Sequence record: NC_027399.1 | Reading direction: 5' to 3' (one strand) | DNA length: 64,000 nucleotides | Part shown: one piece after another, positions 1-64,000 of the stretch | How the letters are laid out: each line of letters begins with the position of its first letter | How positions within the stretch are numbered: the first letter of the stretch is position 1 | The notes under the pieces: model-generated | Told to the model about the DNA's origin: nothing | Seen by the model: only the letters and a program-made list of their open reading frames with translations | The model's database searches: none | Translations under genes and position numbers: made by a program

Positions 1-74
1 TTAAAAATGTTTTTTTACTTACCATGTTAGTACATCGATAAAACAACCATGATATTTAATATAAAGGAAACGTT

Positions 75-329
75 ATGAAACAAATTTTTAAAACCATCTG
101 GAATTCACTGTTTAGTAAAAATACCAGTAATGTCGTTGATACTGTTGATAGTACTGTTACTACAAATACACAAAGTACATACATTCCGGTATATAGCGAT
201 GAAAATCCATTCTATACAGAAGAAGAGAAGAAACAATGGATTGAGGATGAGATTCGTTTACGCAAAGAAGAAGCAGAGCGTATGAAACTTGAAAAAAGTA
301 ATAAGAAATGCAACCAATGCAACAAATAA
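75..329 (+). CDS. hypothetical protein
   Basis: ORF with AAGGA SD; no recognised motif. Confidence 0.75.
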   Translation: MKQIFKTIWNSLFSKNTSNVVDTVDSTVTTNTQSTYIPVYSDENPFYTEEEKKQWIEDEIRLRKEEAERMKLEKSNKKCNQCNK

Positions 330-490
330 ATTCTGACTATTATTACAGTACTGTACAGTACAATATGTATTTAAGTTCTTTTATGAATTTAAAAACGAGT
401 TCAATAGACAAAGACGTATATGAAAGTATATTGGGTTGTTTGAATCATAGTATTCATAAATTATATAAATTAAAAGGTACGTTGGGATGA
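308..490 (+). CDS. hypothetical protein (C-terminal LYxLxGxL shared with 487 and 1416)
   Basis: Ends LYKLKGTLG; overlaps next gene by ATGA; start uncertain. Confidence 0.6.
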   Translation: MQPMQQINSDYYYSTVQYNMYLSSFMNLKTSSIDKDVYESILGCLNHSIHKLYKLKGTLG

Positions 491-669
491 TTGATAATTA
501 CCAACAAATAAAAATACTATCTGAGTATTATAAAATTGATACTAATTATATAGTACGGATGCCTGTAGAGTTGGATGAATCTTTACATAAGTGGAGATAT
601 TTTTCAGTATTAAATAATTTGAATTTTGTCATTAATAGTTTATATGAATTACAAGGTAAATTACCATGA
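487..669 (+). CDS. hypothetical protein (LYxLQGKLP C-terminus)
   Basis: Ends LYELQGKLP; ATGA coupling. Confidence 0.65.
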   Translation: MIDNYQQIKILSEYYKIDTNYIVRMPVELDESLHKWRYFSVLNNLNFVINSLYELQGKLP

Positions 670-1013
670 AATATAAACGATGTGATGATGGATATCTGGC
701 TGCCAGGTATTACAGTAAATTTGTATCTACAACTAACAAAGATGATTTGTTATTGCTTATGTTAGTAGGTACAATTAAACAAGAAATGGCGGTGGAAAGA
801 TATATCAACACGTTAATACATAAAATGGTACTGAAACACAGGCTGGTTAAGATCAGGACTATTGGTGGTTATGAACCTTATAAATTTGGTGTATTTTATC
901 TTGACAATACTAAATTAGCTGCTGCTGATTCTATTATAATTTGTGAGTCCATTGAAAAAGCAGTTCAGTACTGTAAAAATAATAATTATAGATTGATTGG
1001 TACAGAGGTATGA
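666..1013 (+). CDS. family C (LGTxxQ) protein with C-terminal extension
   Basis: LLMLVGTIKQEMAVERYINTLIHKM. Confidence 0.65.
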   Translation: MKYKRCDDGYLAARYYSKFVSTTNKDDLLLLMLVGTIKQEMAVERYINTLIHKMVLKHRLVKIRTIGGYEPYKFGVFYLDNTKLAAADSIIICESIEKAVQYCKNNNYRLIGTEV

Positions 1014-1016
1014 ATT

Positions 1017-1259
1017 ATGATGAGTTTAAAATTTTATGACCATTTACCAAAAAGTATTAAATTCAGTAATATACAATATTATACATTAGAAGATTGGGAA
1101 ATGCATTATCGAAAGATACTCGGTTTTTCTTTGGGATTTGAAGAAACTGAGTACCAGGAAATACATTATAATTATTATATTGAAATATTAAAATGTATGA
1201 TACATAAAGATTATGAAATTTTAATTTCCAGATATATAGTGACGAGTAAAAATGGATAA
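1017..1259 (+). CDS. divergent family C protein
   Basis: ETEYQEIHYNYYIEIL resembles GTxYQxxxxxYIxxL. Confidence 0.55.
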   Translation: MMSLKFYDHLPKSIKFSNIQYYTLEDWEMHYRKILGFSLGFEETEYQEIHYNYYIEILKCMIHKDYEILISRYIVTSKNG

Positions 1260-1419
1260 AGAAACAAAGAAGAAATTAACTGAACTTATTGAAGCATCTA
1301 TTAATGCTGAGGGTGCTTTCTTTGAACACTACGATAAGTATGATAAAAAAGGACGAGTATTGTGGGAGAAGCGTAATAGTACCAGGAAGGAGTTGGATGA
1401 ATTTATTTCTAAATTGTGA
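1252..1419 (+). CDS. small hypothetical protein (55 aa, not in ORF track)
   Basis: Manual translation MDKETKKKLTELIEAS...DEFISKL; GTGA overlap with next ORF. Confidence 0.6.
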   Translation: MDKETKKKLTELIEASINAEGAFFEHYDKYDKKGRVLWEKRNSTRKELDEFISKL

Positions 1420-1634
1420 GGAAATTAGTGAATAGTCCAAATGGTCGTGCATCTATATCCCAACTATATTTGTATAATCTTAAATTATCTTATATTATAA
1501 AATCAATAAAAACTCAAAATAACTTCATTGGTTTGCCTAATTATGTAAGAGAAATGGAGATAGATTCATTTGTTAAGGATATGATAGAAATATATAAAAT
1601 TCAAGGTAAGTTACCACCGTTTGATGCGTTGTAA
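1416..1634 (+). CDS. hypothetical protein (IYKIQGKLP C-terminus)
   Basis: Similar C-terminus to 308 and 487. Confidence 0.6.
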   Translation: MRKLVNSPNGRASISQLYLYNLKLSYIIKSIKTQNNFIGLPNYVREMEIDSFVKDMIEIYKIQGKLPPFDAL

Positions 1635-1675
1635 TACTATTCACTTCATCCCCACCGTGTGTCTTTTTTAAACAC

Positions 1676-1704
1676 TTGACTTCCAGTCAAATCTGTGTTA
1701 TTGT
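1676..1704 (+). promoter_or_regulatory. sigma70-type promoter
   Basis: TTGACT-17bp-TATTGT. Confidence 0.6.
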
Positions 1705-1736
1705 TATCATTGTAATAATAAAAATGGTACAATATA

Positions 1737-2021
1737 ATGACCAAAAGTGAATACTATTCTGTACTGAATATTCAGGAAGCGTGCAAAGGTTTATACTTTA
1801 CTCCTTATACTGAAGTTATGCGTTCTGTGTTACACTCATTACAGATGGAATTTAATGCAAAGTACAAAGGGACACCCATTTCCATAAAATGTTATAATGA
1901 AGATTTTGGTGTTTTAATTAATAGTTATAGTATAACATTTATTGTTTGTTATTTTGAAACATCGGGTTCTATAGCAGTGACAAGAAAATATTTTGATTCT
2001 GATACAAAGATTAGGAAATAA
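1737..2021 (+). CDS. family B protein
   Basis: LQMEFNAKYKGTPISI. Confidence 0.7.
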   Translation: MTKSEYYSVLNIQEACKGLYFTPYTEVMRSVLHSLQMEFNAKYKGTPISIKCYNEDFGVLINSYSITFIVCYFETSGSIAVTRKYFDSDTKIRK

Positions 2022-2081
2022 AAATGGTGTAATCTTTTATACATCCAACAATCTTTAAAAATAACGGGTAATTACTGTATC

Positions 2082-2357
2082 ATGACTGAACAAGAATACA
2101 AATGCACAACGCATGTAATCGGAGTATTAGGTGATATTGAATCAAAGTATCGCAGTACAATGCTTACTATCTTATCAATGCTACAAGCTGATTTTAATAA
2201 AAAGTACGCACAAAGAAAAGTACAAATAACTGTAGGTTCAGGTGTTAAAACCAAAACAATCAAGGGGTATTGTATTGGATTTAGATATGTGTATTTTACT
2301 ATTACCAAAGGATATAAAAGAGTGTATTTCAATGAATTCATTACTTTGTGTTCATAA
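2082..2357 (+). CDS. family B protein
   Basis: LQADFNKKYAQRKVQI. Confidence 0.7.
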   Translation: MTEQEYKCTTHVIGVLGDIESKYRSTMLTILSMLQADFNKKYAQRKVQITVGSGVKTKTIKGYCIGFRYVYFTITKGYKRVYFNEFITLCS

Positions 2358-2366
2358 AGAGGGATT

Positions 2367-2633
2367 ATGAAAAGAGATAAACATTATAAACAAATTGAAT
2401 TCATTTATAAACTCGCACGAAATAGTGATGCTTACACTTATATTTCTTATGAATCATATCTCAAAGAAGTTGTTGTTTTGTATCTTAAAAAGTACAAATC
2501 AAAAAAGGTTGATTCTGGTACTTACATCATAGACGATATTAAATTTTTATACGGCGAACTTCGTGTATACCAGAGAAGAGTAAGCGACGGTATGCTTTTG
2601 TGGGATTCTATATGGAATACAAAAATAGATTAA
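2367..2633 (+). CDS. probable family B protein
   Basis: VLYLKKYKSKKV; GAGG SD. Confidence 0.6.
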   Translation: MKRDKHYKQIEFIYKLARNSDAYTYISYESYLKEVVVLYLKKYKSKKVDSGTYIIDDIKFLYGELRVYQRRVSDGMLLWDSIWNTKID

Positions 2634-2635
2634 TT

Positions 2636-3064
2636 ATGAAAACATTAGAAGAATTAATTAGAATAAGTAAAAATATCATTTATATTAACAATGTATTCAG
2701 TACCGGAAAAGGTCATCTTATTATTGATGATGTTGAGTACTTTTATTCACACTTTTCTCATGTATGGTACAAATCATTCTATGTTCGTGGTTTTGATCCT
2801 CTGTGGGATTGTATTTCTTATTCCAGGAGTTTTAGTACAGTCACGACTATTACTTCTATACAGGAACATAATCACATTCTCGATTGTTCAGAATTTGATT
2901 TAAGTGAAGAGATGATTTTTCAGTACAGTACCATGTATTCCAATACTGAACTGGAAGCTATATTCGTTAAAGTGTACCTGGATAAATTCACTGATATAGA
3001 TGAATTTTGTATAAATCTCTCACAATACCCTTCGTATTGCGAAAAACTTGGATTAATACCATGA
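2636..3064 (+). CDS. family A (FQxS module) protein
   Basis: LSEEMIFQYSTMYSNTEL; start moved to ATG 2636. Confidence 0.75.
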   Translation: MKTLEELIRISKNIIYINNVFSTGKGHLIIDDVEYFYSHFSHVWYKSFYVRGFDPLWDCISYSRSFSTVTTITSIQEHNHILDCSEFDLSEEMIFQYSTMYSNTELEAIFVKVYLDKFTDIDEFCINLSQYPSYCEKLGLIP

Positions 3065-3477
3065 GTTACAGAAGTTCATTATTTTTTGCACAAAAGGTAT
3101 ACTATACCGTTCAGTGCTTTTATAATTCCGAATTTGATAATACAGTACTAAAAAAGACAGGAAATGACAGTGTATTTGATTACTACGATTATCAGAATTT
3201 ATTTTTTGGTTATCCGGTCTTCAATACTACACAGATGGATTGTCATATTTCTCTTGATTTTTCTTTTATGACATTCAATTCAAATAACATAGACTATATG
3301 TCACTCGATTCCGTGGTTAGATTAAATTCTGATAACATAGTGTTAATTCATAATAGCGAGGATTATGATTTCTTTAGTAATTCTTATACTGAAAAAGAAT
3401 TGTTTGTTTGTACTGTATTTTCGTACCTAATTCTTAACAAATGTAAACCATTCTATCTGGATTTGAGTATAATTTAA
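3061..3477 (+). CDS. family A-related protein (paralog of 4077)
   Basis: Shares SLFxAxKxYxTxQxFYNS and TxFSYLxxxKCxPFYxDLxII with 4077-4472; lacks FQxS core. Confidence 0.75.
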   Translation: MSYRSSLFFAQKVYYTVQCFYNSEFDNTVLKKTGNDSVFDYYDYQNLFFGYPVFNTTQMDCHISLDFSFMTFNSNNIDYMSLDSVVRLNSDNIVLIHNSEDYDFFSNSYTEKELFVCTVFSYLILNKCKPFYLDLSII

Positions 3478-3496
3478 AGAGGGGATTTTCATTATC

Positions 3497-4077
3497 ATGC
3501 TAGAGAATTNTTCCCTACAAAAGAGGAAGTTGGATTAGGTCATGTATCAGATTTGGATTATGATATTTACGTTGCTATGGTAATTGTTGGTCAAGCAAAA
3601 AATGTTCATGAAGTACATGAACGATTTACAAAACTAGAGAATGAAAGAAATTATACAAATGAATTGAAATCTGAACCTGAAATACAAGGTAGATTGTTTA
3701 TTGTAAAAAATACAAGAACATTAGAATTAATTTTGATACCTACTAAAGAAACATTTAATGAGATATCAAAAACCGAAGAATATCTTTTGAATAATCATGG
3801 AATTTCTTATAAATCAAAAGACTGGATTATAGACACAGTACTGTACGTTTCTCGCAAAGATAGAGGATTAACAAGAGTACATGATTTATATTCTTCTGTT
3901 CTAAAAATTGTTACACCAAATGAATTTGGAATATTCAGTCCAGAACAATATGATATAATCATGAACTGTATTAATGATAAAATATCAAGATGTTATAATC
4001 GTTGTGTATATCCAAATGGATATCATAGTAATAAAAATTTTCACTACAAATACAATGAAATATGGAATAAAGTATAA
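3497..4077 (+). CDS. hypothetical protein, reading frame broken by ambiguous base at 3510
   Basis: SD AGAGGGG + ATG 3497 joins the 3553-4077 frame if n stands for 2 nt. Confidence 0.6.
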
Positions 4078-4472
4078 TGAACAATAAAGAGTCCCTTTTT
4101 CTTGCTAAAAAGATATACAACACAGCACAACTTTTTTATAATTCAAGTTTCAACTGTACTGGATTTAAGAGAAGTTTTGTGGGGCTGGATTATGAATACA
4201 AATTTTCCAATTTAATTGTTTTCAGTACTGAAAATACATATGGCTGTTTCTTTTCTTTTAAAAAAAATATTATAATTTTTGATAATGAATTCGCCGGTAT
4301 AATTGAATGTGAATACGAAGATGGAACACGTAATTATCTTTCCCGTATAATGAATTTACATCAACAGTGCCAACCTGTGAATACAAAGGATAATATGTCA
4401 GTACTGACAATTTTTTCGTACTTAGCCCAGATGAAGTGTCAACCATTCTATATGGATTTACGCATAATTTAG
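4077..4472 (+). CDS. family A-related protein (paralog of 3061)
   Basis: See 3061; ends KCQPFYMDLRII. Confidence 0.75.
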   Translation: MNNKESLFLAKKIYNTAQLFYNSSFNCTGFKRSFVGLDYEYKFSNLIVFSTENTYGCFFSFKKNIIIFDNEFAGIIECEYEDGTRNYLSRIMNLHQQCQPVNTKDNMSVLTIFSYLAQMKCQPFYMDLRII

Positions 4473-4548
4473 GGGGTATATTTTGTGTTAAAAATTCACT
4501 GTCACAACGGTATATTTTTTTTGTAACACTGCAATACATAACGGAAAG

Positions 4549-4782
4549 TTGATTTATCATAAAAGTGAGGATTCTTTTTATTATACCCATGTGAATTCTG
4601 AAAAAATGCACAAAATTATTGATTATTCAGGATTACAAGAGGATGAACTTTTCCAGATGCATTTAGTATATGATAAAGTACTTAATTTGGATTTTTACAC
4701 TTTAACATATATTCAGACCAAAATGCGAGAATTATCAAAAATTTATACTGCTGATTTTAAGATTATAACACCTGAAATATAA
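4549..4782 (+). CDS. family A protein (short)
   Basis: DYSGLQEDELFQMHLVYD. Confidence 0.65.
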   Translation: MIYHKSEDSFYYTHVNSEKMHKIIDYSGLQEDELFQMHLVYDKVLNLDFYTLTYIQTKMRELSKIYTADFKIITPEI

Positions 4783-4783
4783 G

Positions 4784-5119
4784 ATGAATAAAAATATAAG
4801 AACCAATAATATTATGTGGTGCACTGTATATAAACTGATTTATACTACTTATGCTCTTATACGATTAGTTAGCAAAAATAATACAAAAATCGATGTTTAT
4901 TTCTATAATGACGGTACCAAAGAACATTACTTAACAGAGGGTAATGATATATATGAAATTCACGATTTATCCTCTTTGAGCACAGAAGAACATTTCCAAT
5001 TACTCACAGTATGGGATTATAAAACAGATATTGATTTTGTTATTTCTGCACATAAACGCATAGAGGAACTTAAAAAGGATGAGTTTTTCAATCGTGTCGA
5101 TACAGTGATTGAATATTAA
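4784..5119 (+). CDS. family A protein
   Basis: DLSSLSTEEHFQLLTVWD. Confidence 0.7.
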   Translation: MNKNIRTNNIMWCTVYKLIYTTYALIRLVSKNNTKIDVYFYNDGTKEHYLTEGNDIYEIHDLSSLSTEEHFQLLTVWDYKTDIDFVISAHKRIEELKKDEFFNRVDTVIEY

Positions 5120-5286
5120 AACAGCGTACAAAAAAATGATTTATGATAAAAATGTTGAGTATATAACCCAGTTCATAGTACTATCATACACCAGATATGG
5201 CAGTTCTGGTTCCAGGTATATTGATAGTATACTTAAACAACATATTGAGTTTAATGTTATCAATAACAAGAAAGGTTAATATAGAA

Positions 5287-5751
5287 ATGGGTTTTGATAC
5301 AAGAGAAGGTGCACTCTTTTATGCAAATCAAATATGTAATTTAGTTTTGTATTACAAAAGTAATGAAAATTTATTAGATGAATATAAATGTTTGTATTCT
5401 AAAGTCGATGATGTATTAAGAATTTCTTTAGAAATAGAACACAAAAACCCATTCCCTGAATCAATTATTGATTTTCAAGAAAAATATATTAATTATATTC
5501 CAGGTAAAGAATGTGAATTAATTCTTTCCGATGTATTTGGTCATAGTATCAAAATCGATCCCAGTGTTCTAAATGAAGAATTGAATACCAGTACAGAAGA
5601 AGGTTATTTCCAGAAGAGTACTATATACAATTCTGATGAATTGTTCTGCATTATTCTTTTTGAAAATATAGTACGTAAAATTCCTTTTCAATTCTACATT
5701 GATTTGGAAACAATTAATGACCTAATAAAAGAGAAAAATTATGCGATATAA
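5287..5751 (+). CDS. family A protein
   Basis: STEEGYFQKSTIYNSDEL...FYIDL; ATG 5287 has AAGGT SD. Confidence 0.75.
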   Translation: MGFDTREGALFYANQICNLVLYYKSNENLLDEYKCLYSKVDDVLRISLEIEHKNPFPESIIDFQEKYINYIPGKECELILSDVFGHSIKIDPSVLNEELNTSTEEGYFQKSTIYNSDELFCIILFENIVRKIPFQFYIDLETINDLIKEKNYAI

Positions 5752-6076
5752 AATATACAAAAGCGACCTCCTTGTTGTAGCTGAATACATTTGTGATGAT
5801 ATGTTCAATATGTTCAAAAATGAACATGATTTTATTTTAAATTTAAGTACTAAAAAATTTAAGTTGAACTATTATGGTTCATATGAATTATCTGAACACT
5901 ATTCAATTGATTTAAATGATTGTACTCAGATGCAGGACGATGAATTGTTTCAATACTCTTTAATTTTTGATTTTAATTTATTAAGTTTAAAGGATATTGT
6001 ATCGCTTCAAAAAGAAATGCTTACTATACAAGATGATACATATGGCACTAAAGAAATTAATTTTATTGACTTTTGA
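5741..6076 (+). CDS. family A protein
   Basis: DCTQMQDDELFQYSLIFD. Confidence 0.75.
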   Translation: MRYKIYKSDLLVVAEYICDDMFNMFKNEHDFILNLSTKKFKLNYYGSYELSEHYSIDLNDCTQMQDDELFQYSLIFDFNLLSLKDIVSLQKEMLTIQDDTYGTKEINFIDF

Positions 6077-6137
6077 ATGTATACGTGATAATATATGTGG
6101 GATGGGTGATATAAAACCATAAAAAGAGGAATATATA

Positions 6138-6503
6138 GTGCATACAACTCAAGAAATACAAATAAAATTAAAAATTAATAATTATTATAATAATACAGTT
6201 AGTGCTTCATATAATGAAGAAGTTTTGTACGAAATAAATTATTCCATGAATGATTCCATTTTTACATTTCGTGAGTACAATGGTATCACTTTAATAAGAT
6301 CTTATATAATTCCAGTTATTGATTATACCGAAATGCAAGATGATGAATTGTTTCAGTACTCTTTAATATACGATCTGGAACATGTTATCCCCTTTGACTC
6401 TATGGTTGAATTGCAGGGTATTATGAAATTACGTACACAACTACAAGGAGAGATTGAATACACATTTAACACAATGAATAAGAAGAATTATTATGTACAA
6501 TGA
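6138..6503 (+). CDS. family A protein
   Basis: DYTEMQDDELFQYSLIYD; GAGG SD. Confidence 0.75.
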   Translation: MHTTQEIQIKLKINNYYNNTVSASYNEEVLYEINYSMNDSIFTFREYNGITLIRSYIIPVIDYTEMQDDELFQYSLIYDLEHVIPFDSMVELQGIMKLRTQLQGEIEYTFNTMNKKNYYVQ

Positions 6504-6732
6504 ATGTATTAAATCTCACATAGAAAAAATAACTCTAATGTCTCCTGAGTATTTTACTTTACGAAATGCAAAAATTTATCGTAAAATACAAAAAGATGTT
6601 GTTAATTATTATCTTTCATTGTACTGCAATGGAACTAAATCAAATTATATCATAATAGATATAAGGTCTATAATTGATGGTACATTTAGTATCCAGTACA
6701 GAGTGTACCAAAGGAGTTACAATCATGACTAG
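6493..6732 (+). CDS. hypothetical protein (possible family B)
   Basis: Coupled ORF; weak similarity. Confidence 0.55.
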   Translation: MYNECIKSHIEKITLMSPEYFTLRNAKIYRKIQKDVVNYYLSLYCNGTKSNYIIIDIRSIIDGTFSIQYRVYQRSYNHD

Positions 6733-7006
6733 AGATGAATATTTTGTATTGCAATGCATCAATTCATTTTACTACGATATTACGATTAATTACAAATACA
6801 GGGAAGTATTATTCGAGTATATTTGTGAAGCAGAGGAGTACTACAACAAAAAAATAAAAGGTGCACCATGCACAATAAAAAACATAAATGAAGATGCTAT
6901 ACTGGAGAATATACACTGTATTGGATTTAAACATATATTATTCACTGTATATATGTTTAATCTAAAGAATTCAACAATAACTCGATACGAGAATATAGAA
7001 TTTTGA
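6725..7006 (+). CDS. family B protein
   Basis: EEYYNKKIKG; AAGGAG SD before ATG 6725. Confidence 0.7.
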   Translation: MTRDEYFVLQCINSFYYDITINYKYREVLFEYICEAEEYYNKKIKGAPCTIKNINEDAILENIHCIGFKHILFTVYMFNLKNSTITRYENIEF

Positions 7007-7227
7007 AAACAACAAAAAATATATCAAAACAACAAAGTACTGATCTCATGTTTAAAGCTTATTTACAAGTGGAATTGGAAAGTAGTACTTCTCCAGAGTG
7101 GTCGAGTTATCGTTTATCTGAATTGTTCATGTTGTATCATTTGGGTACTACGAGTCAGGATGAAATGTCTGAGTTTTACATTTATGCACTTATACATAAA
7201 ATGAATTATGTACACAAGGGTAAGTAA
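7003..7227 (+). CDS. family C protein
   Basis: LFMLYHLGTTSQDEMSEFYIYALIHKM. Confidence 0.7.
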   Translation: MKTTKNISKQQSTDLMFKAYLQVELESSTSPEWSSYRLSELFMLYHLGTTSQDEMSEFYIYALIHKMNYVHKGK

Positions 7228-7431
7228 ATGAAAACATTAACAATTCCGCAGTGGGCTAATTTATATGATTATTATCATGAAAAATACAAAACCAATTGCA
7301 AATCCAGTAAAGACGTGATAAGATGTATTGAAGTGACATTGATTGCTTCACTTGGTACAGATAAACAAACATATTGTGTAGAGCAATATGTTGCAATGCT
7401 AATTGATTACACAAAGGAGTTTCAACATTAG
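7228..7431 (+). CDS. family C protein
   Basis: TLIASLGTDKQTYCVEQYVAMLIDY. Confidence 0.7.
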   Translation: MKTLTIPQWANLYDYYHEKYKTNCKSSKDVIRCIEVTLIASLGTDKQTYCVEQYVAMLIDYTKEFQH

Positions 7432-7861
7432 TACAAATTTATCAAGTGCAGAATTAGATTTTTTGGTACGTAAATGTGATCCTTATGTCCAAAAATTACT
7501 AAAGAAATGTAAAACATATTCATACACAAATGTTAAATTACAGTTTGAATTTACTACAATAAAAATTTATTCCTGTGTGTTAATTGATTCTGATATTATA
7601 CCAAAAAGAAGTTCATGTGAAATTCCTTTGGAAATCTTTTATAAGAAACATTATAAATTATTAAAGAAGTTGAATTATATTCAGTACTACAGTAATGCTC
7701 ATTTGTTTACTGAATTACGATGTATGTATGATCAGTACCTTGAAAGCATGGGGGTATCTATTGACGATTTTGATGGATATCCTTTAAGTACTGAACAGAT
7801 TAATTTATACAAATTTGTTTTTAATTTTAATTGTTCATTTTTAAGGAATGAATTAATATGA
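7403..7861 (+). CDS. hypothetical protein
   Basis: 152-aa ORF in operon; start uncertain. Confidence 0.65.
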   Translation: MITQRSFNISTNLSSAELDFLVRKCDPYVQKLLKKCKTYSYTNVKLQFEFTTIKIYSCVLIDSDIIPKRSSCEIPLEIFYKKHYKLLKKLNYIQYYSNAHLFTELRCMYDQYLESMGVSIDDFDGYPLSTEQINLYKFVFNFNCSFLRNELI

Positions 7862-8196
7862 AAAACGAATTGCGTGGTTTATTGAGTACTCAATCGTTTC
7901 TTAAACAAATATTCACGGAAGAAATGGATTTTATCAGGAGAGAATTACTAAATCAATTGTTTGATAGTACTATTAAAAATTTTGCAAATGATTTTACAGT
8001 AATCAATAAAGATAAAATCGTATCAATTAAAATTCTGGTATGTAATACAAATACAAATACATTTGAATACATAAAATCAGATTTTGTTATAAATGAATTT
8101 ATTTGTTCTTTATTCAATGCTACCTGTCTTGTTGATAGTGTTGAGGGTTACAGCAGAATAACACGAGTACATTGTAAATTAATAGTAGGTATGTAA
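7858..8196 (+). CDS. hypothetical protein (possible family B)
   Basis: ATGA coupling. Confidence 0.65.
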   Translation: MKNELRGLLSTQSFLKQIFTEEMDFIRRELLNQLFDSTIKNFANDFTVINKDKIVSIKILVCNTNTNTFEYIKSDFVINEFICSLFNATCLVDSVEGYSRITRVHCKLIVGM

Positions 8197-8468
8197 TGCA
8201 AAAATATGAATTTGACTCAGTACATATCATCATAAGTACTTTATGGGATATGGATCCTTCTTATACCACAGTGTATTATAAAATATTCTCTTCAATACAA
8301 GATGATTTTAATAAAAAATACGCACAAAAAGAAGTACTCATAGAATCGAATAATAAAGTAATAAAAGAAAAAATATCGTACTACATTATTTCCTTTGGTG
8401 TATTGAAATTTATTTGTACAAATACATTTAGTAGACAATACTTCAGCGACAGGTGTCAATTATTATGA
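8196..8468 (+). CDS. family B protein
   Basis: IQDDFNKKYAQKEVLI (close to 2082). Confidence 0.7.
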   Translation: MQKYEFDSVHIIISTLWDMDPSYTTVYYKIFSSIQDDFNKKYAQKEVLIESNNKVIKEKISYYIISFGVLKFICTNTFSRQYFSDRCQLL

Positions 8469-8764
8469 CTAAAGAAGAATATATGAAAGTTTTGTTCATT
8501 AAAGAAATTTTTGTCCAAATGGTATTGGGTACTGATTATTTGTACAAAAATGCATTCATTAACATTCTTGAAGTACTACAAGATGATTTTGATTCAAAGT
8601 ATAATGGAATGAAAATAAATTACAAAACATATAATCAGGATTATATTAAAATTATCAAAAAATATACAATTAATTTAAGTTCTGTAAATTTTGAAACTGC
8701 ACTTGGAATGAGGTTTAAACATTTTGATTATTATTTGATTCCTATGGGATTTAAAGATGAATAA
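8465..8764 (+). CDS. family B protein
   Basis: LQDDFDSKYNGMKINY. Confidence 0.7.
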   Translation: MTKEEYMKVLFIKEIFVQMVLGTDYLYKNAFINILEVLQDDFDSKYNGMKINYKTYNQDYIKIIKKYTINLSSVNFETALGMRFKHFDYYLIPMGFKDE

Positions 8765-9058
8765 ATTCGAATACCAATCAATACAATTAATTAAAGAGTA
8801 TTCAAATTCTTTACACAGTTCTTTAATTTTTAAAAATAATAATTATTCCACTAAAATTTGTGATATAATTAATAATNTAAATGTATATCTAAAGAATTTT
8901 CTACAAAATATAAGAATAAAAATATAAAAACCGATGTAGATGTTTTTGTAATAGTTGGTTTCATTATACAACAAGATTTATGTGTTGTAAAATCACTAGC
9001 GAATAGTACTAATTATTTCTTTAATTGTAAATCCCTTATAGAAGGTGAACTTTTGTGA
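8757..9058 (+). CDS. family B protein, frame broken by ambiguous base at 8877 (not in ORF track)
   Basis: MNKFEYQ...IINN joins KCISKEFSTKYKNKNI...EGELL if n stands for 2 nt; GTGA overlap with 9055. Confidence 0.55.
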
Positions 9059-9393
9059 ATAAACCAAACATTTATCTGGAATTTGATAACAACATAAAGC
9101 AAGTTAATATGTTGAGATCAATTTTAAGAGATTGTTATATAGAAGCATATTACTACAAGAACTGGAATACTAAAATGTATTCTAATACATTATATTACTC
9201 ATTCAATGAATATTTAGATTACATTTCAGAAGAATTCAATGAAAAATATAATTCAATTGTACTTACCTACAATTCAAAAGAACATGTACTGAATAATATA
9301 GAAATGAGTTTGAAATTTATCACATTACATTTATCCAGTTCAGAATCACCAACGACAATTATTATTCATCCTTCATATCTGGATAAAATATAA
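9055..9393 (+). CDS. family B protein
   Basis: ISEEFNEKYNSIVL. Confidence 0.7.
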   Translation: MNKPNIYLEFDNNIKQVNMLRSILRDCYIEAYYYKNWNTKMYSNTLYYSFNEYLDYISEEFNEKYNSIVLTYNSKEHVLNNIEMSLKFITLHLSSSESPTTIIIHPSYLDKI

Positions 9394-9596
9394 TGAATGA
9401 TTTGGATTCACTGTTGTGGTATACTTTATCTGTTCTTTCATTTGAACGTGATAAACACAAAGTACGAGCTTCTAAAAATCCAGACATATTACAGAAAAAG
9501 AAAGAATACGCATTAGTGTATTCTTTGGAAAAATCATTTATTTCTATGCATCTGGAATACAGAGAATACATAACATCAAATGGTATTAAAAAATGA
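9393..9596 (+). CDS. hypothetical protein
   Basis: Coupled small ORF. Confidence 0.6.
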   Translation: MNDLDSLLWYTLSVLSFERDKHKVRASKNPDILQKKKEYALVYSLEKSFISMHLEYREYITSNGIKK

Positions 9597-9928
9597 AATA
9601 TAAATCCATAGTACACAAAAGATTTAAGTCAATATATTACACGGAAATTAATGTTCATAAAAAAGTAAAAGGTATTGATTTTTATATTGATAAAGTATAT
9701 CTGGATTATGATGTAGTTACTAATACATTCGAATGTACAGACCTCTTTGATTCAATACCAGTACCTAACTTGGCTGAATTGAGTGAAGAAGAAGAATTTC
9801 AGTACTCATTAGTATATGAAGATATATGGGGATTTAAATGGGATTATTATCGAATGGTGTCTTATCAAAAAGCACTAATATCCTCTATAAAAAAACAAAA
9901 TTACTTATTAATTAATCTGGAATATTAA
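9593..9928 (+). CDS. family A protein
   Basis: NLAELSEEEEFQYSLVYE. Confidence 0.75.
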   Translation: MKYKSIVHKRFKSIYYTEINVHKKVKGIDFYIDKVYLDYDVVTNTFECTDLFDSIPVPNLAELSEEEEFQYSLVYEDIWGFKWDYYRMVSYQKALISSIKKQNYLLINLEY

Positions 9929-9929
9929 T

Positions 9930-10463
9930 ATGCAAAACAAGTACAATTATAATGACCCCGAATTTGCTACACTCGCATATGATATAGCAAAAATGGTAAA
10001 AGACTTAAAGGAATGTGCTATTGGTACTAAGGATATCAGCACTGTAATGAATACCGATGTAAATTTTAAGAAGGAATTACAGGTAACTGATTCGACAAAT
10101 CCATTGGCTGCATTCAAGAATTGTGTGGTAAATTACTATGGTGTAGTACAATGTAACATCGGATATAAATCCCACGAATGTAATATAGTAACTTTTGATG
10201 CATATGGAAATCTCCATGAAATTGATATTTATAAGGGTCAAAAATTAATCATTAAATTCATGGATAGATATCAATGTAGCATATCATATCATTTCGAATT
10301 ACCAAAAATTGATGGTGCATTCATTGATAATTATGATGCTTATATTTTTCAGTTAAGCACTACAAATGAATATTACAGTATCATTGATTTTGTACTTAGA
10401 ATGAAAATGAAATTCCAGAGTAATTTGTACTTAAAAGGAAGTATCCTTGATCTGGTGTTATAA
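9930..10463 (+). CDS. family A protein
   Basis: YDAYIFQLSTTNE. Confidence 0.65.
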   Translation: MQNKYNYNDPEFATLAYDIAKMVKDLKECAIGTKDISTVMNTDVNFKKELQVTDSTNPLAAFKNCVVNYYGVVQCNIGYKSHECNIVTFDAYGNLHEIDIYKGQKLIIKFMDRYQCSISYHFELPKIDGAFIDNYDAYIFQLSTTNEYYSIIDFVLRMKMKFQSNLYLKGSILDLVL

Positions 10464-10468
10464 AATAT

Positions 10469-10648
10469 ATGAAAATTTTAACAAAAGAAGAAGTACAAAA
10501 ACGATTAATTGTGCATGAAGATTATAAAACAATGCAAAGATTTTTTGAGATTCGTTTGTTGAATTTTATTGGTACTGATTATCAGAATAATTGTGTAAAT
10601 TTTTATATAAAAATGCTTCGATCTGAAATTAAACTAAAATTAAAATGA
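10469..10648 (+). CDS. family C protein (59 aa, not in ORF track)
   Basis: Manual: IRLLNFIGTDYQNNCVNFYIKML. Confidence 0.7.
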   Translation: MKILTKEEVQKRLIVHEDYKTMQRFFEIRLLNFIGTDYQNNCVNFYIKMLRSEIKLKLK

Positions 10649-10821
10649 AAAACATTAATAGTATTCAGTACCTTAAATTGTACAAAAAAGCACTGGATGA
10701 TTCCAATACAATGTTGGAGTTTAATGAAAACTTTTTCATATACGTATTGGGAACTAACTATCAAGAAAAGTTAATGCTTCCATATTTGGAAGCTCTCTGC
10801 TATTCAATGAAGAAAAAATGA
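10645..10821 (+). CDS. family C protein (58 aa, not in ORF track)
   Basis: Manual: FFIYVLGTNYQEKLMLPYLEAL. Confidence 0.7.
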   Translation: MKNINSIQYLKLYKKALDDSNTMLEFNENFFIYVLGTNYQEKLMLPYLEALCYSMKKK

Positions 10822-11009
10822 AAATGTTAACTCCAACCGAATATGACAATGTAATAAGTTTAGTATATGTTTCTTTACCACGAAAATGTAATTCTATCAG
10901 AAAATTTGAATTATATTTAAAAGCGGTTCTTGATACCAATTATCAGGCACAAATTGCAAATATATTCATTTCAAAACTTATTCTACATATGCAAGGAAAA
11001 ATTATATAA
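10818..11009 (+). CDS. family C protein
   Basis: YLKAVLDTNYQAQIANIFISKL. Confidence 0.7.
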   Translation: MKMLTPTEYDNVISLVYVSLPRKCNSIRKFELYLKAVLDTNYQAQIANIFISKLILHMQGKII

Positions 11010-11022
11010 TTTATTTGAATCG

Positions 11023-11046
11023 AAAAACCCCTTAATTGGGGTTTTT
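11023..11046 (+). terminator. intrinsic terminator
   Basis: AAAAACCCC-TTAATT-GGGGTTTTT. Confidence 0.75.
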
Positions 11047-11050
11047 GTAA

Positions 11051-11079
11051 TTGACTTTCTCTATAATTTAATGTACAAT
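11051..11079 (+). promoter_or_regulatory. sigma70-type promoter
   Basis: TTGACT-17bp-TACAAT. Confidence 0.7.
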
Positions 11080-11114
11080 GACAATAAATGTTACTAACAT
11101 AGGGGTATTATGTT

Positions 11115-11438
11115 TTGAAAATCATACTAGGCGAAGATAAGTATATCAAATTTTTAATCAATTTATATCAATCATTTAATTCAATGCCAGAAGATACTGA
11201 ATATGATAGGAATATGAAATTGATTTCTATAATTATGTCAGATACCATATGTGAACCACACATTGAGTATTTGAACAAAAAATACAAAAACAAAAGAGTA
11301 ACAGACCGACTTAATCATCCATATTATATTAGATATTTTAAAAGTACCCCACTGGCCCTCTTTGCTTATACATTTACTGTTAATTTTCATATGTTCAGTT
11401 TTAAAGATTTATATTTAACCGAGGAGTATTTCGTGTGA
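11115..11438 (+). CDS. family B protein
   Basis: HIEYLNKKYKNKRV. Confidence 0.7.
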   Translation: MKIILGEDKYIKFLINLYQSFNSMPEDTEYDRNMKLISIIMSDTICEPHIEYLNKKYKNKRVTDRLNHPYYIRYFKSTPLALFAYTFTVNFHMFSFKDLYLTEEYFV

Positions 11439-11728
11439 GTACGTATGAACGAATAGATAAAACAATACTAAAAACTTTACAAATGATTTATCGATTGACT
11501 AATTCAAGACACAAATACACTGAAATGTTCACTTATACATTTATTGAGTATCTTAATTCCAGATACGAATATTGTACTATAAATGATGATACATTCAGGG
11601 TGGTTGAATTTAAGATTGGGTTATTTGGTATTTTGTGTGTGATTAATTGTGAAAGAACCTGTAGAAATGAATACATTTATACCCATGATTTAGGTGATGT
11701 AGATTTTGTTGTAAAAAAAACATCATAG
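11435..11728 (+). CDS. family B protein
   Basis: FIEYLNSRYEYCTI. Confidence 0.7.
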   Translation: MSTYERIDKTILKTLQMIYRLTNSRHKYTEMFTYTFIEYLNSRYEYCTINDDTFRVVEFKIGLFGILCVINCERTCRNEYIYTHDLGDVDFVVKKTS

Positions 11729-11738
11729 AGATGATATA

Positions 11739-12056
11739 ATGAAACTATCAGAAGACAAATATTATTGTACTTTAGATTTAATTGCTGAATTATTTCTTGA
11801 TAATAAAATACGAAAAACATATGCTTCTTATACATTGAGTAAATTGCGAGGCATTCATTATGAAGAATATATTCAGTACTTATCTATGAAATACAAAAAT
11901 TCAGTATGTGATGTTTATTCTCATGGAGAAAGTGTCATTCTTGAATTTTCATATGATCAATTTGGTATTTTAATTTATTGTACTAACAATTCATACGGGT
12001 TTTGTACTAGATTGGATTTTGTGGAAATATCTTCTTATGAAAAAACTGAAAAATAG
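11739..12056 (+). CDS. family B protein
   Basis: YIQYLSMKYKNSVC. Confidence 0.7.
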   Translation: MKLSEDKYYCTLDLIAELFLDNKIRKTYASYTLSKLRGIHYEEYIQYLSMKYKNSVCDVYSHGESVILEFSYDQFGILIYCTNNSYGFCTRLDFVEISSYEKTEK

Positions 12057-12363
12057 TATAGTACACAAAACAATAAAAATGATTAATACTTCTATCATTT
12101 ATACAGATTTTGTATATTGCTCACAAACATATAAAAATTTATTTGATTTACTAATGGAACCGTATATTGAATATTTGAGAGAAAAATATATCAACAAACA
12201 AGGTTCAAGTTCTTACGGTGTTTCTATGAATTATTTTATAAACATAGTTGAAATAAATTCAGATCACGACTGGTTAGTTATTATTAAAGGACAAAATAGC
12301 ACTTTATGTTCTCAAAATTATGTATATTTCTCAATTGATGATTTTATTATAAAAGATGAATAA
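12037..12363 (+). CDS. family B protein
   Basis: YIEYLREKYINK. Confidence 0.7.
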   Translation: MKKLKNSIVHKTIKMINTSIIYTDFVYCSQTYKNLFDLLMEPYIEYLREKYINKQGSSSYGVSMNYFINIVEINSDHDWLVIIKGQNSTLCSQNYVYFSIDDFIIKDE

Positions 12364-12652
12364 AGAAAAAACACAAAGAACGATAGATTATATAGAAGAA
12401 TTACTTTTTGATGATTTGTATATGGGTAATATTATTCCACACAATGGTTCGTTTTTACATGATATAACATATGAAATATTAAAACCATTTATGGATTATC
12501 TTTATGTAAAATATACAGGAAAATTATGTTTAATTAATTCACTTAATACCTGTTCTTATATTACTTCAGTTGAAATAAGAGTTGTTGTTGGTATTGTATT
12601 CCTCACCAATTCAGAAAATAGTTACAAAATGAAGGATATAACAATAATATGA
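12356..12652 (+). CDS. family B protein
   Basis: FMDYLYVKYTGKLCL. Confidence 0.7.
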   Translation: MNKEKTQRTIDYIEELLFDDLYMGNIIPHNGSFLHDITYEILKPFMDYLYVKYTGKLCLINSLNTCSYITSVEIRVVVGIVFLTNSENSYKMKDITII

Positions 12653-12858
12653 AAAAGATATCAGATTTGGTATATTATGAAATTTTTTATAAGTACTTTG
12701 ACCGATTTACTAATACTATTCTGGATAAACCGTACAGAAAATATGAAATTGAATTATTGGCGTTCATCGGCACCGATCAACAACAACAGTGTCAGGATGA
12801 TTATATACTAGCGTTGATTCGATACATGAGATTTTACCAAAATGATGAAGAATATTAA
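12649..12858 (+). CDS. family C protein
   Basis: IELLAFIGTDQQQQCQDDYILAL. Confidence 0.7.
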   Translation: MKKISDLVYYEIFYKYFDRFTNTILDKPYRKYEIELLAFIGTDQQQQCQDDYILALIRYMRFYQNDEEY

Positions 12859-13036
12859 TATATTCGAAGCAGAAAAACTTCTAAACAAATATGAAAATGA
12901 ATACAAATACAACCAATGTGATAAATTAAGAAAATCCGAAATTCATTTTTTTGCGTTACTTGGTACTAATTTTCAGGATAACGTTTATAATTTTTATTTC
13001 GGTAATTTACTTAACAAAGCGAGGAATATAAATTAA
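12842..13036 (+). CDS. family C protein
   Basis: IHFFALLGTNFQDNVYNFYFGNL. Confidence 0.7.
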   Translation: MMKNINIFEAEKLLNKYENEYKYNQCDKLRKSEIHFFALLGTNFQDNVYNFYFGNLLNKARNIN

Positions 13037-13037
13037 T

Positions 13038-13220
13038 ATGAAACAGATTACTTTATTGGATTTATCTACCAGAAGAATAGTTGCAAGAAGATCAATGACC
13101 GAATATAATGAAATTAGATATCATGAATTAAATTTGTTTGCATCACTTGGTACTAATTTTCAGGAAAATCACAATCAGATTTATATTACTGCTTTAAAAG
13201 ATTCATTAAAGGTAAAATAA
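13038..13220 (+). CDS. family C protein
   Basis: LNLFASLGTNFQENHNQIYITAL. Confidence 0.7.
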   Translation: MKQITLLDLSTRRIVARRSMTEYNEIRYHELNLFASLGTNFQENHNQIYITALKDSLKVK

Positions 13221-13240
13221 AAATAATTTTTAATTTAAAC

Positions 13241-13268
13241 TTGACATTTGTTAATTTTGTGATATAGT
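13241..13268 (+). promoter_or_regulatory. sigma70-type promoter heading the main family A array
   Basis: TTGACA-16bp-TATAGT with TG extension. Confidence 0.65.
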
Positions 13269-13346
13269 ATTAAAATGAAATTCAAGTACTGGATTTTGTA
13301 CTGAAAATATTTTGTCAAATTAAATCGACTCATTGGGGTTAATAAA

Positions 13347-13556
13347 ATGAAATACACCGTTATTGGTATTTTGGGTTCAGATATTTGTAGTACTAACACC
13401 TCGCTGGAAGCAGTACAGGTTGTATTGAAACAGATCCCTTTGAGTGAAAAAAATGCGAAAAAGTTTGAAAATCGATTACAAAATGCAAAAGAAGGCTCCA
13501 CGATTTATATTGAATATGGTGGAGCTTCATGTGCTGTTAAAGTTCACAAGAATTAA
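13347..13556 (+). CDS. hypothetical protein
   Basis: 69-aa ORF, GGGG SD. Confidence 0.7.
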   Translation: MKYTVIGILGSDICSTNTSLEAVQVVLKQIPLSEKNAKKFENRLQNAKEGSTIYIEYGGASCAVKVHKN

Positions 13557-13564
13557 GGGTTACT

Positions 13565-13837
13565 ATGAAATTAATTAAAAATATTTTATTCTTTTTTATT
13601 TTTAGTATATGTATTACAAATAATGTATATGCCATACAAATGAATTGTGTCAATGTACAGGACAATAAATTTTGCACAAGTACAGATGAAAATGGTAATA
13701 CAGTACGTACCAACATTTATCGTTTTGGCAATATAGAAACCATCGAATCATCCGGTACTGATTCCAATGGAAACACTTTTGTTAACAAGTGTACTGTAAT
13801 TAAAATGGATAATTATAGTACTATTAATTGTAATTAA
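13565..13837 (+). CDS. putative secreted/periplasmic small protein
   Basis: Signal-peptide-like N-terminus; repeated CTSTDENGN / SGTDSNGN motifs with Cys. Confidence 0.65.
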   Translation: MKLIKNILFFFIFSICITNNVYAIQMNCVNVQDNKFCTSTDENGNTVRTNIYRFGNIETIESSGTDSNGNTFVNKCTVIKMDNYSTINCN

Positions 13838-13847
13838 GGTACACTAT

Positions 13848-14243
13848 ATGTCATTTATGAAAGATAAAGAATATGCTGACATAATAATTAAAATTATAAA
13901 ACATTTAAAACAACAAAATTCTGATCTAGGAACTTCAAATTTTAATGAATATGCAAGCTTTGGATATTTGTGTTATAATTATAATGAACCAACATTGACT
14001 TATTTTTATGATAAAAAAGACAAAGATTTCGACAAGTTTTTAACTAAGATGGAAGCACTTTCATTTGATATCAGTACAGAAGAAGGTTATTTCCAGGCGT
14101 CTTTGATGTATCCAGATTCACAAATGCGAGTAATATTTTTATTTTCAGAATTGAAAAAGAATTTTAAAAATGATTCATTTGTTATTCCAATGAAGTTACT
14201 AAATGATAATTTAATATATAAAGGTTATGACTGTTATGTCTGA
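13848..14243 (+). CDS. family A protein
   Basis: DISTEEGYFQASLMY. Confidence 0.8.
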   Translation: MSFMKDKEYADIIIKIIKHLKQQNSDLGTSNFNEYASFGYLCYNYNEPTLTYFYDKKDKDFDKFLTKMEALSFDISTEEGYFQASLMYPDSQMRVIFLFSELKKNFKNDSFVIPMKLLNDNLIYKGYDCYV

Positions 14244-14625
14244 ATTTGAAAAAATTATTAAACGTTGTGAAATGTATTTTTCTTTTATTACCAAAAATAT
14301 AGAAAAAACAGAAAGAGAATATGTTTTAAAATGCGAATACAAAGATAATGGATTTATCTGTTATACACCAGAAAATGATGAATGTTATTTTTATTTTCCA
14401 GATCCAGAATTTGGTTCTTCTGGTATAAAAACAGAAATACCAAATGATGTTCTAACCGAAGAAGGATATTTTCAGTACTCAACTATTTTTGATAATGAAA
14501 AATTATTCAGTATGGTGTTAATGAAATATTTTAAAGATAATTGTGATTTTAGATTTTCTGTAGAGGCTACTGATTGTCTTTTTGATTTCCTACAAAGAAC
14601 AGTGTACAATGAAAATACTAACTGA
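14236..14625 (+). CDS. family A protein
   Basis: DVLTEEGYFQYSTIF. Confidence 0.8.
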   Translation: MSEFEKIIKRCEMYFSFITKNIEKTEREYVLKCEYKDNGFICYTPENDECYFYFPDPEFGSSGIKTEIPNDVLTEEGYFQYSTIFDNEKLFSMVLMKYFKDNCDFRFSVEATDCLFDFLQRTVYNENTN

Positions 14626-14803
14626 TAGTGATTGCTACAGAATATGTTCTGAAGTATCTTTAAACTCAATCAATAAAAATAAAGCACAACGTGCAGAACT
14701 AATATTAGTAAGATTTATGGGTACAAACTTTGAAGGAATTGCTTTGTATAATTATATGAATTGTTTAATGGAATATTGTAATGAGTTACATAACAGAAAG
14801 TAG
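14609..14803 (+). CDS. family C protein
   Basis: LILVRFMGTNFEGIALYNYMNCL. Confidence 0.7.
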   Translation: MKILTDSDCYRICSEVSLNSINKNKAQRAELILVRFMGTNFEGIALYNYMNCLMEYCNELHNRK

Positions 14804-15203
14804 TTACGAAAGAGATATTTTTATGTGTTCAGAAATAATGAGAATTCATGAACGATTTATTGGTCTTGATTCTTCTGCGTGGAGTTTCAGGGAGGATGCA
14901 TATTTAATTTTCAGCCCAGGAACCAAAAATCAAATACAGTACCATCTTTCATCACAAGAACGAAAAGAGTTATTTTTTAATAATTCTGCTTTTCTGAGTT
15001 CAATTGATTTGGATTATCCACTCAAAGAAGACCTTGATTTGTGTACAGAAGAAGGTTATTTTCAGGGTTCATTAATTCTTGACAAAAAATATTTAACAGT
15101 ATATACTATTTTTCAGTTCCTTGATAAAAATTGTAATTCTGCGTTCTCTATTGATATGGTACCTTTTTTGAAGGGGTTTAGACGAAAATATGAAAATAGT
15201 TGA
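14781..15203 (+). CDS. family A protein
   Basis: DLCTEEGYFQGSLIL. Confidence 0.8.
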   Translation: MSYITESSYERDIFMCSEIMRIHERFIGLDSSAWSFREDAYLIFSPGTKNQIQYHLSSQERKELFFNNSAFLSSIDLDYPLKEDLDLCTEEGYFQGSLILDKKYLTVYTIFQFLDKNCNSAFSIDMVPFLKGFRRKYENS

Positions 15204-15585
15204 TTATGATTACCAAAGGGATCTAGCTATATCTAATATCATTTTGGAACTCTGTGAAGATGATCCTTATTATACTGTAGTTCGAGGGTATAGTAATAAT
15301 GAATACAAAAGTGATGGGTTTTTGGTTTATTCCAATGGAACACCCGTAAATGAAATTCTTGTATTTCCAATGTTCAATGAAATACTACAAAAGAACATGG
15401 TACCAAATAAACTTGTTAAATTAGTCCAAACTGATTTGTTGTCAGAAGAATCATATTTTCAACATAGTACTTTATATGATGCGTTTGAATTACATGTTAT
15501 GTTTATTTTTCAGTACTTAATGAAATATAGTACACATTCAGTATCAATGCCAATGAGATCAATCTGGAATGAATATGAAAAATAG
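15190..15585 (+). CDS. family A protein
   Basis: DLLSEESYFQHSTLYD. Confidence 0.8.
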   Translation: MKIVDYDYQRDLAISNIILELCEDDPYYTVVRGYSNNEYKSDGFLVYSNGTPVNEILVFPMFNEILQKNMVPNKLVKLVQTDLLSEESYFQHSTLYDAFELHVMFIFQYLMKYSTHSVSMPMRSIWNEYEK

Positions 15586-16108
15586 TTATATCTATGACGA
15601 AAAAGAAAACAAAGATGAACTAATTCAACACATGACTATACAAGAATGTTTTGAATACGCTGATAAAGTAATTGATTTATATAATATCTTACATAATAAA
15701 CCAAAAATCAAAATACTCAATTTAGCTGAACTAGAGTCGGATAAATCAAGAAAACACAAATCTTTTGAATATACAAGTAATGATGATTTGGTTTATTCAG
15801 AAGATAATCATTATTTTGTTGGTACTTCATTTATTGAGATTTATACTGGAATACGATATATTCCAGAGAGTGTTCATAAAATATTAGGTATAACATCAGG
15901 TGGTGGAACATCAAACCTTATTGATATCGGTGATGTTATCATTGAGAACACTGAAGAGGATATTTTCCAGTACAGCACAGTTTACAATGATCACGAATTG
16001 AAGCATTTGATTATTTTAAGTGCAATTAAAAAGAATAAGTGTAGAGAGTTCTTTATGGATTTGAATTATTTGGAATTTTTATTAGATTATCATTATAACT
16101 TAAATTAA
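15569..16108 (+). CDS. family A protein
   Basis: ENTEEDIFQYSTVYNDHEL...FFMDL. Confidence 0.8.
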   Translation: MNMKNSYIYDEKENKDELIQHMTIQECFEYADKVIDLYNILHNKPKIKILNLAELESDKSRKHKSFEYTSNDDLVYSEDNHYFVGTSFIEIYTGIRYIPESVHKILGITSGGGTSNLIDIGDVIIENTEEDIFQYSTVYNDHELKHLIILSAIKKNKCREFFMDLNYLEFLLDYHYNLN

Positions 16109-16117
16109 AAAAACATC

Positions 16118-16639
16118 ATGAAATCAATTTATACTGAAAGTATTAAAATCATTAATGACATTGATGATTTCTTTAAATATGTAAATTCAAATTCTTATTA
16201 TGCACTTCATAATTTGAATATACTAATTTTTGATCATCCAGGTTCTGTTATTTCTGCATTTGAACCTAAAAATTTTTATCAAATCTGTTTAATTAGAGAT
16301 AATGTCCAGGAATCAATTTTTAAGGTATCATTGAATACAAGATATGAATACTGGAACGAATCAAAAATGTTCTATTTCGACGCGAGCAGAAATGAATTTT
16401 CAATATGTGAAAAAACAAAAATACAAAACACTGTTGATATTTTGGAATATGATAACAATATAGAAGAGTTAGCATTCCAGTACAGTACTGAAGTACAACT
16501 GGAATTTGTTCCTGTTTGTGTATTGGCTTCATACTTAAAGAAAAATCACGACCCGAAATATCCATTATTTAAACTGATACTCAATGATGTTGATTTTTTA
16601 TTAAAACGATTCAAGGAAATAGAAGATTATGATTGGTAA
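16118..16639 (+). CDS. family A protein
   Basis: NIEELAFQYSTE. Confidence 0.8.
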   Translation: MKSIYTESIKIINDIDDFFKYVNSNSYYALHNLNILIFDHPGSVISAFEPKNFYQICLIRDNVQESIFKVSLNTRYEYWNESKMFYFDASRNEFSICEKTKIQNTVDILEYDNNIEELAFQYSTEVQLEFVPVCVLASYLKKNHDPKYPLFKLILNDVDFLLKRFKEIEDYDW

Positions 16640-17120
16640 TTTAGTTGATTTTGCTTCAGTATCAAAATTCTCAGAAAATTTAATTAGAATTCATAAAGCA
16701 TTTACTGATGGTTTCTTTTTGAAAGTACCGAACTTTTGTACTAAACTGGAAGAAGTACAAGGTGAGTATGAATATTCGGTTATTCAACCAATAAAATGTT
16801 CACAAATGTATACCAGTTTAACTGAAGAATATATTATTGATATTAATGATATATATTTTATATCTTTCAATCCTGATTCAGTACTTGAGATATACATTAA
16901 TGCCGTTAGATCAAAAGTACTTAGTACAAAAGATGTAAATTCATTTGATATATCAGAAGAGGGTTACTTCCAGGGAAGCACGATTTATGAACCAGCAATG
17001 TTAAATTCTATTTTCATTGCATCTGTTCTAAATCGAAGTGATTGTGATAAATTTTATTTTGATTTAGATTATTATGATCTTTGTGTTGAGTATATGGAAA
17101 AATATAATTATGTTCAATGA
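16629..17120 (+). CDS. family A protein
   Basis: DISEEGYFQGSTIY...FYFDL. Confidence 0.8.
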   Translation: MIGNLVDFASVSKFSENLIRIHKAFTDGFFLKVPNFCTKLEEVQGEYEYSVIQPIKCSQMYTSLTEEYIIDINDIYFISFNPDSVLEIYINAVRSKVLSTKDVNSFDISEEGYFQGSTIYEPAMLNSIFIASVLNRSDCDKFYFDLDYYDLCVEYMEKYNYVQ

Positions 17121-17601
17121 ACGTATCAGAACTGCACAAGAAATTATTCAAATTATAGTAGCAATAGAATCTACTGATAAAAAGTATGATGATTTCAAAA
17201 GTAATTTTACAGAAAAATATGTTCAGGACTCGGATTTTATTCAGTACTATATTAAAGGTGAAGAAAATGTATTCTATGCAAATGAAACATATATTTGTGA
17301 TTATGACAATTCTTCTAGATTTAATTACATCTGTTTTATTCCAAAATCAAATATTATAGTATTTCGCCTTTGTGATGAATTCGAAACAATATATGAGTAT
17401 GAACTTTTTAAAGATTTTTCAGAAGAACAGGCATTTCAGTACAGTACATTGTACAATTATGATATAATTGAAATGATGATTATGTTCTGGTATTTTAACC
17501 AGATCTACAATGGCTCTTTTTATATTAATATGAATTTATTTGAAAAAGCCAAAAAAATATATGAGAGATATCATGACTTCGAATACAAATCCATTAATTG
17601 A
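17110..17601 (+). CDS. family A protein
   Basis: DFSEEQAFQYSTLYN. Confidence 0.8.
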   Translation: MFNERIRTAQEIIQIIVAIESTDKKYDDFKSNFTEKYVQDSDFIQYYIKGEENVFYANETYICDYDNSSRFNYICFIPKSNIIVFRLCDEFETIYEYELFKDFSEEQAFQYSTLYNYDIIEMMIMFWYFNQIYNGSFYINMNLFEKAKKIYERYHDFEYKSIN

Positions 17602-18163
17602 TCACGATAGTCAATTTTTTTACGAAAAAATAACTAATAGTATAGAATTATTAAAAAATATAGTCACTTATTTAAATCAAAATGATATGGAATATGTTGC
17701 TCATAAAACTGGCGATTTGTATTTTTATATTACAAATGAAAACCCTCGTATTATGTCATTCCATACTGGTGAATATTCTTTTATGGATTTTTATACCAGT
17801 ACAGAAAAGAAAGATGGTAGAAATTCAGTAGACATATTCAATAATAAAAAGAAAACGTGTATAGATTTTAATATACTACAAAATACTGATTCTTTTTTTC
17901 TCTCAGATTCCAGAAATGGTGCAGCGAATGTAATTGATGCGTCAAAAATAATCGAATTGCCTATAATTAAAGTTCAAACAGAAGAAGAAAGATTTCAGTA
18001 CAGTACTGTGTATAATGATATTGAATTGCGTAGTATTGAATTGTATTATAAATTTATGAAAGAACAATTGTATTTTTACGTTACATTAGATGGTGTTGAA
18101 GAAATTCAAACTGTACTTCAAACAATACATAATGATTTACCAAAATATATAAGGAAAAAATAA
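17573..18163 (+). CDS. family A protein
   Basis: QTEEERFQYSTVYNDIEL. Confidence 0.8.
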   Translation: MTSNTNPLIDHDSQFFYEKITNSIELLKNIVTYLNQNDMEYVAHKTGDLYFYITNENPRIMSFHTGEYSFMDFYTSTEKKDGRNSVDIFNNKKKTCIDFNILQNTDSFFLSDSRNGAANVIDASKIIELPIIKVQTEEERFQYSTVYNDIELRSIELYYKFMKEQLYFYVTLDGVEEIQTVLQTIHNDLPKYIRKK

Positions 18164-18660
18164 TGAATTGTGAATATAAAAAATCTAAACATATTACAGA
18201 TTCTTTGGTAAAGTTAATCAAATCAATACTGAACGGTGAAGTCGATGAACGACTAAACTATGATGACAGTGATGACATTATTAATGTTACATTAAAATCC
18301 AACAAAAAGAGTTATAGGAATTTATTTTCTACTGGGTGGTATTATAGTGAGTACTTACTTGAAGACAACTCTTCAATGGGATATCCAGAAACCCATTATT
18401 TTGCTTTTGACCCAAATGATAGTTCTCTTGTTGTTACTATTCGACAATGTAATGGTAAAAGAACAAGAGAGAAACTTAGTACAACTGGACTTAATATAGA
18501 TACAGAAGAAGAGTGGTTCCAGTATAGTACTTTATATAATGATAATGAATTATTTTCTATTATGTTATGGTGTGCATTTAAGAAAGAAAACTTCCCATCA
18601 TGTTTAGTCGAATTTTCAGAATTTTTCAAATATTTGGAAGAAACAAATGCTATTATCTGA
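18163..18660 (+). CDS. family A protein
   Basis: DTEEEWFQYSTLYNDNEL. Confidence 0.8.
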   Translation: MNCEYKKSKHITDSLVKLIKSILNGEVDERLNYDDSDDIINVTLKSNKKSYRNLFSTGWYYSEYLLEDNSSMGYPETHYFAFDPNDSSLVVTIRQCNGKRTREKLSTTGLNIDTEEEWFQYSTLYNDNELFSIMLWCAFKKENFPSCLVEFSEFFKYLEETNAII

Positions 18661-19228
18661 TATCAAATCTTTTAGTACTGAACTGGATGTAATTAAAAAT
18701 ATCATTATTAAGATGATTGAAATTCACAGAACTAAAAGACGATATACGTCTTTTAGCGAAGAAGGTTTTGAACTTGAGCGTGGATTGTTTCATATTGATT
18801 TGATGATTAGTGATTATGAATGTATTTTTAGTTTAAGAAACGATTCGTCTCAAATGAAAAATACTGGGATTGATTTATCCATTATTCCACATCATCAAAT
18901 TATACTTGGTGGTTCTGGAAACGTATACATTTCACCCTTCGAATCTGGATTTAGTAGAAGTATAGCTTTACCAAAAAATGAAGGTAGTGAACCTTACATT
19001 TTAATTAACGATGATGCAATTGATGAATGGAAATTCCAGTTAAGTACATTATACGATCCAATAATCGTTGATATAATCAACCTAGAAGAAGAACTAAGAG
19101 AGCACTTAGCCTCTTTGGAGCACAACAATAATGTATATGCACCTTTGTTATTGGTTGTTGATTTAAAATGTTTAGAAAAGAAAAAACACGATTTGAATTC
19201 TATGCTTGAATTTTTAGAGAACATATAA
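18647..19228 (+). CDS. family A protein
   Basis: AIDEWKFQLSTLYD. Confidence 0.8.
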   Translation: MLLSDIKSFSTELDVIKNIIIKMIEIHRTKRRYTSFSEEGFELERGLFHIDLMISDYECIFSLRNDSSQMKNTGIDLSIIPHHQIILGGSGNVYISPFESGFSRSIALPKNEGSEPYILINDDAIDEWKFQLSTLYDPIIVDIINLEEELREHLASLEHNNNVYAPLLLVVDLKCLEKKKHDLNSMLEFLENI

Positions 19229-19231
19229 AAC

Positions 19232-19840
19232 ATGAAATTAGAATATTTCCCAAATTTAGAATACAAACATTGTATTGCTTATTCAATGTTTGTGGAAGAT
19301 TTAATTAACGCATTACATGATCCAGAAATACGAAGAGAATGTGGAATTATAAGAATAGAAAATGATAGATTTTATATCAACACTGGAATTAGAAAAATAG
19401 ATCTGGATATATTAAGTGTAGATACAACCTCTACACCAACATTGATTTCTTCCAGAGTTGGTAATTTCGAATTTTACTGGACTCACTGTTATGAATTCAA
19501 TAAAGATTCTAAACATGATTTTATGATAGATGGTGATTTGTGCGAAAAAATTAAGTACAGTTATGACTATACAGAAGAAATGTTCTTTCAAAACAGCTTA
19601 TTATACAAAAACTGTGATTTGTTTTATATTATATTATTCAATTATTTAAAATGTAATTTAAATCATTCATTCTGTATGGCATCTGCACCCATCCCTGAAG
19701 ATTTTTTTAAATTAATTCCAAATTTACTTTACATTGCTACCGAAAAGGGGTATTATGGTGATCTGTTAGAGTTGATGAAAAACATTCATCCAAATAACAA
19801 CGATAAAAGTTCATATCTATCAGGATTTAGCAATCTATGA
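19232..19840 (+). CDS. family A protein
   Basis: DYTEEMFFQNSLLY. Confidence 0.8.
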   Translation: MKLEYFPNLEYKHCIAYSMFVEDLINALHDPEIRRECGIIRIENDRFYINTGIRKIDLDILSVDTTSTPTLISSRVGNFEFYWTHCYEFNKDSKHDFMIDGDLCEKIKYSYDYTEEMFFQNSLLYKNCDLFYIILFNYLKCNLNHSFCMASAPIPEDFFKLIPNLLYIATEKGYYGDLLELMKNIHPNNNDKSSYLSGFSNL

Positions 19841-20400
19841 CATACGAAGAATACAAAAAGACAATACCAGTACTCGCTGAAATTGTTTCATTACTAAAAA
19901 ATCATCTAAGTAAAAGAACCATATACAACGATAGATTCTTCACCTTACCCAAATCCAATTTTTATATAAAACAAATCAATGATGCTGATATTGACATAAG
20001 AATTTCAAAAAATAGTGATTCTATTATTCGCGTTGCAAAAGAATCTCAGTGTTTTGATGGAGAGATTCCTATGTTACTTCGTCAGTTCGGTGATGTATAT
20101 TGTTCATCCAGAAAACACCCAGGGTATATTAAAATATATTCAAGTGAAAGTGACATAGATTTACTTGATGTTGACTGCCCAGAAGAGCAATTATTTCAAT
20201 ACAGTACAATTCTTTCTAATATTGATCTTATCGTGCTTGAACTTGAGTTAGAACTTCAAAAAGTACTAAACGAAAATATTTACTGTGTAATTACATTGTT
20301 CTATGATAATGATTACTATAGTGAATGTGCTTCATATAATGATTATGTAAATCTACGAGATGATTTAAAAGATGAAAAAAGAACATGGGAACATTATTAA
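19837..20400 (+). CDS. family A protein
   Basis: DCPEEQLFQYSTIL. Confidence 0.8.
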   Translation: MTYEEYKKTIPVLAEIVSLLKNHLSKRTIYNDRFFTLPKSNFYIKQINDADIDIRISKNSDSIIRVAKESQCFDGEIPMLLRQFGDVYCSSRKHPGYIKIYSSESDIDLLDVDCPEEQLFQYSTILSNIDLIVLELELELQKVLNENIYCVITLFYDNDYYSECASYNDYVNLRDDLKDEKRTWEHY

Positions 20401-20956
20401 TAACTTAAAAGTTATTAAAGAATTAAGCACTGCTATGATTTTGTTGTACAAAAATACAGACAAAATTAATGCTGATAATTATATTCTAAGTACTACCAGA
20501 TTAAATCCATACGAAAATGGAACATTGTACTTGAGAACAAAAGCATCTCAAAATATCATTGGAATTATGAATGAATCAGTTTGCCTGGAAGAATATGCAT
20601 ACAAAGATGAAGAGGTACCTGGTAATTACAGGGTTATTATACGAGATTCGGCATTCTTCTTATGTAGTCCGATGAATCCATTTTTCAATAAAATATATGC
20701 TGATTTTAATTATACAAATGGTGTTGAAACTTTTCCTATTCCCAGTGAAGATACATGGGAAGAAGAGATGTTTCAACTATCATTAGTAGTACCAAATATG
20801 GTATGTTCCGAAGTACTGGAATTATATAAAGAAATACACAATAATATTGAAAGTCATTTTTATATTTCATATGAATATGAAAATTATGATACCACATTAT
20901 TAAAAGATGCATTAAATGACGTTAAAAAATTTATCAAGCACTACATCAACAAATGA
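20372..20956 (+). CDS. family A protein
   Basis: DTWEEEMFQLSLVV. Confidence 0.8.
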   Translation: MKKEHGNIINNLKVIKELSTAMILLYKNTDKINADNYILSTTRLNPYENGTLYLRTKASQNIIGIMNESVCLEEYAYKDEEVPGNYRVIIRDSAFFLCSPMNPFFNKIYADFNYTNGVETFPIPSEDTWEEEMFQLSLVVPNMVCSEVLELYKEIHNNIESHFYISYEYENYDTTLLKDALNDVKKFIKHYINK

Positions 20957-21494
20957 TACTGAAATGTACTTATTGTACAAAAATATTTTACTTGAATTAA
21001 AAAGATTATTGCATACTGTTAATGTACGCGATAATTATCTACATCAAGATATAAATGGTGAAATTTATTGTATAATTTCTGATGGTAAAATCGCATTATA
21101 TGCTAATTCCGAAAATATAGCATTCACTTATGTTTTATTTGCTTATTCGTTTAATTCACCAAATTACGTATCAGAAAAATATAGAGTAGAATATGATTCA
21201 TATGTATACTTTGATCGTGATAATTCAACTAATGAATATATGATTAATCACGAAACAAATAATATCATCCAATTGATTAAAGAAAATGAGTTGAGTTCAG
21301 ATGAATTAGAAAGTTTATTATTCCAACACAATACATTGTATTCAGATGAAGATAAATTTTGTATTTGGATGGATTATTATATCAGAGATTACATTGAAGA
21401 TAAACATTATTTCTGTGTAAACTATAACAAATTAAATGAATTCAGTACTGATATATATGAAAATATTCTATTGGAATTAAAGAAATATGATTGA
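20916..21494 (+). CDS. family A protein
   Basis: ELESLLFQHNTLYSDED; start uncertain. Confidence 0.75.
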   Translation: MTLKNLSSTTSTNDTEMYLLYKNILLELKRLLHTVNVRDNYLHQDINGEIYCIISDGKIALYANSENIAFTYVLFAYSFNSPNYVSEKYRVEYDSYVYFDRDNSTNEYMINHETNNIIQLIKENELSSDELESLLFQHNTLYSDEDKFCIWMDYYIRDYIEDKHYFCVNYNKLNEFSTDIYENILLELKKYD

Positions 21495-22098
21495 ATTAAA
21501 ATTTAAAATACAAGAACTAAAAGAACTGGTAATTCACTTAAAGAATGTAAATGATAAATTCCATCTCTCAGAAAATTTCATGATTTATATTCCAGGTACC
21601 GAATCAACACTCATTCACGAAATGTCAACAAAAGGGATATATTCCAATATTACATTGAAATCAAGAGATTACAAAACTAATATCTATTACAACACCATCT
21701 CTTTAATCAGGAGTTCAGATCCCTCTGAAGAACGTATCAGGAAATCTAAAACAGTAGGTTCAATTTATAGTAGTTCATGTAATATATATTCTTTATCCGA
21801 TAATACCAAAATGCAGATTGGTATATATGAAAACTATCATAGAAAGTGTGATACCAGTGAAAATGGAACTATTGAATTGCCTGATTATGTAAAAGATTCT
21901 GATGAATTTGAAGCATTATTATTTCAATACAGTACAGAGAGTGATATTAAGTACAATAGATTATTAAAAATGCGTATCATAAAAGAAATATATGATGTAC
22001 TTCAATATGAAGAAATATCAATCGATGATACTTTATTTGATTTGGATTCAAATGATTTGAAAACAATTATACAGGAATTGAAATTAAAATTATGCTAA
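21487..22098 (+). CDS. family A protein
   Basis: EFEALLFQYSTE. Confidence 0.8.
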   Translation: MIELKFKIQELKELVIHLKNVNDKFHLSENFMIYIPGTESTLIHEMSTKGIYSNITLKSRDYKTNIYYNTISLIRSSDPSEERIRKSKTVGSIYSSSCNIYSLSDNTKMQIGIYENYHRKCDTSENGTIELPDYVKDSDEFEALLFQYSTESDIKYNRLLKMRIIKEIYDVLQYEEISIDDTLFDLDSNDLKTIIQELKLKLC

Positions 22099-22655
22099 CA
22101 TTGTCCGAAATTCTGGAATACGATAATAAAATTATCAATCTCTTGGGTGATATATCATTTGAATTCAACAAAAAAGAAGATAAAAACAACAATAAAGCCA
22201 CTATACTGAAAGTAAATGATAGTGAATTAGTTGTATTAGAAAATAATCTTCATTTTTATTCTGTTGTACTTAAAGTGTATAATGGTATGTCAGAAACTCC
22301 GTGGTATATGGTGAAAAACACAGATGATTATGATACATTTCGTGGTATTAAACCATTCATCAACGAGTATGGTATTTTTTGTACCGCAAATGATTACGAT
22401 GTATTATATGATGAATACGATCAATTCGGTACTGTTCATAACGTACTAACAGAAGAACAGTACGCTTGTATAGAAAGCACTGCGTTTCAGTTGAGTACAG
22501 AGTTTGATTTACAAGTAGTAAGGGCATTATCAATGCAAACCAATTTGTATTACAACAAAAGACACTATCAAATAATGTGTAATACAAAAATTCAGGATCA
22601 TTTATATAATCCAAAATTAATTTTAAATCTAGAAAAATATCTGGAAACACTATGA
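22092..22655 (+). CDS. family A protein
   Basis: IESTAFQLSTEFD. Confidence 0.8.
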   Translation: MLTLSEILEYDNKIINLLGDISFEFNKKEDKNNNKATILKVNDSELVVLENNLHFYSVVLKVYNGMSETPWYMVKNTDDYDTFRGIKPFINEYGIFCTANDYDVLYDEYDQFGTVHNVLTEEQYACIESTAFQLSTEFDLQVVRALSMQTNLYYNKRHYQIMCNTKIQDHLYNPKLILNLEKYLETL

Positions 22656-23143
22656 AAGAAATTATTGAATTAATAGAATTGATGCAGTCAAGTATAAGTT
22701 CATGTAAACTTGCAACCGGTGAACATAATTTGAATGCTGATTTTGATTTAGTAGTCAATAATCAAAAGAAATGTATTCACTTGATTAAAAAATCCAGTAC
22801 TAAAGCAATCAAACATACAGCACTCATGATAGCTTCTTCACATCCTGCTAAAAAATATAATTCAAATATTGCTAATATAAGTTCACTGTACAAACCAGAA
22901 AGTACATCTTCATATATCAGTTCAATTAAAAGTGAATTAGATTTTCATAAATGCACTTTGGATTCTTATGAAGAATTAGAATTTCAGTACAGTACGGTAA
23001 TTACACGAAGTGATATTTTTATAATTCAATGCTTGTTATATTCAATTGATTTTAAAGATAATGTGTACATGACAAATGATTTTATGAAATATAATTATAT
23101 TGAAATACTCAGATCATTAAAGGACAAATTATGCCAAAATTAG
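22652..23143 (+). CDS. family A protein
   Basis: DSYEELEFQYSTVI. Confidence 0.8.
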   Translation: MKEIIELIELMQSSISSCKLATGEHNLNADFDLVVNNQKKCIHLIKKSSTKAIKHTALMIASSHPAKKYNSNIANISSLYKPESTSSYISSIKSELDFHKCTLDSYEELEFQYSTVITRSDIFIIQCLLYSIDFKDNVYMTNDFMKYNYIEILRSLKDKLCQN

Positions 23144-23721
23144 ATGCACAGTACTGTGATAAATTACTGAATGCATTGATTACTATACAAAAGAATATAA
23201 AAAAAGAAAAGAGTATTCAAATTTACTATAATGATAGTTATATTCTTGTACAATGCAACCCAGATGGTAATTATGTAGAGTTCAGTTTAAAGAAAGAAGA
23301 TGTTCATGATTGTATTAGTATTGATTTGCATGAAGCAACACCGCATCAAAGTTTAAAAAATATTATTAAAGCATATAAAAGAACTACTTATGCATTTGAC
23401 ACGTTAGTTCACAGATATAAAACATTTTATTGTATGTTTGATACAGACGAATATGATTTCAATTTAGTAGGATTTGATGAAAACATCATTAGCATTCCTT
23501 ATGATTTTGATGATGAATTATATTTTCAGTACAGTACTTTATATAGTTTACCACCACAGAGTGATCTTGAGCTTCACAAAAGTATTCATAAAAAATGCAA
23601 AAATGAACTACCAAATAAAAGTGTAGTTAGAATTTCATATCTATCCATCGAATTAGATCAACAAGAAATGGATGAAATTCTGGAATCTTTGTATTCATTG
23701 GTTCCTGTGTTTAAGCATTAA
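23131..23721 (+). CDS. family A protein
   Basis: DFDDELYFQYSTLYS. Confidence 0.8.
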   Translation: MPKLDAQYCDKLLNALITIQKNIKKEKSIQIYYNDSYILVQCNPDGNYVEFSLKKEDVHDCISIDLHEATPHQSLKNIIKAYKRTTYAFDTLVHRYKTFYCMFDTDEYDFNLVGFDENIISIPYDFDDELYFQYSTLYSLPPQSDLELHKSIHKKCKNELPNKSVVRISYLSIELDQQEMDEILESLYSLVPVFKH

Positions 23722-23724
23722 AAT

Positions 23725-23758
23725 CCCCCTTGACTGGGGTTTTTTTATTTGTTATAAT
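23725..23758 (+). promoter_or_regulatory. terminator hairpin overlapping a sigma70 promoter
   Basis: CCCC..GGGG-T7 hairpin; TTGACT(23730)-17bp-TATAAT(23753). Confidence 0.7.
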
Positions 23759-23777
23759 AAAAAATAGAGAATATAAA

Positions 23778-24404
23778 ATGAAAAAAGAATCATATAACAT
23801 ACTTCGTGTATGTGAAAATTTAATATTGTTGTTACTGGCTTATAAGAAAAATATAAATTTAAGCAAGAAAATTCTTGATTATCATATTAATATTAATATT
23901 ACTTGTAGTAATCATATTTCAATATATTTAAATATTAGTAATTTTGGTTCTATTACAACAACATCATCCAACATCATTTCATTTAATGCTGATAATATTC
24001 AACCAGTTGAATTAAATTTACCAATTGAAGATATTAAAGGTGAAATGATTTATTTTGATGACCGATATTGTGAATATGATGTTAATAGTCCAAATTTAGT
24101 AGGAGCGTATTTAAAAAAATATGATCCTGATATTGATGGATACAATGAAACAAATTGCCATGAAGTAATGGAAAAGACGTATGATGAATGGGCTTTTCAG
24201 TACAGTACATTATATGATTTTGTTCCAGATAAAGAAGATTATTTTTACTTGAAAAATTTCATGCATAATTTGGGTAACGAATTCGATTATACATATTCAA
24301 ATATTTTATTTGAATCAAAAGTGGATATTGTGAATCTAAAATCTGCAATTGATATATGTACCGAAACTGTTAAAAGGAAGATTGATGAAAACTCCGATAT
24401 TTGA
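23778..24404 (+). CDS. family A protein
   Basis: TYDEWAFQYSTLYD. Confidence 0.8.
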   Translation: MKKESYNILRVCENLILLLLAYKKNINLSKKILDYHININITCSNHISIYLNISNFGSITTTSSNIISFNADNIQPVELNLPIEDIKGEMIYFDDRYCEYDVNSPNLVGAYLKKYDPDIDGYNETNCHEVMEKTYDEWAFQYSTLYDFVPDKEDYFYLKNFMHNLGNEFDYTYSNILFESKVDIVNLKSAIDICTETVKRKIDENSDI

Positions 24405-24900
24405 AAAATCAAAGAAATATGCACAACGTATATCTGATTGTATTGAACTTATACAATTAATGAGAAAAACTTTTTACGTAAATCACAAAGGTTCTTTTCG
24501 ATATCAACATGAAAATAATGGACTTATTACCATGAGCAGAGGCAAATCGCCTTTTGGTGAGGTTATATTAACATATGTACCAGATAATATTCATATTCCG
24601 TTCAATGATAATTATCTAATAGAAATATCAAATTATATTCCAGTACTAGATTATACAGAAGAAACCGAATTTCAATATAGTACTTTGTATAATAATGAAG
24701 AATTGTTAATGCATTATATATATTCCATTCTATGGAATTTGAACATCAAAGGGAAAATTCATATAAACCCAAAAATAAATTTAAGAACATATACAATGGC
24801 ATTGAAAAATATGTATAGTTATTTTCAGGACACAAATTATAATTTATATAAAGAATTGTGTAATAAAAAATTCAAATCAATGGAAATAAACTACTTATGA
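24385..24900 (+). CDS. family A protein
   Basis: DYTEETEFQYSTLYNNEEL. Confidence 0.8.
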   Translation: MKTPIFEKSKKYAQRISDCIELIQLMRKTFYVNHKGSFRYQHENNGLITMSRGKSPFGEVILTYVPDNIHIPFNDNYLIEISNYIPVLDYTEETEFQYSTLYNNEELLMHYIYSILWNLNIKGKIHINPKINLRTYTMALKNMYSYFQDTNYNLYKELCNKKFKSMEINYL

Positions 24901-25481
24901 TTGAAAGATATGAGTTTAGTACAAGAATATTAAATGAAGCACTCAAAAAAGTTCCATCAATTGTAGAAAAACATAGTAAATTATATTCTAAGTACAATAG
25001 TAATAGTACATTCAATGTTGGTATTAAAAATCAGAATTATGAAACTAACATTGATGATAGTTCCATTGAATATGGTTCAGCAAATGGTTCTTCATGGACA
25101 ATTGAATTTGACAATTCACTCCATGATTATTATAACTGGACACCAGAATATAATGAATTTAGCTTTAATACATCATCTGTTGCTTTTTTGGTTAGTAGTG
25201 AACATATGTTGTACGCTCTTTATGATTTTAATACTGAAATTTTTATAATTGAAGACACCGATTTATCTTTTGAAGTAAATTGTATAGATTCGCTACGTGA
25301 AATGATTTTTACATTACAACTGGAGTACTCAGATATTATTGAGACTGAATTACTATGGAGTATGCTATCACCGATGATTGAGTTTAAAAAGCTGTTGACA
25401 CCTGACAAAGATGTTGCTATTATATTTGAACCACATAGACAAGAGTTTTTAGAATTAAATCCAGAGATACCAAACGTATGA
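24897..25481 (+). CDS. divergent family A protein
   Basis: DSLREMIFTLQLEYS at the equivalent position. Confidence 0.6.
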   Translation: MIERYEFSTRILNEALKKVPSIVEKHSKLYSKYNSNSTFNVGIKNQNYETNIDDSSIEYGSANGSSWTIEFDNSLHDYYNWTPEYNEFSFNTSSVAFLVSSEHMLYALYDFNTEIFIIEDTDLSFEVNCIDSLREMIFTLQLEYSDIIETELLWSMLSPMIEFKKLLTPDKDVAIIFEPHRQEFLELNPEIPNV

Positions 25482-25888
25482 TTCTATATCACTGTAGTAC
25501 TGTAAAAATTGACAGCTTTTATATCCCCTTTGGTGGCTTACATTTTGGTGGTATTAATAGTGCTTTAGAAGCGGCGTTACGTAAGCTGAGAAGCCCACGA
25601 AACACGTTGGATCACAAGGAGATACATATCCATAAATGTTTCGTGGAACTCGGTAAAACACAGCACAGTGAGGATTTGGGTGGTGAGGATTCGTGGAGAG
25701 CGGTGATCGATGAATGCTCACGATTAGGATTTAATTCAGTACAATATAAGAATGTATATGAACCTGATTCAGTACCTAGCTATATGATTTGGGACGCCAG
25801 TAGAGTAAAAATCATAGAAGTGGATTGTATTCATATGGATGACGCCGAACAAATACTGGAAGAATTTTATGATTCACACTGTACTTAA
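25478..25888 (+). CDS. putative ADP-ribosyltransferase-fold protein (ART-PolyVal-like)
   Basis: LYHCS...F....GLHFG and GFNSVQYKNVYE...SYMIWD..RVKII follow the YHG..GxHF / GYDG..N..E..Y.VF pattern. Confidence 0.55.
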   Translation: MILYHCSTVKIDSFYIPFGGLHFGGINSALEAALRKLRSPRNTLDHKEIHIHKCFVELGKTQHSEDLGGEDSWRAVIDECSRLGFNSVQYKNVYEPDSVPSYMIWDASRVKIIEVDCIHMDDAEQILEEFYDSHCT

Positions 25889-25908
25889 ACTAATACAGGT
25901 AACGATTC

Positions 25909-26460
25909 ATGTCAGAACCAATAGAATATTTTAAAGCATGTTCTCGTTTGGTTAATTCAATTTCAAAGGATTTTTTATCAAGAAAACCAAAAGAGTATAT
26001 TGATGATGTACTTGGATATAATTTTATATTATATTATGGTTTTAGTTCATTAAGAATTTCAGTTGATGATGAAAACGAAACACCTGTACTTACAATGTTT
26101 AATGTTGATCACATCACATGTAACCCAGAAGTATTTCATGAACCACGTTGGTGCCTACCTAATATTGTTAACAGTGGTGTTCAATGTGGTTTTGTGAAAA
26201 AAATTGACCACCGTTTTGATTCAGACGATGAACTCAGAGAACACGAGAATGATTTTAGTGCTAAGTTATTCTCTGATACTTTAACTGAAGAAGAATATTT
26301 TCAGTACAGTACGGTGATGAAATTAAATACATTGGAATATTATCTGGAATGGAATAAAACTATAATGCAAGACAATACAAATGAAAAAGTTGTTTGGCAT
26401 TGGTATTATGGTGATTTCATTTCAAAAGAAGCTATTGATGAATTATCAAAAAGAATATAA
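25909..26460 (+). CDS. family A protein
   Basis: DTLTEEEYFQYSTVM. Confidence 0.8.
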   Translation: MSEPIEYFKACSRLVNSISKDFLSRKPKEYIDDVLGYNFILYYGFSSLRISVDDENETPVLTMFNVDHITCNPEVFHEPRWCLPNIVNSGVQCGFVKKIDHRFDSDDELREHENDFSAKLFSDTLTEEEYFQYSTVMKLNTLEYYLEWNKTIMQDNTNEKVVWHWYYGDFISKEAIDELSKRI

Positions 26461-26472
26461 TAAGGATTAAAA

Positions 26473-26961
26473 ATGATGCTTGACATTATCGGAAATTTAG
26501 ATATAGTTAATCAAATCATTCAATCAGCAATTGATGATATTAAGAAGAAGGAGATTGAGGTACGATGGAATTTCTTATCGTCTGATATTGGATACCTTGT
26601 TGATATTAGTGAACCAACAAAGAAACAAATGGTTGTACAAATCAATGCACTAAGTAACAGGCAATCTCTCTGTAAATTTTATATTACAAAGAATGGGATA
26701 ATTCTCAGATATAATAATAAATTGTTGTTTGAATACAAAAACAGTACTAAAACATTCATTACAAATTTATTCGATGAACCATTTTATATTGATGATTTAG
26801 AAAGTACTTTTTTTACTCAAAGATGTTTAAATTCGTTTGGTTCATTGGATAATATAGTATTTGATTATGATATCATGACTGAAACATTAAAGAAAACACA
26901 GGATTTATATTATGCCTACTTGGTGTTTACCCAAAAACGAGAAAATGCTAACACAGCCTGA
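26473..26961 (+). CDS. divergent family A protein
   Basis: DDLESTFFTQRCL. Confidence 0.55.
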   Translation: MMLDIIGNLDIVNQIIQSAIDDIKKKEIEVRWNFLSSDIGYLVDISEPTKKQMVVQINALSNRQSLCKFYITKNGIILRYNNKLLFEYKNSTKTFITNLFDEPFYIDDLESTFFTQRCLNSFGSLDNIVFDYDIMTETLKKTQDLYYAYLVFTQKRENANTA

Positions 26962-27391
26962 CGATAGCGTATATAAGTGTATTGAGCATTTTGATTATTT
27001 TATTAATTCAAAAAAAGAATTTATTGTGGTTGATTGTATACCATTGTATTTCATTAAATCCGATTCAAATACAATCAAAGAATTTAATATGTACTATGGT
27101 AGTGAATTTATATCAATTAAATTAATCAATAAATGTTTGAAAAATTCTTATTCAATTGAAAGTTATTACAATGGAATATTTTTGCTCGGTATTAGCAATG
27201 AGTACATCAATTCAGTACTATTAAAATCAAACACAAATGAACCAGTTTATGCTGATCGAGAAGCATTCAATGAAATCGATTTCTTCCAGTATACATGTGG
27301 TGATGCTTATATACCATTACACACCAATACGATGTGTTTAGTTAAAGATAAATTGTTGGAGATTGAAAATGATTTCAAAAAATACTATTAA
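26945..27391 (+). CDS. family A protein
   Basis: FNEIDFFQYTCG. Confidence 0.65.
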   Translation: MLTQPDDSVYKCIEHFDYFINSKKEFIVVDCIPLYFIKSDSNTIKEFNMYYGSEFISIKLINKCLKNSYSIESYYNGIFLLGISNEYINSVLLKSNTNEPVYADREAFNEIDFFQYTCGDAYIPLHTNTMCLVKDKLLEIENDFKKYY

Positions 27392-27860
27392 AACTGGAAT
27401 GCAATGTTTGATTGATTATTTTGAAAATTCTAAATTATGCCCTGAAGTGCTGAGAGGCGATCACACATTTCATTACTACGGTGATGATATTCAGATTATA
27501 GTTGGATTTCATACATTAAAACTTTGTATTATTGATAATAAAAATTCAAATTGTTTTATTTTCTCTCCAGTAAAAATGCGAGAAGATGATATTTGCACCG
27601 AATTCGGGACTATTGTTGCTGTAATTGATGATGATGGTAGAAAAACACATGTATACGATACACTATTCATTGAAAGTTCTACATTGTTTCAATTGAGTTT
27701 AATTCATGATATCAATATTGATGGATTGGATATATTGATGTATAAGTATAGTGAATTACTTGAATTACTAGGGAAATCTAAAATTAATCACAATACTAAA
27801 TACATTAAAGAAGCATGTGATAATTTATCAAAAGCTCACGTGCAATACTCTAACGAATAA
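27363..27860 (+). CDS. family A protein
   Basis: IESSTLFQLSLIHD. Confidence 0.7.
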   Translation: MKMISKNTIKTGMQCLIDYFENSKLCPEVLRGDHTFHYYGDDIQIIVGFHTLKLCIIDNKNSNCFIFSPVKMREDDICTEFGTIVAVIDDDGRKTHVYDTLFIESSTLFQLSLIHDINIDGLDILMYKYSELLELLGKSKINHNTKYIKEACDNLSKAHVQYSNE

Positions 27861-27901
27861 GACACTTCAGGAAGAAGTGCATTTTTTGGAAAGGATGCCC
27901 C

Positions 27902-28378
27902 ATGGAAAAGACCAGCATCATCGAAAATGGTGATATTAACGATATTTTATCTTTGAATGGATTTAAAATTCATGATATAATGTTTTCAGTGAGAGACATA
28001 ATTCAGTGCTTATTTTTATGTAGTAAAACAATGTACGATTATTATCATAGTGATTTATGTAATATGTTTGTCATTACTATCAGTACTGAAAACTCTTTTG
28101 TATTATCTTTTCCAATGAATACCAATGAAGAATTCATTCAAGCAGTACTAAGAAATGATAATGTAACTAATGCACAAACTGAAGTTCATAGAAAGAAGAA
28201 TACTTATACAATTAAAGATGATAAAATCATTATGTTTGTTAGTAAAGGTTTTATCATGGATAACTTCATTGTTAAAGAATCTTATCATGATTTTAAAATT
28301 GAACCTGATAGTTCTAAAGTTATGATTTATGCTAGTGATATTGAATCAATTACAGTATCTGATCCTGAACTGGAGTAA
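27902..28378 (+). CDS. hypothetical protein
   Basis: 158-aa ORF with AAGGA SD. Confidence 0.7.
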   Translation: MEKTSIIENGDINDILSLNGFKIHDIMFSVRDIIQCLFLCSKTMYDYYHSDLCNMFVITISTENSFVLSFPMNTNEEFIQAVLRNDNVTNAQTEVHRKKNTYTIKDDKIIMFVSKGFIMDNFIVKESYHDFKIEPDSSKVMIYASDIESITVSDPELE

Positions 28379-28382
28379 TATT

Positions 28383-28523
28383 ATGTCAAAGAAAAATAAA
28401 ATAAACAACTACGTTGCAAAGTACTGCAATGAGTTCAATAAAGCTCAAACTCACGTAGATCGTAAAAAAGAATTCAAAAAGGGTAAAATCAAACACAAAG
28501 GCGGGAGTGAATACTTCCGCTAA
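28383..28523 (+). CDS. small basic phage protein
   Basis: NYVAKYCNEFNKAQTHVDRKK...KHK; GGAG SD before ATG 28383. Confidence 0.7.
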   Translation: MSKKNKINNYVAKYCNEFNKAQTHVDRKKEFKKGKIKHKGGSEYFR

Positions 28524-28557
28524 TTTTTCGCCTAAATTTCGAGAAGAATAACATAAT

Positions 28558-29451
28558 ATGAAAGACTTTTTAAATTTCTCTGTACTATCTGTAAAAGAGC
28601 ACTTTGATATAATTAAAGGAAGCTCTTTAAGCAATCCACCATTTAATTCAATTCATAAAAAAACTTATAGAAATGCAATAATTTATGAACTAATGGACTA
28701 TGATATTTGTTTTTATAAACACGACGGTGATAGTACTGAATTTAGTATTCAGGATCATTCATTTAATCTACCGTGTTATTCATTAGTTGAATCAAGAAAT
28801 TATAGTTCTTATTGTTCACATGATTATTCGTACAGAAAAGATTTATACACAAATGAATTGTCTTACAAACAATTCACATTAAATGGTATTGATTATGCAA
28901 AAAACACATTTAATGCAAGTGTAAGATATCACAGTATATCTGATAAAATCAAATACAACCGAATTCTTACTGACTATAATTACTGCATTCGTTCATTATA
29001 TAGTGATATCAATAATATAAGTGCAACTGCAATTGAATCAGAATTCTTCAACAGAAATTTTCAAATTTTAGAAAAATCTAAAATTAGTACTGGATTTGTA
29101 TTCGAATCTAATTTTGATATTAGTATACCAAAAGAAAATAATAATAAATTATTAACAAGTGTTCACGTTAATCTAAAGAAAGAAACAAAAGATAGTAACA
29201 CATTATTTGAAATGAAATGGAATTATGATGATAGATTGGTATTTGAATTAGATACACCAGATGCAAGTATTATGCATTTATATAATACACTATACACATT
29301 TCAATCTGAATTGTTGTTTGGTAAAACCGATTATTATCATTTTAAAAATTCATTAATTTATCTGGAAAAAATATTAGAGTATTATAAATCAGAATTACCC
29401 ATAATCAGTATTGTGTTAGAAAATATTAAGAGGAACAAAGATGGAAACTAA
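28558..29451 (+). CDS. hypothetical protein (possible degenerate family A motif near C-terminus)
   Basis: 297-aa ORF; TLYTFQSELLF. Confidence 0.7.
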   Translation: MKDFLNFSVLSVKEHFDIIKGSSLSNPPFNSIHKKTYRNAIIYELMDYDICFYKHDGDSTEFSIQDHSFNLPCYSLVESRNYSSYCSHDYSYRKDLYTNELSYKQFTLNGIDYAKNTFNASVRYHSISDKIKYNRILTDYNYCIRSLYSDINNISATAIESEFFNRNFQILEKSKISTGFVFESNFDISIPKENNNKLLTSVHVNLKKETKDSNTLFEMKWNYDDRLVFELDTPDASIMHLYNTLYTFQSELLFGKTDYYHFKNSLIYLEKILEYYKSELPIISIVLENIKRNKDGN

Positions 29452-29749
29452 TTTTAAAATTGTATTCAAGGAATTTTTAATTCCATACCTTGGAAAGAGA
29501 TTTATTCCTTATAATGCAAAGAAAGTACAACACCCAGATGGTACTGAACTGTATTTGGTTGAAAGTACAGAACAAGATGCACTTGATTTATTCCTAATGC
29601 ATATCAAGAATGCAAATTCAGACGTTTATAACAAATATTTTGAGTACTTGTATAATGAATATATTCTTGAATTCCAGGATGAAAATATGTTCAGATTAGC
29701 AATGAGTGATTATTCTGAATGGTCAAATATCGTAATTGGAACAAACTAA
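29441..29749 (+). CDS. hypothetical protein
   Basis: GAGG SD; FQDENMFRL. Confidence 0.7.
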   Translation: METNFKIVFKEFLIPYLGKRFIPYNAKKVQHPDGTELYLVESTEQDALDLFLMHIKNANSDVYNKYFEYLYNEYILEFQDENMFRLAMSDYSEWSNIVIGTN

Positions 29750-29772
29750 ACTAAACAAGAAGGATTAAAATT

Positions 29773-30159
29773 ATGCGTGATGAAAAGACAAGTAAAATTC
29801 TAAAAGCAATCGGTGGTGTTCTTATTATTGATGTAAAAGGAGAACCAAAACTTTGTGCTATGGAAGATCTAAAAAAATCAAAATTCTTTGATATTGGATC
29901 ACTCTTCAATGCTATCCGAGTGCTGAATAATAAAGAAGTTGAAGATTATGGTCTTAAATGGCCTACATACCGTGATGCTTCAGGTGAAATCAGCAATTCA
30001 TGGAAAACAATTCAGGAAGTACACAGTCGTTCTGATAATGATTGGGACTTTATCGTTGCTGTCTGTGAACAACTAAATGAAGAAGTACCTGAAGTACTGG
30101 AGAAATATATTGTATTACAAAATCTGGATAGTTTTCGTAATGGAACTTTGCAGTACTAA
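29773..30159 (+). CDS. hypothetical protein
   Basis: AAGGA SD. Confidence 0.75.
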   Translation: MRDEKTSKILKAIGGVLIIDVKGEPKLCAMEDLKKSKFFDIGSLFNAIRVLNNKEVEDYGLKWPTYRDASGEISNSWKTIQEVHSRSDNDWDFIVAVCEQLNEEVPEVLEKYIVLQNLDSFRNGTLQY

Positions 30160-30189
30160 TTAACAAAAAAAACATAAAGGAATATAATA

Positions 30190-30477
30190 ATGAAAGAACA
30201 AGATATGGATATGGAATACGATTTTATTAAAATTGAAGAAGGTGAAGAGAGTGAACAAGTAAGTACACAACTTGTTGCTAATACAAAACGTTCAATGATT
30301 GCCCGCAAACCAACCAGAACGCAGGAGGAATATGAATCGTTTATTGAATCAAAATACACAGAAGTCCATTATATGCAAGATGGTACACCATATGACGTCA
30401 CCGTTACAGTACTGAAACCTGAAGTTAATGATCTTGAAGGCTTAAAACAGTGCTACGCATACCAAACACGTAGTTAA
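30190..30477 (+). CDS. hypothetical acidic protein
   Basis: AAGGA SD. Confidence 0.7.
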   Translation: MKEQDMDMEYDFIKIEEGEESEQVSTQLVANTKRSMIARKPTRTQEEYESFIESKYTEVHYMQDGTPYDVTVTVLKPEVNDLEGLKQCYAYQTRS

Positions 30478-30486
30478 TATATTAAA

Positions 30487-30517
30487 GGCAGAGATGTACT
30501 CTTCTCTGCCAATTTTT
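30487..30517 (+). terminator. intrinsic terminator
   Basis: GGCAGAGA-loop-TCTCTGCC-AATTTTT. Confidence 0.7.
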
Positions 30518-30549
30518 AATTTAAAACAAAAATAAGGTTTAGTAGATAT

Positions 30550-31410
30550 ATGAAATTATATTTTTTATTTTCTTTTGCTGAAGATATGTATGGATTTGCA
30601 GAAGATGCAGAAAGTGATGGAATCTCATCACATACCAGGCATCAAAAACACCCACATGAGTTTTATAATAATTTATTCATGTTTATGCAATATAAAATTT
30701 TCTCATCTGAATTTGATAATTTAGATCACCCATGGGAATTACCTTTAATTGATATTCCAGACGAATACGTATTTCAGTTCATGTTAATGGGTCTGGAAGA
30801 CTATGACTTAGTTGTTTATAACTACAGAACTAAACGCATTATGCTTGGAACTCACGATAGTTCCATTGTATATGTTTCAAGTACTAATGATGAGTTAGCG
30901 TCTGATGAAGGTAATTATAGAAAATCTTATGGTTATATAGAAAATGATAATGATTTTATTTTAGATTTTCGTGTATCAGAAGAAGAAAGAAGAAAAAGAG
31001 AAACTTATCAAGTGGAGTTAAAACCAGATAATGGTTATAATGAAATTTTGGAAGTACTTAAACCATACTACCTTGATATTGTTTATAAGAAATATAAACG
31101 CCTGCTAAATCATCTTAGCGAAAAAGAACCAATTGGTTTTGAAACCAATTCATTACGTAATAGCATCATATTTCCACCTAGAGTAATGAAATATGGTGAA
31201 GTTTCTAAACACAAGATGAAACTATATCCAGATGATATTGAAGTTCTATATCATTCGTGGTTGAATAATGATGAACTATATGTAGAAAATAAAAAGTTAA
31301 TGCGTATAAGTAATAATGATGATAGATTGCTACAAGCGTGGTATAATGATTCATATTCTGCATTTACTGACAGTAATTCTGAGTATTGGAAGAATACAGG
31401 ACAAAACTAA
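30550..31410 (+). CDS. hypothetical protein with N-proximal family A-like motif
   Basis: DIPDEYVFQFMLMG. Confidence 0.7.
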   Translation: MKLYFLFSFAEDMYGFAEDAESDGISSHTRHQKHPHEFYNNLFMFMQYKIFSSEFDNLDHPWELPLIDIPDEYVFQFMLMGLEDYDLVVYNYRTKRIMLGTHDSSIVYVSSTNDELASDEGNYRKSYGYIENDNDFILDFRVSEEERRKRETYQVELKPDNGYNEILEVLKPYYLDIVYKKYKRLLNHLSEKEPIGFETNSLRNSIIFPPRVMKYGEVSKHKMKLYPDDIEVLYHSWLNNDELYVENKKLMRISNNDDRLLQAWYNDSYSAFTDSNSEYWKNTGQN

Positions 31411-31413
31411 ACC

Positions 31414-31441
31414 AAGGACGGCGTAAAAACCGTCCTTTTTT
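31414..31441 (+). terminator. intrinsic terminator
   Basis: AAGGACGG-loop-CCGTCCTT-TTTT. Confidence 0.8.
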
Positions 31442-31445
31442 AATA

Positions 31446-31483
31446 TATAAATATCTGAACGAAAAATAGATTTAAGATATAAT
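31446..31483 (+). promoter_or_regulatory. candidate promoters for the intergenic transcript
   Basis: T4-late-like TATAAATA at 31446-31453; TATAAT -10 at 31478-31483 with weak -35. Confidence 0.5.
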
Positions 31484-31489
31484 GTATGT

Positions 31490-31960
31490 AATTACAAGGA
31501 TGTTGGATGCACAGGATGTGCATACACTAAAAACCTGATCCACTCGAAACAAGTAGAGGGCAGATGAGTATACCAACAATACGCCGTGTAGAGGATACCC
31601 GTTTAGGCGAGTCGACACGTTAAAGGGCAAAGGTAGCACGATTGCCCCAATCTCTCAGGAGATTGATAGGACGCGAATCCAGTTAAGTCTGGACATTAAG
31701 TGTAAAAGGGAGATTATTTTCTTTTAGATATTTTGGAAATAATCACAGTATTGAATTGCTTGAATAGTTCGGTACTGAAGTGCAAGTATGTTTAAACTTG
31801 TGACCGTTGCATGTGACTGCGATAAGGGGAAACCGGGCAACCCGCCTCTGCCTAATAAATTAAATTTATTAGAATTCGCAATTCAAGGAATTTCGACAGC
31901 TACGAGCTTCAAGGCTTAGCTTTTTTATTTCTCTTCCCCTCCCTGTGGGGGGATGAAAAT
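31490..31960 (+). ncRNA. candidate large structured ncRNA with CsrA-type GGA hairpins at the 5' end
   Basis: No long ORF; GC-richer than flanks; hairpins ATGCACA-GGA-TGTGCAT, GGGCAA..TTGCCC, CAATCTC-TCAG-GAGATTG, TCCAG..CTGGA, GG-GAAA-CC, CTAATAAAT..ATTTATTAG; 3' end not defined. Confidence 0.5.
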
Positions 31961-31988
31961 ATCTCGTGCAAACGCCTTCAAGTATTGA

Positions 31989-32099
31989 AATTCACGAAGT
32001 GAATTGAAATTACTTGTTCTGTAGTCGAACGACAGTGAGACGTGAGAACAAGTAATTTCTGCATGTATCAACGAAGTGACAACGAGTTGATACATAGCA
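31989..32099. repeat. cluster of three inverted repeats (ssi/PAS-like DNA hairpins)
   Basis: AATTCAC-GAA-GTGAATT; 15-bp IR 32006-32020/32045-32059; 10-bp IR 32063-32072/32086-32095. Confidence 0.75.
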
Positions 32100-32150
32100 C
32101 TTTAAAACATTATTAAATTCAATAATTAATATTATTATGGTTTTAAAGAA

Positions 32151-32762
32151 ATGAATTTAGAAGAACAGAAAAAAATCGCTTCAAGAAAACAAAAGAAAGG
32201 AATTGATATTAAGTACTTGAATAAGGAATTTCAAATAGTTCATAATCCAGATAGCTCTTTTTGTGGTTACAGAATACGAACAGAACAAAATACATTATCT
32301 AATATAAGCGAGTATGAAAATGGTACTGAAATAGGAATTATTCATTTCAGACCAACTCAAACTCCAACAATACTCGGAGCTAGATATAAACAATATTTTG
32401 AAGAGAGATATACCAATGGAAACATTTCTATTCATTATACATTTTATAAAAGTGTATTAATTGGTGAATACAAGAAATATGATTCAGATGGGAATTTAAC
32501 ACTAAGAGAATTCTATGATGGAAATGGTGATTGTACTAAAGAAATAAAAGAATTCATTGGTTTTAATGGAACCGATGAGGAATTTATGCATTACGAATTT
32601 AAAGAAGATGAAGAATTTAATATATTAATGAGATATGGTTCTCACTTCAAATTAATAAAAGAAATAAAGTTTAAAACAGAATATTTTAATTACGTATATG
32701 AAAATTGTCTTAAACGTGGTTATATACGTAACGATTTATTGAATAAGAAACACAAACACTGA
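32151..32762 (+). CDS. MORN-variant repeat protein
   Basis: ERYTNGNISIHYTFYKSVLIGEYKKYDSDGNL resembles MORN2/YwqK repeats. Confidence 0.5.
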   Translation: MNLEEQKKIASRKQKKGIDIKYLNKEFQIVHNPDSSFCGYRIRTEQNTLSNISEYENGTEIGIIHFRPTQTPTILGARYKQYFEERYTNGNISIHYTFYKSVLIGEYKKYDSDGNLTLREFYDGNGDCTKEIKEFIGFNGTDEEFMHYEFKEDEEFNILMRYGSHFKLIKEIKFKTEYFNYVYENCLKRGYIRNDLLNKKHKH

Positions 32763-32786
32763 ACTAAAATAAAGGAAAATAACTTC

Positions 32787-33305
32787 ATGGAAAAGAAGAA
32801 AAACAAACACGCGGTACACTTCAGTACAAGAAAAAATGATCTATGGACAACACCAAAACCATTGTTTGATAAACTTAATGCTTTGTGGAATTTTACAGTA
32901 GATGTTGCTTGTACTCATGAAACTGCTTTGTGTCTTAAACATTACACACCAGAAGATGATGGTTTATCACAGGACTGGAGCAATGAAACATTTTGGTTAA
33001 ATCCACCTTATAGTGATTTATCTCCGTGGTTATCAAAAAGTGTTGAAGACTATAACAGAGGTGCTACTGGTTTGATTTTGGTTCCAGCAAGAACTGATAC
33101 CAGAGCTTTTCAGAATTTTGCTTCTCCTTTTTGTGATGCTATGTGTTTTATAAAAGGAAGGCTTAAATTTGGTAATCCATTAAAACCAGATGATAAACTA
33201 TCATCAGCACCATTTCCTTCTTGTATTATAGTACTGGATAAGAATCTAACACAAGCGAAAATAGATTGCCTAAAATCATTAGGAAACACTATGGTTAACA
33301 TATGA
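32787..33305 (+). CDS. dam: phage N6-adenine DNA methyltransferase (Dam-like family)
   Basis: WTTP..LF, DGL.Q.W, NPPY, LVPARTDT, FIKGRLKF; target sequence unknown. Confidence 0.85.
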   Translation: MEKKKNKHAVHFSTRKNDLWTTPKPLFDKLNALWNFTVDVACTHETALCLKHYTPEDDGLSQDWSNETFWLNPPYSDLSPWLSKSVEDYNRGATGLILVPARTDTRAFQNFASPFCDAMCFIKGRLKFGNPLKPDDKLSSAPFPSCIIVLDKNLTQAKIDCLKSLGNTMVNI

Positions 33306-33838
33306 ATAAATGTATAATTACTTTTGGTAGAATAAATCCAATTCATTTAGGTCATGGGATTTTATTCAATAAAGTACAAGATATTAGTACTGAATTAAAT
33401 GCAGATTTTCGAATTTATCTCAGTACTACACAAGATCCAAAGAAAAATCCACTTCCACCTAATCTAAAACAATATTACACTTCAAATTTTTATCCAAACA
33501 TTAAAGATGTATTGAGTACTGAAAGTAATGTGATTAATATTATGCAAGATTTGGATTCTCAGTACAGTGATATTATTTTTGTTTGTGGATCAGATCGAAT
33601 AAATTCCTTTAAAAAAGCACTTGACAGTGCCAATGGAAAATTATATAATTTCGATTCAATAGAAGTAATTCAGGCTGGGATTGAAAGAGAATGTAGCAAA
33701 TATAGTAGTACTGTAATGCGTTCGTATGCACTTGATGGTGATTACAACTCATTTAGTACCTTTTTACCTGGAAAAGATGTTTATTTAAAAGAACAGCTAT
33801 TTGAAGATGTTCGACTGTATTTGGGAGTACAAAAATGA
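33302..33838 (+). CDS. HIGH-motif nucleotidyltransferase (cytidylyltransferase-like)
   Basis: TFGRINPIHLGH, DPKKNPL, VCGSDR, SSTVMR. Confidence 0.8.
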   Translation: MNKCIITFGRINPIHLGHGILFNKVQDISTELNADFRIYLSTTQDPKKNPLPPNLKQYYTSNFYPNIKDVLSTESNVINIMQDLDSQYSDIIFVCGSDRINSFKKALDSANGKLYNFDSIEVIQAGIERECSKYSSTVMRSYALDGDYNSFSTFLPGKDVYLKEQLFEDVRLYLGVQK

Positions 33839-34125
33839 TTCTGTTTAACACCAATGCACTACATTGGGATGAAAATGAAAAAACTGGATTCAGAAAAATT
33901 TCAGTACTGTATAAATCAAACAATGTATTGAATATTATTGCAAATAAAACGAATAATCAATGGATGACACAAGTGGTACCTATGGGTTATTCATATACAA
34001 AAGATGAAGTTGAATTTCTTGTTGAATTGTACAAAATTATAGTACCTGTTATGGATTTTTTAGAACAAGATATCGTAATTACACATTCCGATGTTCTTGA
34101 TTTTCTGGAATCCATAAATGTCTAA
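33835..34125 (+). CDS. hypothetical protein
   Basis: ATGA coupling. Confidence 0.7.
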   Translation: MILFNTNALHWDENEKTGFRKISVLYKSNNVLNIIANKTNNQWMTQVVPMGYSYTKDEVEFLVELYKIIVPVMDFLEQDIVITHSDVLDFLESINV

Positions 34126-34378
34126 AATAGATATTTCATCTATATTCAATGAATCATGGCTTGAGCTTCGAGATGAACTAGCTATCATTAAATGTACTGA
34201 ATTGTGGTTAATCAAGAGCCAAAAAAAATTCTCAGTAGAATTAAAACATAAATTATATCACGCATATAGAAATTCTCTACCTTGCACCATTAAAACAAAA
34301 AACATTAATTACGATGGTAAAATAATATACTTAGACGATGGTTGTATATTTTATCTGGTAAAATTTGAATACATTTAA
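34118..34378 (+). CDS. hypothetical protein
   Basis: Coupled ORF. Confidence 0.65.
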   Translation: MSKIDISSIFNESWLELRDELAIIKCTELWLIKSQKKFSVELKHKLYHAYRNSLPCTIKTKNINYDGKIIYLDDGCIFYLVKFEYI

Positions 34379-34387
34379 GGAATAAAA

Positions 34388-34993
34388 ATGAATACTAATA
34401 GTAATACTTATTTTCGTTATCTACGTCTGGGTCTATCTCTTCGTCCAGTACGTGGTTATTGTGATGATCTGGAAGATTTTGAATACGCGTGGGCTGTTCA
34501 TTGTGAAAATGTACAATACGTACTTAATGATTTTGGTGAATTTGAAAAAGATAATGATGCAACTTCAATGATGAATGCAATTGATAATCTTGATTGTATT
34601 GCTAATTCAGATCGTCATGAAACAGTACTTGCAGTACAGAAATATATTGAAAGCAATCTTCACAAACCGGTTTGGTGTATGGTAAGCACTGAAGAACAAC
34701 TTGGAATTACTTTTGGTAGTGAAGATGGTTATGTTGCACAATTGATTATGGATTTTAGTACTGAAGAAAAATTCATTTCTTATCGTGATAAAATTTATCA
34801 AGCACTATTACGCAGTGGTATCAGTGAAGATCAAGTACCAGAAATTGCACCAATGAAAGATTTTTTCCTTATCCCAAGTGATGAAAAATATGATGCAATG
34901 TTTTATAAAATGAATGTGCCAGGTGTTATTGTTGAACATTTTGATGATGATAATACTGAGTGGTTGGACTTGGGTGATGACGAAGACTATTGA
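34388..34993 (+). CDS. hypothetical acidic protein
   Basis: AAGGA SD; 201 aa. Confidence 0.75.
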   Translation: MNTNSNTYFRYLRLGLSLRPVRGYCDDLEDFEYAWAVHCENVQYVLNDFGEFEKDNDATSMMNAIDNLDCIANSDRHETVLAVQKYIESNLHKPVWCMVSTEEQLGITFGSEDGYVAQLIMDFSTEEKFISYRDKIYQALLRSGISEDQVPEIAPMKDFFLIPSDEKYDAMFYKMNVPGVIVEHFDDDNTEWLDLGDDEDY

Positions 34994-35141
34994 TGATTTT
35001 TATTGCTTTATAGAAAATACAACTGCACTATTAGAGTATTTTGACAATACTCCTTATCATAAAATATTAGTGCAGGTTTATGATGATCTTTTTTATGAAT
35101 ATGGTAACTATTTTGATTGGTTCGCACATCTTAGTACATAA
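34977..35141 (+). CDS. small hypothetical protein
   Basis: ATG 34977 with GGGTG SD. Confidence 0.5.
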   Translation: MTKTIDDFYCFIENTTALLEYFDNTPYHKILVQVYDDLFYEYGNYFDWFAHLST

Positions 35142-35406
35142 CTTTTTATTACTTCTTAATAACAAAATACAAATTAACTATATTTTCAGAGATGATCCTT
35201 TATATAAAAATGAAATCTCTGATATATACAAGAATATGACAACTGAAATCTATCATTATTACATGAATAAAAAATTCAAGTGCTATTATATCAAAGGAAT
35301 TGTAAAACCAGCAAGGTTATATATATGCACTAAAAATGATATGGTGAGTAAAGTTATAGATATCAAAGATTTAAAAGATGAGGTTCTTAGGGATGAGTGG
35401 TGTTGA
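35080..35406 (+). CDS. probable family B protein
   Basis: YHYYMNKKFKCY; start uncertain. Confidence 0.55.
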   Translation: MMIFFMNMVTILIGSHILVHNFLLLLNNKIQINYIFRDDPLYKNEISDIYKNMTTEIYHYYMNKKFKCYYIKGIVKPARLYICTKNDMVSKVIDIKDLKDEVLRDEWC

Positions 35407-35710
35407 ATGTGTGAAAAAGAAAATCGAATTTATACAAATGACATGTAAGGTAATTTTCGATTTAGCACACAGTAACAACATGCCAACAGCATTTAAAGAA
35501 GTACTATTATTAAGTACTGAGATTATTTTTGAAGAATATTTCAGTACTAAATTGTATTTATATTATGGTAATTTTTGCAAAATTCACGGCTTTACTATAA
35601 GTAGTTCAAATGGAAGTGTTTATATTTTAACTTCATTTGGTCATTTCGAATTAACAGAAAGTGCTGTAAAAAATTTATATGAATATCCATCAAAAATGAG
35701 AGTAAATTAA
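35393..35710 (+). CDS. family B protein
   Basis: IFEEYFSTKLYLY. Confidence 0.6.
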   Translation: MSGVECVKKKIEFIQMTCKVIFDLAHSNNMPTAFKEVLLLSTEIIFEEYFSTKLYLYYGNFCKIHGFTISSSNGSVYILTSFGHFELTESAVKNLYEYPSKMRVN

Positions 35711-35910
35711 TGAAAAAATGTTCGTGTTGTGGATCTACTCAAATTGCACGTTTTCGATTAGATTCTGATTGGGCCGTTGGTTGTGGTGATTTCTACCCAG
35801 TTAATGATGATTCAGAATATACTGAAGAACAACTGAAAGATTTTGATAATAGTTGGAGACCAGATTTTGAGTTTCTATATTGTTTGAATTGTAATTCGGT
35901 ACAGGAATGA
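35710..35910 (+). CDS. small Zn-ribbon-like protein
   Basis: CSCC ... CLNC. Confidence 0.6.
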   Translation: MKKCSCCGSTQIARFRLDSDWAVGCGDFYPVNDDSEYTEEQLKDFDNSWRPDFEFLYCLNCNSVQE

Positions 35911-36176
35911 TTAAACCACATTATCATTGTATTCACTACTTAGGAACGACTATTTGTAATGAATTTACGAAAAATAAACATCATCAATTCAGTACTGTAA
36001 TACGTGATATATTGTTATACATTGAAAAAGAATTAACATTATTTTATAAAAATACCGTATATACTTATTGTAATAAAAAGTACAAAATACTCAATTTATC
36101 ATTTGATGATAGAGGATTTTTATATGTAATGAGTACTGAATATTATACTCATTTGGTTCTGCATACGGATTTATAA
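35907..36176 (+). CDS. family B protein
   Basis: IEKELTLFYKNTVY. Confidence 0.65.
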   Translation: MIKPHYHCIHYLGTTICNEFTKNKHHQFSTVIRDILLYIEKELTLFYKNTVYTYCNKKYKILNLSFDDRGFLYVMSTEYYTHLVLHTDL

Positions 36177-36445
36177 TGAACAAACAATTATTATACTGTA
36201 AAGTGGTTTATTACTTGACTAATTCAGTACTGAATATGAATAACACACATTTTAACTATTCACTATGTATTAGAAGTATTTTAGATAACATAGAAGATGA
36301 ACTAAATGTGTTATATACTGGAAAAACATTCACAAAAAACAATATCCGACACAAATGTAATGGTATTGTTATAACATATGGGCGTATATTTGCTTTATAC
36401 GGTATACGTTACACTTGCTATTTTCATAGGGCTAAATTTAAATGA
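36176..36445 (+). CDS. family B protein
   Basis: IEDELNVLYTGKTF. Confidence 0.65.
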   Translation: MNKQLLYCKVVYYLTNSVLNMNNTHFNYSLCIRSILDNIEDELNVLYTGKTFTKNNIRHKCNGIVITYGRIFALYGIRYTCYFHRAKFK

Positions 36446-37059
36446 AAACAGATTATTCAAAACTAAGAACAAAACTTTATGGAATTATAGAGGGGCTATC
36501 TCTAATCGATCCAAAGTACTATGAATTGCGTCGTTTACTTGCATTCGCCGAACAATATCATTGTAATACACGAAAAGATGGTTCTGAAGAATTCTCTCAT
36601 CAATTACAAATGCTTGGATTGGCTCTTACGCTTCATGAATCGATGTGTAAGCCGTTTGAAGTATACATGGCAATTGTATCTCATGATTTAATCGAAGACT
36701 ATCCAGAAGCTTCTGAAACGCTTGAGATGTTATTCCCTGATGTAATCCAATATAGTCGCAAACTGGCTAAATTTAAAGATTCAAATACTGATGAAGATTC
36801 GTACTATGGATACTTTAATCAGCTTTCTAATTGTCAAGTATGTTCAATTGTAAAACTCGTAGATAGAGTGCACAATTTGAGTACCGCACCTGGTGTATTC
36901 AGTACTGAAAAAATTATAAGTTATTGTGATGAAACTGATAAGTATTTCTTTGATATGATAAAAAAATCCAAAGTTATGTTCAATCAACGTTCAGCATATG
37001 AAGTTCTAAAATTCATGTTGAATACCGAAGTCAGTACTATCAGGAATTTATTAAAATGA
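36442..37059 (+). CDS. HD-domain hydrolase, RelA/SpoT (Mesh1)-like
   Basis: AEQYH..RKDG....H, AIVSHDLIED, VKLVDRVHNL. Confidence 0.8.
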   Translation: MKTDYSKLRTKLYGIIEGLSLIDPKYYELRRLLAFAEQYHCNTRKDGSEEFSHQLQMLGLALTLHESMCKPFEVYMAIVSHDLIEDYPEASETLEMLFPDVIQYSRKLAKFKDSNTDEDSYYGYFNQLSNCQVCSIVKLVDRVHNLSTAPGVFSTEKIISYCDETDKYFFDMIKKSKVMFNQRSAYEVLKFMLNTEVSTIRNLLK

Positions 37060-37262
37060 AAATAGTTTTAGAATTTGCATTTATTATTTTTGGTTTCATT
37101 TGGTTCACTGCTATTTCAATTTTTGCTGGATATCTCATTATTAAACCGGATATGTTGATTTTCTACTGGATTTTGACTTTAATTGCATTCATCAGTGTTG
37201 TCTATTTGTCTTATAAACTGGTATATCTATATGCAGATGAAATCAAAAAATATAACACTTAG
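37056..37262 (+). CDS. small membrane protein (2 TM)
   Basis: Two hydrophobic segments. Confidence 0.7.
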   Translation: MKIVLEFAFIIFGFIWFTAISIFAGYLIIKPDMLIFYWILTLIAFISVVYLSYKLVYLYADEIKKYNT

Positions 37263-37295
37263 TTGGTTTTATGTTGAAAAGATTTAAAATCGATA

Positions 37296-37325
37296 TTGAA
37301 TAAACATTTCTCCTTGTGATATAAT
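37296..37325 (+). promoter_or_regulatory. sigma70-type promoter
   Basis: TTGAAT-18bp-TATAAT with TG extension. Confidence 0.65.
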
Positions 37326-37369
37326 ACTATATGTAAAAGGATTTTACATAAGCACAAGGAGAGTCAAAG

Positions 37370-38098
37370 ATGATAGATAATTTAGCATTTGCATCCGAAA
37401 TGGCTAATCAGTTGAACATGAGTAATTTTCAGAGTCTTACACCAGTGATGGCGGAATATGCTGTTGCTCATGCCACCTGTGGTGAACAAGTTGGATCAGC
37501 AAATTTATTAGCTGATGTATTCAGTACTGTACAAAGTACCCAATACAGTGTTAAAATGTATAGGGATAAGTTTGTACAGTTGTATATGCTTGATGTAATA
37601 AAAGAAGAACCAGAATGGACTGATTTTATTATTGAACGTAGGATTAGTGGTGTTTCTAATCCAGATAAAGATGCAGTACAAGTATTTGATGAAATACTTC
37701 AAGATGTATATAGTAATGAACAAAAAAGTCTAAATCAATACAATGTACGTTCTACCAAGACAGTGCTCGTGGGATTTGATGAAGATGAAGAATATTACTA
37801 TTTTCGTTGTACTGAAGTAGATTTTAAATACGAAACTCCCAGTACAGTTAAAGTTAAAGAATTTACTGAAAAGAGTAAAAACTTCAAAAAACATTCTTCT
37901 AATATTAGTAATATAGTTGGTTATAATAAAGATGGTATTGACATATATCAATGGGTACACCCAAATAACTCAACTTATACCAGATGTTTAAAGAAACGTT
38001 ATAATTTAAAACAAGAAGAATCATTTTATTTTAAGATAAAGAAGCATTCCTATCAACGACCTGATGAATCAGTGTTACTTGGTATGATTTACTTCTGA
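37370..38098 (+). CDS. hypothetical protein (monocistronic unit)
   Basis: AAGGAG SD; own promoter and terminator. Confidence 0.8.
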   Translation: MIDNLAFASEMANQLNMSNFQSLTPVMAEYAVAHATCGEQVGSANLLADVFSTVQSTQYSVKMYRDKFVQLYMLDVIKEEPEWTDFIIERRISGVSNPDKDAVQVFDEILQDVYSNEQKSLNQYNVRSTKTVLVGFDEDEEYYYFRCTEVDFKYETPSTVKVKEFTEKSKNFKKHSSNISNIVGYNKDGIDIYQWVHPNNSTYTRCLKKRYNLKQEESFYFKIKKHSYQRPDESVLLGMIYF

Positions 38099-38106
38099 TT
38101 TTAGTC

Positions 38107-38139
38107 GTCCAGTACAATATAAGTACTGGACATTTTTTT
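38107..38139 (+). terminator. intrinsic terminator
   Basis: GTCCAGTAC-AATATAA-GTACTGGAC-ATTTTTTT. Confidence 0.75.
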
Positions 38140-38149
38140 AAGGTAAAAA

Positions 38150-38428
38150 ATGAATATATTACAAAAAGTTAATCTATTTGGAAAAGCGTATACAAATGCT
38201 TTTTATGGTATTGATAAACGTTATGAATATGCTAATTTTTTAAATAGAGAAATTGAATTTAGTGGAATGAATAGGTTATTGTCTGGTAAACGTGTAACTA
38301 TTGTTTTTAATGGTTATCAGGGATATATTAATCAAATTCGTCATCTAGATGAGAAAATTTTTGCATACGTTTATACTAATAATGGAAATTTATTGATTAA
38401 TTTATCTTTTTTGGAATTGATTGAATGA
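38150..38428 (+). CDS. family B protein
   Basis: MNRLLSGKRVTI. Confidence 0.65.
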   Translation: MNILQKVNLFGKAYTNAFYGIDKRYEYANFLNREIEFSGMNRLLSGKRVTIVFNGYQGYINQIRHLDEKIFAYVYTNNGNLLINLSFLELIE

Positions 38429-38709
38429 AATTAATAGACCAAGTTATTCTTTATAAGAAAGTATTTGATTATATGGAAGATTTTCTTGATGGTACACATT
38501 ATGAATGTTGCATTTATGTTACATGGAAAAAGAATGTAATGGAAATAGAAAAAGCTACCATTTCTAAAATAGTGCGTATAAAAAGCCTTGATACTATTGG
38601 TACTATTATTGAACTTAATATAGGAAGATATTTTGCATTTTTTGGTGTAAAAGTACCTGAAAACGATTTTGCTCTTATAATTTCATTAGATGATATTGAG
38701 TTTCTTTGA
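38425..38709 (+). CDS. probable family B protein
   Basis: Same size and beta-rich C-terminus; ends ISLDDIEFL. Confidence 0.55.
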   Translation: MKLIDQVILYKKVFDYMEDFLDGTHYECCIYVTWKKNVMEIEKATISKIVRIKSLDTIGTIIELNIGRYFAFFGVKVPENDFALIISLDDIEFL

Positions 38710-38738
38710 GTTTTATCTATTTGGTAATATAAAATATT

Positions 38739-39050
38739 ATGGATAAATTACACAAAGCAGTATTATTTTTAAAAGCATATAGCTATGAGTACTTACAAAG
38801 TCATGGAAAATGGAATGGTAGTTATAAGGATTTATATTCATCTGTTTTTCTTAATGAAGTAAATCTTGTGATATCAGAAGTACAAAAATTATATGAAAGA
38901 AAACTTGTGCATACGAGATTTGGTATTGGAATTATTATTAGTATATTTTGCTTCACATACGGTTCCTTTTTAGTCGCAATAGAAACAATAGTAGAAGGCA
39001 AACCACAAACAATAGTATTAGAATTAAGTGAGATATATCTGGATGAATGA
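38739..39050 (+). CDS. family B protein
   Basis: VQKLYERKLVHT. Confidence 0.65.
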   Translation: MDKLHKAVLFLKAYSYEYLQSHGKWNGSYKDLYSSVFLNEVNLVISEVQKLYERKLVHTRFGIGIIISIFCFTYGSFLVAIETIVEGKPQTIVLELSEIYLDE

Positions 39051-39315
39051 ACATTTTAATAGAATACAATTAATCACCCAACTTCTACAAATGGTTGATG
39101 ACACATTTGATGAATTAAAAAATAATCTTATGAATAAGAAAATCAAATGTAAGGTATATATGAATGATGGTGATTATTTCGATATGCGAGAAGTTGAAGT
39201 AACTGGAATTGTTACTAATATTACTTTATATGAATATGATCTAACTATTACAGTGAAAATCGACGAAGGTCGTGAATATTACGTTTGTAATCAACATATT
39301 GAGGTGGTTGAATGA
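39043..39315 (+). CDS. family B protein
   Basis: LKNNLMNKKIKC. Confidence 0.65.
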   Translation: MNEHFNRIQLITQLLQMVDDTFDELKNNLMNKKIKCKVYMNDGDYFDMREVEVTGIVTNITLYEYDLTITVKIDEGREYYVCNQHIEVVE

Positions 39316-40457
39316 GTTTAGTAGAAATCTATAATGATTTAATGAATTTAGTACAAAATAATGAAGCATTTGAATATAAAGATCAGCGTTCAATTGGTGG
39401 TGGTTTGTATAGAATCTTTTCTTATCGAATGGCCTCATATACTGATTTCTGTGAACCTAATGCCAAAGAAACACGAGGTTCAATGTGGGAAATCAATGAA
39501 GATGGTACTATGATTCGTTGTGCAGCCCGTACTATGAATAAATTTTTTAACGCATATGAAAACCCATTCACAATGTTTGATAAAAATATGCTTAGTACTG
39601 AAATTGAAGTGGCGATGGATAAACGAGACGGTTCTATTATCAGTACTTTCAAGGATAATGACGGAATTATTCGTTGTAAATCTCACACTTCTCTATCTTC
39701 AGAACACGCAATTAATAGTAATGCTATCATGCGTCCTGGTTCTAGTTTATATCAATACGTAGAAGAAGCTGAACTTCAACAATATACCGTGAACCTCGAA
39801 TATACTTCACCTGAATATCGTATTGTATTGCCATATCAGAGCGAGAAACTGACTGTATTGAACGTTCGTCATCGAATCACTGGTGAACTACTGTGTGGTG
39901 AAAAACTGCGTCAGAAGTTTCCTATGCTCGCTATGCGTAGCACTAATATGATAAATGGTCAGAACATTGCAAGTAATTTTCCAATGCGTACTACAGTACT
40001 TGAAACGGTGGAAGCAGTAAAAGGAATGCGAGACATTGAAGGATTTGTGGCAGTACTGAAAGATGGCACAATGTTTAAAATTAAAACAGATTGGTACTGT
40101 GCTTTGCATTTCAATAAGGATAGTATTAATGTTGATTCTAGACTTTACGAATCAGTGCTACAAGGTGCAAGTGATGATTTAAGGCAAATGTTCTCTAATG
40201 ATCAGTATTGTCTTGATAAGATTAAAAGGATGGAAGATTTAGTATTCAGTACTTATAATTCTTTTGAAAAATTTGTTAATGATTTTTACAATGAATTTAA
40301 ACATTTAGAACGCAAAGAATATGCACTAAAAGTACAGAAACTTCTACCAAAAGAATTAAATCATCAGGGTTATGCTTTCTCTTTGTATAACAATAAACCG
40401 TTTGATTTAAAGGAAAACATGATCAAATACAGCAAAGAAGTATTAAAAGATTTCTAA
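39312..40457 (+). CDS. rnlA: RNA ligase 1 (T4 RnlA-like)
   Basis: RIFSY, ETRG, KFFN, motif I KRDGSII, EYTSPEYRIV, EGFV, FKIKTDWY. Confidence 0.9.
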   Translation: MSLVEIYNDLMNLVQNNEAFEYKDQRSIGGGLYRIFSYRMASYTDFCEPNAKETRGSMWEINEDGTMIRCAARTMNKFFNAYENPFTMFDKNMLSTEIEVAMDKRDGSIISTFKDNDGIIRCKSHTSLSSEHAINSNAIMRPGSSLYQYVEEAELQQYTVNLEYTSPEYRIVLPYQSEKLTVLNVRHRITGELLCGEKLRQKFPMLAMRSTNMINGQNIASNFPMRTTVLETVEAVKGMRDIEGFVAVLKDGTMFKIKTDWYCALHFNKDSINVDSRLYESVLQGASDDLRQMFSNDQYCLDKIKRMEDLVFSTYNSFEKFVNDFYNEFKHLERKEYALKVQKLLPKELNHQGYAFSLYNNKPFDLKENMIKYSKEVLKDF

Positions 40458-40469
40458 TAAGGACACCAA

Positions 40470-40643
40470 ATGAAGAAAAGGAATTCGTGGAGTACTCCTG
40501 AAGAATATAGGAAGATTCAGTGTTATTTTGATACAATACACAAAGAAAAATCCAGTTCAGGAGTACGAAAAAACAGAAATAAAATTAATACTAAAAAGAA
40601 AGAACGTATATATTCTTTAGAACGTCATACAAGAGAAGCTTAA
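40470..40643 (+). CDS. small basic protein (57 aa, not in ORF track)
   Basis: Manual: MKKRNSWSTPEEY...HTREA; AAGGA SD. Confidence 0.6.
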   Translation: MKKRNSWSTPEEYRKIQCYFDTIHKEKSSSGVRKNRNKINTKKKERIYSLERHTREA

Positions 40644-40656
40644 ACGGGAGATTATT

Positions 40657-40869
40657 ATGAAAGTACAAATTCAGCACAGTATTGTTCAAGACATGTCAGT
40701 GATTAAATTTAACAATCTTCATGATTTTTTTAGATGCATTGACTTTCTCGATAATTCATGTTTAGAATATGATATGATAAAATACAGTTCAGTTCTTGAT
40801 ACTGCCAGTATCAGAGTGAATGAATTGGTACTACATAAATTTAGCAAACGTTTCGGGATTGGGAAATGA
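40657..40869 (+). CDS. hypothetical protein
   Basis: GGGAG SD. Confidence 0.7.
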   Translation: MKVQIQHSIVQDMSVIKFNNLHDFFRCIDFLDNSCLEYDMIKYSSVLDTASIRVNELVLHKFSKRFGIGK

Positions 40870-41132
40870 TTATGTATGAAAAATTTATATCAACTAAAGA
40901 AATGCTTCATAGGTTGATTGACGACACTGACAAAGAAATTATAAGGTATTACACTGGAAAAAAAGTACAAATTTCTGCTGAACTCCTTGAGGAACTCGAA
41001 TTGGAATCAGAGGATGATATTGTATGGACTATATATGCAGTCACTGTATTCGATGATTGCCTATTTTTTGATGTAGAGCACGGTGATGATGACTTACAAG
41101 ATTTAGAAATAGATGATCTTATATTTCTTTGA
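40866..41132 (+). CDS. family B protein
   Basis: IIRYYTGKKVQI. Confidence 0.65.
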   Translation: MIMYEKFISTKEMLHRLIDDTDKEIIRYYTGKKVQISAELLEELELESEDDIVWTIYAVTVFDDCLFFDVEHGDDDLQDLEIDDLIFL

Positions 41133-41140
41133 GAATAAAA

Positions 41141-41407
41141 ATGAATACAGAACAAGCTATTAGTACTATTGAAAATTTAAATAACACTTTAGTAATTCTT
41201 GAAAAAATTAAGTTAGATGTTGAATATCAAGTACAAAGTTTATTTTTGAATAAGAAAGCATTATTTAAGGATGGCACAGAAGGATATATTGTCGAGTTGT
41301 TTTCTGAAAATGTAAATCTACCTTATGATTTTCAATTTCTTGTTCGTTCAGAAGGTGGATACCTAGATTATATATATGAGGTAAAAGATTTTGTGCAATT
41401 CATCTAA
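41141..41407 (+). CDS. family B protein
   Basis: VQSLFLNKKALF. Confidence 0.65.
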   Translation: MNTEQAISTIENLNNTLVILEKIKLDVEYQVQSLFLNKKALFKDGTEGYIVELFSENVNLPYDFQFLVRSEGGYLDYIYEVKDFVQFI

Positions 41408-41633
41408 AATAATTAAGCAGTACGAACAATACGTAACTATGCTTGAAACCATGAATGCGGAATTAGAAGTTTCTGCATTTAATTCTGTACATAGATACTT
41501 TATAAATCGTCCAGTGTTATATAAAAACAATGAATATAAAATTCAAAATGTATTCAGAGATGAAGAAAGTACCATAATTTTCCTACTGTATAATAATATA
41601 TATGTGGATTATACTGAAGTAACGTTTATTTAA
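41391..41633 (+). CDS. family B protein
   Basis: VHRYFINRPVLY. Confidence 0.65.
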   Translation: MCNSSKIIKQYEQYVTMLETMNAELEVSAFNSVHRYFINRPVLYKNNEYKIQNVFRDEESTIIFLLYNNIYVDYTEVTFI

Positions 41634-41644
41634 AGGACATAATA

Positions 41645-42589
41645 ATGCCAACAATCACATTAACAGTTGGACTTCCCGGATGTGGCAAGACTACATGGGC
41701 TGTTGAAGAAGTTCGAAGATCTAAAAGTAAAACAGTAAACATCAACCGTGATGATATGCGAGAAAGCATGGCTGGTTCTCATGAGAATTATAAGTTCAAA
41801 GATGATAATGAGAAGTACATAGACGCTATGCAAATTGCAGCAGCAGATACAGCAGCAAAGAATAAGTGGAATATTATTATTTCAGATACCAACCTAAAGT
41901 TATCTATCCGAAAGAAATGGAAAGATTGGGCTAAAGCCAATGGCTATGATTACAAAGAAAAGAATTTCTTTGATGACTTTGTAGCAAAAAGTACTTCAGG
42001 TGCAGATGTTCATCAGTACTTTAAAATTAAAGAATTTGTTAAACAATGCAAATACTATAATTTACTTCGATATAAATCAGTACCGGAATCGGTAATTGAT
42101 ACAATGGCAGATTCTTATTTGTATAGTACTATGCCAGTTCCTTCTATTCAGAAAGATTCGATGTACGATTTTAGTACTGAATATATCATTGTTGATATTG
42201 ATGGTACTTTAGCACATAGGGGAAATCGCAACCCATATGATGAAAGTACTGTACTGGAAGATACACCAGATCTTGAAGTTATTCGTTCAGTACTTGCTGA
42301 AGTGAACCATCATAAACGAAAGGTTATTATCATGAGTGGTCGTCATGAAACTTGTGCAAAAGACACTCGTTTGTGGCTTCATGAAAATGGAGTTCCATTT
42401 GAATATCTTTTTATGCGTTCAGAAAATGATAATCGCCCTGATGATGTGGTAAAATATGAATTGTACATGAAACATGTTGCACCATATTATAATGTTGTTA
42501 AAGTTTATGATGACCGACAACAAGTGTGTACGATGTGGCGTAAATTACTGAAATTGAAAGTTTTTCAAGTTGATTTTGGTAATTTTTGA
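41645..42589 (+). CDS. pseT: polynucleotide 5'-kinase / 3'-phosphatase (T4 PseT-like)
   Basis: Walker A GLPGCGKTT, NRDDMR, HAD DIDGT, SGR, YDDR. Confidence 0.92.
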   Translation: MPTITLTVGLPGCGKTTWAVEEVRRSKSKTVNINRDDMRESMAGSHENYKFKDDNEKYIDAMQIAAADTAAKNKWNIIISDTNLKLSIRKKWKDWAKANGYDYKEKNFFDDFVAKSTSGADVHQYFKIKEFVKQCKYYNLLRYKSVPESVIDTMADSYLYSTMPVPSIQKDSMYDFSTEYIIVDIDGTLAHRGNRNPYDESTVLEDTPDLEVIRSVLAEVNHHKRKVIIMSGRHETCAKDTRLWLHENGVPFEYLFMRSENDNRPDDVVKYELYMKHVAPYYNVVKVYDDRQQVCTMWRKLLKLKVFQVDFGNF

Positions 42590-42597
42590 TAATTATT

Positions 42598-42638
42598 GAA
42601 GGGGAACACTTGATCCCCTTCTTTTCTTTTGTTAAAAT
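42598..42638 (+). promoter_or_regulatory. terminator hairpin overlapping a sigma70 promoter
   Basis: GAAGGGGA..TCCCCTTC + T-run; TTGATC(42610)-17bp-TAAAAT(42633). Confidence 0.6.
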
Positions 42639-42700
42639 AGAAATACAAATAGAAAAATAACATTCATCTAGATTCAGTAGTTGGGCTTGGGGATAAGAAA

Positions 42701-42967
42701 ATGAGACAATTTTATGAACACTGGAAAATGTTGTTTAATAGTACAGAGTCGTTGTACTGGAATAGATATTATTCCGTTTGTATCAATGAATTGTATAATC
42801 ATTTTTTATATGAAGCTACTTCATCATTAAAAGGACAAACAGTTCAACACAACGTACTCGGCGAATGTAGAATTACAAGAGTTTATTCTTTTTATGATGA
42901 TGAATTATTTTGTACAATATATTCGAATTTATACAGAATGGATGTAAAATTGCGAGATTTAATTTAA
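42701..42967 (+). CDS. family B protein
   Basis: ATSSLKGQTVQH. Confidence 0.65.
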   Translation: MRQFYEHWKMLFNSTESLYWNRYYSVCINELYNHFLYEATSSLKGQTVQHNVLGECRITRVYSFYDDELFCTIYSNLYRMDVKLRDLI

Positions 42968-43269
42968 TGAATTTATCAGAATGTGTAAAATTGACTAAAT
43001 TTTTAGATTCAGTGAATGATCGTATGTTTGAGGAATTTTGTGATAATTCTGAATATTTAAATATAGTAATGGGTATTTTTCATAAACATCTAAATTTGTA
43101 TATTGATGAACTGAATAAAAAACTAAAAAACAGAGAACTTTTCGTGTATGGTTTAGGTTACTGTGTAATTTATGATGTTTATCGTTCGATACGCGGTGAA
43201 TTAAAATGTACAGTAACATTTGAAAATGATTATCATAATGTCTATATGAAATACTCAAAACTCGTATGA
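42967..43269 (+). CDS. family B protein
   Basis: ELNKKLKNRELFV. Confidence 0.65.
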   Translation: MNLSECVKLTKFLDSVNDRMFEEFCDNSEYLNIVMGIFHKHLNLYIDELNKKLKNRELFVYGLGYCVIYDVYRSIRGELKCTVTFENDYHNVYMKYSKLV

Positions 43270-43559
43270 ATAAAATAAAGTCACTTGATATTGTTTATAC
43301 CCTATTTTATATCAAAGATCATACAGATGACTCTTTTTATAAAGTTATAGTCGATTATACAGAGAATTTAATACAAGAACTTAATACAATACTTATTGGT
43401 AGTGACTGTATTGTTAAACCATCTGGTGTTGAATTCAAAGCTACAATTGATTCAATATTGTTTAGTTCTATTTCTGGTTTAGTATATAAAGTGACTGAAA
43501 ATACTAAATCATTTTATAGTTATCGTTATGTTAATCCATTAAAAATTGAGTTCTTATGA
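43266..43559 (+). CDS. family B protein
   Basis: ELNTILIGSDCIV. Confidence 0.65.
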   Translation: MNKIKSLDIVYTLFYIKDHTDDSFYKVIVDYTENLIQELNTILIGSDCIVKPSGVEFKATIDSILFSSISGLVYKVTENTKSFYSYRYVNPLKIEFL

Positions 43560-43831
43560 AATCACTCAAAGAAGATATTAATTTCAAATTATTATCAGTA
43601 CTGAAAGAACATACTATTTATAACCAAATATGTCAAGATTTACTTAATTCAATATATTATAATAAAATTACCAAATATGTTGATAGTAAATGTTATTTTA
43701 TCCATGACAAAGAAAAAGTATGCTCAACCATAAATGGGTTTTATGTATCAAAAAACGGTGATGTTTTATGTTATTTGTATCATAATAAAACATACAATTT
43801 TATAGAATTAAAGGATGTATATATTGAATAG
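43556..43831 (+). CDS. family B protein
   Basis: ITKYVDSKCYF. Confidence 0.65.
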   Translation: MKSLKEDINFKLLSVLKEHTIYNQICQDLLNSIYYNKITKYVDSKCYFIHDKEKVCSTINGFYVSKNGDVLCYLYHNKTYNFIELKDVYIE

Positions 43832-44109
43832 TATTCAGGATGATATAGAAAGGAGAATATACTTCATTGTAGTGTGTTATAAAAGAAAATACACTACGCA
43901 GTACTATAATTTCTGGAATGCAAGATTAAATTTAGAAATTAAAAACATATTATACTATCAGAGGATATTGTGATGGATTCTTATTTAGATGAATTGATTG
44001 CTGATTTACTAGTTTCTTCAGTACTATCACGTCGCGGCGAACAAAAAGAACGCAAATATAATAAAGAAAAATTTGATGATTATTTGCGTGGTTTTCTGGG
44101 AAGATTCAG

Positions 44110-44295
44110 ATGAATCAACATCAAGATTACAAATATCATAAGCTGCTTGATGAATTCACAGAAAACACAAAAATGTATGGGGTGCTAAAACAGATAGCAA
44201 CAAAACATAAAAAAGGAGACTATTTCAATAAAAGATATAATTCAATTATAAATCGATTTGTTACAGAAAGTAATTTTATTATTAAAGGAAAATAA
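44110..44295 (+). CDS. small hypothetical protein
   Basis: ATGA coupling to an upstream 46-aa ORF. Confidence 0.55.
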   Translation: MNQHQDYKYHKLLDEFTENTKMYGVLKQIATKHKKGDYFNKRYNSIINRFVTESNFIIKGK

Positions 44296-44499
44296 TTTAT
44301 GGATATTGATGATACGTATTTATATAATCTTGAATTAGTGAGAGTTGGTGTATTATTAGTAACTTATTATACTAACTACAAATGTATTAATTCTGTTATA
44401 AATTCTATACTTGATTCATGGGTACATTATAGTTCCAGATTACTATAATGATTAATTTAAATTTAAGTTACAAAACACATAACTTCGAAAGTATAAAAT

Positions 44500-44802
44500 T
44501 TGATGAATAAAATAAATGTTGCATACCATACTTGGGAAATGCTTTTTGACTTAACTGATGATTTTTATCCAAGTAACTATTCAAATGTTTATTATGAAGT
44601 ATATAAAAATTATTATTCAGAACTTAATAATTATGTCAAAGGAACTAAAGTTGAACTTATATTATTATATTCAGTGAGTCCTTCAAAACTAGGAACTGTT
44701 AATTCAATAAATGTGACACCATTTGGATTACACTTTGAAATAGAACTGTGCCATAATTCAGTAATCGTTTTCCGTGAATATTGTGAAATAAAAGAATATT
44801 AA
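44500..44802 (+). CDS. family B protein
   Basis: ELNNYVKGTKVEL. Confidence 0.65.
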   Translation: MMNKINVAYHTWEMLFDLTDDFYPSNYSNVYYEVYKNYYSELNNYVKGTKVELILLYSVSPSKLGTVNSINVTPFGLHFEIELCHNSVIVFREYCEIKEY

Positions 44803-44816
44803 TATGTGGGGTTATC

Positions 44817-45077
44817 ATGAATTTAAAAACTGATATAGAATATTTCAATTTACTTATGTCATTAGTAAATGAACAATTGGAGCACATGAATAATACTTAT
44901 AAAAACACCAATGTATTAATAGATTCACATAAACAGAATTTATATGATGAAGAGGGAAATATTTTATTATTTGATATTTCGGATAAAGACGCTACATTAA
45001 TGATAAGTGTTCAGTACAGTAACGGTTGGTTTGGTCATTTAAACTCAGAATATCATGATTTTGTGATCAAAAAATAA
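44817..45077 (+). CDS. family B protein
   Basis: HMNNTYKNTNVLI. Confidence 0.65.
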   Translation: MNLKTDIEYFNLLMSLVNEQLEHMNNTYKNTNVLIDSHKQNLYDEEGNILLFDISDKDATLMISVQYSNGWFGHLNSEYHDFVIKK

Positions 45078-45086
45078 CAAAAAATA

Positions 45087-45181
45087 TTGCAATGGCTTCT
45101 ATTGTGTTGTATAGTCTGTGTATCGGTCTCACCGGTGGATGTAAAATAAAAATTGAATATTTTTCGTATCAATGATATAGT
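45087..45181 (+). promoter_or_regulatory. tandem sigma70-type promoters
   Basis: TTGCAA-17-TATAGT (45087-45115); TTGAAT-17-TATAGT (45153-45181). Confidence 0.6.
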
Positions 45182-45210
45182 GTTATAAACATATAAAAGA
45201 GGAAATAAAA

Positions 45211-45882
45211 ATGATCGCTATCTGGTTTATTATGGTTATTCTTGTCGGTGTTTGGGCTAATGCATGGGGTCGTAGTGGTATTTTATTCGGTCTGTTGTCA
45301 CTAATTTTATCACCACTGATTGGTGCAATCGTGCTTCTTTGTGCTGGTAAAAAAGTTGTTGCAACACAACCACAAAATATGCAACCAATTCAGAACATCG
45401 TAATTCATACTAACGGTACTGCTCCACCAGAAGTACAAGTAACAACTGATACTACTGTACTGGAAAAAGAAGACGAATCTGATAAAAAAAAAGATCAAAG
45501 TCTTGAACCCGTAGAAGCAACCGAAGTATCTGAAGTAGTAAATGAGGTTGTTGAATCTTCCCCAAAAGAAGATAATACGAAACCAGTACCAGTTACTAAA
45601 CAAAAGAGAGCACAACAAGCGAAAAAAGCACGTACTGTTAAAAAGAAATCAAGTACTGTTGGTGCAACTAAACAAACAAAAACAACTAAAACTGTTGTTG
45701 ATGATTTCAGTAATAAAAATACATCAAACAACAATGATATTATTGATAGTACTTCAATCGTACCTGGTGTGGCCGCCGCTGTTATTACAACCCAAATCCT
45801 AACGGAGAGTAGTTCAGTGGATAGTATCTCTTCATACGATTCTGGAAGTTGTGACAGTTCTTCAAGTTCTTCATGTGATTAA
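45211..45882 (+). CDS. membrane protein with long low-complexity tail
   Basis: Two N-terminal TM segments; charged linker; Ser-rich C-terminus. Confidence 0.8.
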   Translation: MIAIWFIMVILVGVWANAWGRSGILFGLLSLILSPLIGAIVLLCAGKKVVATQPQNMQPIQNIVIHTNGTAPPEVQVTTDTTVLEKEDESDKKKDQSLEPVEATEVSEVVNEVVESSPKEDNTKPVPVTKQKRAQQAKKARTVKKKSSTVGATKQTKTTKTVVDDFSNKNTSNNNDIIDSTSIVPGVAAAVITTQILTESSSVDSISSYDSGSCDSSSSSSCD

Positions 45883-45889
45883 TAAACAA

Positions 45890-45918
45890 AAGAAGCCCAA
45901 ATAAGGGCTTCTTTTTAT
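45890..45918 (+). terminator. intrinsic terminator
   Basis: AAGAAGCCC-AAATAA-GGGCTTCTT-TTT. Confidence 0.8.
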
Positions 45919-45944
45919 TTAAGTAAAATATATTAAGGATTAAT

Positions 45945-46691
45945 ATGAGACATTATTTACAAGTAACAGTACCGGATGAAAAGGAATTATATATTGTTGG
46001 TGATATTCATGGTAATGCAAGACTGTGGGATTTAACTAAAAAAGAATTTGGAATCACTGATAATGATGTAGTATTCAGCCTAGGTGATATTGTGGATCGT
46101 GGTAAAAATAATTCCAAATTACTATTTGAATTTCTTTTTCAAGACAATCGTTATATGATTAACGGTAATCACGAATCCATGCTCGTTGATGGATTGACTA
46201 ATCGTGAATGGTATCATTGTCATATGAGTAATGGTGGAGACAAACTATACGAAGAACTTGGTCATACTGGTGTAGAATTCTTTGCTCAGTACTTAAAAGA
46301 TTTACCCATGATCATAGAAATACATTATCGTGGTATGAAAATTGGATTAGTACACGGTTGCTGTCCTTTACGTTATACAGACTGGAACGAATTTTTAACT
46401 GATAGTTCAACGTTATCTCCAAAAATTGTTGAAGAATGCATTTGGTCCAGAAATGATTTTGACTATGCAAAACAAAACAACACTTATCATTCACCAAGAA
46501 TTTCCAATATTGATTATGTCATTTCAGGACATTCCCCTGTATTTGATCCACTAATTTATGGAAACCGATGGTGGATTGATTCACAATTTAGTACTGGAGA
46601 TTTGACTGTAGTACAACCAAACAGTGGAAAACTGAGATATTTTAGAAGAGAAAAGGATGCATATTCTTTTGATCGTAAACGTGGTTATTAA
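45945..46691 (+). CDS. calcineurin-like metallophosphoesterase (lambda NinI-type Ser/Thr phosphatase)
   Basis: GDIHG, GDIVDRG, GNHE, VHG, SGHS. Confidence 0.9.
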   Translation: MRHYLQVTVPDEKELYIVGDIHGNARLWDLTKKEFGITDNDVVFSLGDIVDRGKNNSKLLFEFLFQDNRYMINGNHESMLVDGLTNREWYHCHMSNGGDKLYEELGHTGVEFFAQYLKDLPMIIEIHYRGMKIGLVHGCCPLRYTDWNEFLTDSSTLSPKIVEECIWSRNDFDYAKQNNTYHSPRISNIDYVISGHSPVFDPLIYGNRWWIDSQFSTGDLTVVQPNSGKLRYFRREKDAYSFDRKRGY

Positions 46692-46703
46692 TAAGGATAA
46701 AAT

Positions 46704-47141
46704 ATGAAACTATATCTATTAGTTAACAGTTATTGTACTGGTAAACAAGCATATATTCAGGCAATGCACGCTGGTTTTGATCTACTCATGAAATACCATG
46801 ATGATTCAACCTATGGTACCAAATGTGTTGATATGATCACCGATTGGTACAATAATCATAAAACAGTAGTAGTACTGAATGCTGGTAATTCAGATATGCT
46901 TCATTATTATGAGACCATTCTTGACGCACAACAAACAGTTCCATACGATGTTTTCTGTGAACCCGGACTGGATGGTGCCATGACTGCAATTGCAGTACTC
47001 GCCAGTACTGAAATGGTGGAAGATATGAAACACATGCGTGATGGTTTATATGATGATGTTCCTGGATTTTTTGGTGTAAAATATGGTTGTGAATTAGAAG
47101 AAATCCTAACTGACATGAGTACCATGAGAACTGCGGATTAA
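46704..47141 (+). CDS. peptidyl-tRNA hydrolase PTH2-like protein
   Basis: GKQAYIQAMHA, W...HKTVVVL, F.EPGL....TAIAV. Confidence 0.7.
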   Translation: MKLYLLVNSYCTGKQAYIQAMHAGFDLLMKYHDDSTYGTKCVDMITDWYNNHKTVVVLNAGNSDMLHYYETILDAQQTVPYDVFCEPGLDGAMTAIAVLASTEMVEDMKHMRDGLYDDVPGFFGVKYGCELEEILTDMSTMRTAD

Positions 47142-47812
47142 TGAAAATTTATAATAAAGAAACTAAACTTTATAATAATGTTATAAAATTGTATAATTCT
47201 GAAATTAATTACTTAAAAAGCAAAGTTAAGAAACTCAAAAACAATCCAGTACTTAGAAATGAAATAAAACGAACCAACGAATTATACATCAAAAAGGCAA
47301 AAACTGAATTATCAAAAGAACATTACACCGCTTACAGTAACTGGATGGAAGCATCCTTAAATGTAAACAAAATAAAGCACAATTTGGGAATAAAAAGTTA
47401 TTTACAACTAATAACCGATTTAGAAACACAAAAGGAATTTGTATTAAAAGAAATAGAAAACCAGTTAGGTTCAGTTTTATTTCATTTGTGTGAATTAGAT
47501 GGTAATTCCTCAACGCATTATTCTTTCTTTAGTATGAATGGTGTATACATTTGGATTACCAACATCGCAACATCATATATTTTATATGATAATTTTGATT
47601 ATTACAGTACTGAATTATTTGAGGAACTTATAAAGTACCTTCCCAAGAAAAATTCTGAACTGAAATTCATTTTGCATGGTAAAAATAAGCATATAATTGT
47701 AAAAGATGATATTTTTATTCTTTTTGATGAAGTAAATTTTAACCATTTTAGTACAGGATCACTACAGGAACTATTTGAAGAAATTATAAGGATTAATAAT
47801 GAGTATACCTAG
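47141..47812 (+). CDS. hypothetical protein
   Basis: 223-aa coupled ORF. Confidence 0.75.
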   Translation: MKIYNKETKLYNNVIKLYNSEINYLKSKVKKLKNNPVLRNEIKRTNELYIKKAKTELSKEHYTAYSNWMEASLNVNKIKHNLGIKSYLQLITDLETQKEFVLKEIENQLGSVLFHLCELDGNSSTHYSFFSMNGVYIWITNIATSYILYDNFDYYSTELFEELIKYLPKKNSELKFILHGKNKHIIVKDDIFILFDEVNFNHFSTGSLQELFEEIIRINNEYT

Positions 47813-49013
47813 TAAATTATACGTAGCACGTTCATATGCTGGAACAGATAAAATAAATGGAAGTATAATCGATGCAACAAAAGATCATACTAAAGCATAT
47901 CAGGATAAAAAATCCAGAGTAGATCAACGCCACCGACATAATACACTGGCTTCACTTGAACTGGATAATGTCCCAACAAAGGGGTTCAGCGTAGTCAAAC
48001 AATATAGTTATGTCAGCCGTGAATGTTTTTTTTCTATTCATCACCCAAGAGGTTTTGAATTTAATATTTCAGTACAAAATATGATCGATTTGATTGCTAA
48101 TAATAATATAATCAATGGTTCATTTGTTGATGAAATGTACTTCGATGATAAATTACAGCTAATCAACAGTAATACTGAAGCGTTTGAAAAAATGAAAAAA
48201 CGCGAAGAAATCAAAGAAAAGAACAAAAATACAAAAGAAAATCTTAAATGTGGTAGTGGTTTTGTTTATCTGAAAAATGAATTCTATTACTGCGGTAAAG
48301 TTCATGCAATTAGTGTTCATGCAAACAAAGATTATGCATTAACTGATAAAAGTCGTTCATATGATTTAGTATATGATATTGGCAAGAAACTCTATTCTTT
48401 GTGTAATGATTTGAGTAAGTACCAAATTGAACAAAGAGCACTTCTTAATACAAAAACTGATTTAGAAACAGAAGTACAGAAAGCAAATACATATTTTCAA
48501 AGTACAGTCAAAAAAGAATATGCACCTCTTTCCGACCAAAGAGAACCAGTACTAATTCATACCAAATCATTCAAGAAATCCGACTTACGTATTCAGTACA
48601 ATGATATTTCTTATTCAGAAATGTCAAACGGTGTAAATTATTTTTGTTCTAATTTATTATACTTAGCAGAATATAATAATAACACATATAGAGTGTTCTT
48701 TGGTCTTAATAAAAACTATAAGCCAGGTGTATACCGACATTATAGTAATGATTATGATATAATCAATTCTGGTAATTTTGAGATTTACTGTGCATACCCA
48801 TGTACTGTGTCAGAAAATACATTAGAAATGGATGTTGACATTAATAGTCATTATTCTTTTGCTATGTGGGGTGCATATAAATCACCATTCTATCCACCAT
48901 CCAAGCGTTATGACGCATATAGTACCAGTTATAAAAACAAAAAGGAACTAATTCATCTTGATCCATCTAATACAGTACTAAAAGTTGGTCGTTATTATCT
49001 ACAAGGAAAGTAA
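47799..49013 (+). CDS. hypothetical protein
   Basis: 404-aa ORF; DNVPTKGF..HPRGFEFNIS segment looks like a conserved phage domain, no function recognised. Confidence 0.8.
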   Translation: MSIPSKLYVARSYAGTDKINGSIIDATKDHTKAYQDKKSRVDQRHRHNTLASLELDNVPTKGFSVVKQYSYVSRECFFSIHHPRGFEFNISVQNMIDLIANNNIINGSFVDEMYFDDKLQLINSNTEAFEKMKKREEIKEKNKNTKENLKCGSGFVYLKNEFYYCGKVHAISVHANKDYALTDKSRSYDLVYDIGKKLYSLCNDLSKYQIEQRALLNTKTDLETEVQKANTYFQSTVKKEYAPLSDQREPVLIHTKSFKKSDLRIQYNDISYSEMSNGVNYFCSNLLYLAEYNNNTYRVFFGLNKNYKPGVYRHYSNDYDIINSGNFEIYCAYPCTVSENTLEMDVDINSHYSFAMWGAYKSPFYPPSKRYDAYSTSYKNKKELIHLDPSNTVLKVGRYYLQGK

Positions 49014-49015
49014 AA

Positions 49016-50419
49016 ATGAGCATTCTGTCCATTCTAAATGAAATTAAAAATACCAGCAGTACTAATGCAAAAAAAGATATCCTAAGAGAAAATAAAAATA
49101 ATATTTTACTACAAAAGGTAATCAAATACGCATTGGATCCTCTTAAAGTTTATGGATATAAAAAGCTTCCAGAACCAGTCTCAGACGGTTTCAAAATGAG
49201 CCTTAATGATGCACTGGACGCACTTGACCGTATTGCTAGTCGTGAATTTACTGGTCATACTGGCCGTGATTTTATTGCATCAGTCCTTGGTTCAGTTAAT
49301 GAAGATGATGCTGAAGTACTACGTAAAGTATTGGTTAAAAATCTAGATAATGGTATTCAAGCAAAAATGGCAAATGCTGTTTTTGGTAATATCGTTCTCG
49401 ATGAAAGTTATATGCGTTGTGATCTACTTACTGCAAAAACGGCAAAAAAAATTAATTTTAAAAAGTTTGGTTATGCAGTTAGTGAATTAAAACATGATGG
49501 TCAATATCTTTCGCATATTATCAAAGATGGAAAAGTCACGAGTACCAGTCGCAACTCCAAAATATATGACTTTTATGGAACTAAAGATGATGATATGCTA
49601 AAACTTGCTGAACTTATTCAAAGTTCCGACTCTCGTTTTAGTTCCGGTGTTGTTGTGATGGGTGAAGCATTAGTATACAGTACTGACATGATTAACCCAG
49701 AACCACGAACTACTGGTAATGGTATTATTCAGAAATTTGGTAAAAATGGTGGTACTATTGACGAAGCCCACAGGGTATTCTTTAAACTATGGGATGTTGT
49801 TCCATATGATGCGTTCATTGAAGGTGAGTGGGATGTTATTAGAAAGGAACGCCGAGAACTATTAGAAAATACATTAAATGAATTAAATTCTAACTTTGTT
49901 AAAATGACTGAGTACAGAATCGTTCATTCATTTAAAGAAGCATTTGATTATAATACAGAAGTGATGACACAAGGTTCCGAAGGTACTATCATCAAGTCTG
50001 AAGACAATATTTTCAAATCACATACATCACCAACACAACTTAAAGTCAAACTCAAGATGGAAGTTGATTTGAAAATTGTTGGATTTGAAAAAGGTGTAGG
50101 AAAACGTAAAGGAACACTTGGTTCTATTATTCTACAAAGTGATGATGGTCAATTAGTGACCAACTGTGGGACTGGTTTCACTGATAAAATGCTTGACGAA
50201 ATCTGGAAAAACAGAGATAATCTTCTTTACAAAATCGTAGCAGTTGAAGCAAATGATATAGTACTTGATAAGCGTACAAAAGTTCCAAGTTTATTCTTAC
50301 CAGTATTTGTGGAAATTCGTGAAGATAAGGATACTGCTGATACTTATAGTAGAATTCAAGAAATCAAAGAAAGTAGTATTGAAGTATTCAGTACTAAACT
50401 ATTAGAATCAATCAAATAA
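49016..50419 (+). CDS. lig: ATP-dependent DNA ligase
   Basis: Motif I ELKHDG, MGE, KLWD, EGTIIK, KVK, OB-fold GTGF and LFLPVF. Confidence 0.95.
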   Translation: MSILSILNEIKNTSSTNAKKDILRENKNNILLQKVIKYALDPLKVYGYKKLPEPVSDGFKMSLNDALDALDRIASREFTGHTGRDFIASVLGSVNEDDAEVLRKVLVKNLDNGIQAKMANAVFGNIVLDESYMRCDLLTAKTAKKINFKKFGYAVSELKHDGQYLSHIIKDGKVTSTSRNSKIYDFYGTKDDDMLKLAELIQSSDSRFSSGVVVMGEALVYSTDMINPEPRTTGNGIIQKFGKNGGTIDEAHRVFFKLWDVVPYDAFIEGEWDVIRKERRELLENTLNELNSNFVKMTEYRIVHSFKEAFDYNTEVMTQGSEGTIIKSEDNIFKSHTSPTQLKVKLKMEVDLKIVGFEKGVGKRKGTLGSIILQSDDGQLVTNCGTGFTDKMLDEIWKNRDNLLYKIVAVEANDIVLDKRTKVPSLFLPVFVEIREDKDTADTYSRIQEIKESSIEVFSTKLLESIK

Positions 50420-50427
50420 GGTATATT

Positions 50428-50721
50428 ATGAAAATTAAATCACTAATTGCAGGTTTTTCATTGGCATCTATTATTTTCATTACTGGTTGTACTGACGCAA
50501 CTCAATCACAAATCATGTCACTTGGTAATATTCATCAAGTTAAATGTTATAGTGGTGGAGTAGAAATCTTTAATGATTACAGTACTGGTAAAGTGAATGA
50601 TGAAAGTGGTAATGGTATTGGATATGAATCTTACTATACTAAACAATATGTAAACACATATGCAGATTGTATTGTACATACTATGCCAAATAATTTTGTG
50701 CCTCCTTCTAAATCAGAATAA
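50428..50721 (+). CDS. putative lipoprotein
   Basis: Signal peptide with IITGC lipobox. Confidence 0.7.
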   Translation: MKIKSLIAGFSLASIIFITGCTDATQSQIMSLGNIHQVKCYSGGVEIFNDYSTGKVNDESGNGIGYESYYTKQYVNTYADCIVHTMPNNFVPPSKSE

Positions 50722-50772
50722 GGAATATTAAAATAGAGCACTTTGTGCTCTCTAATTTTTATGTACATAAAA

Positions 50773-51156
50773 ATGCTAAATTTTAGGAATAATGATTTTA
50801 TATTTACATCAACTGCATCACCACAGTCGTATTTGAATATGAATAATCTACCTTATGGTATTATGTACCATTGTGATGTATCTACAATTTTTGATTCCAA
50901 TAATCCTGAATTTCATTTCGTTGAAAAATCAAGATATAATAACAATGTTGGTATTATCAATGGTGGATTATATGAGTATGCATTTGATTACGATAAAAAT
51001 TATTATGTAGCAATACCAAATAGTAGTTTAGTGTATTCATATATGCTGACTGATATAATTGGATTACCATTCAGTACTAAATTATTGAAATTTGATTTGA
51101 GGGTGATTGAACCAGTACTATTATGGGATTTTATTTTTGCAATGAAATCGCTTTAA
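50773..51156 (+). CDS. hypothetical protein
   Basis: Start moved past the AGAGCAC-TTT-GTGCTCT hairpin (50735-50751). Confidence 0.6.
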   Translation: MLNFRNNDFIFTSTASPQSYLNMNNLPYGIMYHCDVSTIFDSNNPEFHFVEKSRYNNNVGIINGGLYEYAFDYDKNYYVAIPNSSLVYSYMLTDIIGLPFSTKLLKFDLRVIEPVLLWDFIFAMKSL

Positions 51157-51159
51157 TTC

Positions 51160-51279
51160 TTGACAAATGTAAAAATTTGTGATATAGTGATTGTAATGAT
51201 TGCAGTATTAAAATACGTATATGTAAAATGGAGAATATACTATGATTAATTTGACATAAGAAGAAACTGCTGTTATTAT
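51160..51279 (+). promoter_or_regulatory. two sigma70-type promoters flanking a 5-codon minigene
   Basis: TTGACA-17-TATAGT (51160-51188); GGAG + ATG ATT AAT TTG ACA TAA (51242-51259); TTGACA-17-TATTAT (51251-51279). Confidence 0.55.
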
Positions 51280-51297
51280 AAAAAAAATAATCAATAA

Positions 51298-51321
51298 GCT
51301 CACCATAAGGTGAGCATTTTT
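51298..51321 (+). terminator. intrinsic terminator
   Basis: GCTCACC-ATAA-GGTGAGC-ATTTTT. Confidence 0.7.
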
Positions 51322-51370
51322 GTCTCAAAATACTTACAATTTAATAGATTAAAATATACAAAGGATTTGT

Positions 51371-52195
51371 ATGAAAGTAACAGGAAAGGGAAATCAGAAG
51401 GATGACCTATTTCATATAGATAAGTTTTTAAATACTGGTAAATTTTTACCAGGAACAATATTTTCTCGTTCAACTACTAGACAAAAGAACAATAAAGGTG
51501 TAATATCATATCCATATTGGAATTATAAATGCCCCAAATGTTCACATGATGAATTCGTTGAACATGGTTTATGTTCTGGTGTATTCGAAGGTGAATGTCA
51601 AAAACTAAAATTAGGAAAACGTAATTGTAGATGTGCTCCGACATATAGGTGGACACAAGAACAACGAGAATATCAAATACAAAAAGAAATCGATGAACGT
51701 GGTCTAGAAAATTATTTTATTGGATGGGTTGATCCTGAAGGATATAAAAATAATGGAAGTAAAATTATAATTGGATGTATAAATTCAGATGATGATGGTA
51801 CCCAACATAAAAGTTATACTATAGCAATAAATGATTTTCTCCATGGACATAAAGGTTGTGCTAAATGTGCCGGTCAAACACAAAAACATGCATATATAAA
51901 TGTTGTATATAATGAAAATAAACCAGTAGCTATAAAATTTGGAATTGCAAATGCACCACACATAAGGATTGAATTTCAAAATAGTAAAAATTTATATAAG
52001 ATGGTTCAAACGCACATTTACAAATTTTTCAGTACTGAACAATGTAAAGATGCTGAACGATATTGTAAATCAATTTATAAAAATGTTTTAACAAAAGAAC
52101 AACTATTTGATGGTTATACTGAAACCACACTATTGGAAAATATAGAAAATATTATTCAAATCTATGAAAAATATGGTGGAATCAGAACAAAATAA
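51371..52195 (+). mobile_element. putative free-standing homing endonuclease (Cys-rich N-terminus, GIY-YIG-like C-terminus)
   Basis: CPKC, RNCRC, GCAKC; AYI..IKFGIA...RI..Q...CKDAE; lacks the local GTAC enrichment (2 sites in 825 bp). Confidence 0.6.
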
Positions 52196-52264
52196 TGATT
52201 GACATTTTATTTGTTTATGTTACAATGTCTCTATAAATTGATTAATAAACACGAGGAAATACAA

Positions 52265-52966
52265 ATGCTAGATCAATTCACATTCGGTGGTTACTCATCC
52301 GGTACACAAATTACTAACTACAGTGTTCCAATTGTGGTAGAAAAAGAAAATGGGCAAGAGCGTTCTTATGACTTGTCTTCTCGTATGATGAAAGAACGTA
52401 TTATTTTCATCGATTCTGATTTCAATCCACAAATGGCACACATTCTAAAAATGCAACTACTTTGGCTTGACTCACAGGATGATGCACCAATTGTATTGTA
52501 TGTATCATCACCTGGTGGTTCTGTTCATGATGGTCTAGGTATTGCTGACGTTGCGAAATACTGTCGCTCTCCAATTCGTACTATTGTAATGGGATACGCC
52601 GCCAGTATGGGTGCGTTTACACAAAGTACAGTAGGTACTCCAGGTCATCGTTTTGCTGGTGAATCTGCTATGATTATGTGTCACCAAGTATCTTCAGGCA
52701 CTAAAGGTCTAATTACTGATCAGAAGATTGCTCTAAAGCATACTGAACGCCTTAATGAACTACTGATGAAACGCATTGCTGAAAGTGTTGGTGTTTCATA
52801 TGAACAACTACTTGAAGATGCTGACCGTGACTTGTGGCTAAATGCTGAAGAGTCACTAAATTATGGTACTAAAGGTTTCATTGATGGTATTATTCTTAGT
52901 GCTAAAAATGAAAAAGGTGAATTCCTAGTTCGTCGTCGCGGTGGCGTAGAAGAGTGGGTCAAATAA
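52265..52966 (+). CDS. clpP: ATP-dependent Clp protease proteolytic subunit
   Basis: SSPGGSV, AASMG (catalytic Ser), MCHQ, DRD; ATG 52265 has GAGG SD. Confidence 0.93.
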   Translation: MLDQFTFGGYSSGTQITNYSVPIVVEKENGQERSYDLSSRMMKERIIFIDSDFNPQMAHILKMQLLWLDSQDDAPIVLYVSSPGGSVHDGLGIADVAKYCRSPIRTIVMGYAASMGAFTQSTVGTPGHRFAGESAMIMCHQVSSGTKGLITDQKIALKHTERLNELLMKRIAESVGVSYEQLLEDADRDLWLNAEESLNYGTKGFIDGIILSAKNEKGEFLVRRRGGVEEWVK

Positions 52967-52986
52967 TTTAGTACTGAATAATTAAA

Positions 52987-53009
52987 ACCCTCCAATTGGA
53001 GGGTATTTT
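52987..53009 (+). terminator. intrinsic terminator
   Basis: ACCCTCC-AATT-GGAGGGT-ATTTT. Confidence 0.7.
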
Positions 53010-53023
53010 GTATAGAGAGTAAT

Positions 53024-53305
53024 ATGAAACAATTAATTCGAAACAATACAAATGAAGAATCCGAAATTCTAGATGATACTGAATTTCTCAGTACTGCATT
53101 AGAACAGATCAGTACTACTGCATTAAATCTCAAAGAAGTTGATGCAACTGATAAATTGCTTGATGGTTTTTCAGATATTCTTGAACTTCTTAGTGAAGTA
53201 CTTCTTAAAAATAATATCAATCCAAAAAATGCTTTTATTCATGCAGAAAATCTACGTCAAGAAAAGGGGACTTTTCATGACAAGAAAGCAATTAATAAAG
53301 ACTAA
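53024..53305 (+). CDS. possible MazG-like / nucleoside triphosphate pyrophosphohydrolase-like protein (degenerate)
   Basis: SDILELL...I.......LRQEKGTF resembles ADxLEV...KRxERGxF; weak. Confidence 0.4.
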   Translation: MKQLIRNNTNEESEILDDTEFLSTALEQISTTALNLKEVDATDKLLDGFSDILELLSEVLLKNNINPKNAFIHAENLRQEKGTFHDKKAINKD

Positions 53306-53328
53306 CATCAATTAAAAGGAATTAGAAT

Positions 53329-53793
53329 ATGTCACAACAAGAACAATATGAACTAGGTAAAGTATCTTTCAACAACGGTATTGTATATACTCAGGAAGAA
53401 CTTAAACAATGTAATCCACTATTTCGTACTGGATATAAGGCTGCACAACAAGCAGCGATGCTACGAAATAACAACATTTTCCCCACTGTACTCTTCGATG
53501 TTCCAAAACGTCCAGAAATTTTCAAACCAACATGGGTTGATATCATGAGTGCAATGAAACGCCCACGATACCATCGCTTACATAGTAATGAAGGCCGTTG
53601 GTTGATGTTTGGTATTGCTAAGCATATTGAAACACGTACAAGTGAAATCAAGCGTTATAAAGACGTGCTCACTATGGTGGATGAAGCATTTGACTATGTT
53701 CTCCAATATGGTTATGATGAAGGTGTATTAACGGCACAGGATTGTGAGCAATATAATTACACACCAAAGCCAGTAATTGCAAATAAAGAATAA
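53329..53793 (+). CDS. hypothetical protein
   Basis: AAGGA SD. Confidence 0.8.
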   Translation: MSQQEQYELGKVSFNNGIVYTQEELKQCNPLFRTGYKAAQQAAMLRNNNIFPTVLFDVPKRPEIFKPTWVDIMSAMKRPRYHRLHSNEGRWLMFGIAKHIETRTSEIKRYKDVLTMVDEAFDYVLQYGYDEGVLTAQDCEQYNYTPKPVIANKE

Positions 53794-53842
53794 AATAGAT
53801 CCAGTACTACACTCTATGTGGTATTTTTGAGGTAATTGTAAT

Positions 53843-54202
53843 ATGCGTAAAATTATTTGTGTTGATATGGATTATTCCGCTGACCCTCTGTGGTTAGGAA
53901 TTGAAGATGTAGATGAACCAGAAAGTATTTCATTCATCAATGAATGTTTGACTGATTACGAGGATGTTTTGAGTAATGAAGTACTACACAGTTTAACTCT
54001 ATTCCAATCCACATGGGAAAGTTTTCACAGTTCAAAATACAAATCTGTATTTTCTGCATATTCTTTTCCTGGATCATTCAGTACCAAAGAATACCTGAGT
54101 ACTTTAGCTTTTTTGTGTGCTTCACAAATTAAAAAAGAACACCCAGAATGGCGTGTATTTTATACCTCAATGTATGATTATGAAAGGACTGAATTAAAAT
54201 GA
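53843..54202 (+). CDS. hypothetical protein
   Basis: GAGG SD. Confidence 0.7.
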   Translation: MRKIICVDMDYSADPLWLGIEDVDEPESISFINECLTDYEDVLSNEVLHSLTLFQSTWESFHSSKYKSVFSAYSFPGSFSTKEYLSTLAFLCASQIKKEHPEWRVFYTSMYDYERTELK

Positions 54203-54747
54203 AATTAAAAAATGCAGATGTAAAAAACATTAGTACTAAAATTGAATACTTGCATAAGCGTAGAATTGAACTTGCATATGAAATTAGTACTAAAGCATAT
54301 AATTTAGTTAAAGGGTTATATGCCGAATATGAAAAAAATTTCAAATATAGTATTTTAAATACACTTCAATTCAAACCACAATCTTTTGATAGTTTTGAGA
54401 AAGATTTGTTTGGTGGTGGAGGATTCTATAGTACCAAAAAGAAAATTGTACTTGATGTAGTTAATCAGACCAATCCAGGTGTTACTAGGGTGATATTTGT
54501 TGATGCTTTGTGGTTTAAAGTCAAATATACTATAACCAACGAAAAGGATGATGATTTTATTCATCGTGCTGATACAGTAGGTCAAATTTTTGTAGATCAC
54601 AATAAAGACTTTGATTTTTATAAAAAATTCCGTATTATTTCTGAATTGGGTGATATCGTATATGAAGATTCAGATTTATCCCGAATTACACGTTGGGAAA
54701 GAGAGATTGATAATATGGAATCAATTTTAGCGGATTACAATAAATGA
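54199..54747 (+). CDS. hypothetical protein
   Basis: ATGA coupling. Confidence 0.75.
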   Translation: MKLKNADVKNISTKIEYLHKRRIELAYEISTKAYNLVKGLYAEYEKNFKYSILNTLQFKPQSFDSFEKDLFGGGGFYSTKKKIVLDVVNQTNPGVTRVIFVDALWFKVKYTITNEKDDDFIHRADTVGQIFVDHNKDFDFYKKFRIISELGDIVYEDSDLSRITRWEREIDNMESILADYNK

Positions 54748-55271
54748 TATATCATTTAACTGAAGAACAAAGTACTGAATACTTTAACAATTTAGAAGCG
54801 GTTCTGGACTATCATAAAAAAATTCATACAGATGCATGTAATATTTTAAATTCTTGGTATACTTTTTATAAATTGAATTTTAATAACCTACCGTGGTATA
54901 TGAAATTTGGTGTTTTATCATATAAAAAGTTTTTAGCATCTATTGCTAACGATACTGGGTTAGAAATAAGAAATAAAATGTATCAATATGTAACACCACG
55001 CAATATGTCTGGATGGGTTTATAAATTAAAAATTAATAAAATCCAAAAATTAACTGGTATTGATTTAAGTACCGAAAGTATAAATTTGGTAATTCATGCA
55101 ATGCATTTTGGTTTACAATATGATAGTATGTATGATTTGTATAGAACATTAGAAAAAATAAAAAAATATGGTTCAATTCCATATACTATTGATGAATATG
55201 ATTTGAAAATTTTTGAACATGTATCATTTTTAGTACAACATTATAATATAGAGAAATATAATGAAGCATAA
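54744..55271 (+). CDS. hypothetical protein
   Basis: ATGA coupling. Confidence 0.75.
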   Translation: MIYHLTEEQSTEYFNNLEAVLDYHKKIHTDACNILNSWYTFYKLNFNNLPWYMKFGVLSYKKFLASIANDTGLEIRNKMYQYVTPRNMSGWVYKLKINKIQKLTGIDLSTESINLVIHAMHFGLQYDSMYDLYRTLEKIKKYGSIPYTIDEYDLKIFEHVSFLVQHYNIEKYNEA

Positions 55272-55731
55272 AACATGGTTAAATATTGCTAAAGCGGTTG
55301 CCGAGGAAAGTAAATGTATTTCACACAAAGTTGGTGCAGTAATTGTAAAGAATAACAGGATTCTCAGTACTGGGTATAATGGTACAAGTTCTGGAGCAGT
55401 TAATTGTTGTGATGCGAATAGTCATTTAATTCATAATAATGAATTTCAAAATTGGGTATCAGATGAAGCTAAACATGAACATCATGAGTGGAGTAATATT
55501 CATGAAATTCACGCAGAAATGAATGCTTTATTATATAGCTCTCCACAAGAACGACAGGGTGCAACTCTTTATAGTACAATGCAACCCTGCTATACCTGTT
55601 CTAAATTAATTGCAGGGAGTGGTATTACTAATGTAATTTATGAAAAAGAATACCCACGTACACCACCCGAAGCAATTGAAGTTTTAAAAGATGCTGGTAT
55701 TACAGTTAATAAATTATCAGATTTGGAATAA
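55261..55731 (+). CDS. cd: dCMP deaminase
   Basis: KVGAVIV, GYNG, HAEMNAL, PCYTC. Confidence 0.93.
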   Translation: MKHKTWLNIAKAVAEESKCISHKVGAVIVKNNRILSTGYNGTSSGAVNCCDANSHLIHNNEFQNWVSDEAKHEHHEWSNIHEIHAEMNALLYSSPQERQGATLYSTMQPCYTCSKLIAGSGITNVIYEKEYPRTPPEAIEVLKDAGITVNKLSDLE

Positions 55732-55802
55732 TTATTTTAACATAATAAATGCACTTTTGGATTATATACAATTAGTATCTTTTGAGTTAAAATAATACAA
55801 AA

Positions 55803-55833
55803 AAGGAGAACTATAAAGTTCTCCTTAATTTTT
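55803..55833. terminator. bidirectional terminator between convergent genes
   Basis: AAGGAGAACT-ATAA-AGTTCTCCTT with A/T tracts on both sides. Confidence 0.75.
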
Positions 55834-55836
55834 AAA

Positions 55837-56475
55837 TTATTCTACTGTGACTTCAACAGTATCAGTTTTGTTTCCATCATTGGTGGTTACAGTTATAGTT
55901 GCAGTACCAGCAGCTACATATGAAACTAGTCCAGTACTATCTACAGTACAAACACCCACTGCACTGGAAGACCATGTAACAGATTTATCGGTTGCATCCA
56001 ATGGTAGTACTGAAACGCTTAGTTGCTCGGTACCACCGACTGCACCAGTAAGAGTTTTTGGTGAAACAGTAACGCTTTCTACATGAACGACTGGTGGTTT
56101 TACGTTAGTGCGTCTAAAGATAAATCCACCATTATCCAACTTGACTTTGTTGAGTTGGTAGAGTATACTGAATCCCTCGACACCGGTTTTTGGGTCAGAT
56201 TCTTTGATACAAAAGGTATTTACTGCTAGTGAATCAGCAATATCTTCGTCAGCATCGGAATATTTTAGTGCTACCAGATTTGAATCGCGGTGAACTAGTC
56301 TAATAAATGTATAAACAGTTCCATCTGTGGAAATCAAATCATACACATCAAAAGTTCTTTGTTTGTATACAAATAGGTCGCCAACATGAACTGTACCATT
56401 AACATTTGCCGCAGTGACTTTCAATCCATCAACAACAAACGGATAATGGTTTTGTTTTGCGATAACACGTGCCAT
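55837..56475 (-). CDS. Ig-like (Big_2) domain protein, probable virion decoration/tail protein
   Basis: VESVTVSPKTLT...PLDATDKSVTWSSS...VDSTGLV..VAAGTATITVTT; GGGAG SD. Confidence 0.85.
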   Translation of the reverse strand: MARVIAKQNHYPFVVDGLKVTAANVNGTVHVGDLFVYKQRTFDVYDLISTDGTVYTFIRLVHRDSNLVALKYSDADEDIADSLAVNTFCIKESDPKTGVEGFSILYQLNKVKLDNGGFIFRRTNVKPPVVHVESVTVSPKTLTGAVGGTEQLSVSVLPLDATDKSVTWSSSAVGVCTVDSTGLVSYVAAGTATITVTTNDGNKTDTVEVTVE

Positions 56476-56574
56476 TATTTTCTCCCTTTTATAAAAACTT
56501 GTAAACGTTATTAAATTTATGTTTATTATAAAATTTTATATAACCTTACTATTATTTACCAATTTAGAGGAAAT

Positions 56575-57171
56575 ATGTTTATTGTACTAAAAGAATTTTT
56601 ATATAATACATTAATTGCTTTTTCACTTATTTTCCCATCACATGATATTCAACAGAATGTAACTGTAAACGATAGTAACGTGTTAATTTTTAATACTAAA
56701 ATAAACGACGAATCAGTACAAAGAGCGGAAACATTATATAAGAAATATAAGTACAAAACCATTTCTATTACCTCACCTGGAGGTGATGTGAATTCTGGTT
56801 TTGAATTAGCAGTCTTTGCTTCTGACCATAATATTAAAGTTAATGTACCGAAGTACTGTGCAAGTGCATGTACAGTTATATTTTTTGCTGCTGATAAACA
56901 AAACAGAGTTATGGATAAAGATGCTATTATTGCTATTCATAATGTTTCGGTTGTGGCTAATAATGATATTTCTGGTAATGAAACCATATCTATCAATACT
57001 GCCATGGATTTAATGAAAGATACATCAGAAATTGTAGCAGCTATGTATAGTTTATATGCATATGTTGGTATTCCAGGTGAAATCCTGATGAGAACAAGCA
57101 CTATGCACGGAGCTGATTCTTATCAAATAACAAAAAAACAACTCCAAATGTGGGGCATTTTAGAAAAATAA
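56575..57171 (+). CDS. exported ClpP/crotonase-fold serine peptidase-like protein
   Basis: N-terminal hydrophobic segment; ITSPGGDV, CASAC, IAIH. Confidence 0.7.
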   Translation: MFIVLKEFLYNTLIAFSLIFPSHDIQQNVTVNDSNVLIFNTKINDESVQRAETLYKKYKYKTISITSPGGDVNSGFELAVFASDHNIKVNVPKYCASACTVIFFAADKQNRVMDKDAIIAIHNVSVVANNDISGNETISINTAMDLMKDTSEIVAAMYSLYAYVGIPGEILMRTSTMHGADSYQITKKQLQMWGILEK

Positions 57172-57173
57172 AT

Positions 57174-57202
57174 CTGTACAAGAATATCATTTGTGATATA
57201 AT
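57174..57202 (+). promoter_or_regulatory. extended -10 promoter of the NAD salvage operon
   Basis: TG-A-TATAAT (57194-57202). Confidence 0.6.
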
Positions 57203-57210
57203 AATTAAAC

Positions 57211-57258
57211 AGAGAGTGATGTAGCTCTCTTTTATATAGCTTAGGGAGTACTAAGACA
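57211..57258 (+). promoter_or_regulatory. two-hairpin leader with SD in loop (nadM)
   Basis: AGAGAG-TGATGTAG-CTCTCT ... CTTAG-GGAGTA-CTAAG-ACA-ATG. Confidence 0.6.
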
Positions 57259-58323
57259 ATGAAAGAAAAAGTTTATGTATATATTGGACGTTTCCAAATT
57301 CCACATATTGGTCATGAAGAAGTCCTCAAACATGCGATCAAAATTGCAGATCGTGTTATCATTCAGGTCGGTTCAAGTGAACTGGCTCGTGATCCAAAAA
57401 ATCCATTCACGTTTGAAGAACGTAAGTCAGTACTAGAAGAAATTACAAAACGTGTAGCTCAAGATGAATGGAATAAAGGTCGAACTGTTAAAATCGATAT
57501 TATGCCATTACATGATTATGTATATGATAATAATGCATGGCTAAAAGAAGTACAGGATAATGTTAAAACATGTACTTCAAGTAATGATATTACTATTACC
57601 GGTTGTCGTAAAAATGGTGATACTAGTACTGAATATCTTAACTATTTTCCTCAATGGAAAAATGACTTCATTAACGAAGTACAAAGTAATGCAAAGGGTA
57701 CTATTAGTAGTACTGAACTACGCGAAGCTTTCTTTGTCTCTGGTAAAGTTCCAACTGAATTTGTTTCAAAAGAAACAACAGAATTTCTAGAAAATTTTGT
57801 CAGTACTAAACCGGATGTATTCGATAATCTTATTAAAGAATATGAATTCATTAATCGTTATATTGAACAAATGAAAGAAGCACTACCTTATGATATTCCA
57901 TTTTTAACAGCAGATAACATCGTCGTCAGTTGTGGTCACGTTCTTCTTATTCGTAGAAGAACATATCCAGGAAAAGGATTATTAGCTATGCCGGGTGGAT
58001 ATTTTCAATGTTGGGATGATAAAGACCAGATTGATACTGCAATTCGTGAATTAAAAGAAGAAACTAAAATCGATGTACCTGAAAAAGTGCTTCGTGGTAA
58101 TATTGTTAGTGCAACAGACTTTACTGACATGAATAGAAGTCTTCGCTGGCGAATTCTAACTAAAGCTGTTCATATTCAATTACCTGACGTCACTCTACCT
58201 AAAGTTAAAGGAAGTGATGATGCAGAAAAAGCTCAGTGGATTCCACTAAGCGATGTAGAAAAATATCGTGATCAGTTCTTTGAGGACCATTATTCTATTT
58301 TGGCTTCAGTACTGAAACTATAA
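57259..58323 (+). CDS. nadM: bifunctional NMN adenylyltransferase / Nudix hydrolase (NadM-Nudix, NatV-like)
   Basis: IGRFQIPHIGH, KNPFTFEER, SSTELR; Nudix PGG..AIRELKEET, DDAEKAQW. Confidence 0.93.
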   Translation: MKEKVYVYIGRFQIPHIGHEEVLKHAIKIADRVIIQVGSSELARDPKNPFTFEERKSVLEEITKRVAQDEWNKGRTVKIDIMPLHDYVYDNNAWLKEVQDNVKTCTSSNDITITGCRKNGDTSTEYLNYFPQWKNDFINEVQSNAKGTISSTELREAFFVSGKVPTEFVSKETTEFLENFVSTKPDVFDNLIKEYEFINRYIEQMKEALPYDIPFLTADNIVVSCGHVLLIRRRTYPGKGLLAMPGGYFQCWDDKDQIDTAIRELKEETKIDVPEKVLRGNIVSATDFTDMNRSLRWRILTKAVHIQLPDVTLPKVKGSDDAEKAQWIPLSDVEKYRDQFFEDHYSILASVLKL

Positions 58324-58352
58324 AGAATTATTACACAGAGTAATAATAAATC

Positions 58353-58398
58353 AGAGAACGTAGTAGTTCTCTAACTTAAACTAAGGGAGTCTTAGAAA
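58353..58398 (+). promoter_or_regulatory. two-hairpin leader with SD in loop (nadV)
   Basis: AGAGAAC-GTAGTA-GTTCTCT ... CTAAG-GGAGT-CTTAG-AAA-ATG. Confidence 0.6.
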
Positions 58399-59871
58399 AT
58401 GAAAAACGTAAATCCAAATGTAAACTTTATTTTAAACTGCGACAGCTATAAGATTCAACACAGAAAAATGCTCAAAAAGCATGTTGATGGTTATTACAGT
58501 ACTATTGTACCTCGTAAAAGCTCTCCACATAGCAACCATGTAGTTGTGGCTGGTTTGCAATACACAATTAATACCTATATCAATATTCAGATTACCAAAG
58601 AAGATGTTGATGAAGCTGAAATTGAAATTCGTGAACAAGGTTCACGTTTTGATAGAACTATTTGGGATAAAATCGTCAATGAGTTTGGTGGTAAAGTTCC
58701 AGTAAAAATTAGTGCTATTAAAGAAGGTACAGTTGTTCCAGTTCAATCAGTAGTTTGTGTTGTTGAAGCTAAAGATGAGTTTGCATTTTTGGCTAGTTAT
58801 ATTGAAACTTGTATTCAACGTGGTGTATGGTATAGCAGTACTGTAGCATCTGAATGTCGTGCAATGAAAAAAATTCTTGCTGATGTAATGCAACGTCATG
58901 CTGGTCATAAGAATGTAGATTATCATTTCCACAACTTTGGAGATCGTAGTGCAACTTGTTTTGAACATGCATATGTAGCTGGTATGGCACATGCAATTAT
59001 GTTCAATGGTTCGGATAGTTTAACTTCAAATCGTTATATTAAAGCTCACTATAATACTACCAAAGCGTATCTGAGTTCAGTTGACGCTACTGAACATAGC
59101 GTTATGTGCAGTAATAGTGATGCTGAACATCGCAATGATTATGGTGCAGCAGTAATGGCGGTAGATCATTGGGAAGAACAAGTTACAATGTGGGAAGAAG
59201 ATGGATTAGGTGTACCAGTAACTTCATGTGTTATTGATACTTATAATGATTATCGCTTTGTCCGTGACTTTATCGGTACTAAATTAAAAGACCGTATTGT
59301 TGAAATTGGCAAACGAGGTGGTCGCTTTGTTCTTCGTCCTGATTCACGAATTCCTAAAGAAATTTGTATTGATGTAATCGAAATTCTAATGGAAAAGTTT
59401 GGTTATACTATTAACGAACATGGTTACAAAGTACTACCACCATATATTGGAGTAATTCAAGGTGATGGTGTTAATTTCGATAGTATTCATGAAATTCTAG
59501 ATATTCTTGATGAAAAGAAATTATCCCTTGAAAACATTGTATTTGGTTGTGGTACCAAATTGGTTAACCCTGAACGTGGTCGTGATCTTTATAGTTGGTC
59601 AATGAAAGGTACTGCACAACATGTCGAAGATGAACGTGAATGGCAAGACCTATTCAAAGATCCAGCAGGTGAACCAGGCAAACGTTCACATAAAGGGCGT
59701 GTAGTAACCTGGAAATGTAAAGTATCTGGTAAGATTTTTGTTGATCGTGATGATCTTGATAAAATTAATCATTTCATTGAAAATCTACTTGTACCAATGT
59801 ATGACTGCGGTAAAATTATGAATTTCAGTACTTTTGATGAAGTTCGTGAGCGTGCTAACGCAGGTATCTAA
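58399..59871 (+). CDS. nadV: nicotinamide phosphoribosyltransferase (Nampt)
   Basis: DSYK..H, HNFGDRS, ATEHSVM, VIDTY, RPDS, IQGDG, FGCG. Confidence 0.93.
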   Translation: MKNVNPNVNFILNCDSYKIQHRKMLKKHVDGYYSTIVPRKSSPHSNHVVVAGLQYTINTYINIQITKEDVDEAEIEIREQGSRFDRTIWDKIVNEFGGKVPVKISAIKEGTVVPVQSVVCVVEAKDEFAFLASYIETCIQRGVWYSSTVASECRAMKKILADVMQRHAGHKNVDYHFHNFGDRSATCFEHAYVAGMAHAIMFNGSDSLTSNRYIKAHYNTTKAYLSSVDATEHSVMCSNSDAEHRNDYGAAVMAVDHWEEQVTMWEEDGLGVPVTSCVIDTYNDYRFVRDFIGTKLKDRIVEIGKRGGRFVLRPDSRIPKEICIDVIEILMEKFGYTINEHGYKVLPPYIGVIQGDGVNFDSIHEILDILDEKKLSLENIVFGCGTKLVNPERGRDLYSWSMKGTAQHVEDEREWQDLFKDPAGEPGKRSHKGRVVTWKCKVSGKIFVDRDDLDKINHFIENLLVPMYDCGKIMNFSTFDEVRERANAGI

Positions 59872-59879
59872 TATATTTT

Positions 59880-59909
59880 GGAGAGTCATTATGGCTCTCC
59901 ATTCTTTTT
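59880..59909 (+). terminator. intrinsic terminator
   Basis: GGAGAGTCA-TTA-TGGCTCTCC + T-rich tail. Confidence 0.6.
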
Positions 59910-59934
59910 AATTAAAGTAATAAAGGTATATAAT

Positions 59935-60111
59935 GTGCTTATTGGTTTTAAAATAGTTATTATCTTCTTTATATGGTTTATTACATATCAAATAATTGAA
60001 GAAATCAGTACTAAATTCTCTTCAAATAATTTCTTAGTAGACGTTTGTTTATTATCCATTGCGGTACTGGGATTTTTGATCATACCGGTTATATTTTCAT
60101 ATTTTATATGA
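59935..60111 (+). CDS. small membrane protein
   Basis: Hydrophobic; GTG start after AAGGT SD. Confidence 0.55.
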   Translation: MLIGFKIVIIFFIWFITYQIIEEISTKFSSNNFLVDVCLLSIAVLGFLIIPVIFSYFI

Positions 60112-60117
60112 AAAATG

Positions 60118-60146
60118 TTGACATTTTTTTCTTCATAAGATATAGT
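60118..60146 (+). promoter_or_regulatory. sigma70-type promoter
   Basis: TTGACA-17bp-TATAGT. Confidence 0.75.
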
Positions 60147-60179
60147 ATAGATATTAACAATTAATAACGGATATCAAAA

Positions 60180-60446
60180 ATGTTCCAACATCTTTTGGAT
60201 TTTTTCTGTACTGTAAACATTGAAAAACAAGCTAAGTTCATTATTGTAGAACTGGTCTGGTTTTACTTAGGTGGCCTGGTAATTACACTGTGTGCATTTT
60301 TACATAGTGATATTAATCTTGGTATTTCCTATGCAAAAAGTGAGAATAAACCATCATTACTACTCAAGTTTATTAGATGTTTATTGTACTTAGCGTATAT
60401 CTTATATATTGTTGGATTTTTTGGTGTATATTATGTAATTCATTAG
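60180..60446 (+). CDS. small membrane protein
   Basis: Two hydrophobic segments. Confidence 0.7.
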   Translation: MFQHLLDFFCTVNIEKQAKFIIVELVWFYLGGLVITLCAFLHSDINLGISYAKSENKPSLLLKFIRCLLYLAYILYIVGFFGVYYVIH

Positions 60447-60456
60447 GAATTAATCG

Positions 60457-61194
60457 ATGATTAGTACTAAATTCATTAAAAAAGCTGGTGATAAAAGATT
60501 ACTAATCATTTCTGGAAATGGATTGTCAATGGATAGTGGTTTTGACTTATATGACATTCCTGATAATTTTCAGATAAATGATGTATGTAATATTGCCAGT
60601 TTAGGTACAAAATATCACGTAGTTCATTCTTATTATAATACTCTTAGAGTTAAATTAAAAGATATTGAACCAAACGAAATGCATTACTATATTAAATCAT
60701 TACAAGATGAGTATGGTGATAACTTTTTACACATGACCAGTAATGTAGATGATTTATATACAAGAATTGGTGGCACTGAATTAAAATTACATGGTAATAT
60801 TAAAGAGGTTATAGAAAACTACACCGCTGATGGTTCTGAAATAGAAATAAAAGAATTAGGTTATGAACCATATATTCCATGTAGTGGTATTTTTTCTAAA
60901 CCAGGTGTTACATTAATTGGTGAGTTCCATAGTTATTTTTATGGATATAAAATCCCAATTTATGAAGAACGAAATGAAATACTAAAATCATTAAATGAAA
61001 ATGATACTGTAGTAGTAATTGGAAGTTCTGATTCAGTACTGAAATGGAGCCATTTAATAAATGAGAAATGTTACACAGTACTAATCAATATAAGAAAAAA
61101 TGAAAACGATCATCGTTTCAATGAACGAATTTATAAATCTTGTTCCAAATCTGTATTAGATTTATCTGGAATAATTTCAAAAAGGATGGTATAG
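60457..61194 (+). CDS. Sir2/sirtuin-like NAD-dependent enzyme (divergent)
   Basis: SGNGLSMDSG, SNVDDL, LHG, KPGVTLIGE, VIGSS. Confidence 0.8.
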   Translation: MISTKFIKKAGDKRLLIISGNGLSMDSGFDLYDIPDNFQINDVCNIASLGTKYHVVHSYYNTLRVKLKDIEPNEMHYYIKSLQDEYGDNFLHMTSNVDDLYTRIGGTELKLHGNIKEVIENYTADGSEIEIKELGYEPYIPCSGIFSKPGVTLIGEFHSYFYGYKIPIYEERNEILKSLNENDTVVVIGSSDSVLKWSHLINEKCYTVLINIRKNENDHRFNERIYKSCSKSVLDLSGIISKRMV

Positions 61195-61748
61195 TGGAAA
61201 AAATTGATTTCGGTACAAGAAGTACCAGAGCCGATTTTGCTTTTTGTTGGATTTTTGCCCGAGATTGTACTCCATACTCTGGATATGATGATCAACTTGG
61301 AATTGATAAAGTAAATTTAGTACTAGCACAATTACGTTTTGATGGTTGCATTGGGGCGTGTGGTGGTATGGTGGAAAGTGATGATAATTCATTAGAAGAA
61401 GCTGTACAGCGTGAAGTACTGGAAGAAATTGGTTATACTGTTGATTTAACACATTTAAAACCACTTCTAAGCTTGCGTTTACCATCAGGCAGCCATTGCC
61501 ATAGCTATAGTTATGAAGTTGATTACAATGAATTACAAAGCATTAGAGATGGTGCTTATAGAGGAATACATTTCAATCCAGAATGTGCTGGTGTGAATCT
61601 TTTACATATTTCAAGATACACAAAAGGTTATGGAAACGAATGTGGATATAATGTATTATTAGAACAACACTGGAGTGGTACATCAAAAGAAGAATTTATG
61701 TACCTTGTAGAGACAGAAAATCTATTAATTAGTTATTTGAAGGAATGA
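61194..61748 (+). CDS. NUDT16-like Nudix hydrolase
   Basis: QLRFDGCIGACGGMVE.DD.SLEEAVQREVLEEIG resembles NUDT16 QMRFDGRLGFPGG..RELxEELG; GTG start inferred. Confidence 0.7.
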   Translation: MEKIDFGTRSTRADFAFCWIFARDCTPYSGYDDQLGIDKVNLVLAQLRFDGCIGACGGMVESDDNSLEEAVQREVLEEIGYTVDLTHLKPLLSLRLPSGSHCHSYSYEVDYNELQSIRDGAYRGIHFNPECAGVNLLHISRYTKGYGNECGYNVLLEQHWSGTSKEEFMYLVETENLLISYLKE

Positions 61749-62080
61749 TAATGGGATACCAGTTATTTTTAGATGATATTCGTTACCCATCAAAATATTA
61801 TAGTACTGAAATGGTACTATGTAGATCTTATGATGAAGCTGTCAAATATGTAGAAGAACATGGAATTCCAGAATTTATCAGTTTTGACCATGACCTTGGA
61901 GATACTTCTGATAATGAAAAAACTGGTTATTCATTTGCTAAATTTTTGATTGATTATATGATTGATAATGGCATCAGTAATGAATTCAAATATAATATTC
62001 ATAGCTCAAATCCAGTAGGTGCAGATAATATCGATTCTTATCTAAAAGCTGGTTTTAAATATCTAAGAGAAAATATGTAA
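61745..62080 (+). CDS. cyclic-phosphate-processing receiver-like domain protein
   Basis: LFLDDIRYP, RSYDEA, ISFDHDLG, KTGY, HSSNPVG. Confidence 0.75.
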   Translation: MIMGYQLFLDDIRYPSKYYSTEMVLCRSYDEAVKYVEEHGIPEFISFDHDLGDTSDNEKTGYSFAKFLIDYMIDNGISNEFKYNIHSSNPVGADNIDSYLKAGFKYLRENM

Positions 62081-62397
62081 TGAAGATTGGTAATCATATT
62101 TTTGCATGTTTTATTAGTATATGTATCTGTTCGGTTGTTGCTGGATTGTGGTATAATTCAATGAGGTACGAAAAACACAATATTAGATATAATTCAGTTA
62201 AAGTTGTTGGTATTGGTCAATGTTCTAATAAAAGTTCGAGTACCGAGTGTTCTTTTTGGTACGAAGATGGAAATTCTACCCAATTTGCAATTTCAGATAA
62301 TCCAGTTTCAATTGGTCAAATTGTTTATCAAATGTGCTGGACAGAAAAGGCTCGTGGTGATAGATGTTATGTAAATTACCAAACGAGTAAGCAGTAA
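62080..62397 (+). CDS. membrane-anchored Cys-containing protein
   Basis: N-terminal TM; several Cys. Confidence 0.7.
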   Translation: MKIGNHIFACFISICICSVVAGLWYNSMRYEKHNIRYNSVKVVGIGQCSNKSSSTECSFWYEDGNSTQFAISDNPVSIGQIVYQMCWTEKARGDRCYVNYQTSKQ

Positions 62398-62430
62398 AAA
62401 AGTTGTATTTTAGCAGTTCTAAATACATAT

Positions 62431-62475
62431 GAGAACAACATAATATTCTCCCCAACTAAGATAAGGAATATCTTA
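62431..62475 (+). promoter_or_regulatory. two-hairpin leader with SD in loop (phoH)
   Basis: GAGAA-CAACATAATA-TTCTC ... TAAGATA-AGGAA-TATCTTA(TG). Confidence 0.5.
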
Positions 62476-63914
62476 TGAAAAAATATACTATTGACACTAA
62501 CGTAGTACTTTCTGATCCAAATGCAATCACTGCGTTTGATGGTACATCTGTTATTCTTCCATTTAAAGTACTAGAAGAACTAGATTCTATTAAAAGTCGC
62601 AATGTTGACGTATCTCGTGATGCACGTTTTGCAATCCGAAATATTGATGCAATTCTAGCTGATGCAACTTATGAAGAGATTAGAAATACTGGTGTTGATA
62701 TTTCAAAAGTACATACGAATATGAGTGCTTCCAGTAAATTATTTGTAATTACCGATGAAGAAGCAGAAGCTTTAATTCGTACACAAGATAAAGAAGAAAA
62801 ATTAGTCACTCTTCTAAAAAGTACAGTTCCTGATGATAAAATCATTTTAGTAGCACTAGCAACTGATTCAGTACTAGTTACAAAAGATATCAATATGCGT
62901 CTAAAAGCACTATCTTATGGTGTTGAGGTTCAAGATTATCGTCATGATGTAGTACTAGAAGATAGTGATCTTATTCATGTCGGTCAACATCATCTTGACA
63001 TTGATTTTTGGGAAATGTTTAAAGATATTCCTGATGCAGAAATTAAATCCAATCAAATTGGTAGAAAATTGTATCACTATATCAGTACTGAACTATTAAA
63101 AGATTCGTTACCAACAAATATGTATATTGGTGATTATTTGTATGATAATTCTGATGTATTGTTTGTATATGATGGTATTGTTGAGCTTGATGATTCAGAA
63201 GGTAATGCAATTGAAGGTGAGTTTTTTGTATTTCAAGATGTAGGACAATCGGTTGCTTTACGTGCTAAAGTTTGGGATATTAAATCAAAAAATATCCAAC
63301 AATCATTAGCAATTAATAGTATTCTCGATCCTGACGTACATCTTACTGTACTTCTTGGTTCTGCTGGTACTGGTAAAACACTAATTACAATTGCAAGTGC
63401 ACTTGAATTAGTACTAGAGAAGAAAAAATATTCTCGTATTATTTTCTCAAAAACTCAAGATTCACAGTTTGAAGATATTGGTTTCCTACCAGGATCAGAA
63501 AGTGAAAAAGTAATTCCTTTCTGTGGTGCAGCAATTGATGCATTAGAGTTTTTACATCGTGATGACCGCGATCCACAAGGTAGTATTGAAGAAATTATGA
63601 AACGTAATGTTATTCAATTTAAAGCATTGAACTTCGTTCGTGGTCGTAGTTTCACTGATACAATTCTTGTTATCGACGAATTCCAAAATATTTCACCCGC
63701 ACAAGCGAAGACAATCTTGACACGTGCTGGACAAAACTGTAAAGTAATCATTATGGGAAACCTATCACAAATTGATAATAAATTTATTAGTGCAGTGAAT
63801 AGTGGTTTAACATATGTTACTGAAAAATTTAAAGATTGGTCCGGTTGTCGTATCATCGAGTTAGAAGGTGTTGTGCGTTCACCATTAGCCGAATTTGCTG
63901 AGAAAAATATGTAA
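62475..63914 (+). CDS. phoH: PIN-PhoH family protein
   Basis: PIN DTNVVL, VLEELD, DDKI, LVTKD; Walker A GSAGTGKT, RGRS, IDEFQN, GNLSQID. Confidence 0.93.
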   Translation: MKKYTIDTNVVLSDPNAITAFDGTSVILPFKVLEELDSIKSRNVDVSRDARFAIRNIDAILADATYEEIRNTGVDISKVHTNMSASSKLFVITDEEAEALIRTQDKEEKLVTLLKSTVPDDKIILVALATDSVLVTKDINMRLKALSYGVEVQDYRHDVVLEDSDLIHVGQHHLDIDFWEMFKDIPDAEIKSNQIGRKLYHYISTELLKDSLPTNMYIGDYLYDNSDVLFVYDGIVELDDSEGNAIEGEFFVFQDVGQSVALRAKVWDIKSKNIQQSLAINSILDPDVHLTVLLGSAGTGKTLITIASALELVLEKKKYSRIIFSKTQDSQFEDIGFLPGSESEKVIPFCGAAIDALEFLHRDDRDPQGSIEEIMKRNVIQFKALNFVRGRSFTDTILVIDEFQNISPAQAKTILTRAGQNCKVIIMGNLSQIDNKFISAVNSGLTYVTEKFKDWSGCRIIELEGVVRSPLAEFAEKNM

Positions 63915-63920
63915 TAATAT

Positions 63921-63955
63921 TTTCGGTACTGAACAACACTCAGTACCGAAATTTA
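63921..63955 (+). terminator. terminator-like hairpin
   Basis: 12-bp stem TTTCGGTACTGA / TCAGTACCGAAA. Confidence 0.7.
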
Positions 63956-63974
63956 AAATAATTAAAAAAAACAT

Positions 63975-64000
63975 TTGACATATCAATCGTTGTATCCTAT
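63975..64000 (+). promoter_or_regulatory. probable sigma70 promoter truncated by window end
   Basis: TTGACA-17bp-TAT... Confidence 0.5.

Follow-up and report, generated by a model that had tools for sequence, protein, structure and literature searches.

The Klebsiella jumbo phage K64-1 (RaK2-like) carries a palindrome with the core AGTACT far more often than expected, and the same excess was found in its enterobacterial relatives. We propose tentatively, with confidence well below even, that this palindrome is a tag kept by selection and recognised by a factor that is specific to the clade, encoded by the phage and acts on double-stranded DNA. The DNA analysed was as follows.

1 to 64000, no strand: the window, that is, the whole stretch of 64,000 nucleotides, equal to positions 248001-312000 of the K64-1 record
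1 to 64000: the field of sites, with 492 GTAC, 161 AGTACT and 29 CAGTACTG, with Poisson spacing, in every frame and also in non-coding DNA

These counts compare with zero-order expectations of 167 GTAC and 21 AGTACT, giving one GTAC per 130 bp and excesses of 2.9-fold and 7.7-fold, respectively. The spacing of GTAC was Poisson-like (CV 0.97), and the site density was similar in coding and non-coding DNA (1 per 129 bp vs 1 per 144 bp). The earlier note had relied on hand counts in two patches, 12 GTAC and 5 AGTACT at 33301-34080 and 9 GTAC and 4 AGTACT at 62761-63480, which proved exact on recount; its eyeballed expectations were also correct (zero-order, 1 GTAC per about 383 bp and 1 AGTACT per about 3.1 kb). 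The roughly fivefold and more than tenfold excesses that it derived were real in kind, but the patches are somewhat dense and the values for the whole window are those given above.

Codon, dipeptide or dinucleotide usage, or the purging of other palindromes, could in principle yield the excess as a side effect; this explanation was tested and not supported, and we consider it scarcely credible. Composition does explain part of the raw GTAC excess: the second-order Markov ratio was 1.69, which still ranked GTAC first among palindromic 4-mers, against a zero-order ratio of 2.94, and 300 GTAC are already expected under the synonymous null. However, a large residual excess was found under three codon-aware nulls, in every frame and in non-coding DNA, and CAGTACTG stands at 81-fold in the whole genome. 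When synonymous codons were shuffled within genes, z reached 12 for GTAC, 16 for AGTACT (3.1-fold) and 19 for CAGTAC (4.5-fold); codon permutation gave 10.6-fold for CAGTAC, and a synonymous shuffle with dinucleotides kept left AGTACT at 2.3-fold (z = 15). The z values over the synonymous-codon, codon-permutation and dinucleotide-preserving shuffles ranged from 10 to 34. With protein and codon usage kept, AGTACT was 2.8-3.6-fold in excess in each of the three frames, and conserved enzyme genes carried the word at 2-4.5 times expectation, so the placement of sites in all frames and in conserved enzymes by the earlier note was upheld, as was the excess itself once codon and dipeptide usage were controlled. 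Codon choice was context-dependent, the share of TAC being 45% after G vs 18-25% elsewhere.

In the K64-1 genome (346.6 kb), AGTACT occurred 940 times against 118 expected, and the enrichment rose steeply as the palindrome was extended. In particular, CAGTACTG, the top 8-mer palindrome, was found 242 times against 3.0 expected, TCAGTACTGA 71 times against 0.35, and the long consensus palindrome TTCAGTACTGAA 33 times against 0.04 (about 800-fold). Enrichment fell with mismatches to CAGTACTG from 81-fold (none) to 7.4-fold (one), 1.8-fold (two) and 1.15-fold (three), and a mismatch cost most in the GTAC core (2-2.7-fold left) and least at the outer positions (10-13-fold left). Enrichment was still gained from positions out to +/-6, and no conservation was seen around the window sites beyond +/-6. 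GTAC lacking the A flank was enriched only about 1.3-1.7-fold. The palindrome named as the unit, GTAC or AGTACT with longer forms, was therefore accepted in part: AGTACT and the longer palindromes are enriched but GTAC alone is weak, and the enriched unit has an AGTACT core whose outer positions are graded. In its behaviour the motif resembles a binding-energy matrix rather than a fixed enzyme site. The flanks are nearly independent, with 29 CAGTACTG in the window vs 24.5 predicted from half-site frequencies, a result that a strand-specific 8-mer, TTCAGTAC, recognised on either strand would explain just as well. An interspersed repeat of the REP or MITE type was rejected, as the sites shared no extended flanks and 28 of the 29 CAGTACTG sites in the window lay in-frame within genes. 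The full consensus occurs six times in the window.

4221 to 4232, no strand: TTCAGTACTGAA, full 12-bp palindrome, within a coding region
36223 to 36234, no strand: TTCAGTACTGAA, full 12-bp palindrome, sequence match
36898 to 36909, no strand: TTCAGTACTGAA, full 12-bp palindrome, sequence match
52028 to 52039, no strand: TTCAGTACTGAA, full 12-bp palindrome, sequence match
58305 to 58316, no strand: TTCAGTACTGAA, full 12-bp palindrome, sequence match
61032 to 61043, no strand: TTCAGTACTGAA, full 12-bp palindrome, sequence match

The avoidance of short palindromes by phages is textbook knowledge, and K64-1 is an extreme case: GCGC (0 in 346 kb) and about 17 palindromic hexamers are missing altogether. 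Restriction-site avoidance holds for GCGC and about 20 other hexamers but is reversed for AGTACT, which outnumbers every other palindromic hexamer in the genome. Most hexamers containing GTAC escape purging, including GGTACC (the KpnI site; 43 vs 25 expected), and CGTACG is wholly purged (0 vs 25 expected). The description of a HIP-like palindrome in a palindrome-avoiding phage therefore stands, since the over-representation is genome-wide and acts at the DNA level while other palindromes are purged. An 8- to 800-fold excess of one palindrome in a palindrome-purged genome implies a strong and specific function. The contrast with host DNA was equally marked: AGTACT was under-represented in Enterobacterales DNA (0.36-fold; 1.66 Mb, 80 species), its density per 10 kb being about 27 in the phage vs 0.75 in hosts, and it ranked first of 2080 hexamers by phage-to-host density ratio (34-fold). 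GCGC, at about 92 per 10 kb in hosts, was absent from every motif-rich phage sampled.

To follow the word across relatives, we compared K64-1 with seven other enterobacterial RaK2-like phages, represented by genome pieces. AGTACT was 6-21-fold in excess in the sampled pieces of RaK2, Turkey3, GAP32, Kaldavass, Munch, Serratia phage BF and a 378-kb uncultivated viral contig. The excess was absent from the related phages PA5oct and Atu_ph07, from the T4-like Klebsiella phage KP182 and from E. coli; PA5oct, a Pseudomonas relative, had 0 AGTACT in 25 kb. A general enrichment in the host, which would have spoken against the earlier note, was thus not seen in the sampled host-type genomes or in an unrelated Klebsiella phage. 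The sharing of the excess by enterobacterial relatives suggests a phage function that reads AGTACT, and its limitation to one phage clade indicates a phage-specific cause; to this extent the idea of a phage-encoded process behind the sites is retained, although its repair or gene-conversion version is unsupported. Individual sites were not clearly more conserved than other 4-mers. Orthologues of K64-1 and Turkey3 had 10 AGTACT positions in common, of 38 and 36 sites; positional conservation between genera was 34% vs a median of 26%; the GTAC loss rate was 0.046 vs 0.054 overall (K64-1, RaK2 and Muenster); and gains about equalled losses (10 and 7). The outer-flank preference also varied by lineage, being C..G in K64-1 and A..T in BF and Munch. 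Such site turnover and flank drift between lineages would be expected if a reader and its sites co-evolved. No published description of an iterated AGTACT palindrome in a phage was found in the literature.

The word also has a fixed place in early promoters. We found 23 sigma-70-like promoters at 173-243 kb of the K64-1 record (21 within 215-243 kb), all outside the window, with GTAC at one or both elements. Their pattern is AGTAC-TTGACA-N9-10-CAGTACTG(G)-TATAAT, in which the word immediately precedes both the -35 and the -10 on the 5' side; variable spacer bases differ among these promoters and the word is constant. The arrangement recurs in Turkey3 and in the 378-kb contig. Inverted repeats with GTAC arms flank the -35 on both sides in relatives, but many early promoters of equal geometry there have GGGG/CCCC arms in place of the GTAC arms, so the placement may reflect a need for an inverted repeat and not for this word. 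The strict pattern had no match in the window, and the in-gene sites there had no consistent -35 or -10 nearby. One site resembling the early promoters lies within the dCMP deaminase gene, of which it is only a possible internal promoter. The earlier note had also placed the word in terminator stems, and the stems of both hairpins that it named do contain it.

38107 to 38139, plus strand: terminator-like hairpin, 9-bp arms with CCAGTAC / GTACTGG, then a T run, read directly from the sequence
63921 to 63951, plus strand: hairpin 3' of a PhoH-like gene, 12-bp arms with GGTACTGA / TCAGTACC
55365 to 55380, plus strand: CAGTACTG directly 5' of GGTATAAT, extended -10-like arrangement resembling the early promoters, within the dCMP deaminase gene

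We infer that a protein reads the word and that the phage encodes it, and the effects ascribed to its binding are likewise inferred. The factor would read double-stranded DNA symmetrically and would most likely be a dimeric DNA-binding protein, although it may instead be a sequence-specific enzyme. Weak selection at thousands of singly dispensable sites would hold the density high, with TTCAGTACTGAA as the putative optimum in K64-1. The bound reader would sit on early sigma-70-type promoters, most likely shutting them off, and the word, whose density in the phage is about 36 times that in enterobacterial chromosomes, would mark phage DNA as self. The about 2500 extra sites demand a very abundant protein or a second purpose, which counts against such a reader. 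One of the options raised earlier, a packaging protein, loses weight in view of the fixed terminal repeats predicted for a relative. Additionally, AGTACT excess and GCGC absence occurred together in every clade member sampled. It is conceivable, though rather unlikely in our estimate, that RaK2-like enterobacterial jumbo phages with ordinary bases separate their own from host DNA by two sequence tags. AGTACT would then be the positive tag, recognised by a phage factor with a protective, organising or regulatory role on phage DNA, and GCGC the negative tag, at which a phage nuclease would attack and destroy host DNA.

Other explanations have to be weighed against a DNA-binding reader. The word may be the target of a phage DNA-modifying enzyme (Dam-family gp580, Mom-family gp190 or an unrecognised enzyme) whose marks serve as a chemical self-mark or shield, density being selected since more marks give more protection or discrimination; we regard this as doubtful.

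32787 to 33305, plus strand: gp580, Dam-family (PF05869) N6-adenine DNA methyltransferase, candidate modifier only

K64-1 encodes both this PF05869 enzyme and the Mom-family enzyme as candidate modifiers, and the Dam-family gene is conserved with its neighbouring gene in Munch. The nesting of GTAC in AGTACT in CAGTACTG parallels that of HIP1 (GATC in CGATCG in GCGATCGC), and most GTAC-containing hexamers, GGTACC included, are unpurged while about 20 palindromic hexamers are eliminated. The reported resistance of RaK2 DNA to many restriction enzymes (PMC3622015) also agrees with modification. However, graded specificity out to 12 bp is unusual for a methyltransferase, the outer-flank preference is not equal between lineages, and protection would account for tolerance of sites, not for an 8-80-fold excess. 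The purging of CGTACG indicates that GTAC is apparently not generally shielded. Characterised PF05869 members are GATC enzymes, and the sole cytosine-5 methyltransferase of K64-1 is DNMT3-like, with closest solved relatives that methylate CpG, in line with reported CpG methylation. The same enzyme bears on neutral molecular drive, in which functionless sites arise by biased mismatch repair of the very-short-patch type, biased gene conversion in co-infection or a context-specific polymerase bias, an explanation that we think unlikely. Poisson spacing, equal coding and non-coding density, unconserved single sites and the 10 gains vs 7 losses all agree with drive, as do some receptor-binding genes with little or no excess (gp668, 0.79-fold; gp674, 0.83-fold), which may be recently exchanged and would then suggest slow amelioration. 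Repair drive should, however, deplete its source word, and no one-mismatch neighbour of GTAC was strongly depleted in the K64-1 genome (GTAT/ATAC 1.02; GTAA/TTAC 0.86), for which reason the very-short-patch type was rejected. GTAC lacks CpG and the C5 enzyme is DNMT3-like, leaving no deamination substrate; methyl-directed repair or gene conversion, as first suggested, thus finds no support. Core mismatches are also far rarer than flank mismatches, which simple decay of perfect sites would not yield, and the word holds a fixed promoter register across several genera.

An Enterobacterales host protein could read the sites, such as the nucleoid-occlusion factor SlmA, which the phage would recruit or titrate. 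The trait is confined to Enterobacterales-infecting relatives and absent from Pseudomonas and Agrobacterium relatives, and the SlmA site GTGAGTACTCAC shares the AGTACT core (PMC3020112). SlmA requires G, T, purine, A, G at half-site positions 1-5 (PMC3020112), whereas the phage consensus half-site is T, T, C, A, G. Among symmetric flanks, GAGTACTC is the least frequent (8 vs 242 for CAGTACTG), SlmA-type half-sites make up 1.5% of AGTAC sites, under the composition expectation, and only 2 SlmA-like sites were found in 346 kb. SlmA as the reader was refuted on these grounds, and since the excess is missing from a T4-like phage that infects the same host, we hold any host reader to be very improbable. 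Action of the word in RNA or single-stranded DNA, as hairpins (terminators or processing sites) or as the strand-specific signal TTCAGTAC, appears just as improbable. The word is self-complementary, so any two copies can pair; it occupies both arms of the hairpins at 38107 and 63921, GTAC-armed inverted repeats surround the -35 in relatives, and sense-strand CAGTAC exceeded GTACTG against the codon null in the window (4.5-fold vs 2.5-fold). Nevertheless, site pairs showed no excess at hairpin distances of 7-30 nt (about 4.0 per distance vs 3.8 expected), the strand asymmetry flips in other regions with equal transcription direction, and the excess is equal in non-coding DNA.

HIP1 (GCGATCGC) is a cyanobacterial, highly iterated 8-bp palindrome present in all frames and non-coding DNA of related genomes and linked to methyltransferases that recognise its nested sites. 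We found the phage word to be similar: an 8-bp palindrome at roughly 1 per 1-1.5 kb, in genome-wide excess with its nested shorter palindromes, in all frames and non-coding DNA, and common to related genomes with positions that turn over. It differs in sequence, in being carried by a virulent phage and not a cell, and in being built into promoters; moreover, no cognate methyltransferase is evident among the DNMT3-like C5, Dam-family and Mom-family enzymes of K64-1, and no neighbour word is depleted. Like Chi, the uptake sequences USS/DUS and FtsK-orienting sequences, which a DNA-processing machine reads as marking self DNA, AGTACT is a short word far above chance, self-dense and with many weakly selected sites, but those words are asymmetric, often oriented and have known readers, whereas AGTACT is a palindrome with a hypothetical one. 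SPO1 TF1 and phi29 p6 are phage genome-wide DNA-binding proteins that also silence early promoters, and our proposal follows the same logic, with an abundant protein of the phage preferring phage DNA and acting on early promoters; TF1 discriminates via a modified base and p6 via DNA shape, however, and neither is tied to an over-represented word as the hypothetical reader would be. The SlmA site of E. coli is a 12-bp palindrome with the identical core in the same host order, but the outer positions that SlmA needs are disfavoured in the phage. The core words are also the recognition sites of RsaI/CviQI (GTAC), ScaI (AGTACT) and TatI (WGTACW), restriction targets that phages normally avoid, as PA5oct does, and that here include the most abundant palindromic hexamer.

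The implied function would be conserved over seven or more lineages of phages, from a group that serves in phage-therapy work on Klebsiella and E. coli. In metagenomes the word can be used as a sharp marker of the clade, and unusual digestion is predicted, RsaI and ScaI sites being plentiful and HhaI sites missing. The existence of iterated palindromes such as HIP1 has long called for an explanation, and these phages, with a small genome, relatives that grow on laboratory E. coli K-12 and a word that is a direct bait for its putative reader protein, are a tractable system in which to seek one.

A 12-kb segment of the window (30000-42000) was 100% identical to Klebsiella phage K64-1 (AB897757.1 / NC_027399.1), a RaK2-like jumbo myovirus (Alcyoneusvirus) of 346,602 bp; this identity places the window at 248001-312000 of the record, plus strand. 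The window has a G+C content of 29%, and its plus strand carries nearly all genes. They comprise many small genes without known function together with genes for a Dam-family methyltransferase, an RNA ligase, a polynucleotide kinase, a DNA ligase, ClpP, a dCMP deaminase and NAD salvage, and a PhoH-like gene. Two single N bases are present in the sequence, at 3510 and 8877.

The window contained 492 GTAC sites, where 167 were expected under a zero-order and 292 under a second-order Markov model, and 161 AGTACT sites, where 21 were expected. An earlier note had counted both words by hand in two patches, and our recount reproduced its counts and expected frequencies exactly. The two patches had approximately twice the average site density, and site spacing was otherwise Poisson (CV 0.97). 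GTAC occurred once per 129 bp in coding and once per 144 bp in non-coding sequence of the window. In the entire K64-1 genome, all 35 of the 10-kb bins were enriched (range 1.7x to 3.9x), with the highest values in the early-gene region (220-258 kb) and the lowest in the structural genes (70-90 kb) and the tail-fibre region (317-337 kb). The enrichment was also present in the homing-endonuclease genes, and AGTACT was the commonest palindromic hexamer in the phage, above the all-A/T ones. We also observed that some tail-fibre/depolymerase genes of the K64-1 genome piece L002 (24593-40233; record 321.6-337.2 kb) showed little or no GTAC excess (gp668, 0.79x; gp674, 0.83x; gp671, 1.4x), which would fit a recent exchange of receptor-binding modules.

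Three codon-aware nulls were run on the ORF-derived genes, which make up 90% of the window. When synonymous codons were shuffled within each gene, leaving protein, dipeptides and codon usage unchanged, the residual excess was 1.49x for GTAC (z = 12), 3.1x for AGTACT (z = 16), 4.5x for CAGTAC (z = 19) and 9x for CAGTACTG (z = 15). The corresponding values under a codon-permutation null were 2.4x, 7x, 10.6x and 41x, and a z-score of 10-15 remained after synonymous swaps that preserved every dinucleotide. The AGTACT excess was nearly equal in all three frames (2.8, 3.3 and 3.6x), and the choice of tyrosine codon depended on context, with TAC at 45% after G versus 18-25% elsewhere. The shuffle residue, the excess in every frame and the context-dependent codon choice together indicate that the pressure acts on the DNA and not on protein or codon usage. 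The earlier note had proposed a control for codon and dipeptide usage, and the excess persisted under all three nulls. A codon, dipeptide or dinucleotide artefact was rejected on the large excess left by the three shuffles, and a compositional artefact ranks as the least likely of the rival explanations.

In counts from both strands of the entire K64-1 genome, the enrichment depended strongly on the flanks. The earlier note had taken GTAC/AGTACT as the unit; AGTACT, with its two A flanks, was confirmed at 7.9x, whereas GTAC with one A flank reached 2.5-3.1x and GTAC without an A flank was weak, at only about 1.3-1.7x. Addition of C..G outside AGTACT to give CAGTACTG yielded 242 copies versus 3.0 expected (81x), and the longer forms TCAGTACTGA and TTCAGTACTGAA occurred 71 and 33 times (0.35 and 0.04 expected). 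With zero to three mismatches, the enrichment dropped smoothly (81x, 7.4x, 1.8x and 1.15x), core mismatches being the most costly, and the contributions of the left and right flanks were almost independent. With its graded and symmetric profile over 12 bp, the motif resembles a binding-energy matrix more closely than it does the fixed 4-6-bp site of an enzyme. Two further forms were observed in the window: GTACAGTAC, an overlapping tandem of two sites 5 bp apart, occurred 13 times versus about 3.8 expected, and TTCAGTACAGTA occurred 8 times.

The check on relatives proposed in the earlier note revealed that the excess was common to seven sampled enterobacterial RaK2-like genomes. AGTACT was enriched 6-21x in the sampled pieces of RaK2, Escherichia phage Turkey3, Cronobacter phage GAP32, Erwinia phage Kaldavass, Salmonella phage Munch, Serratia phage BF and a 378-kb uncultivated viral contig. 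The core was constant among these relatives and the outer preference varied, AAGTACTT being favoured in BF and Munch. A search of a viral-contig collection for further relatives matched none besides RaK2 and the 378-kb contig. About 90 RaK2-like records had a capsid identity of at least 60%, and relatives that infect E. coli K-12 include Sharanji and 121Q. Between orthologous K64-1 and Turkey3 genes, which are 62% identical at the nucleotide level, the numbers of sites were similar (GTAC, 111 vs 104; AGTACT, 38 vs 36), and the positions coincided for only 38 GTAC, only 10 AGTACT and none of the CAGTACTG sites (5 and 7). Polarised among K64-1, RaK2 and Muenster, gains (10) approximated losses (7) and the loss rate was ordinary, with small counts and no true outgroup, since the three phages are roughly equidistant (410, 415 and 460 differences). 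What is maintained is the density of sites, not particular sites.

The AGTACT excess was absent from the sampled sequence of two more distant relatives, PA5oct (Pseudomonas) and Atu_ph07 (Agrobacterium); in PA5oct 80001-105000, AGTACT occurred 0 times versus 8.6 expected, a deviation in the direction opposite to that of the enterobacterial clade. Hosts and an unrelated phage, another comparison suggested in the earlier note, did not share the enrichment: GTAC was at 0.65x in the T4-like Klebsiella phage KP182 and at 0.71x in 50 kb of E. coli K-12, and 1.66 Mb from 80 Enterobacterales species, including K. pneumoniae, gave 0.60x for GTAC and 0.36x for AGTACT. The density of AGTACT per 10 kb was 0.75 in Enterobacterales and 27 in the phage, and its phage-to-host ratio (approximately 34-36-fold, varying with the host sample) was the highest among 2080 strand-symmetrised hexamers. 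A symmetric AGTACT-centred word is, on these data, under a pressure that resembles selection, acts at the level of DNA and is specific to the clade.

Dense sigma-70-type early promoters with very small ORFs downstream were found mainly at 215-243 kb of the record (15000-43000 of genome piece L007), just upstream of the window. One AGTACT word lay immediately 5' of the -35 element and another immediately 5' of the -10 element, the overall form being AGTAC-TTGACA, 9-10 variable bases and CAGTACTG(G)-TATAAT or CATAAT; examples of these early promoters lie at record 226855 and 234258. In a strict scan, GTAC was present at one or both positions in 23 promoters, of which 21 lay within 215-243 kb and none in the window. 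Turkey3 and the 378-kb contig had an equivalent arrangement, but many of their early promoters carried GGGG/CCCC arms with the geometry unchanged; judged from this equal geometry, the shared feature may be an inverted repeat bracketing the -35 element. In the early regions of relatives (L018, L020 and L021), the promoters contained a 7-9-bp inverted repeat, of either GTAC type or AAAAGGGG/CCCCTTTT type. Its arms enclose the -35 hexamer together with some 8 further bases and stop 1-2 bases before the -10; these promoters may be overlapping terminator-promoter modules. The region of Muenster homologous to 215-243 kb is part of the terminal repeat predicted for that phage. A near-consensus Fur-box-like sequence, GAGAATGATAATCATT, was present twice in L007 (approximately 25466 and 26327; record 225466 and 226327), each copy immediately 5' of ACAGTACTG, and a third, looser copy lay near record 225260.

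The in-gene GTACTGAA and CAGTACTG sites of the window lay at variable distances from gene starts and had no consistent -10 or -35 element in their vicinity, and a promoter explanation was rejected for them on these grounds. The word was present in both arms of each of two terminator hairpins listed in the earlier note. Promoters and terminators account for only a small minority of the approximately 2500 sites.

K64-1 is purged of other palindromes to an extreme degree, a background against which the AGTACT excess stands out all the more. GCGC occurred 0 times in the 346,602 bp of K64-1 versus about 220 expected per strand, and the sequence sampled from the seven motif-rich relatives named above likewise had none. 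GCGC counts were normal in the PA5oct, Atu_ph07 and KP182 pieces, and its density in hosts was about 92 per 10 kb. Possible causes of this loss are a GCGC-specific nuclease encoded by the phage or a universal threat from hosts. Seventeen palindromic hexamers were wholly absent from K64-1, including CTTAAG (0 vs 118 expected), CTGCAG, CAGCTG, GAGCTC, GCATGC, GCTAGC, TCCGGA, AGGCCT, CGATCG, CGTACG, TGCGCA and AGCGCT, and several others occurred 1-4 times; GAATTC, GATATC and GGTACC were not avoided. The E. coli Chi octamer GCTGGTGG was found 16 times in the K64-1 genome (both strands) versus about 1.3 expected, and CTGGTG-type words were among the top hexamers of the structural genes in K64-1 and Turkey3.

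As the most likely cause, we tentatively propose a clade-specific, probably phage-encoded, dimeric reader of double-stranded DNA. This putative protein would recognise AGTACT-centred sites, which would tag phage DNA; with sites placed on early promoters, its action would resemble that of TF1 of SPO1 and p6 of phi29, both of which act on their own phage genomes, as the K64-1 reader would. The early-region protein gp430 (L007 30004-30504, 166 aa) contains an H-NS N-terminal oligomerisation domain and could be an H-NS mimic, an H-NS antagonist or a nucleoid protein. Its homologues were detected only in jumbo relatives infecting Klebsiella, Escherichia and Salmonella; they do not span the whole motif-rich clade, and gp430 was rejected as the reader. 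The idea of a dense packaging tag, raised in the earlier note, survives only in weakened form given the predicted terminal repeat of Muenster and the 22-kb terminal repeat reported for CBB.

The main rival, which we consider rather unlikely, is a modification enzyme for which the word is a chemical self-mark. The candidates encoded by K64-1 are gp580, assigned to the Dam family (PF05869), and gp190, of the Mom family. The complete purge of CGTACG argues against a general shielding of GTAC. The Mom-type target is (C/G)A(G/C)N(C/T); it was rejected because CAGTA mismatches the last position and relatives preferring AAGTACTT lack CAG. Over its entire length, the C5 DNA methyltransferase gp237 (16664-17557 of genome piece L006) aligned with the catalytic domains of animal DNMT3A and DNMT3B (E = 2e-22), a much closer match than bacterial M.HaeIII or M.HhaI. 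Its DNMT3-like character fits the report of CpG methylation in RaK2 (PMC3622015); GTAC contains no CpG, and this C5 methyltransferase was rejected as the cause. A function-less drive, for example through repair, is less likely than modification. No one-mismatch neighbour word was depleted in the K64-1 genome (GTAT/ATAC 1.02), which led us to reject very-short-patch-type repair and gives no support to the methyl-directed repair suggested in the earlier note. Lower still ranks a host reader. The SlmA site has the AGTACT core in common but requires G, T and purine at positions 1-3 (PMC3020112), whereas the phage prefers T, T and C, with G..C as the rarest symmetric flank; with only 2 SlmA-like sites in the K64-1 genome, SlmA was rejected. 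A role at the RNA level is less likely than a host reader: site pairs at short, hairpin distances showed no excess in the window apart from the overlap form GTACAGTAC, and the hairpin-pair explanation was likewise rejected.

The kind of feature is already known, HIP1 being likewise an iterated palindrome. That a clade of virulent phages carries one, the sequence of the word and the promoter link appear to be new; the AGTACT excess and the GCGC absence were unmentioned in the full texts searched, including the RaK2, CBB and Sharanji papers. As a speculation, the joint occurrence of the AGTACT excess and the complete loss of GCGC would point to a two-tag discrimination between self and non-self in phages without hypermodified bases.

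Follow-up and report, generated by a model that had tools for sequence, protein, structure and literature searches.

Does the long run of small genes in this jumbo phage genome encode one protein family, and if so, are its members a constant docking module joined to different domains or variants of a single domain? The window, meaning the whole 64,000-nucleotide stretch analysed here, comprises bases 248001-312000 of Klebsiella phage K64-1 (Alcyoneusvirus, RaK2-like), in which an earlier note had described about 33 tandem paralogs with variable N-termini on a constant module. An external-only profile, made from 70 proteins of other phages, each less than 50% identical to any window ORF, identified 31 plus-strand ORFs as one family at E<=0.005 with no reversed decoys at E<=0.1; one further ORF, scored by an in-window HMM, is borderline. 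A pooled iterative search likewise returned 31 family ORFs and no decoys (Table 1). BLASTP single linkage grouped 16 window ORFs and an in-window iterative HMM converged at 29, while the strict regular expression E[ED]..[FYW]Q.[ST]..[YF] gave 13 matches, all on the plus strand, and none in the remaining five frames of the window. A large paralog family is thus real at the protein level and holds with a profile made from other phages alone, but the supported count is 31-32 rather than 33, because several ORFs counted before are not supported as members.

The genes are tandem, on the same strand and mostly overlapping, with products of 77-224 aa. All 24 consecutive ORFs from 13848 to 24900 carry F-Q, 23 being firmly in the family and one (21487-22098, missed by the pooled search at 1e-3) borderline, so the motif-bearing run proposed to reach 27860 holds in this part, but several ORFs after 24900 are unsupported (24897-25481, 25478-25888, 26473-26961 and 27902-28378). 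Upstream, nine outlying ORFs between 2636 and 9928 are supported but 9930-10463 is not; this ORF and 26912-27391 are unsupported even though both have degenerate FQ motifs, and 30550-31410, also proposed, is a non-member (E=160). The 4077-4472 ORF, 33% identical to 3061-3477, is among the weaker calls since its reversed sequence scored too in the in-window HMM. The weak member 27369-27860 is the reciprocal best hit of PBECO4 30141-30638 (locus coordinates; E=7e-12).

Table 1. Family members and putative transcription signals in the window.
Position	Strand	Feature	Evidence
2636..3064	+	family member, FQYST motif, 142 aa as annotated	external-only HMM E=1.2e-18
3061..3477	+	divergent member, degenerate motif without F-Q	external-only HMM E=1.9e-7, full length
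4077..4472	+	divergent member, degenerate motif without F-Q	external-only HMM E=2.5e-6
4549..4782	+	short member, 77 aa, beta part and motif only	external HMM E=3.5e-4; pooled search
4784..5119	+	short member, 111 aa	external HMM E=4.4e-3; leave-one-out E=3.4e-5; pooled search
5287..5751	+	member, FQKST	external HMM E=7.6e-20; best PHROG phrog_9317
5741..6076	+	short member, FQYSL	external HMM E=6e-6
6138..6503	+	short member, FQYSL	external HMM E=9.1e-6
9593..9928	+	short member, FQYSL	external HMM E=2.6e-5
13241..13268	+	sigma-70-like promoter, TTGACA-16-TATAGT with TG	sequence match
13848..14243	+	member, 131 aa, compact form	external HMM E=1.4e-21
14227..14625	+	member	external HMM E=1.6e-19
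14781..15203	+	member	external HMM E=1.3e-16
15190..15585	+	member	external HMM E=7.1e-17
15569..16108	+	member	external HMM E=2e-21
16118..16639	+	member	external HMM E=1.8e-12
16629..17120	+	member, top-scoring copy	external HMM E=7.3e-26
17110..17601	+	member	external HMM E=3.7e-23
17573..18163	+	member	external HMM E=4.7e-12
18163..18660	+	member, first AlphaFold model	external HMM E=1.9e-21
18647..19228	+	member, long form	external HMM E=2.1e-7
19232..19840	+	member, long form	external HMM E=2e-13; best PHROG phrog_22855
19837..20400	+	member, long form	external HMM E=4.7e-10
20372..20956	+	member, long form	external HMM E=6.5e-9
20916..21494	+	member, FQHNT	external HMM E=2.1e-7
21487..22098	+	borderline member, has LLFQYST	in-window HMM E=9.6e-4
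22092..22655	+	weak member, AFQLST	external HMM E=1.4e-3; pooled search
22652..23143	+	member	external HMM E=4.5e-6
23131..23721	+	member, second AlphaFold model	external HMM E=7.4e-6
23720..23758	+	terminator-like hairpin 23720-23743 overlapping sigma-70-like promoter 23730-23758	sequence match
23778..24404	+	member	external HMM E=2.2e-4
24385..24900	+	member, sole clearly basic copy (pI 9.1)	external HMM E=5.5e-13
25909..26460	+	member	external HMM E=1.1e-7
27369..27860	+	weak member, LFQLSL	external HMM E=3.3e-3; pooled search

The family motif is [ST]-E-E-x-x-F-Q-x-S-[TL]-x-Y, in which F and Q never vary and the two E residues and S are conserved to at least 82-96%, against a mean column identity of about 10% in the family. 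It lies 50-92 aa from the C-terminus, a range shifted from the 40-70 aa first given, and is followed, much as had been noticed by eye, by a predicted helix and then by a strand with the conserved pattern F...Y-I-D-L. The motif Ser uses both AGY and TCN codons, which bears out the earlier argument from codon variation that the constraint acts on the protein; the strong over-use of CAG, TAC and AGT within the motif (p~2e-7) is in large part due to a window-wide excess of GTAC/AGTACT. As had been suggested, the C-terminal segment (about 55 aa) is much better conserved than the N-terminal part: scores reach 50-75 bits with C-only profiles but no more than 22 with N-only ones.

Conservation of this segment agrees with the idea of a constant module, but the N-terminal parts, described as unalignable by eye, appear to be homologous and of one fold. 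An external profile limited to the N-terminal part picked up 12 of the window's members at E<0.01, with a single reversed decoy scoring 0.036, the compact 13848-14243 product scoring E=2.9e-6 with its N-terminal part alone. Statistical N-terminal homology covers these 12 members only; for the long forms it rests on AlphaFold topology and full-length HMM alignments. Across 123 sequences, the N-terminal helix and the beta strands keep their hydrophobic patterns. The structure prediction that the earlier note had called for yielded two AlphaFold models, of the 165-aa product of 18163-18660 (pLDDT 68, pTM 0.60) and the 196-aa product of 23131-23721 (pLDDT 69, pTM 0.65), which share the same order of elements (helix, beta-meander, motif helix, helix, strand, helix), one of them leaving a 40-residue insert unmodelled. 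BFVD models of paralogs with 12-20% identity superposed over their full length at TM ~0.5, and a search of 1.84 billion representative proteins gave 97 homologs, all of them 68-201 aa long and free of domain fusions. A single fold had been set beforehand as the outcome that would speak against a modular library of different N-terminal domains, and this is what was found, with moderate confidence: the predictions point to a single alpha/beta domain whose inserts vary, rather than to different domains that share a docking module. The domain is predicted to open with an N-terminal amphipathic helix and a beta-meander of three to six strands with inserts of variable length, to continue with the conserved motif helix ([ST]-E-E-x-x-F-Q-x-S), which a T/L-x-Y turn joins to a second hydrophobic helix, and to end with a further strand (F...Y-I-D-L) and a final helix.

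The array is older than the split between Alcyoneusvirus and Asteriusvirus. Asteriusvirus coliphages (about 39 copies) and uncultured relatives have syntenic arrays, uncultured contigs also carrying arrays, and that of PBECO4, with about 39 copies, adjoins the same downstream genes. K64-1 and PBECO4 share 15 reciprocal best hits whose order is colinear (Spearman 0.84, p=8e-5), though identity is only about 25-30%, and the phages are mixed almost at random over the family tree, where the phage label changes 63 times compared with 69 in shuffles. KP13-7 has all members, and comparison with it gave a pooled dN/dS of 0.20, indicating purifying selection (N-terminal part 0.23, C-terminal part 0.15); nothing points to an arms race at present, since this value does not stand above that of neighbouring small genes (0.17). 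Members are more acidic than other window ORFs (median pI 4.85 versus 6.8; median charge -9 versus -0.25).

Both promoter sites reported previously, at 13241 and 23730, exist. Each is an 11/12 match with an extended -10 TG between annotated genes, the first in a 126-bp gap ahead of the main array and conserved in KP13-7, Muenster and RaK2, the second (TTGACT-17-TATAAT) in the gap before 23778, within a hairpin/promoter element conserved in relatives. A whole-window promoter scan was not above chance (160 sites found versus 157 expected); five to six of the 12 best sigma-70 matches of the window fall in intergenic sequence, which makes up 6% of it, and the array gaps of PBECO4, L007 and L010 also contain 11-12/12 matches, often with TG. 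Judging from these near-consensus sites in gaps, sigma70-type promoters likely drive the array, as had been proposed. Host sigma-70 RNA polymerase would then transcribe the array genes early in infection, as at least two long polycistronic units starting from promoters in the rare gaps. The family proteins are probably made early in infection, and the authors of the CBB study consider the analogous region of CBB early (PMC5259590).

What the proteins do is best explained, at about an even chance in our judgement, by a multigene family of ancient origin whose early products interact with the host. The least certain step is that the family would act as such families do in large eukaryotic DNA viruses: one stable scaffold may have been diversified into some 30 binders or inhibitors that are not redundant and that address different proteins of the host or of competitors, in the service of host takeover or counter-defence. 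The conserved helix-turn-helix hairpin would then form the fold core, and the variable inserts and sheet surface would confer specificity. Counting against this explanation, the invariance of F-Q in 24/24 consecutive array ORFs otherwise less than 20% identical exceeds what a purely structural role usually needs, and would fit a shared partner or ligand, as in the hub idea of the earlier note. The idea of a hub can be kept with a single fold, the E-E/F-Q/S hairpin binding a single hub of phage or host origin, for instance a protease, RNA polymerase or the ribosome, while the variable surface of each paralog recruits or blocks a different target. The motif conservation described above, its unbroken run through consecutive array ORFs, and the share of profile score and lower dN/dS of the C-terminal segment all favour such an adaptor or decoy library, which we nevertheless consider unlikely: in both models the motif sits where prediction is most confident (pLDDT 80-91), in a helical and packed region, its conserved residues occupy two neighbouring faces of the helix and its variable x positions the third (from helix spacing, not coordinates), its S/T-x-x-E patterns resemble helix caps, the full-length members 3061-3477 and 4077-4472 lack F-Q, and no LGF/IGF-type ClpP-docking signature was noticed on inspection by eye.

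Small, acidic, single-domain cytoplasmic proteins in long tandem arrays, with many diverged copies retained long-term, also recall bacterial tandem immunity-gene loci, each paralog neutralising a different toxic effector (for example, the toxin of a host abortive-infection or toxin-antitoxin system, or a competing-phage effector). We hold this antitoxin-like reading to be rather improbable, as Pfam, including its immunity families, gave no match, PADLOC just one chance-level match and Foldseek no immunity-protein fold, and cognate toxins are not evident within the array; it is moreover a special case of the host-interaction explanation, not a distinct mechanism. Another candidate is a self-assembling structural or scaffold family, in which the hairpin would drive homo- or hetero-oligomerisation and the paralogs would together build a structure inside the cell or the virion, comparable to the inner bodies and internal proteins of other large phages. 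The interface-like conserved segment and the co-expression of many paralogs would be in keeping with this, and the abstract on phAPEC6 speaks of a capsid inner body. Such assembly is very unlikely, for array location and promoters suit early rather than late genes, and the structural study of phAPEC6 names none of gp404-460 in its main text. RaK2 virion mass spectrometry assigned all structural proteins to two other clusters (PMC3622015); RaK2 ORF378-439 are "hypothetical" throughout, none annotated as structural, and members are not among the reported virion proteins. Slightly less probable still is a small enzyme or a sponge-like small-molecule binder with the clustered invariant polar residues (E-E...Q...S) as its active or ligand-binding site, as all conserved polar residues fall in one eight-residue helix with no second conserved polar cluster in the domain, thirty non-redundant copies of a single activity are hard to account for, and no enzyme or sponge family or fold matched (best Foldseek E-values 0.16-0.33).

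Among large eukaryotic DNA viruses, the poxvirus Bcl-2-like and ankyrin/PRANC families and ASFV MGF360/505 are multigene families for which binding to different host proteins is presumed or established. The K64-1 family resembles them in consisting of numerous, strongly diverged tandem paralogs that share one small fold and occupy a variable part of the genome, but differs in its bacterial host and has no sequence or fold relationship to them. The analogy with poxvirus F-box/ankyrin adaptors drawn earlier finds no sequence support, given the lack of Pfam matches, and a repeat-plus-F-box architecture is absent because the proteins are single-domain. Other jumbo phages likewise give several percent of the genome to one expanded small-protein family; the lineage-specific expansion of about 35 zinc-ribbon copies in Bacillus phage G (PMC7824862) differs in fold, the K64-1 family having no zinc ribbon. 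About 10% of RaK2 proteins were stated to be paralogues in a paper that neither named, delimited nor analysed the array family (PMC3622015).

The top Foldseek matches of the 196-aa model were p32/gC1qR (MAM33) chains (1yqf, 6szw), which are non-significant (E=0.16-0.9) and do not superpose with it, as shown by TM 0.18-0.22 and rmsd 15-19 A. The p32 fold consists of a helix, an antiparallel strand run and C-terminal helices, in a very acidic protein. Its element order and acidity resemble those of the family, and no member matched Pfam MAM33; we treat the resemblance as a lead only.

The motif does not correspond to an already characterised domain in Pfam, NCBIfam or the PDB (by sequence and by fold), nor in PADLOC beyond the one match above, and the literature and databases searched held no functional description of the family, as the earlier note had supposed. 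PHROGs label its entries "unknown function" only. Window members match the profiles of phrog_12674, phrog_9317, phrog_22855 and others (2636-3064 against its best PHROG, phrog_12674, 2e-40; 19232-19840 against phrog_22855, 1.5e-96) and cross-match several of them; PHROGs split the family into many unrelated-looking unannotated clusters, its unity, motif and array structure being unrecorded. For 17573-18163 the Muenster start was adopted (RefSeq start, 17687). The 15190-15585 ORF is shortened to 15397-15585 in the K64-1 RefSeq record and is full length in Muenster and RaK2.

The window matches bases 248001-312000 of K64-1 (AB897757.1 / NC_027399.1), a 346.6-kb RaK2-like jumbo myovirus of the genus Alcyoneusvirus, on the + strand with 100% identity, and its G+C content lies at 25-35% throughout. 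The strict motif regular expression gave 13 matches, every one of them on the + strand; the window's remaining five frames had no match. BLASTP joined 16 of the ORFs, and an iterative HMM search confined to the window converged at 29, with leave-one-out E <1e-6 for ~21 of them. Profiles from within the window test membership circularly, and the proteome is AT-rich; an independent test was therefore made with external profiles. Of 1.84 billion representative proteins, a profile from 23 members retrieved only 97 at E<=1e-3; these are 68-201 aa long, nearly all carry the motif, and 71 of them are <50% identical to every window ORF. An HMM built solely from 70 external proteins, each <50% identical to the window ORFs, recovered 31 family ORFs in the window at E<=0.005 and no reversed decoy at E<=0.1, and a pooled iterative search with five loci again returned 31 window ORFs and no decoys. 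The large paralog array first noticed by eye is therefore real. The motif, [ST]-E-E-x-x-F-Q-x-S-[TL]-x-Y, is found by regular expression in 25 of the 31 members and is degenerate in the rest; a hydrophobic helix follows the motif helix, and the segment is helical in both AlphaFold2 models described below.

From 13848 to 24900, 24 ORFs in succession belong to the family, including 21487-22098, which carries LLFQYST and is borderline as a member. Outside this run, nine members are found at 2.6-9.9 kb and one each at 25909 and 27369. The membership proposed in the earlier note thus holds with small corrections: five ORFs in or beside the array (24897-25481, 25478-25888, 26473-26961, 26912-27391 and 27902-28378) are unsupported, as is 9930-10463 with its degenerate FQ motif, and the proposed outlier 30550-31410 is excluded (E=160). 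Member length climbs along 13848-24404, from 131-140 aa (13.8-15.6 kb) through 163-179 aa (15.6-18.7 kb) to 187-209 aa (18.6-24.4 kb), and the array of coliphage PBECO4 has a similar gradient, which suggests old sub-family blocks. All family ORFs are labelled "hypothetical protein" in the annotations of K64-1, RaK2, KP13-7 and Muenster. The K64-1 RefSeq record shortens at least two members (15397-15585 for 15190-15585 and 17687-18163 for 17573-18163), whose full-length genes are called in Muenster and RaK2, and places several tiny minus-strand ORFs inside members, e.g. 15239-15370 and 26995-27078.

As the earlier note had claimed, the constraint on the motif acts at the protein level. The motif Ser is encoded by both AGY and TCN codons, the 24 motif nucleotides have a mean pairwise identity of 64%, and the only DNA repeats are motif-spanning stretches of <=53 nt that are 62-83% identical. 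Compared with KP13-7 and Muenster, family dN/dS is 0.23-0.24 before the motif and 0.15 from the motif on; the pooled value is 0.20, against 0.17 for neighbouring small genes and 0.12 for the 32-64 kb part. Together, these data indicate real genes under purifying selection. A chance or low-complexity artefact is excluded by the one-strand motif, the external profiles without decoys and the dN/dS of ~0.2, and recent DNA duplication or gene conversion by the short repeats and by paralogs that are at most ~30-40% identical over partial lengths. The dS against KP13-7 is ~0.095 in the small-ORF region (1-32000) and 0.054 in 32000-64000, where the metabolic genes lie, a nearly twofold difference.

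Codon use within the motif is skewed: CAG encodes the motif Gln in 19 of 25 members (background 26%, p=2e-7), TAC encodes a Tyr following it in 14 of 16 (background 24%, p=2e-7) and AGT encodes the motif Ser in 14 of 24 (p=0.002), a trend also seen in the PBECO4 array. Owing to this bias, CAGTACAGTAC (Q-Y-S-T) occurs in eight exact in-frame copies, e.g. at 2921, 16478, 17437, 17996, 22985, 23527, 24198 and 26302. The cause appears to be an excess of GTAC and AGTACT throughout the window and nothing peculiar to the family. The palindrome AGTACT is present 161 times, compared with 13.6 +/- 3.5 in dinucleotide-preserving shuffles, and its core GTAC 492 times, where a maximal-order Markov model predicts 292 and base composition 167, with sites evenly spread (e.g. 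150, 347, 967 ... 63410) over all three codon phases and intergenic DNA. A nucleotide-level role of the in-frame copies was set aside, this excess largely accounting for them; beyond it lies a residual preference for CAG, seen in six of the nine members whose next codon is not TAC. The excess itself, of which the RaK2 genome paper makes no mention (PMC3622015), points to selection at the DNA level in favour of a site, possibly for modification or protein binding, whose avoidance would be the normal expectation in a phage.

The architecture originally proposed, variable N-termini on a constant docking module, did not survive comparison of whole sequences and models. Conservation is indeed lopsided, an external profile of the motif plus C-terminal region scoring 50-75 bits on core members whereas an external N-terminal-only profile scored <=22 bits, but the latter profile still retrieved 12 window members at E<0.01, with one reversed decoy at 0.036. 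A weighted conservation table of 123 sequences revealed conserved hydrophobic positions in the N-terminal helix, an amphipathic element that is part of the fold, followed by conserved strand aromatics (Y/F 91% and Y/F 80%), the motif (E 82%, E 88%, F 100%, Q 100%, S 96%, T/L 97%, Y 68%), an L-rich helix and a final F...Y-I-D-L strand. The alignment drew on motif-bearing sequences, so the 100% values for F and Q partly reflect ascertainment; F-Q is also present in 24 of 24 consecutive array ORFs, a positional count free of such bias. The AlphaFold2 model of 18163-18660 (pLDDT 68, pTM 0.60) comprises a helix (2-23), an unmodelled insert (30-70), three strands, the motif helix (115-122), a second helix (127-141), a strand and a helix, and that of 23131-23721 (pLDDT 69, pTM 0.65) has the same order of elements with six strands instead of three. 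BFVD models of paralogs from Muenster, SP27, 121Q and RaK2 superpose on the 18163-18660 model over 164-175 columns (TM ~0.5, 12-20% identity). None of the 97 homologues carries an extra fused domain. Length varies from 77 to 224 aa among members, owing to inserts and additional strands that follow the N-terminal helix and precede the conserved C-terminal half; in the short copies at 4.5-9.9 kb the N-terminal part is missing. The N-terminal-only matches, full-length conservation, agreeing models, superposition and lack of fusions all argue, with moderate confidence, for a single alpha/beta domain, the outcome that the earlier note had itself named as refuting its modular reading.

No relatives of the family were detected outside itself. 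Among 123 members, no two matched the same Pfam family and no match reached the family's cut-off, NCBIfam gave no match, PADLOC gave a single chance-level match, and the family profile matched nothing in the PDB by hmmsearch at E<=10. Foldseek searches of the PDB with the two models gave best E-values of 0.33 and 0.16 at TM about 0.2, with significance set at E<=0.001 and with model confidence moderate enough for a distant fold match to be missed; superposition on p32-family structures, the test for a p32/MAM33-like fold, was likewise not significant (E=0.16-0.9, TM 0.18-0.22). In PHROGs (the phrog_12674/9317/22855 group) members are split over many separate "unknown function" clusters, and a word-indexed search with the family alignment returned only six proteins, unnamed or "hypothetical". 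The RaK2 genome paper states that ~10% of gene products are paralogues and nothing more on the matter (PMC3622015); the family is not described in the papers on CBB, Sharanji and fEgEco12, in a jumbo-phage comparative survey or in the parts of the phAPEC6 literature available to us. The family is new and not previously described, in agreement with the initial statement that no functional description was known, and it is a lineage-specific expansion in a jumbo phage, a general kind already known. The likeness to poxvirus adaptors first suggested for it was not borne out: PRANC proteins join N-terminal ankyrin repeats to a C-terminal F-box-like SCF-binding motif, whereas the family models as a single alpha/beta domain and has no Ank or F-box/PRANC Pfam match among its members. 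To our knowledge, SCF ligases are absent from bacteria.

A tblastn search of 50,697 phage records found relatives only in nine Alcyoneusvirus records, in coliphages of the Asteriusvirus type and in the Salmonella relatives of these coliphages, a distribution shared by a neighbouring non-family gene. KP13-7 has all members, with no copy-number change seen. PBECO4 possesses a syntenic array of ~39 members upstream of the same downstream gene run, which includes Dam methylase and cytidylyltransferase, and its members form 15 reciprocal best hits with those of K64-1 that are colinear (Spearman 0.84, p=8e-5) at ~25-30% identity. The array is therefore old and stable, its copies having diverged nearly to the detection limit. 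On the family tree the phage of origin is nearly random (63 changes vs 69 in shuffles), as expected for ancient paralogs, and a poorly resolved tree would look alike. The external homologues come mostly from uncultured assemblies, and three uncultured contigs carry tandem arrays (5/5, 21 and 28 members).

The array genes overlap or abut on one strand. Sigma-70-like sites as a class are at chance level in the window (160 vs 157 expected), and 5-6 of the 12 best matches fall in its 6% intergenic part. Among these intergenic matches are the two promoter-like sites named in the earlier note, 13241 and 23730 (see table), both kept in KP13-7, Muenster and RaK2, and the few gaps inside the arrays of PBECO4 and of the related loci L007 and L010 hold 11-12/12 matches. 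From these sequence features we infer that host RNA polymerase would transcribe the array early, as long operons; the authors of the CBB paper regarded the analogous CBB region as early (PMC5259590). No transcriptome of any Alcyoneusvirus or Asteriusvirus was found in the literature. Members are acidic, with a median pI of 4.85 and a median net charge of -9, compared with 6.8 and -0.25 for other ORFs. RaK2 ORF378-439 are all "hypothetical" in the GenBank record and none is annotated as structural, and the RaK2 structural proteins identified by MS or bioinformatics all lie in two other clusters (PMC3622015). On the basis of this literature and record, a place among internal or injected head proteins of the T4 IP or phiKZ inner-body type is not supported, the members not being among the reported RaK2 virion proteins. 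Head proteins of this type would bear an N-terminal capsid-targeting sequence that the prohead protease removes; the N-terminus of the family is the conserved amphipathic helix.

Positions of the smaller paralog groups, promoter-like sites and terminator-like hairpins in the window
Feature	Position	Strand	Detail
Second paralog family	7228-7431		~60 aa
Second paralog family	10469-10648		~60 aa
Second paralog family	10645-10821		~60 aa
Second paralog family	10818-11009		~60 aa
Second paralog family	12649-12858		~60 aa
Second paralog family	12842-13036		~60 aa
Second paralog family	13038-13220		~60 aa
Third paralog group	1737-2021		small ORF
Third paralog group	2082-2357		small ORF
Third paralog group	6674-7006		small ORF
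Third paralog group	8196-8468		small ORF
Third paralog group	8453-8764		small ORF
Sigma-70-like site	13241	+	11/12 match, extended -10 TG, in gap
Sigma-70-like site	23730	+	11/12 match, extended -10 TG, in gap
Terminator-like hairpin	overlaps 23730 site		sequence scan
Terminator-like hairpin	after 27860		sequence scan

The array thus holds a conserved, acidic, non-fused family of predicted single-domain paralogs, organized in ancient tandem arrays and unreported in virions. Some thirty diverged copies kept since before the split of the two genera, each under purifying selection, imply ~30 separate jobs, which would most plausibly be exerted in the first minutes of infection. We give an even chance to the reading that the copies differ in their binding partners, host or competitor proteins, and serve host takeover or counter-defence; the conserved helix-turn-helix hairpin would then be the scaffold core, the variable inserts and sheet would form the specificity surface, and the array would be a counterpart of the multigene families that large eukaryotic DNA viruses carry.

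The main rival, in which the conserved hairpin is a common docking surface for one hub, draws on the unusual invariance of F-Q and is improbable. A structural role also fits the motif, because the S/T-x-x-E patterns at both helix starts resemble capping boxes, the variable x positions lie on one helix face, and the segment is the best-modelled part of both AlphaFold2 structures. More doubtful still is a specific form of docking in which the E-E/F-Q/S hairpin would be a universal dock on one host or phage machine and the ~30 paralogs an adaptor or decoy library retargeting or blocking that machine against ~30 substrates; if true, it would be a combinatorial host-takeover strategy undescribed in any bacteriophage, built on a fold without known relatives. 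Immunity-like and self-assembly readings of the array, like those of an enzyme or a sponge, are less likely than the main rival. A TEV-like protease site has the form E-x-x-Y-x-Q-G/S and a clamp-binding peptide is Q-L-S-L-F-like; both were set aside as readings of the motif, whose variable positions do not fit and which lies in the best-modelled helical core.

The family occupies ~15 kb, roughly 4% of the genome of K64-1, a therapeutic-candidate Klebsiella phage, and a comparable share in the related coliphages, and despite this share it has no name, Pfam entry, structure or assigned function. Should members act as inhibitors of host proteins or of defence systems, the array would offer a whole set of new protein inhibitors, ready to use and built on a novel scaffold; should they be dispensable, it would be a candidate for removal in genome trimming for engineering. 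The array is experimentally tractable through Asteriusvirus relatives with E. coli K-12 as a host, Sharanji among them.

Several other features surround the array. The non-family ORF 25478-25888, embedded in it, has the Muenster ortholog gp123, labelled "putative ADP-ribosyl transferase, HHpred 4GV2_A 99.8%", a label that Pfam and PDB sequence searches did not reproduce. Downstream, 31411-32150 comprises 740 bp without a + strand ORF of >=50 aa and carries terminator-like hairpins for both directions at 31414-31437. Searches of the whole window for tRNAs and Rfam families found none. In the second paralog family, E, T and Q residues are invariant and an L-G-T-N-[FY]-Q motif is present; kinship with the array family was rejected by hhalign profile-profile comparison (probability 0.3%). 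A further paralog pair is formed by 666-1013 and 7003-7227, and two ORFs of the third group, the first and the last listed, are annotated as membrane proteins in RefSeq.

Follow-up and report, generated by a model that had tools for sequence, protein, structure and literature searches.

The stretch from 31455 to about 32100 on the plus strand of Klebsiella jumbo phage K64-1 is read here, with moderate confidence, as a self-contained gene for a large non-coding RNA that would act in trans as a folded molecule and not through CsrA titration. Positions refer to the window, which is the whole analysed stretch of 64,000 nucleotides from record NC_027399.1. The existence of a large phage ncRNA, proposed in the first-pass annotation, is strongly supported by its own predicted promoter, the lack of a conserved ORF, raised GC content, conservation, covariation in two domains, and a pseudoknot. 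The alignments show a predicted fold of several domains, in which two or more helices are long-range or pseudoknotted and which compensatory substitutions maintain in 43 diverged copies. The features of the K64-1 copy are as follows.

31414-31437, plus strand: intrinsic terminator, GC-rich stem of 8-9 bp followed by a T run
31455-31483, plus strand: predicted sigma-70-type promoter, CTGAAC at 31455-31460, 17-nt spacer, TATAAT at 31478-31483
31490-31626, plus strand: 5' domain (model R2 and covariation)
31501-31506 with 31573-31578, plus strand: long-range helix PK-B, UGUUGG with CCAACA (covariation)
31507-31523, plus strand: variable 5' hairpin with GGA in the loop
31535-31563, plus strand: hairpin with conserved GAAA..GUA loop
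31585-31589 with 31615-31619, and 31599-31602 with about 31607, plus strand: nested helices
31625-31745, plus strand: middle domain (mutual information and conservation)
31625-31629 with 31645-31653, plus strand: covarying hairpin, middle domain
31654-31670, plus strand: conserved block aligned to GAUAGACAUAUAAGG, in the K64-1 copy UUGAUAGG
31706-31712, plus strand: AAGGGAG, unpaired and invariant (43 of 43 copies)
31712-31713 with 31743-31744, plus strand: closing pairs of a variable hairpin, middle domain
31744-31915, plus strand: core domain (model R1 and covariation)
31746-31758 with 31765-31777, plus strand: hairpin of 12-13 bp, core
31759-31765 with 31881-31887, plus strand: pseudoknot PK-A, loop CUUGAAU with AUUCAAG
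31780-31785 with 31798-31804, plus strand: hairpin, core
31802-31811, plus strand: invariant GACCGUUGCA, core
31818-31822 with 31876-31880, plus strand: helix, core
31825-31829 with 31845-31849, plus strand: helix enclosing the invariant loop, core
31837-31845, plus strand: GCAACCCGC in the invariant loop, core
31852-31872, plus strand: variable hairpin, core
31898-31930, plus strand: terminator-like hairpin (31898-31921) followed by UUUUUUAUUU (minimum-energy fold)
31907-31913 and 31976-31982, plus strand: first and second CUUCAAG repeats, the second ending the conserved stretch
31931-32100, plus strand: 3' domain, as conserved as the core
31934-31957, plus strand: C-run/G-run hairpin, G6 at 31947-31952
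31989-32005, 32006-32059 and 32063-32095, plus strand: three 3' hairpins with ACGAAGUGA-type loops

The RNA gene sits in a 740-nt gap (31411-32150) that contains no conserved reading frame. The upstream neighbour, a gene of 286 aa (30550-31410), is ended by the hairpin at 31414-31437; the terminator reported earlier at 31414 is thereby confirmed, and it insulates the RNA gene against upstream transcription. Both promoter motifs noticed at first, TATAAATA at 31446 and TATAAT at 31478, were found, and CTGAAC (31455-31460) serves as the -35-like element of the K64-1 copy. The -10 hexamer is invariant in the first family alignment, and an extended -10 element (TGnTATAAT) lies 260-420 nt 5' of the core in most of the 43 copies. 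K64-1 carries AGATATAAT at the corresponding position, and its TATAAT at 31478 lies 324 nt upstream of the core (31802-31845), as expected for the family. Transcription is predicted to start at about 31490, and the transcript start proposed earlier, TTACAAGGATGT-TGGATGCACAGGATGTGCAT, is present at 31492-31523. The interval originally flagged, 31490-31960, contains a real feature but is too short, as family homology runs from 31455 to about 32100; homology of the K64-1 copy with its RaK2 paralogue (L015) extends to about 32140.

The composition of the flagged interval agrees with the earlier description as regards GC content, which is 42% against 29% for the window; the RNA gene lies 13 points above the genome. 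The count of a single GTAC is likewise correct, but the depletion is not significant (about 3.6 expected from window density; Poisson estimate about 0.13, calculated by us). The folding energy z-score on the plus strand is -3.57.

The fold is supported mainly by covariation. Compensatory double changes occur at 23 of 28 pairs in the core, which is 97.9% paired compared with 70.0% after shuffling and 38-51% in slid controls; the covariation score is 0.771 versus 0.220, and none of 500 shuffles scored as high. The corresponding values for the 5' domain are 98.3% versus 81.2% paired and 0.436 versus 0.128, again with 0 of 500 shuffles as high. All seven positions of PK-A pair in 42 of 42 sequences (slid controls 21-39%), with double compensatory changes at 7 of 7 pairs. 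PK-B forms at least six contiguous pairs with its own partner in 28 of 42 sequences, the mean being 6.5 pairs with the own partner and 4.8 across sequences; PK-A was evaluated on the domain alignment and PK-B per sequence. Models R1 and R2 score the K64-1 copy at 131.7 and 89.6 bits, respectively, values that are not independent, as each training alignment includes this copy. Both domain models, PK-A and PK-B are thus found in K64-1, and the segment 31934-32095 aligns with all full-length copies. Mutual information recovers the family helices, including the middle-domain pairs 31625-31653, 31712-31744 and 31713-31743. A small hairpin accompanies the block at 31654-31670 in this domain.

Conservation in the family extends to unpaired nucleotides. 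Invariant loops and junctions include GACCGUUGCA, GCAACCCGC, AAGGGAG and G5-6AUGAA, among others, and the core motifs follow the order GACCGUUGCA...GAUA...GCAACCCGC. The GNRA-type loop GGGAAACC described earlier is present as a sequence; it is not a conserved tetraloop, however, but part of a nearly invariant hairpin loop of 15-17 nt.

The length of the RNA is predicted to be about 435 nt up to the internal hairpin and U tract, or about 610 nt including the conserved 3' domain. The hairpin at 31898-31921 is the likely 3' end of the shorter of these forms. Not every family member has such a structure: only 23 of 43 copies possess a hairpin with a U run, and 20 lack it. No clear terminator was found 3' of the 3' domain in the K64-1 window. 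Compensatory changes also occur in the 3' hairpin 32023-32030/32035-32042, and the two repeats, which are CGUCA-type in the family, vary in concert across lineages. A helix joining the second CGUCA-type repeat to the segment after the 5' hairpin, or to GAUGAG, was considered and rejected: some copies are complementary, but the complementarity does not track the variant lineages.

The family set comprises 43 non-redundant copies; L078, a chance match to the search pattern, was removed from it, and L073 has a divergent 5' domain. All 72 phage records with the family belong to the RaK2-like clade, and the RNA is kept in every RaK2-like genus sampled. Each RaK2-like jumbo phage genome holds 2-4 confirmed paralogues (up to five places per genome by BLAST), some of which keep the same gene neighbourhood across genera. 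Neither BLAST nor model R1 located a second copy in the K64-1 window; the paralogue of the K64-1 copy lies elsewhere in the genome. The other carriers are small islands in Enterobacteriaceae chromosomes, each with a single copy. These islands encode an integrase and defence cargo and, in many cases, a CI/Cro-type switch, and the RNA element lies between the integrase and the CI-like repressor gene. No protein common to phage and island carriers was detectable when island proteins were compared by tblastn with every phage locus retrieved, and a tblastn search of 50,697 phage records with two core proteins of the islands gave no relevant match. An ADP-ribosylglycohydrolase-like ORF was considered as a shared partner; it occurs in one MAG, far from the RNA, and was judged coincidental.

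Rfam search and covariation across related phages, one of the checks suggested in the first-pass annotation, yielded no known class and strong covariation. At the gathering score, no Rfam 15 family matches anywhere in the window, and E-value searches of 31300-32250 (E up to 10) and of five homologous loci returned scattered noise and no recurring family. The ROOL, GOLLD, OLE and raiA models gave no match even at E up to 10; RNase P, tmRNA, 6S, group I/II introns and small ribozymes gave no significant match in Rfam 15, and ARAGORN found no tRNA or tmRNA. No published description of the family RNA was found in the literature searched, and a large survey of virus RNA motifs mentions neither jumbo phages nor Klebsiella. 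The family, absent from Rfam 15 and from that literature, appears to be a new family of large structured RNAs.

Close parallels are ROOL, GOLLD, OLE and raiA. These classes share with the family a length of 400-800 nt, many covarying helices, pseudoknots, invariant loop nucleotides, phage and prophage-like carriers, and no evident obligatory neighbouring protein gene. In contrast to them, the K64-1 family is found in enterobacterial jumbo phages and islands, with 2-4 diverged paralogues per phage genome. Multimerisation has been shown for ROOL and GOLLD (bioRxiv 10.1101/2024.12.08.627333). Abundant ncRNAs of 236-619 nt (ncRNA001-004) have been described from RNA-seq in the Pseudomonas jumbo phage PA5oct (PMC7318152), a distant relative of the K64-1 carriers that, like them, depends on host RNA polymerase. 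The comparison took in ncRNA002 alone of these four; as a candidate homologue (L088:952-1402) it was rejected, as it matches neither R1 nor R2 and the invariant motifs are absent. The phi29 pRNA and HK022 put RNA are also phage-encoded and act via their fold, not by base-pairing to a target mRNA, but they are much smaller (about 70-170 nt) and have no sequence or model similarity to the family. A role of the K64-1 RNA in packaging or antitermination would be pure analogy with these two.

In the favoured interpretation, host RNA polymerase would transcribe the RNA gene early in infection. Judging from anatomy and distribution, the best guess is that the folded RNA works in trans through its invariant tertiary core and loops. 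It may be a scaffold or decoy for a conserved enterobacterial component, an RNA-only assembly, or a ribozyme; CsrA titration is probably not its mode of action.

Conserved tertiary architecture is rare among large RNAs, and the few classes known have proved to be ribozymes, the cores of RNA-protein particles, or RNA-only assemblies without precedent. The present family, of about 600 nt, has two or more helices that are long-range or form pseudoknots, and many of its unpaired nucleotides are invariant. Its two habitats are unusual: lytic phages of 350 kb, which hold several paralogues, and small integrative islands with anti-phage systems, which hold one copy each.

The alternative of a replication-origin element is considered unlikely. 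Here the promoter would drive a structured primer transcript, comparable to ColE1 RNA II and the R-loop origins known from phage T4. The RNA-DNA hybrid would be converted to a primer at the place marked by the G6 run, the hairpins downstream and the AT-rich DNA. The several copies would give a 350-kb genome several origins, and a single copy would enable replication of an island that has no recognisable replication gene, perhaps through exploitation of a helper phage. Copy numbers of 2-4 confirmed per jumbo genome and one per island fit this, as does the lack of a recognised replication gene in the islands sampled. The order of elements, namely a conserved G run after a pause-like hairpin and U tract, then hairpins with repeated ACGAAGUGA motifs and then AT-rich DNA, is also consistent with it, as is a predicted transcript length similar to that of ColE1 RNA II, which has about 550 nt. 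The family shares with the ColE1 and T4 transcripts predicted promoter-driven expression, structure, a size of about 500-600 nt and a G-rich segment. The parallel extends to copy number, with several copies in a large T4-related genome and one in a small mobile element. However, the K64-1 family fold is much more elaborate and conserved, with pseudoknots and many invariant loop nucleotides over about 430 nt that exceed known primer needs. The locus shows neither a GC-skew inflection nor a change in gene orientation, although this is weak evidence for phages, and the island element is flanked by the integrase and CI-like repressor genes, with no replication-type genes beside it. Were the element an origin, the RaK2-like clade would thereby gain its first defined origin type.

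A rather unlikely, broader proposal is that the family is a new class of large ornate RNA, which jumbo phages and mobile defence islands share as a currency in their conflicts. The phage paralogues would be essential for one step, for example, the priming of replication, packaging or the takeover of a host machine. The island copy, beside a CI-like repressor gene and defence cargo (e.g., Kiwa), would be a satellite-like hijacker or dominant-negative decoy, and the concerted change of the CGUCA-type repeats would reflect a conformational switch or RNA-RNA pairing.

It is quite improbable that the element is a cis-acting leader whose nascent RNA modifies the polymerase, as HK022 put and the Bacillus EAR do in processive antitermination, or changes conformation and thereby controls read-through of the internal terminator into early genes downstream. 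The K64-1 RNA could be the long 5' leader of an operon starting at 32151, because the internal terminator is optional (missing from 20 of 43 copies) and there is no clear 3' terminator. The element heads a long co-directional array of small genes directly after a terminator, 30 of 38 copies have a downstream gene in the same orientation, and conserved sequence continues past the terminator-like hairpin in the 23 of 43 copies that have it; the concerted repeats flank this hairpin and could mean alternative pairings. Nevertheless, the next gene is on the opposite strand in 8 of 38 copies, at two conserved kinds of locus, which counts against a pure leader: it is convergent at the conserved 121Q-type locus and in islands with the CI-like repressor gene. 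There is no common regulated gene, because the downstream genes differ between loci. The put and EAR elements are far smaller and simpler, and the size and complexity of the family are far above theirs.

The first-pass annotation had suggested a phage-encoded CsrA sponge, or an RNA under CsrA control, acting through the 5' sites ACAAGGAUGU and CAGGAUG. This is not supported, as the GGA loops are not conserved in relatives, an outcome that the first-pass annotation itself had listed as refuting, and it is now regarded as very improbable. The estimate of about 12 GGA trinucleotides in 31490-31960 was accurate (exactly 12), but composition-matched shuffles contain 7.8±2.4 (p about 0.07), so that the enrichment is not significant. 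Several of the 12 lie within predicted helices, and the family median is five per 470 nt. Only two of the 12 are conserved, at 31709 in AAGGGAG and at 31951 in GGGGGGAUGAA; only 1-2 of the 43 copies retain the three 5' GGA, which are restricted to Alcyoneusvirus. As for the SELEX-like sites, ACARGGATGT occurs once (31494), whereas the match of the second site is limited to CAGGAUG. A single exact match to a 10-mer is not remarkable, because 17 of 100 shuffles have at least one (0.18 expected in the window).

Certain details do agree with CsrA binding, which may occur at the 5' end of the copy of this one lineage. ACAAGGAUGU (31494-31503) matches the SELEX consensus core, and the reported 7-bp stem presenting CAGGAUG was found as the hairpin AUGCACA/UGUGCAU. 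The 5' GGA pair is spaced 16 nt apart, a distance compatible with one CsrA dimer, and one family-wide AGGGA lies in the unpaired AAGGGAG. On the other hand, the GGA of this hairpin sits in a loop of only 3 nt, and UGUUGG (31501-31506), the 5' strand of PK-B, overlaps the 3' part of the first site and is bound in a conserved helix. The CsrB, CsrC, RsmX, RsmY and RsmZ models gave no match at the gathering score in the window, nor at E up to 10 in 31300-32250. CsrB binds about nine CsrA dimers per RNA, while the K64-1 RNA has room for at most one or two. The likeness to CsrB, CsrC, RsmY and RsmZ is confined to two CsrA-consensus-like GGA motifs, one on a hairpin, at the 5' end of the K64-1 copy only; they are neither dense nor conserved, and in place of CsrB-type GGA hairpin arrays the family conserves an unrelated pseudoknotted fold. 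The CsrA-like 5' motifs of the K64-1/RaK2 copy are probably peculiar to this lineage, superimposed on a hairpin that varies and on a helix with a structural role.

Some public annotations place small proteins in the gap, among them a 43-aa ORF at 31788-31919, but a coding role of the gap can practically be discounted: ORFs of 38-56 aa exist in the K64-1 gap, some annotated as hypothetical proteins in NC_027399 and phage Muenster, and a plus-strand ORF of at least 30 aa crosses the core in 22 of 43 copies, but the three core frames are open in 4, 18 and 12 of 43 copies, with no majority, single-nucleotide indels separate close relatives in the core, and substitutions compensate base pairs and are not codon-like. 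The earlier statement that no ORF is present consequently holds at the family level and not for the K64-1 gap itself. The possibility of a conserved small ORF, either following GGGGGGAUG or spanning the core, was rejected, and the family does not keep the short AUG frame that follows the G run. The result corrects the public hypothetical-protein annotations on the RNA stretch. The family is open to direct experiment because relatives infect laboratory E. coli, as with phage Sharanji, for which E. coli K-12 MG1655 is recorded as the host.

The window matches positions ~248001-312000 of Klebsiella phage K64-1 (AB897757) with 100% identity; this RaK2-like jumbo phage belongs to the genus Alcyoneusvirus and has a genome of 346 kb. 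A long series of small + strand genes is interrupted by a 740-nt gap (31411-32150), which is flanked by a 286-aa gene without known function (phrog_15199) and a 203-aa gene (phrog_16210). The GC content of the gap is 42%, compared with 29% for the window. This gap holds what is almost certainly a genuine structured-RNA gene, with the following features:

31414-31437, + strand: upstream terminator
31455-31483, + strand: promoter, with a predicted start at ~31490
31490-31626, + strand: 5' domain
31507-31523, + strand: 5' hairpin of 7 bp with GGA in its loop
31625-31745, + strand: middle domain, including unpaired AAGGGAG at 31706-31712
31744-31915, + strand: core domain
31898-31930, + strand: terminator-like hairpin and U tract
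31931 to ~32100, + strand: conserved 3' domain (C-run/G-run hairpin, C/A/U-rich stretch, three hairpins)

The local elements reported in the first-pass annotation are present. These include the upstream terminator, the promoter motifs TATAAATA (31446) and TATAAT (31478), a 5' transcript sequence with ACAAGGAUGU (31494-31503), the 7-bp hairpin, a single GTAC in the feature, and about 12 GGA trinucleotides, of which there are exactly 12 in 471 nt.

Conservation covers the whole gap, beyond 31490-31960, in every sampled RaK2-like genus, including Alcyoneusvirus, Asteriusvirus (121Q, PBECO4), Eneladusvirus (fHe-Yen9-04), and Mimasvirus (CBB). It is also found in Cronobacter GAP32, Serratia BF, Erwinia phages, Salmonella Munch and 7t3, and Xanthomonas XaC1 and XbC2, and all 72 matching phage records belong to the RaK2-like clade. 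IMG/VR, metagenomes, and GTDB genomes were scanned with the invariant-core pattern GACCGUUGCA...GAUA...GCAACCCGC. After near-duplicates at 96% identity and one chance pattern match had been dropped, 43 full-length copies were retained; in most of them, a promoter with an extended -10 element (TGnTATAAT) precedes the core by 260-420 nt. AAGGGAG is kept in 43/43 copies; the terminator-like hairpin and U tract are found in only 23/43. Within the window, no clear terminator was seen between the 3' domain and the next gene at 32151. The RNA is probably made in two forms, a shorter one of ~435 nt and one of ~610 nt that results from read-through. Pattern scans reveal several distinct copies per jumbo genome, with two in RaK2, two in 121Q (exact pattern), and three to four in each of several uncultivated genomes, while BLAST finds up to five places per record; the second copy of K64-1 lies outside the window. 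Compared with the RaK2 paralogue L015, the window copy is 45-85% identical across 31490-31740 and ~100% identical across 31740-32090, bar one variable hairpin. The near-identical 3' halves of the two Alcyoneusvirus paralogues (window 31740-32140 compared with L015:2007-2374), combined with their diverged 5' halves, suggest partial gene conversion between copies in one genome.

The + strand folds better than its own shuffles (z = -3.57). In the core, RNAalifold gives 28 pairs, 23 of which show compensatory double changes. In an alignment of 57 hits fitted to the covariance model, paired cells reach 97.9% versus 70.0±0.8% in shuffles, and the covariation score is 0.771 versus 0.220. For the 5' domain (31497-31626), the corresponding values are 98.3% versus 81.2% and 0.436 versus 0.128. 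Each observed score is reached in 0/500 shuffles, counts that are not probabilities because the alignments were fitted to the model structure and the sequences are related. Slid controls, in which the partner is moved by 1-3 columns, leave 38-51% paired in the core and 27-47% in the 5' domain; together with the many independent pair types, they argue in the same direction as the shuffle comparison. The core pseudoknot (PK-A) joins CUUGAAU (31759-31765), in the loop of a 12-13-bp hairpin, with AUUCAAG (31881-31887). It is canonical at 7/7 pairs in 42/42 sequences, with double changes at 7/7 (variants include GUCGAAU/AUUCGAC, AUUGUAU/AUACAAU, and UUCAUGU/ACAUGAA) and slid controls of 21-39%. Moderate support is available for a putative long-range helix of the 5' domain (PK-B), UGUUGG (31501-31506) with CCAACA (31573-31578), which forms at least 6 contiguous pairs with its own partner in 28/42 sequences; its variants are CUGAUUGA/UCAAUCAG, CUGUUGA/UCAACAG, GUGUGG/CCACAC, and CCGAUUGAG/UUCAAUCGG. 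As an independent check, mutual information with average-product correction recovers the core and 5' helices and adds the closing pairs of middle-domain hairpins. The 3' hairpin at 32023-32042 shows compensatory changes too.

Searches against Rfam 15 gave no match, whether at the gathering score across the window or with E up to 10 for the region; no Rfam 15 family recurs at E up to 1 over five homologous loci, and ARAGORN detects no tRNA or tmRNA. The large ornate RNAs ROOL, GOLLD, OLE, and raiA are nearest by kind, but the family belongs to none of them. Literature searches turned up no account of this RNA; it belongs to a large structured RNA family for which no description was found. PA5oct ncRNA002, which is backed by RNA-seq in a related jumbo phage (PMC7318152), was rejected as a member; this non-coding RNA matches neither the core-domain (R1) nor the 5'-domain (R2) covariance model.

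Full-length copies with promoter also occur, one each, in small integrated islands of Enterobacteriaceae chromosomes, including E. coli LR-29-1 and EEC_W5 (beside ffs), Silvania hatchlandensis, Serratia sp., and an Enterobacteriaceae MAG, as well as in many metagenomic contigs. The common order, seen in the metagenome contig L042 and related loci, is a large serine integrase, 0-3 unknown genes, the RNA gene, a convergent CI-like S24 repressor gene, an HTH_35 Cro-like gene, a 286-aa gene, LprI, a resolvase, and finally defence cargo, e.g. Kiwa KwaA/KwaB or the candidate system PDC-M45A. Such islands may be an undescribed family of defence-carrying integrative elements, or a phage satellite. In L042 itself (3733-14625; ERZ773156 NODE_17), three unknown genes separate integrase and RNA, and Kiwa (KwaA, KwaB) stands at the end; the core layout recurs in Silvania and many metagenome loci. 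The LR-29-1 island differs, carrying tyrosine-recombinase genes or fragments and lacking an adjacent CI-like gene. It spans L033:4959-15303 between ffs and ybaA, with the RNA gene at 8961-9573, ~700 nt without annotation downstream (9573-10258), IS3, DUF4326, DUF488, dual-OB genes, and a resolvase; the dual-OB protein is the PADLOC match to PDC-M45A. Island copies are ~70% identical to one another and to phage copies and are consequently not recent transfers. No protein common to islands and phages was found.

The autonomous promoter, the conserved multi-pseudoknot fold with invariant loops, the several paralogues (some in conserved gene neighbourhoods), and the fact that two mobile elements of unrelated kinds carry it, with no shared protein detectable here, lead us to favour, cautiously, a trans-acting folded RNA. 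It would be transcribed by host polymerase and act via its tertiary core, whether by working on a component conserved among enterobacteria, by forming an RNA-only assembly, or by catalysis. A replication origin or primer is unlikely: the G run, the pattern of copy numbers, and the islands without recognisable replication genes would fit, but no skew signal is seen and a primer would not need so elaborate a fold. Somewhat less probable still is a cis-acting leader or antiterminator, since the next gene is convergent at two conserved kinds of locus, although the element heads a gene array and the downstream gene is co-directional in 30/38 copies.

The proposal that the RNA is a CsrA sponge is not borne out, and such a role is very unlikely. 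The CsrA-like features are not statistically unusual: composition-matched shuffles contain 7.8±2.4 GGA versus the 12 observed (p ~0.07), and ACARGGATGT occurs once versus 0.18 expected, with at least one occurrence in 17% of shuffles. The second CsrA-like site is a CAGGAUG match only, and no Csr or Rsm model match was obtained. GGA loops, whose loss in relatives had been named beforehand as refuting the idea, lack conservation. Only 1-2/43 copies, all from Alcyoneusvirus, retain the three 5' GGA, the family median is 5 GGA per 470 nt, and only those at 31709 (AAGGGAG) and 31951 (GGGGGGAUGAA) are family-wide. In the 5' hairpin, the stem-loop form is maintained while the sequence of the loop varies freely (GAAA in 121Q, AUUUC in Yen9-04), and the UGUUGG overlapping the first CsrA-like site is part of PK-B. 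At the 5' end, a CsrA contact confined to this lineage is possible but unsupported. The claim of a large phage ncRNA stands, given covariation in the core, 5' domain, and PK-A and no conserved frame; the earlier observation is genuine, but it was misinterpreted. The structured RNA family is more interesting than the sponge hypothesis and directly testable in laboratory E. coli phages.

Small proteins encoded in the gap can practically be dismissed, as none of the frames crossing the core stays open in a majority of copies, single-nucleotide indels separate close relatives there, and the short AUG frame that follows the G run is out of register, cut short, or lacking its AUG in several copies. 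For these reasons, the hypothetical proteins annotated over the RNA stretch in NC_027399 and phage Muenster (MT708547) are probably artefacts. Annotated ORFs inside RNA genes include window 31788-31919 and neighbouring small ORFs, CPT_Muenster_135, and g347/g348 of fHe-Yen9-04.

Two short direct repeats, CUUCAAG at 31907-31913 and 31976-31982 (family consensus CGUCAA/G), lie on either side of the terminator-like hairpin and the G hairpin and change in concert in separate lineages. Locus L036 has CGACAA twice, its near-identical relative L038 CGUCAA twice, and L073 CGAAG twice. Both repeats may pair alternately with one shared partner, separate molecules may pair with each other, or gene conversion may act locally. 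A hairpin motif, ..ACAAUAUAGAUCCGUC.., occurs at two positions in many members (L025, L033, L036, L046, and others), after AAGGGAG and after the invariant core loop. It is absent from the window copy, where unrelated AT-rich hairpins (31712-31744, 31852-31872) take its place. Downstream of the window copy, DNA adenine methyltransferase and nucleotidyltransferase genes lie at 32787-33838, a neighbourhood also found downstream of the orthologous copy in Munch and XaC1. Across window 1-64000, GTAC occurs 492 times (1.69x the second-order Markov expectation), mainly as AGTACT or AGTACA, GCGC is absent (0 vs 16 expected), and GATC is depleted (0.65x). This pattern could reflect restriction-site avoidance or DNA modification together with regulatory motifs of the phage.
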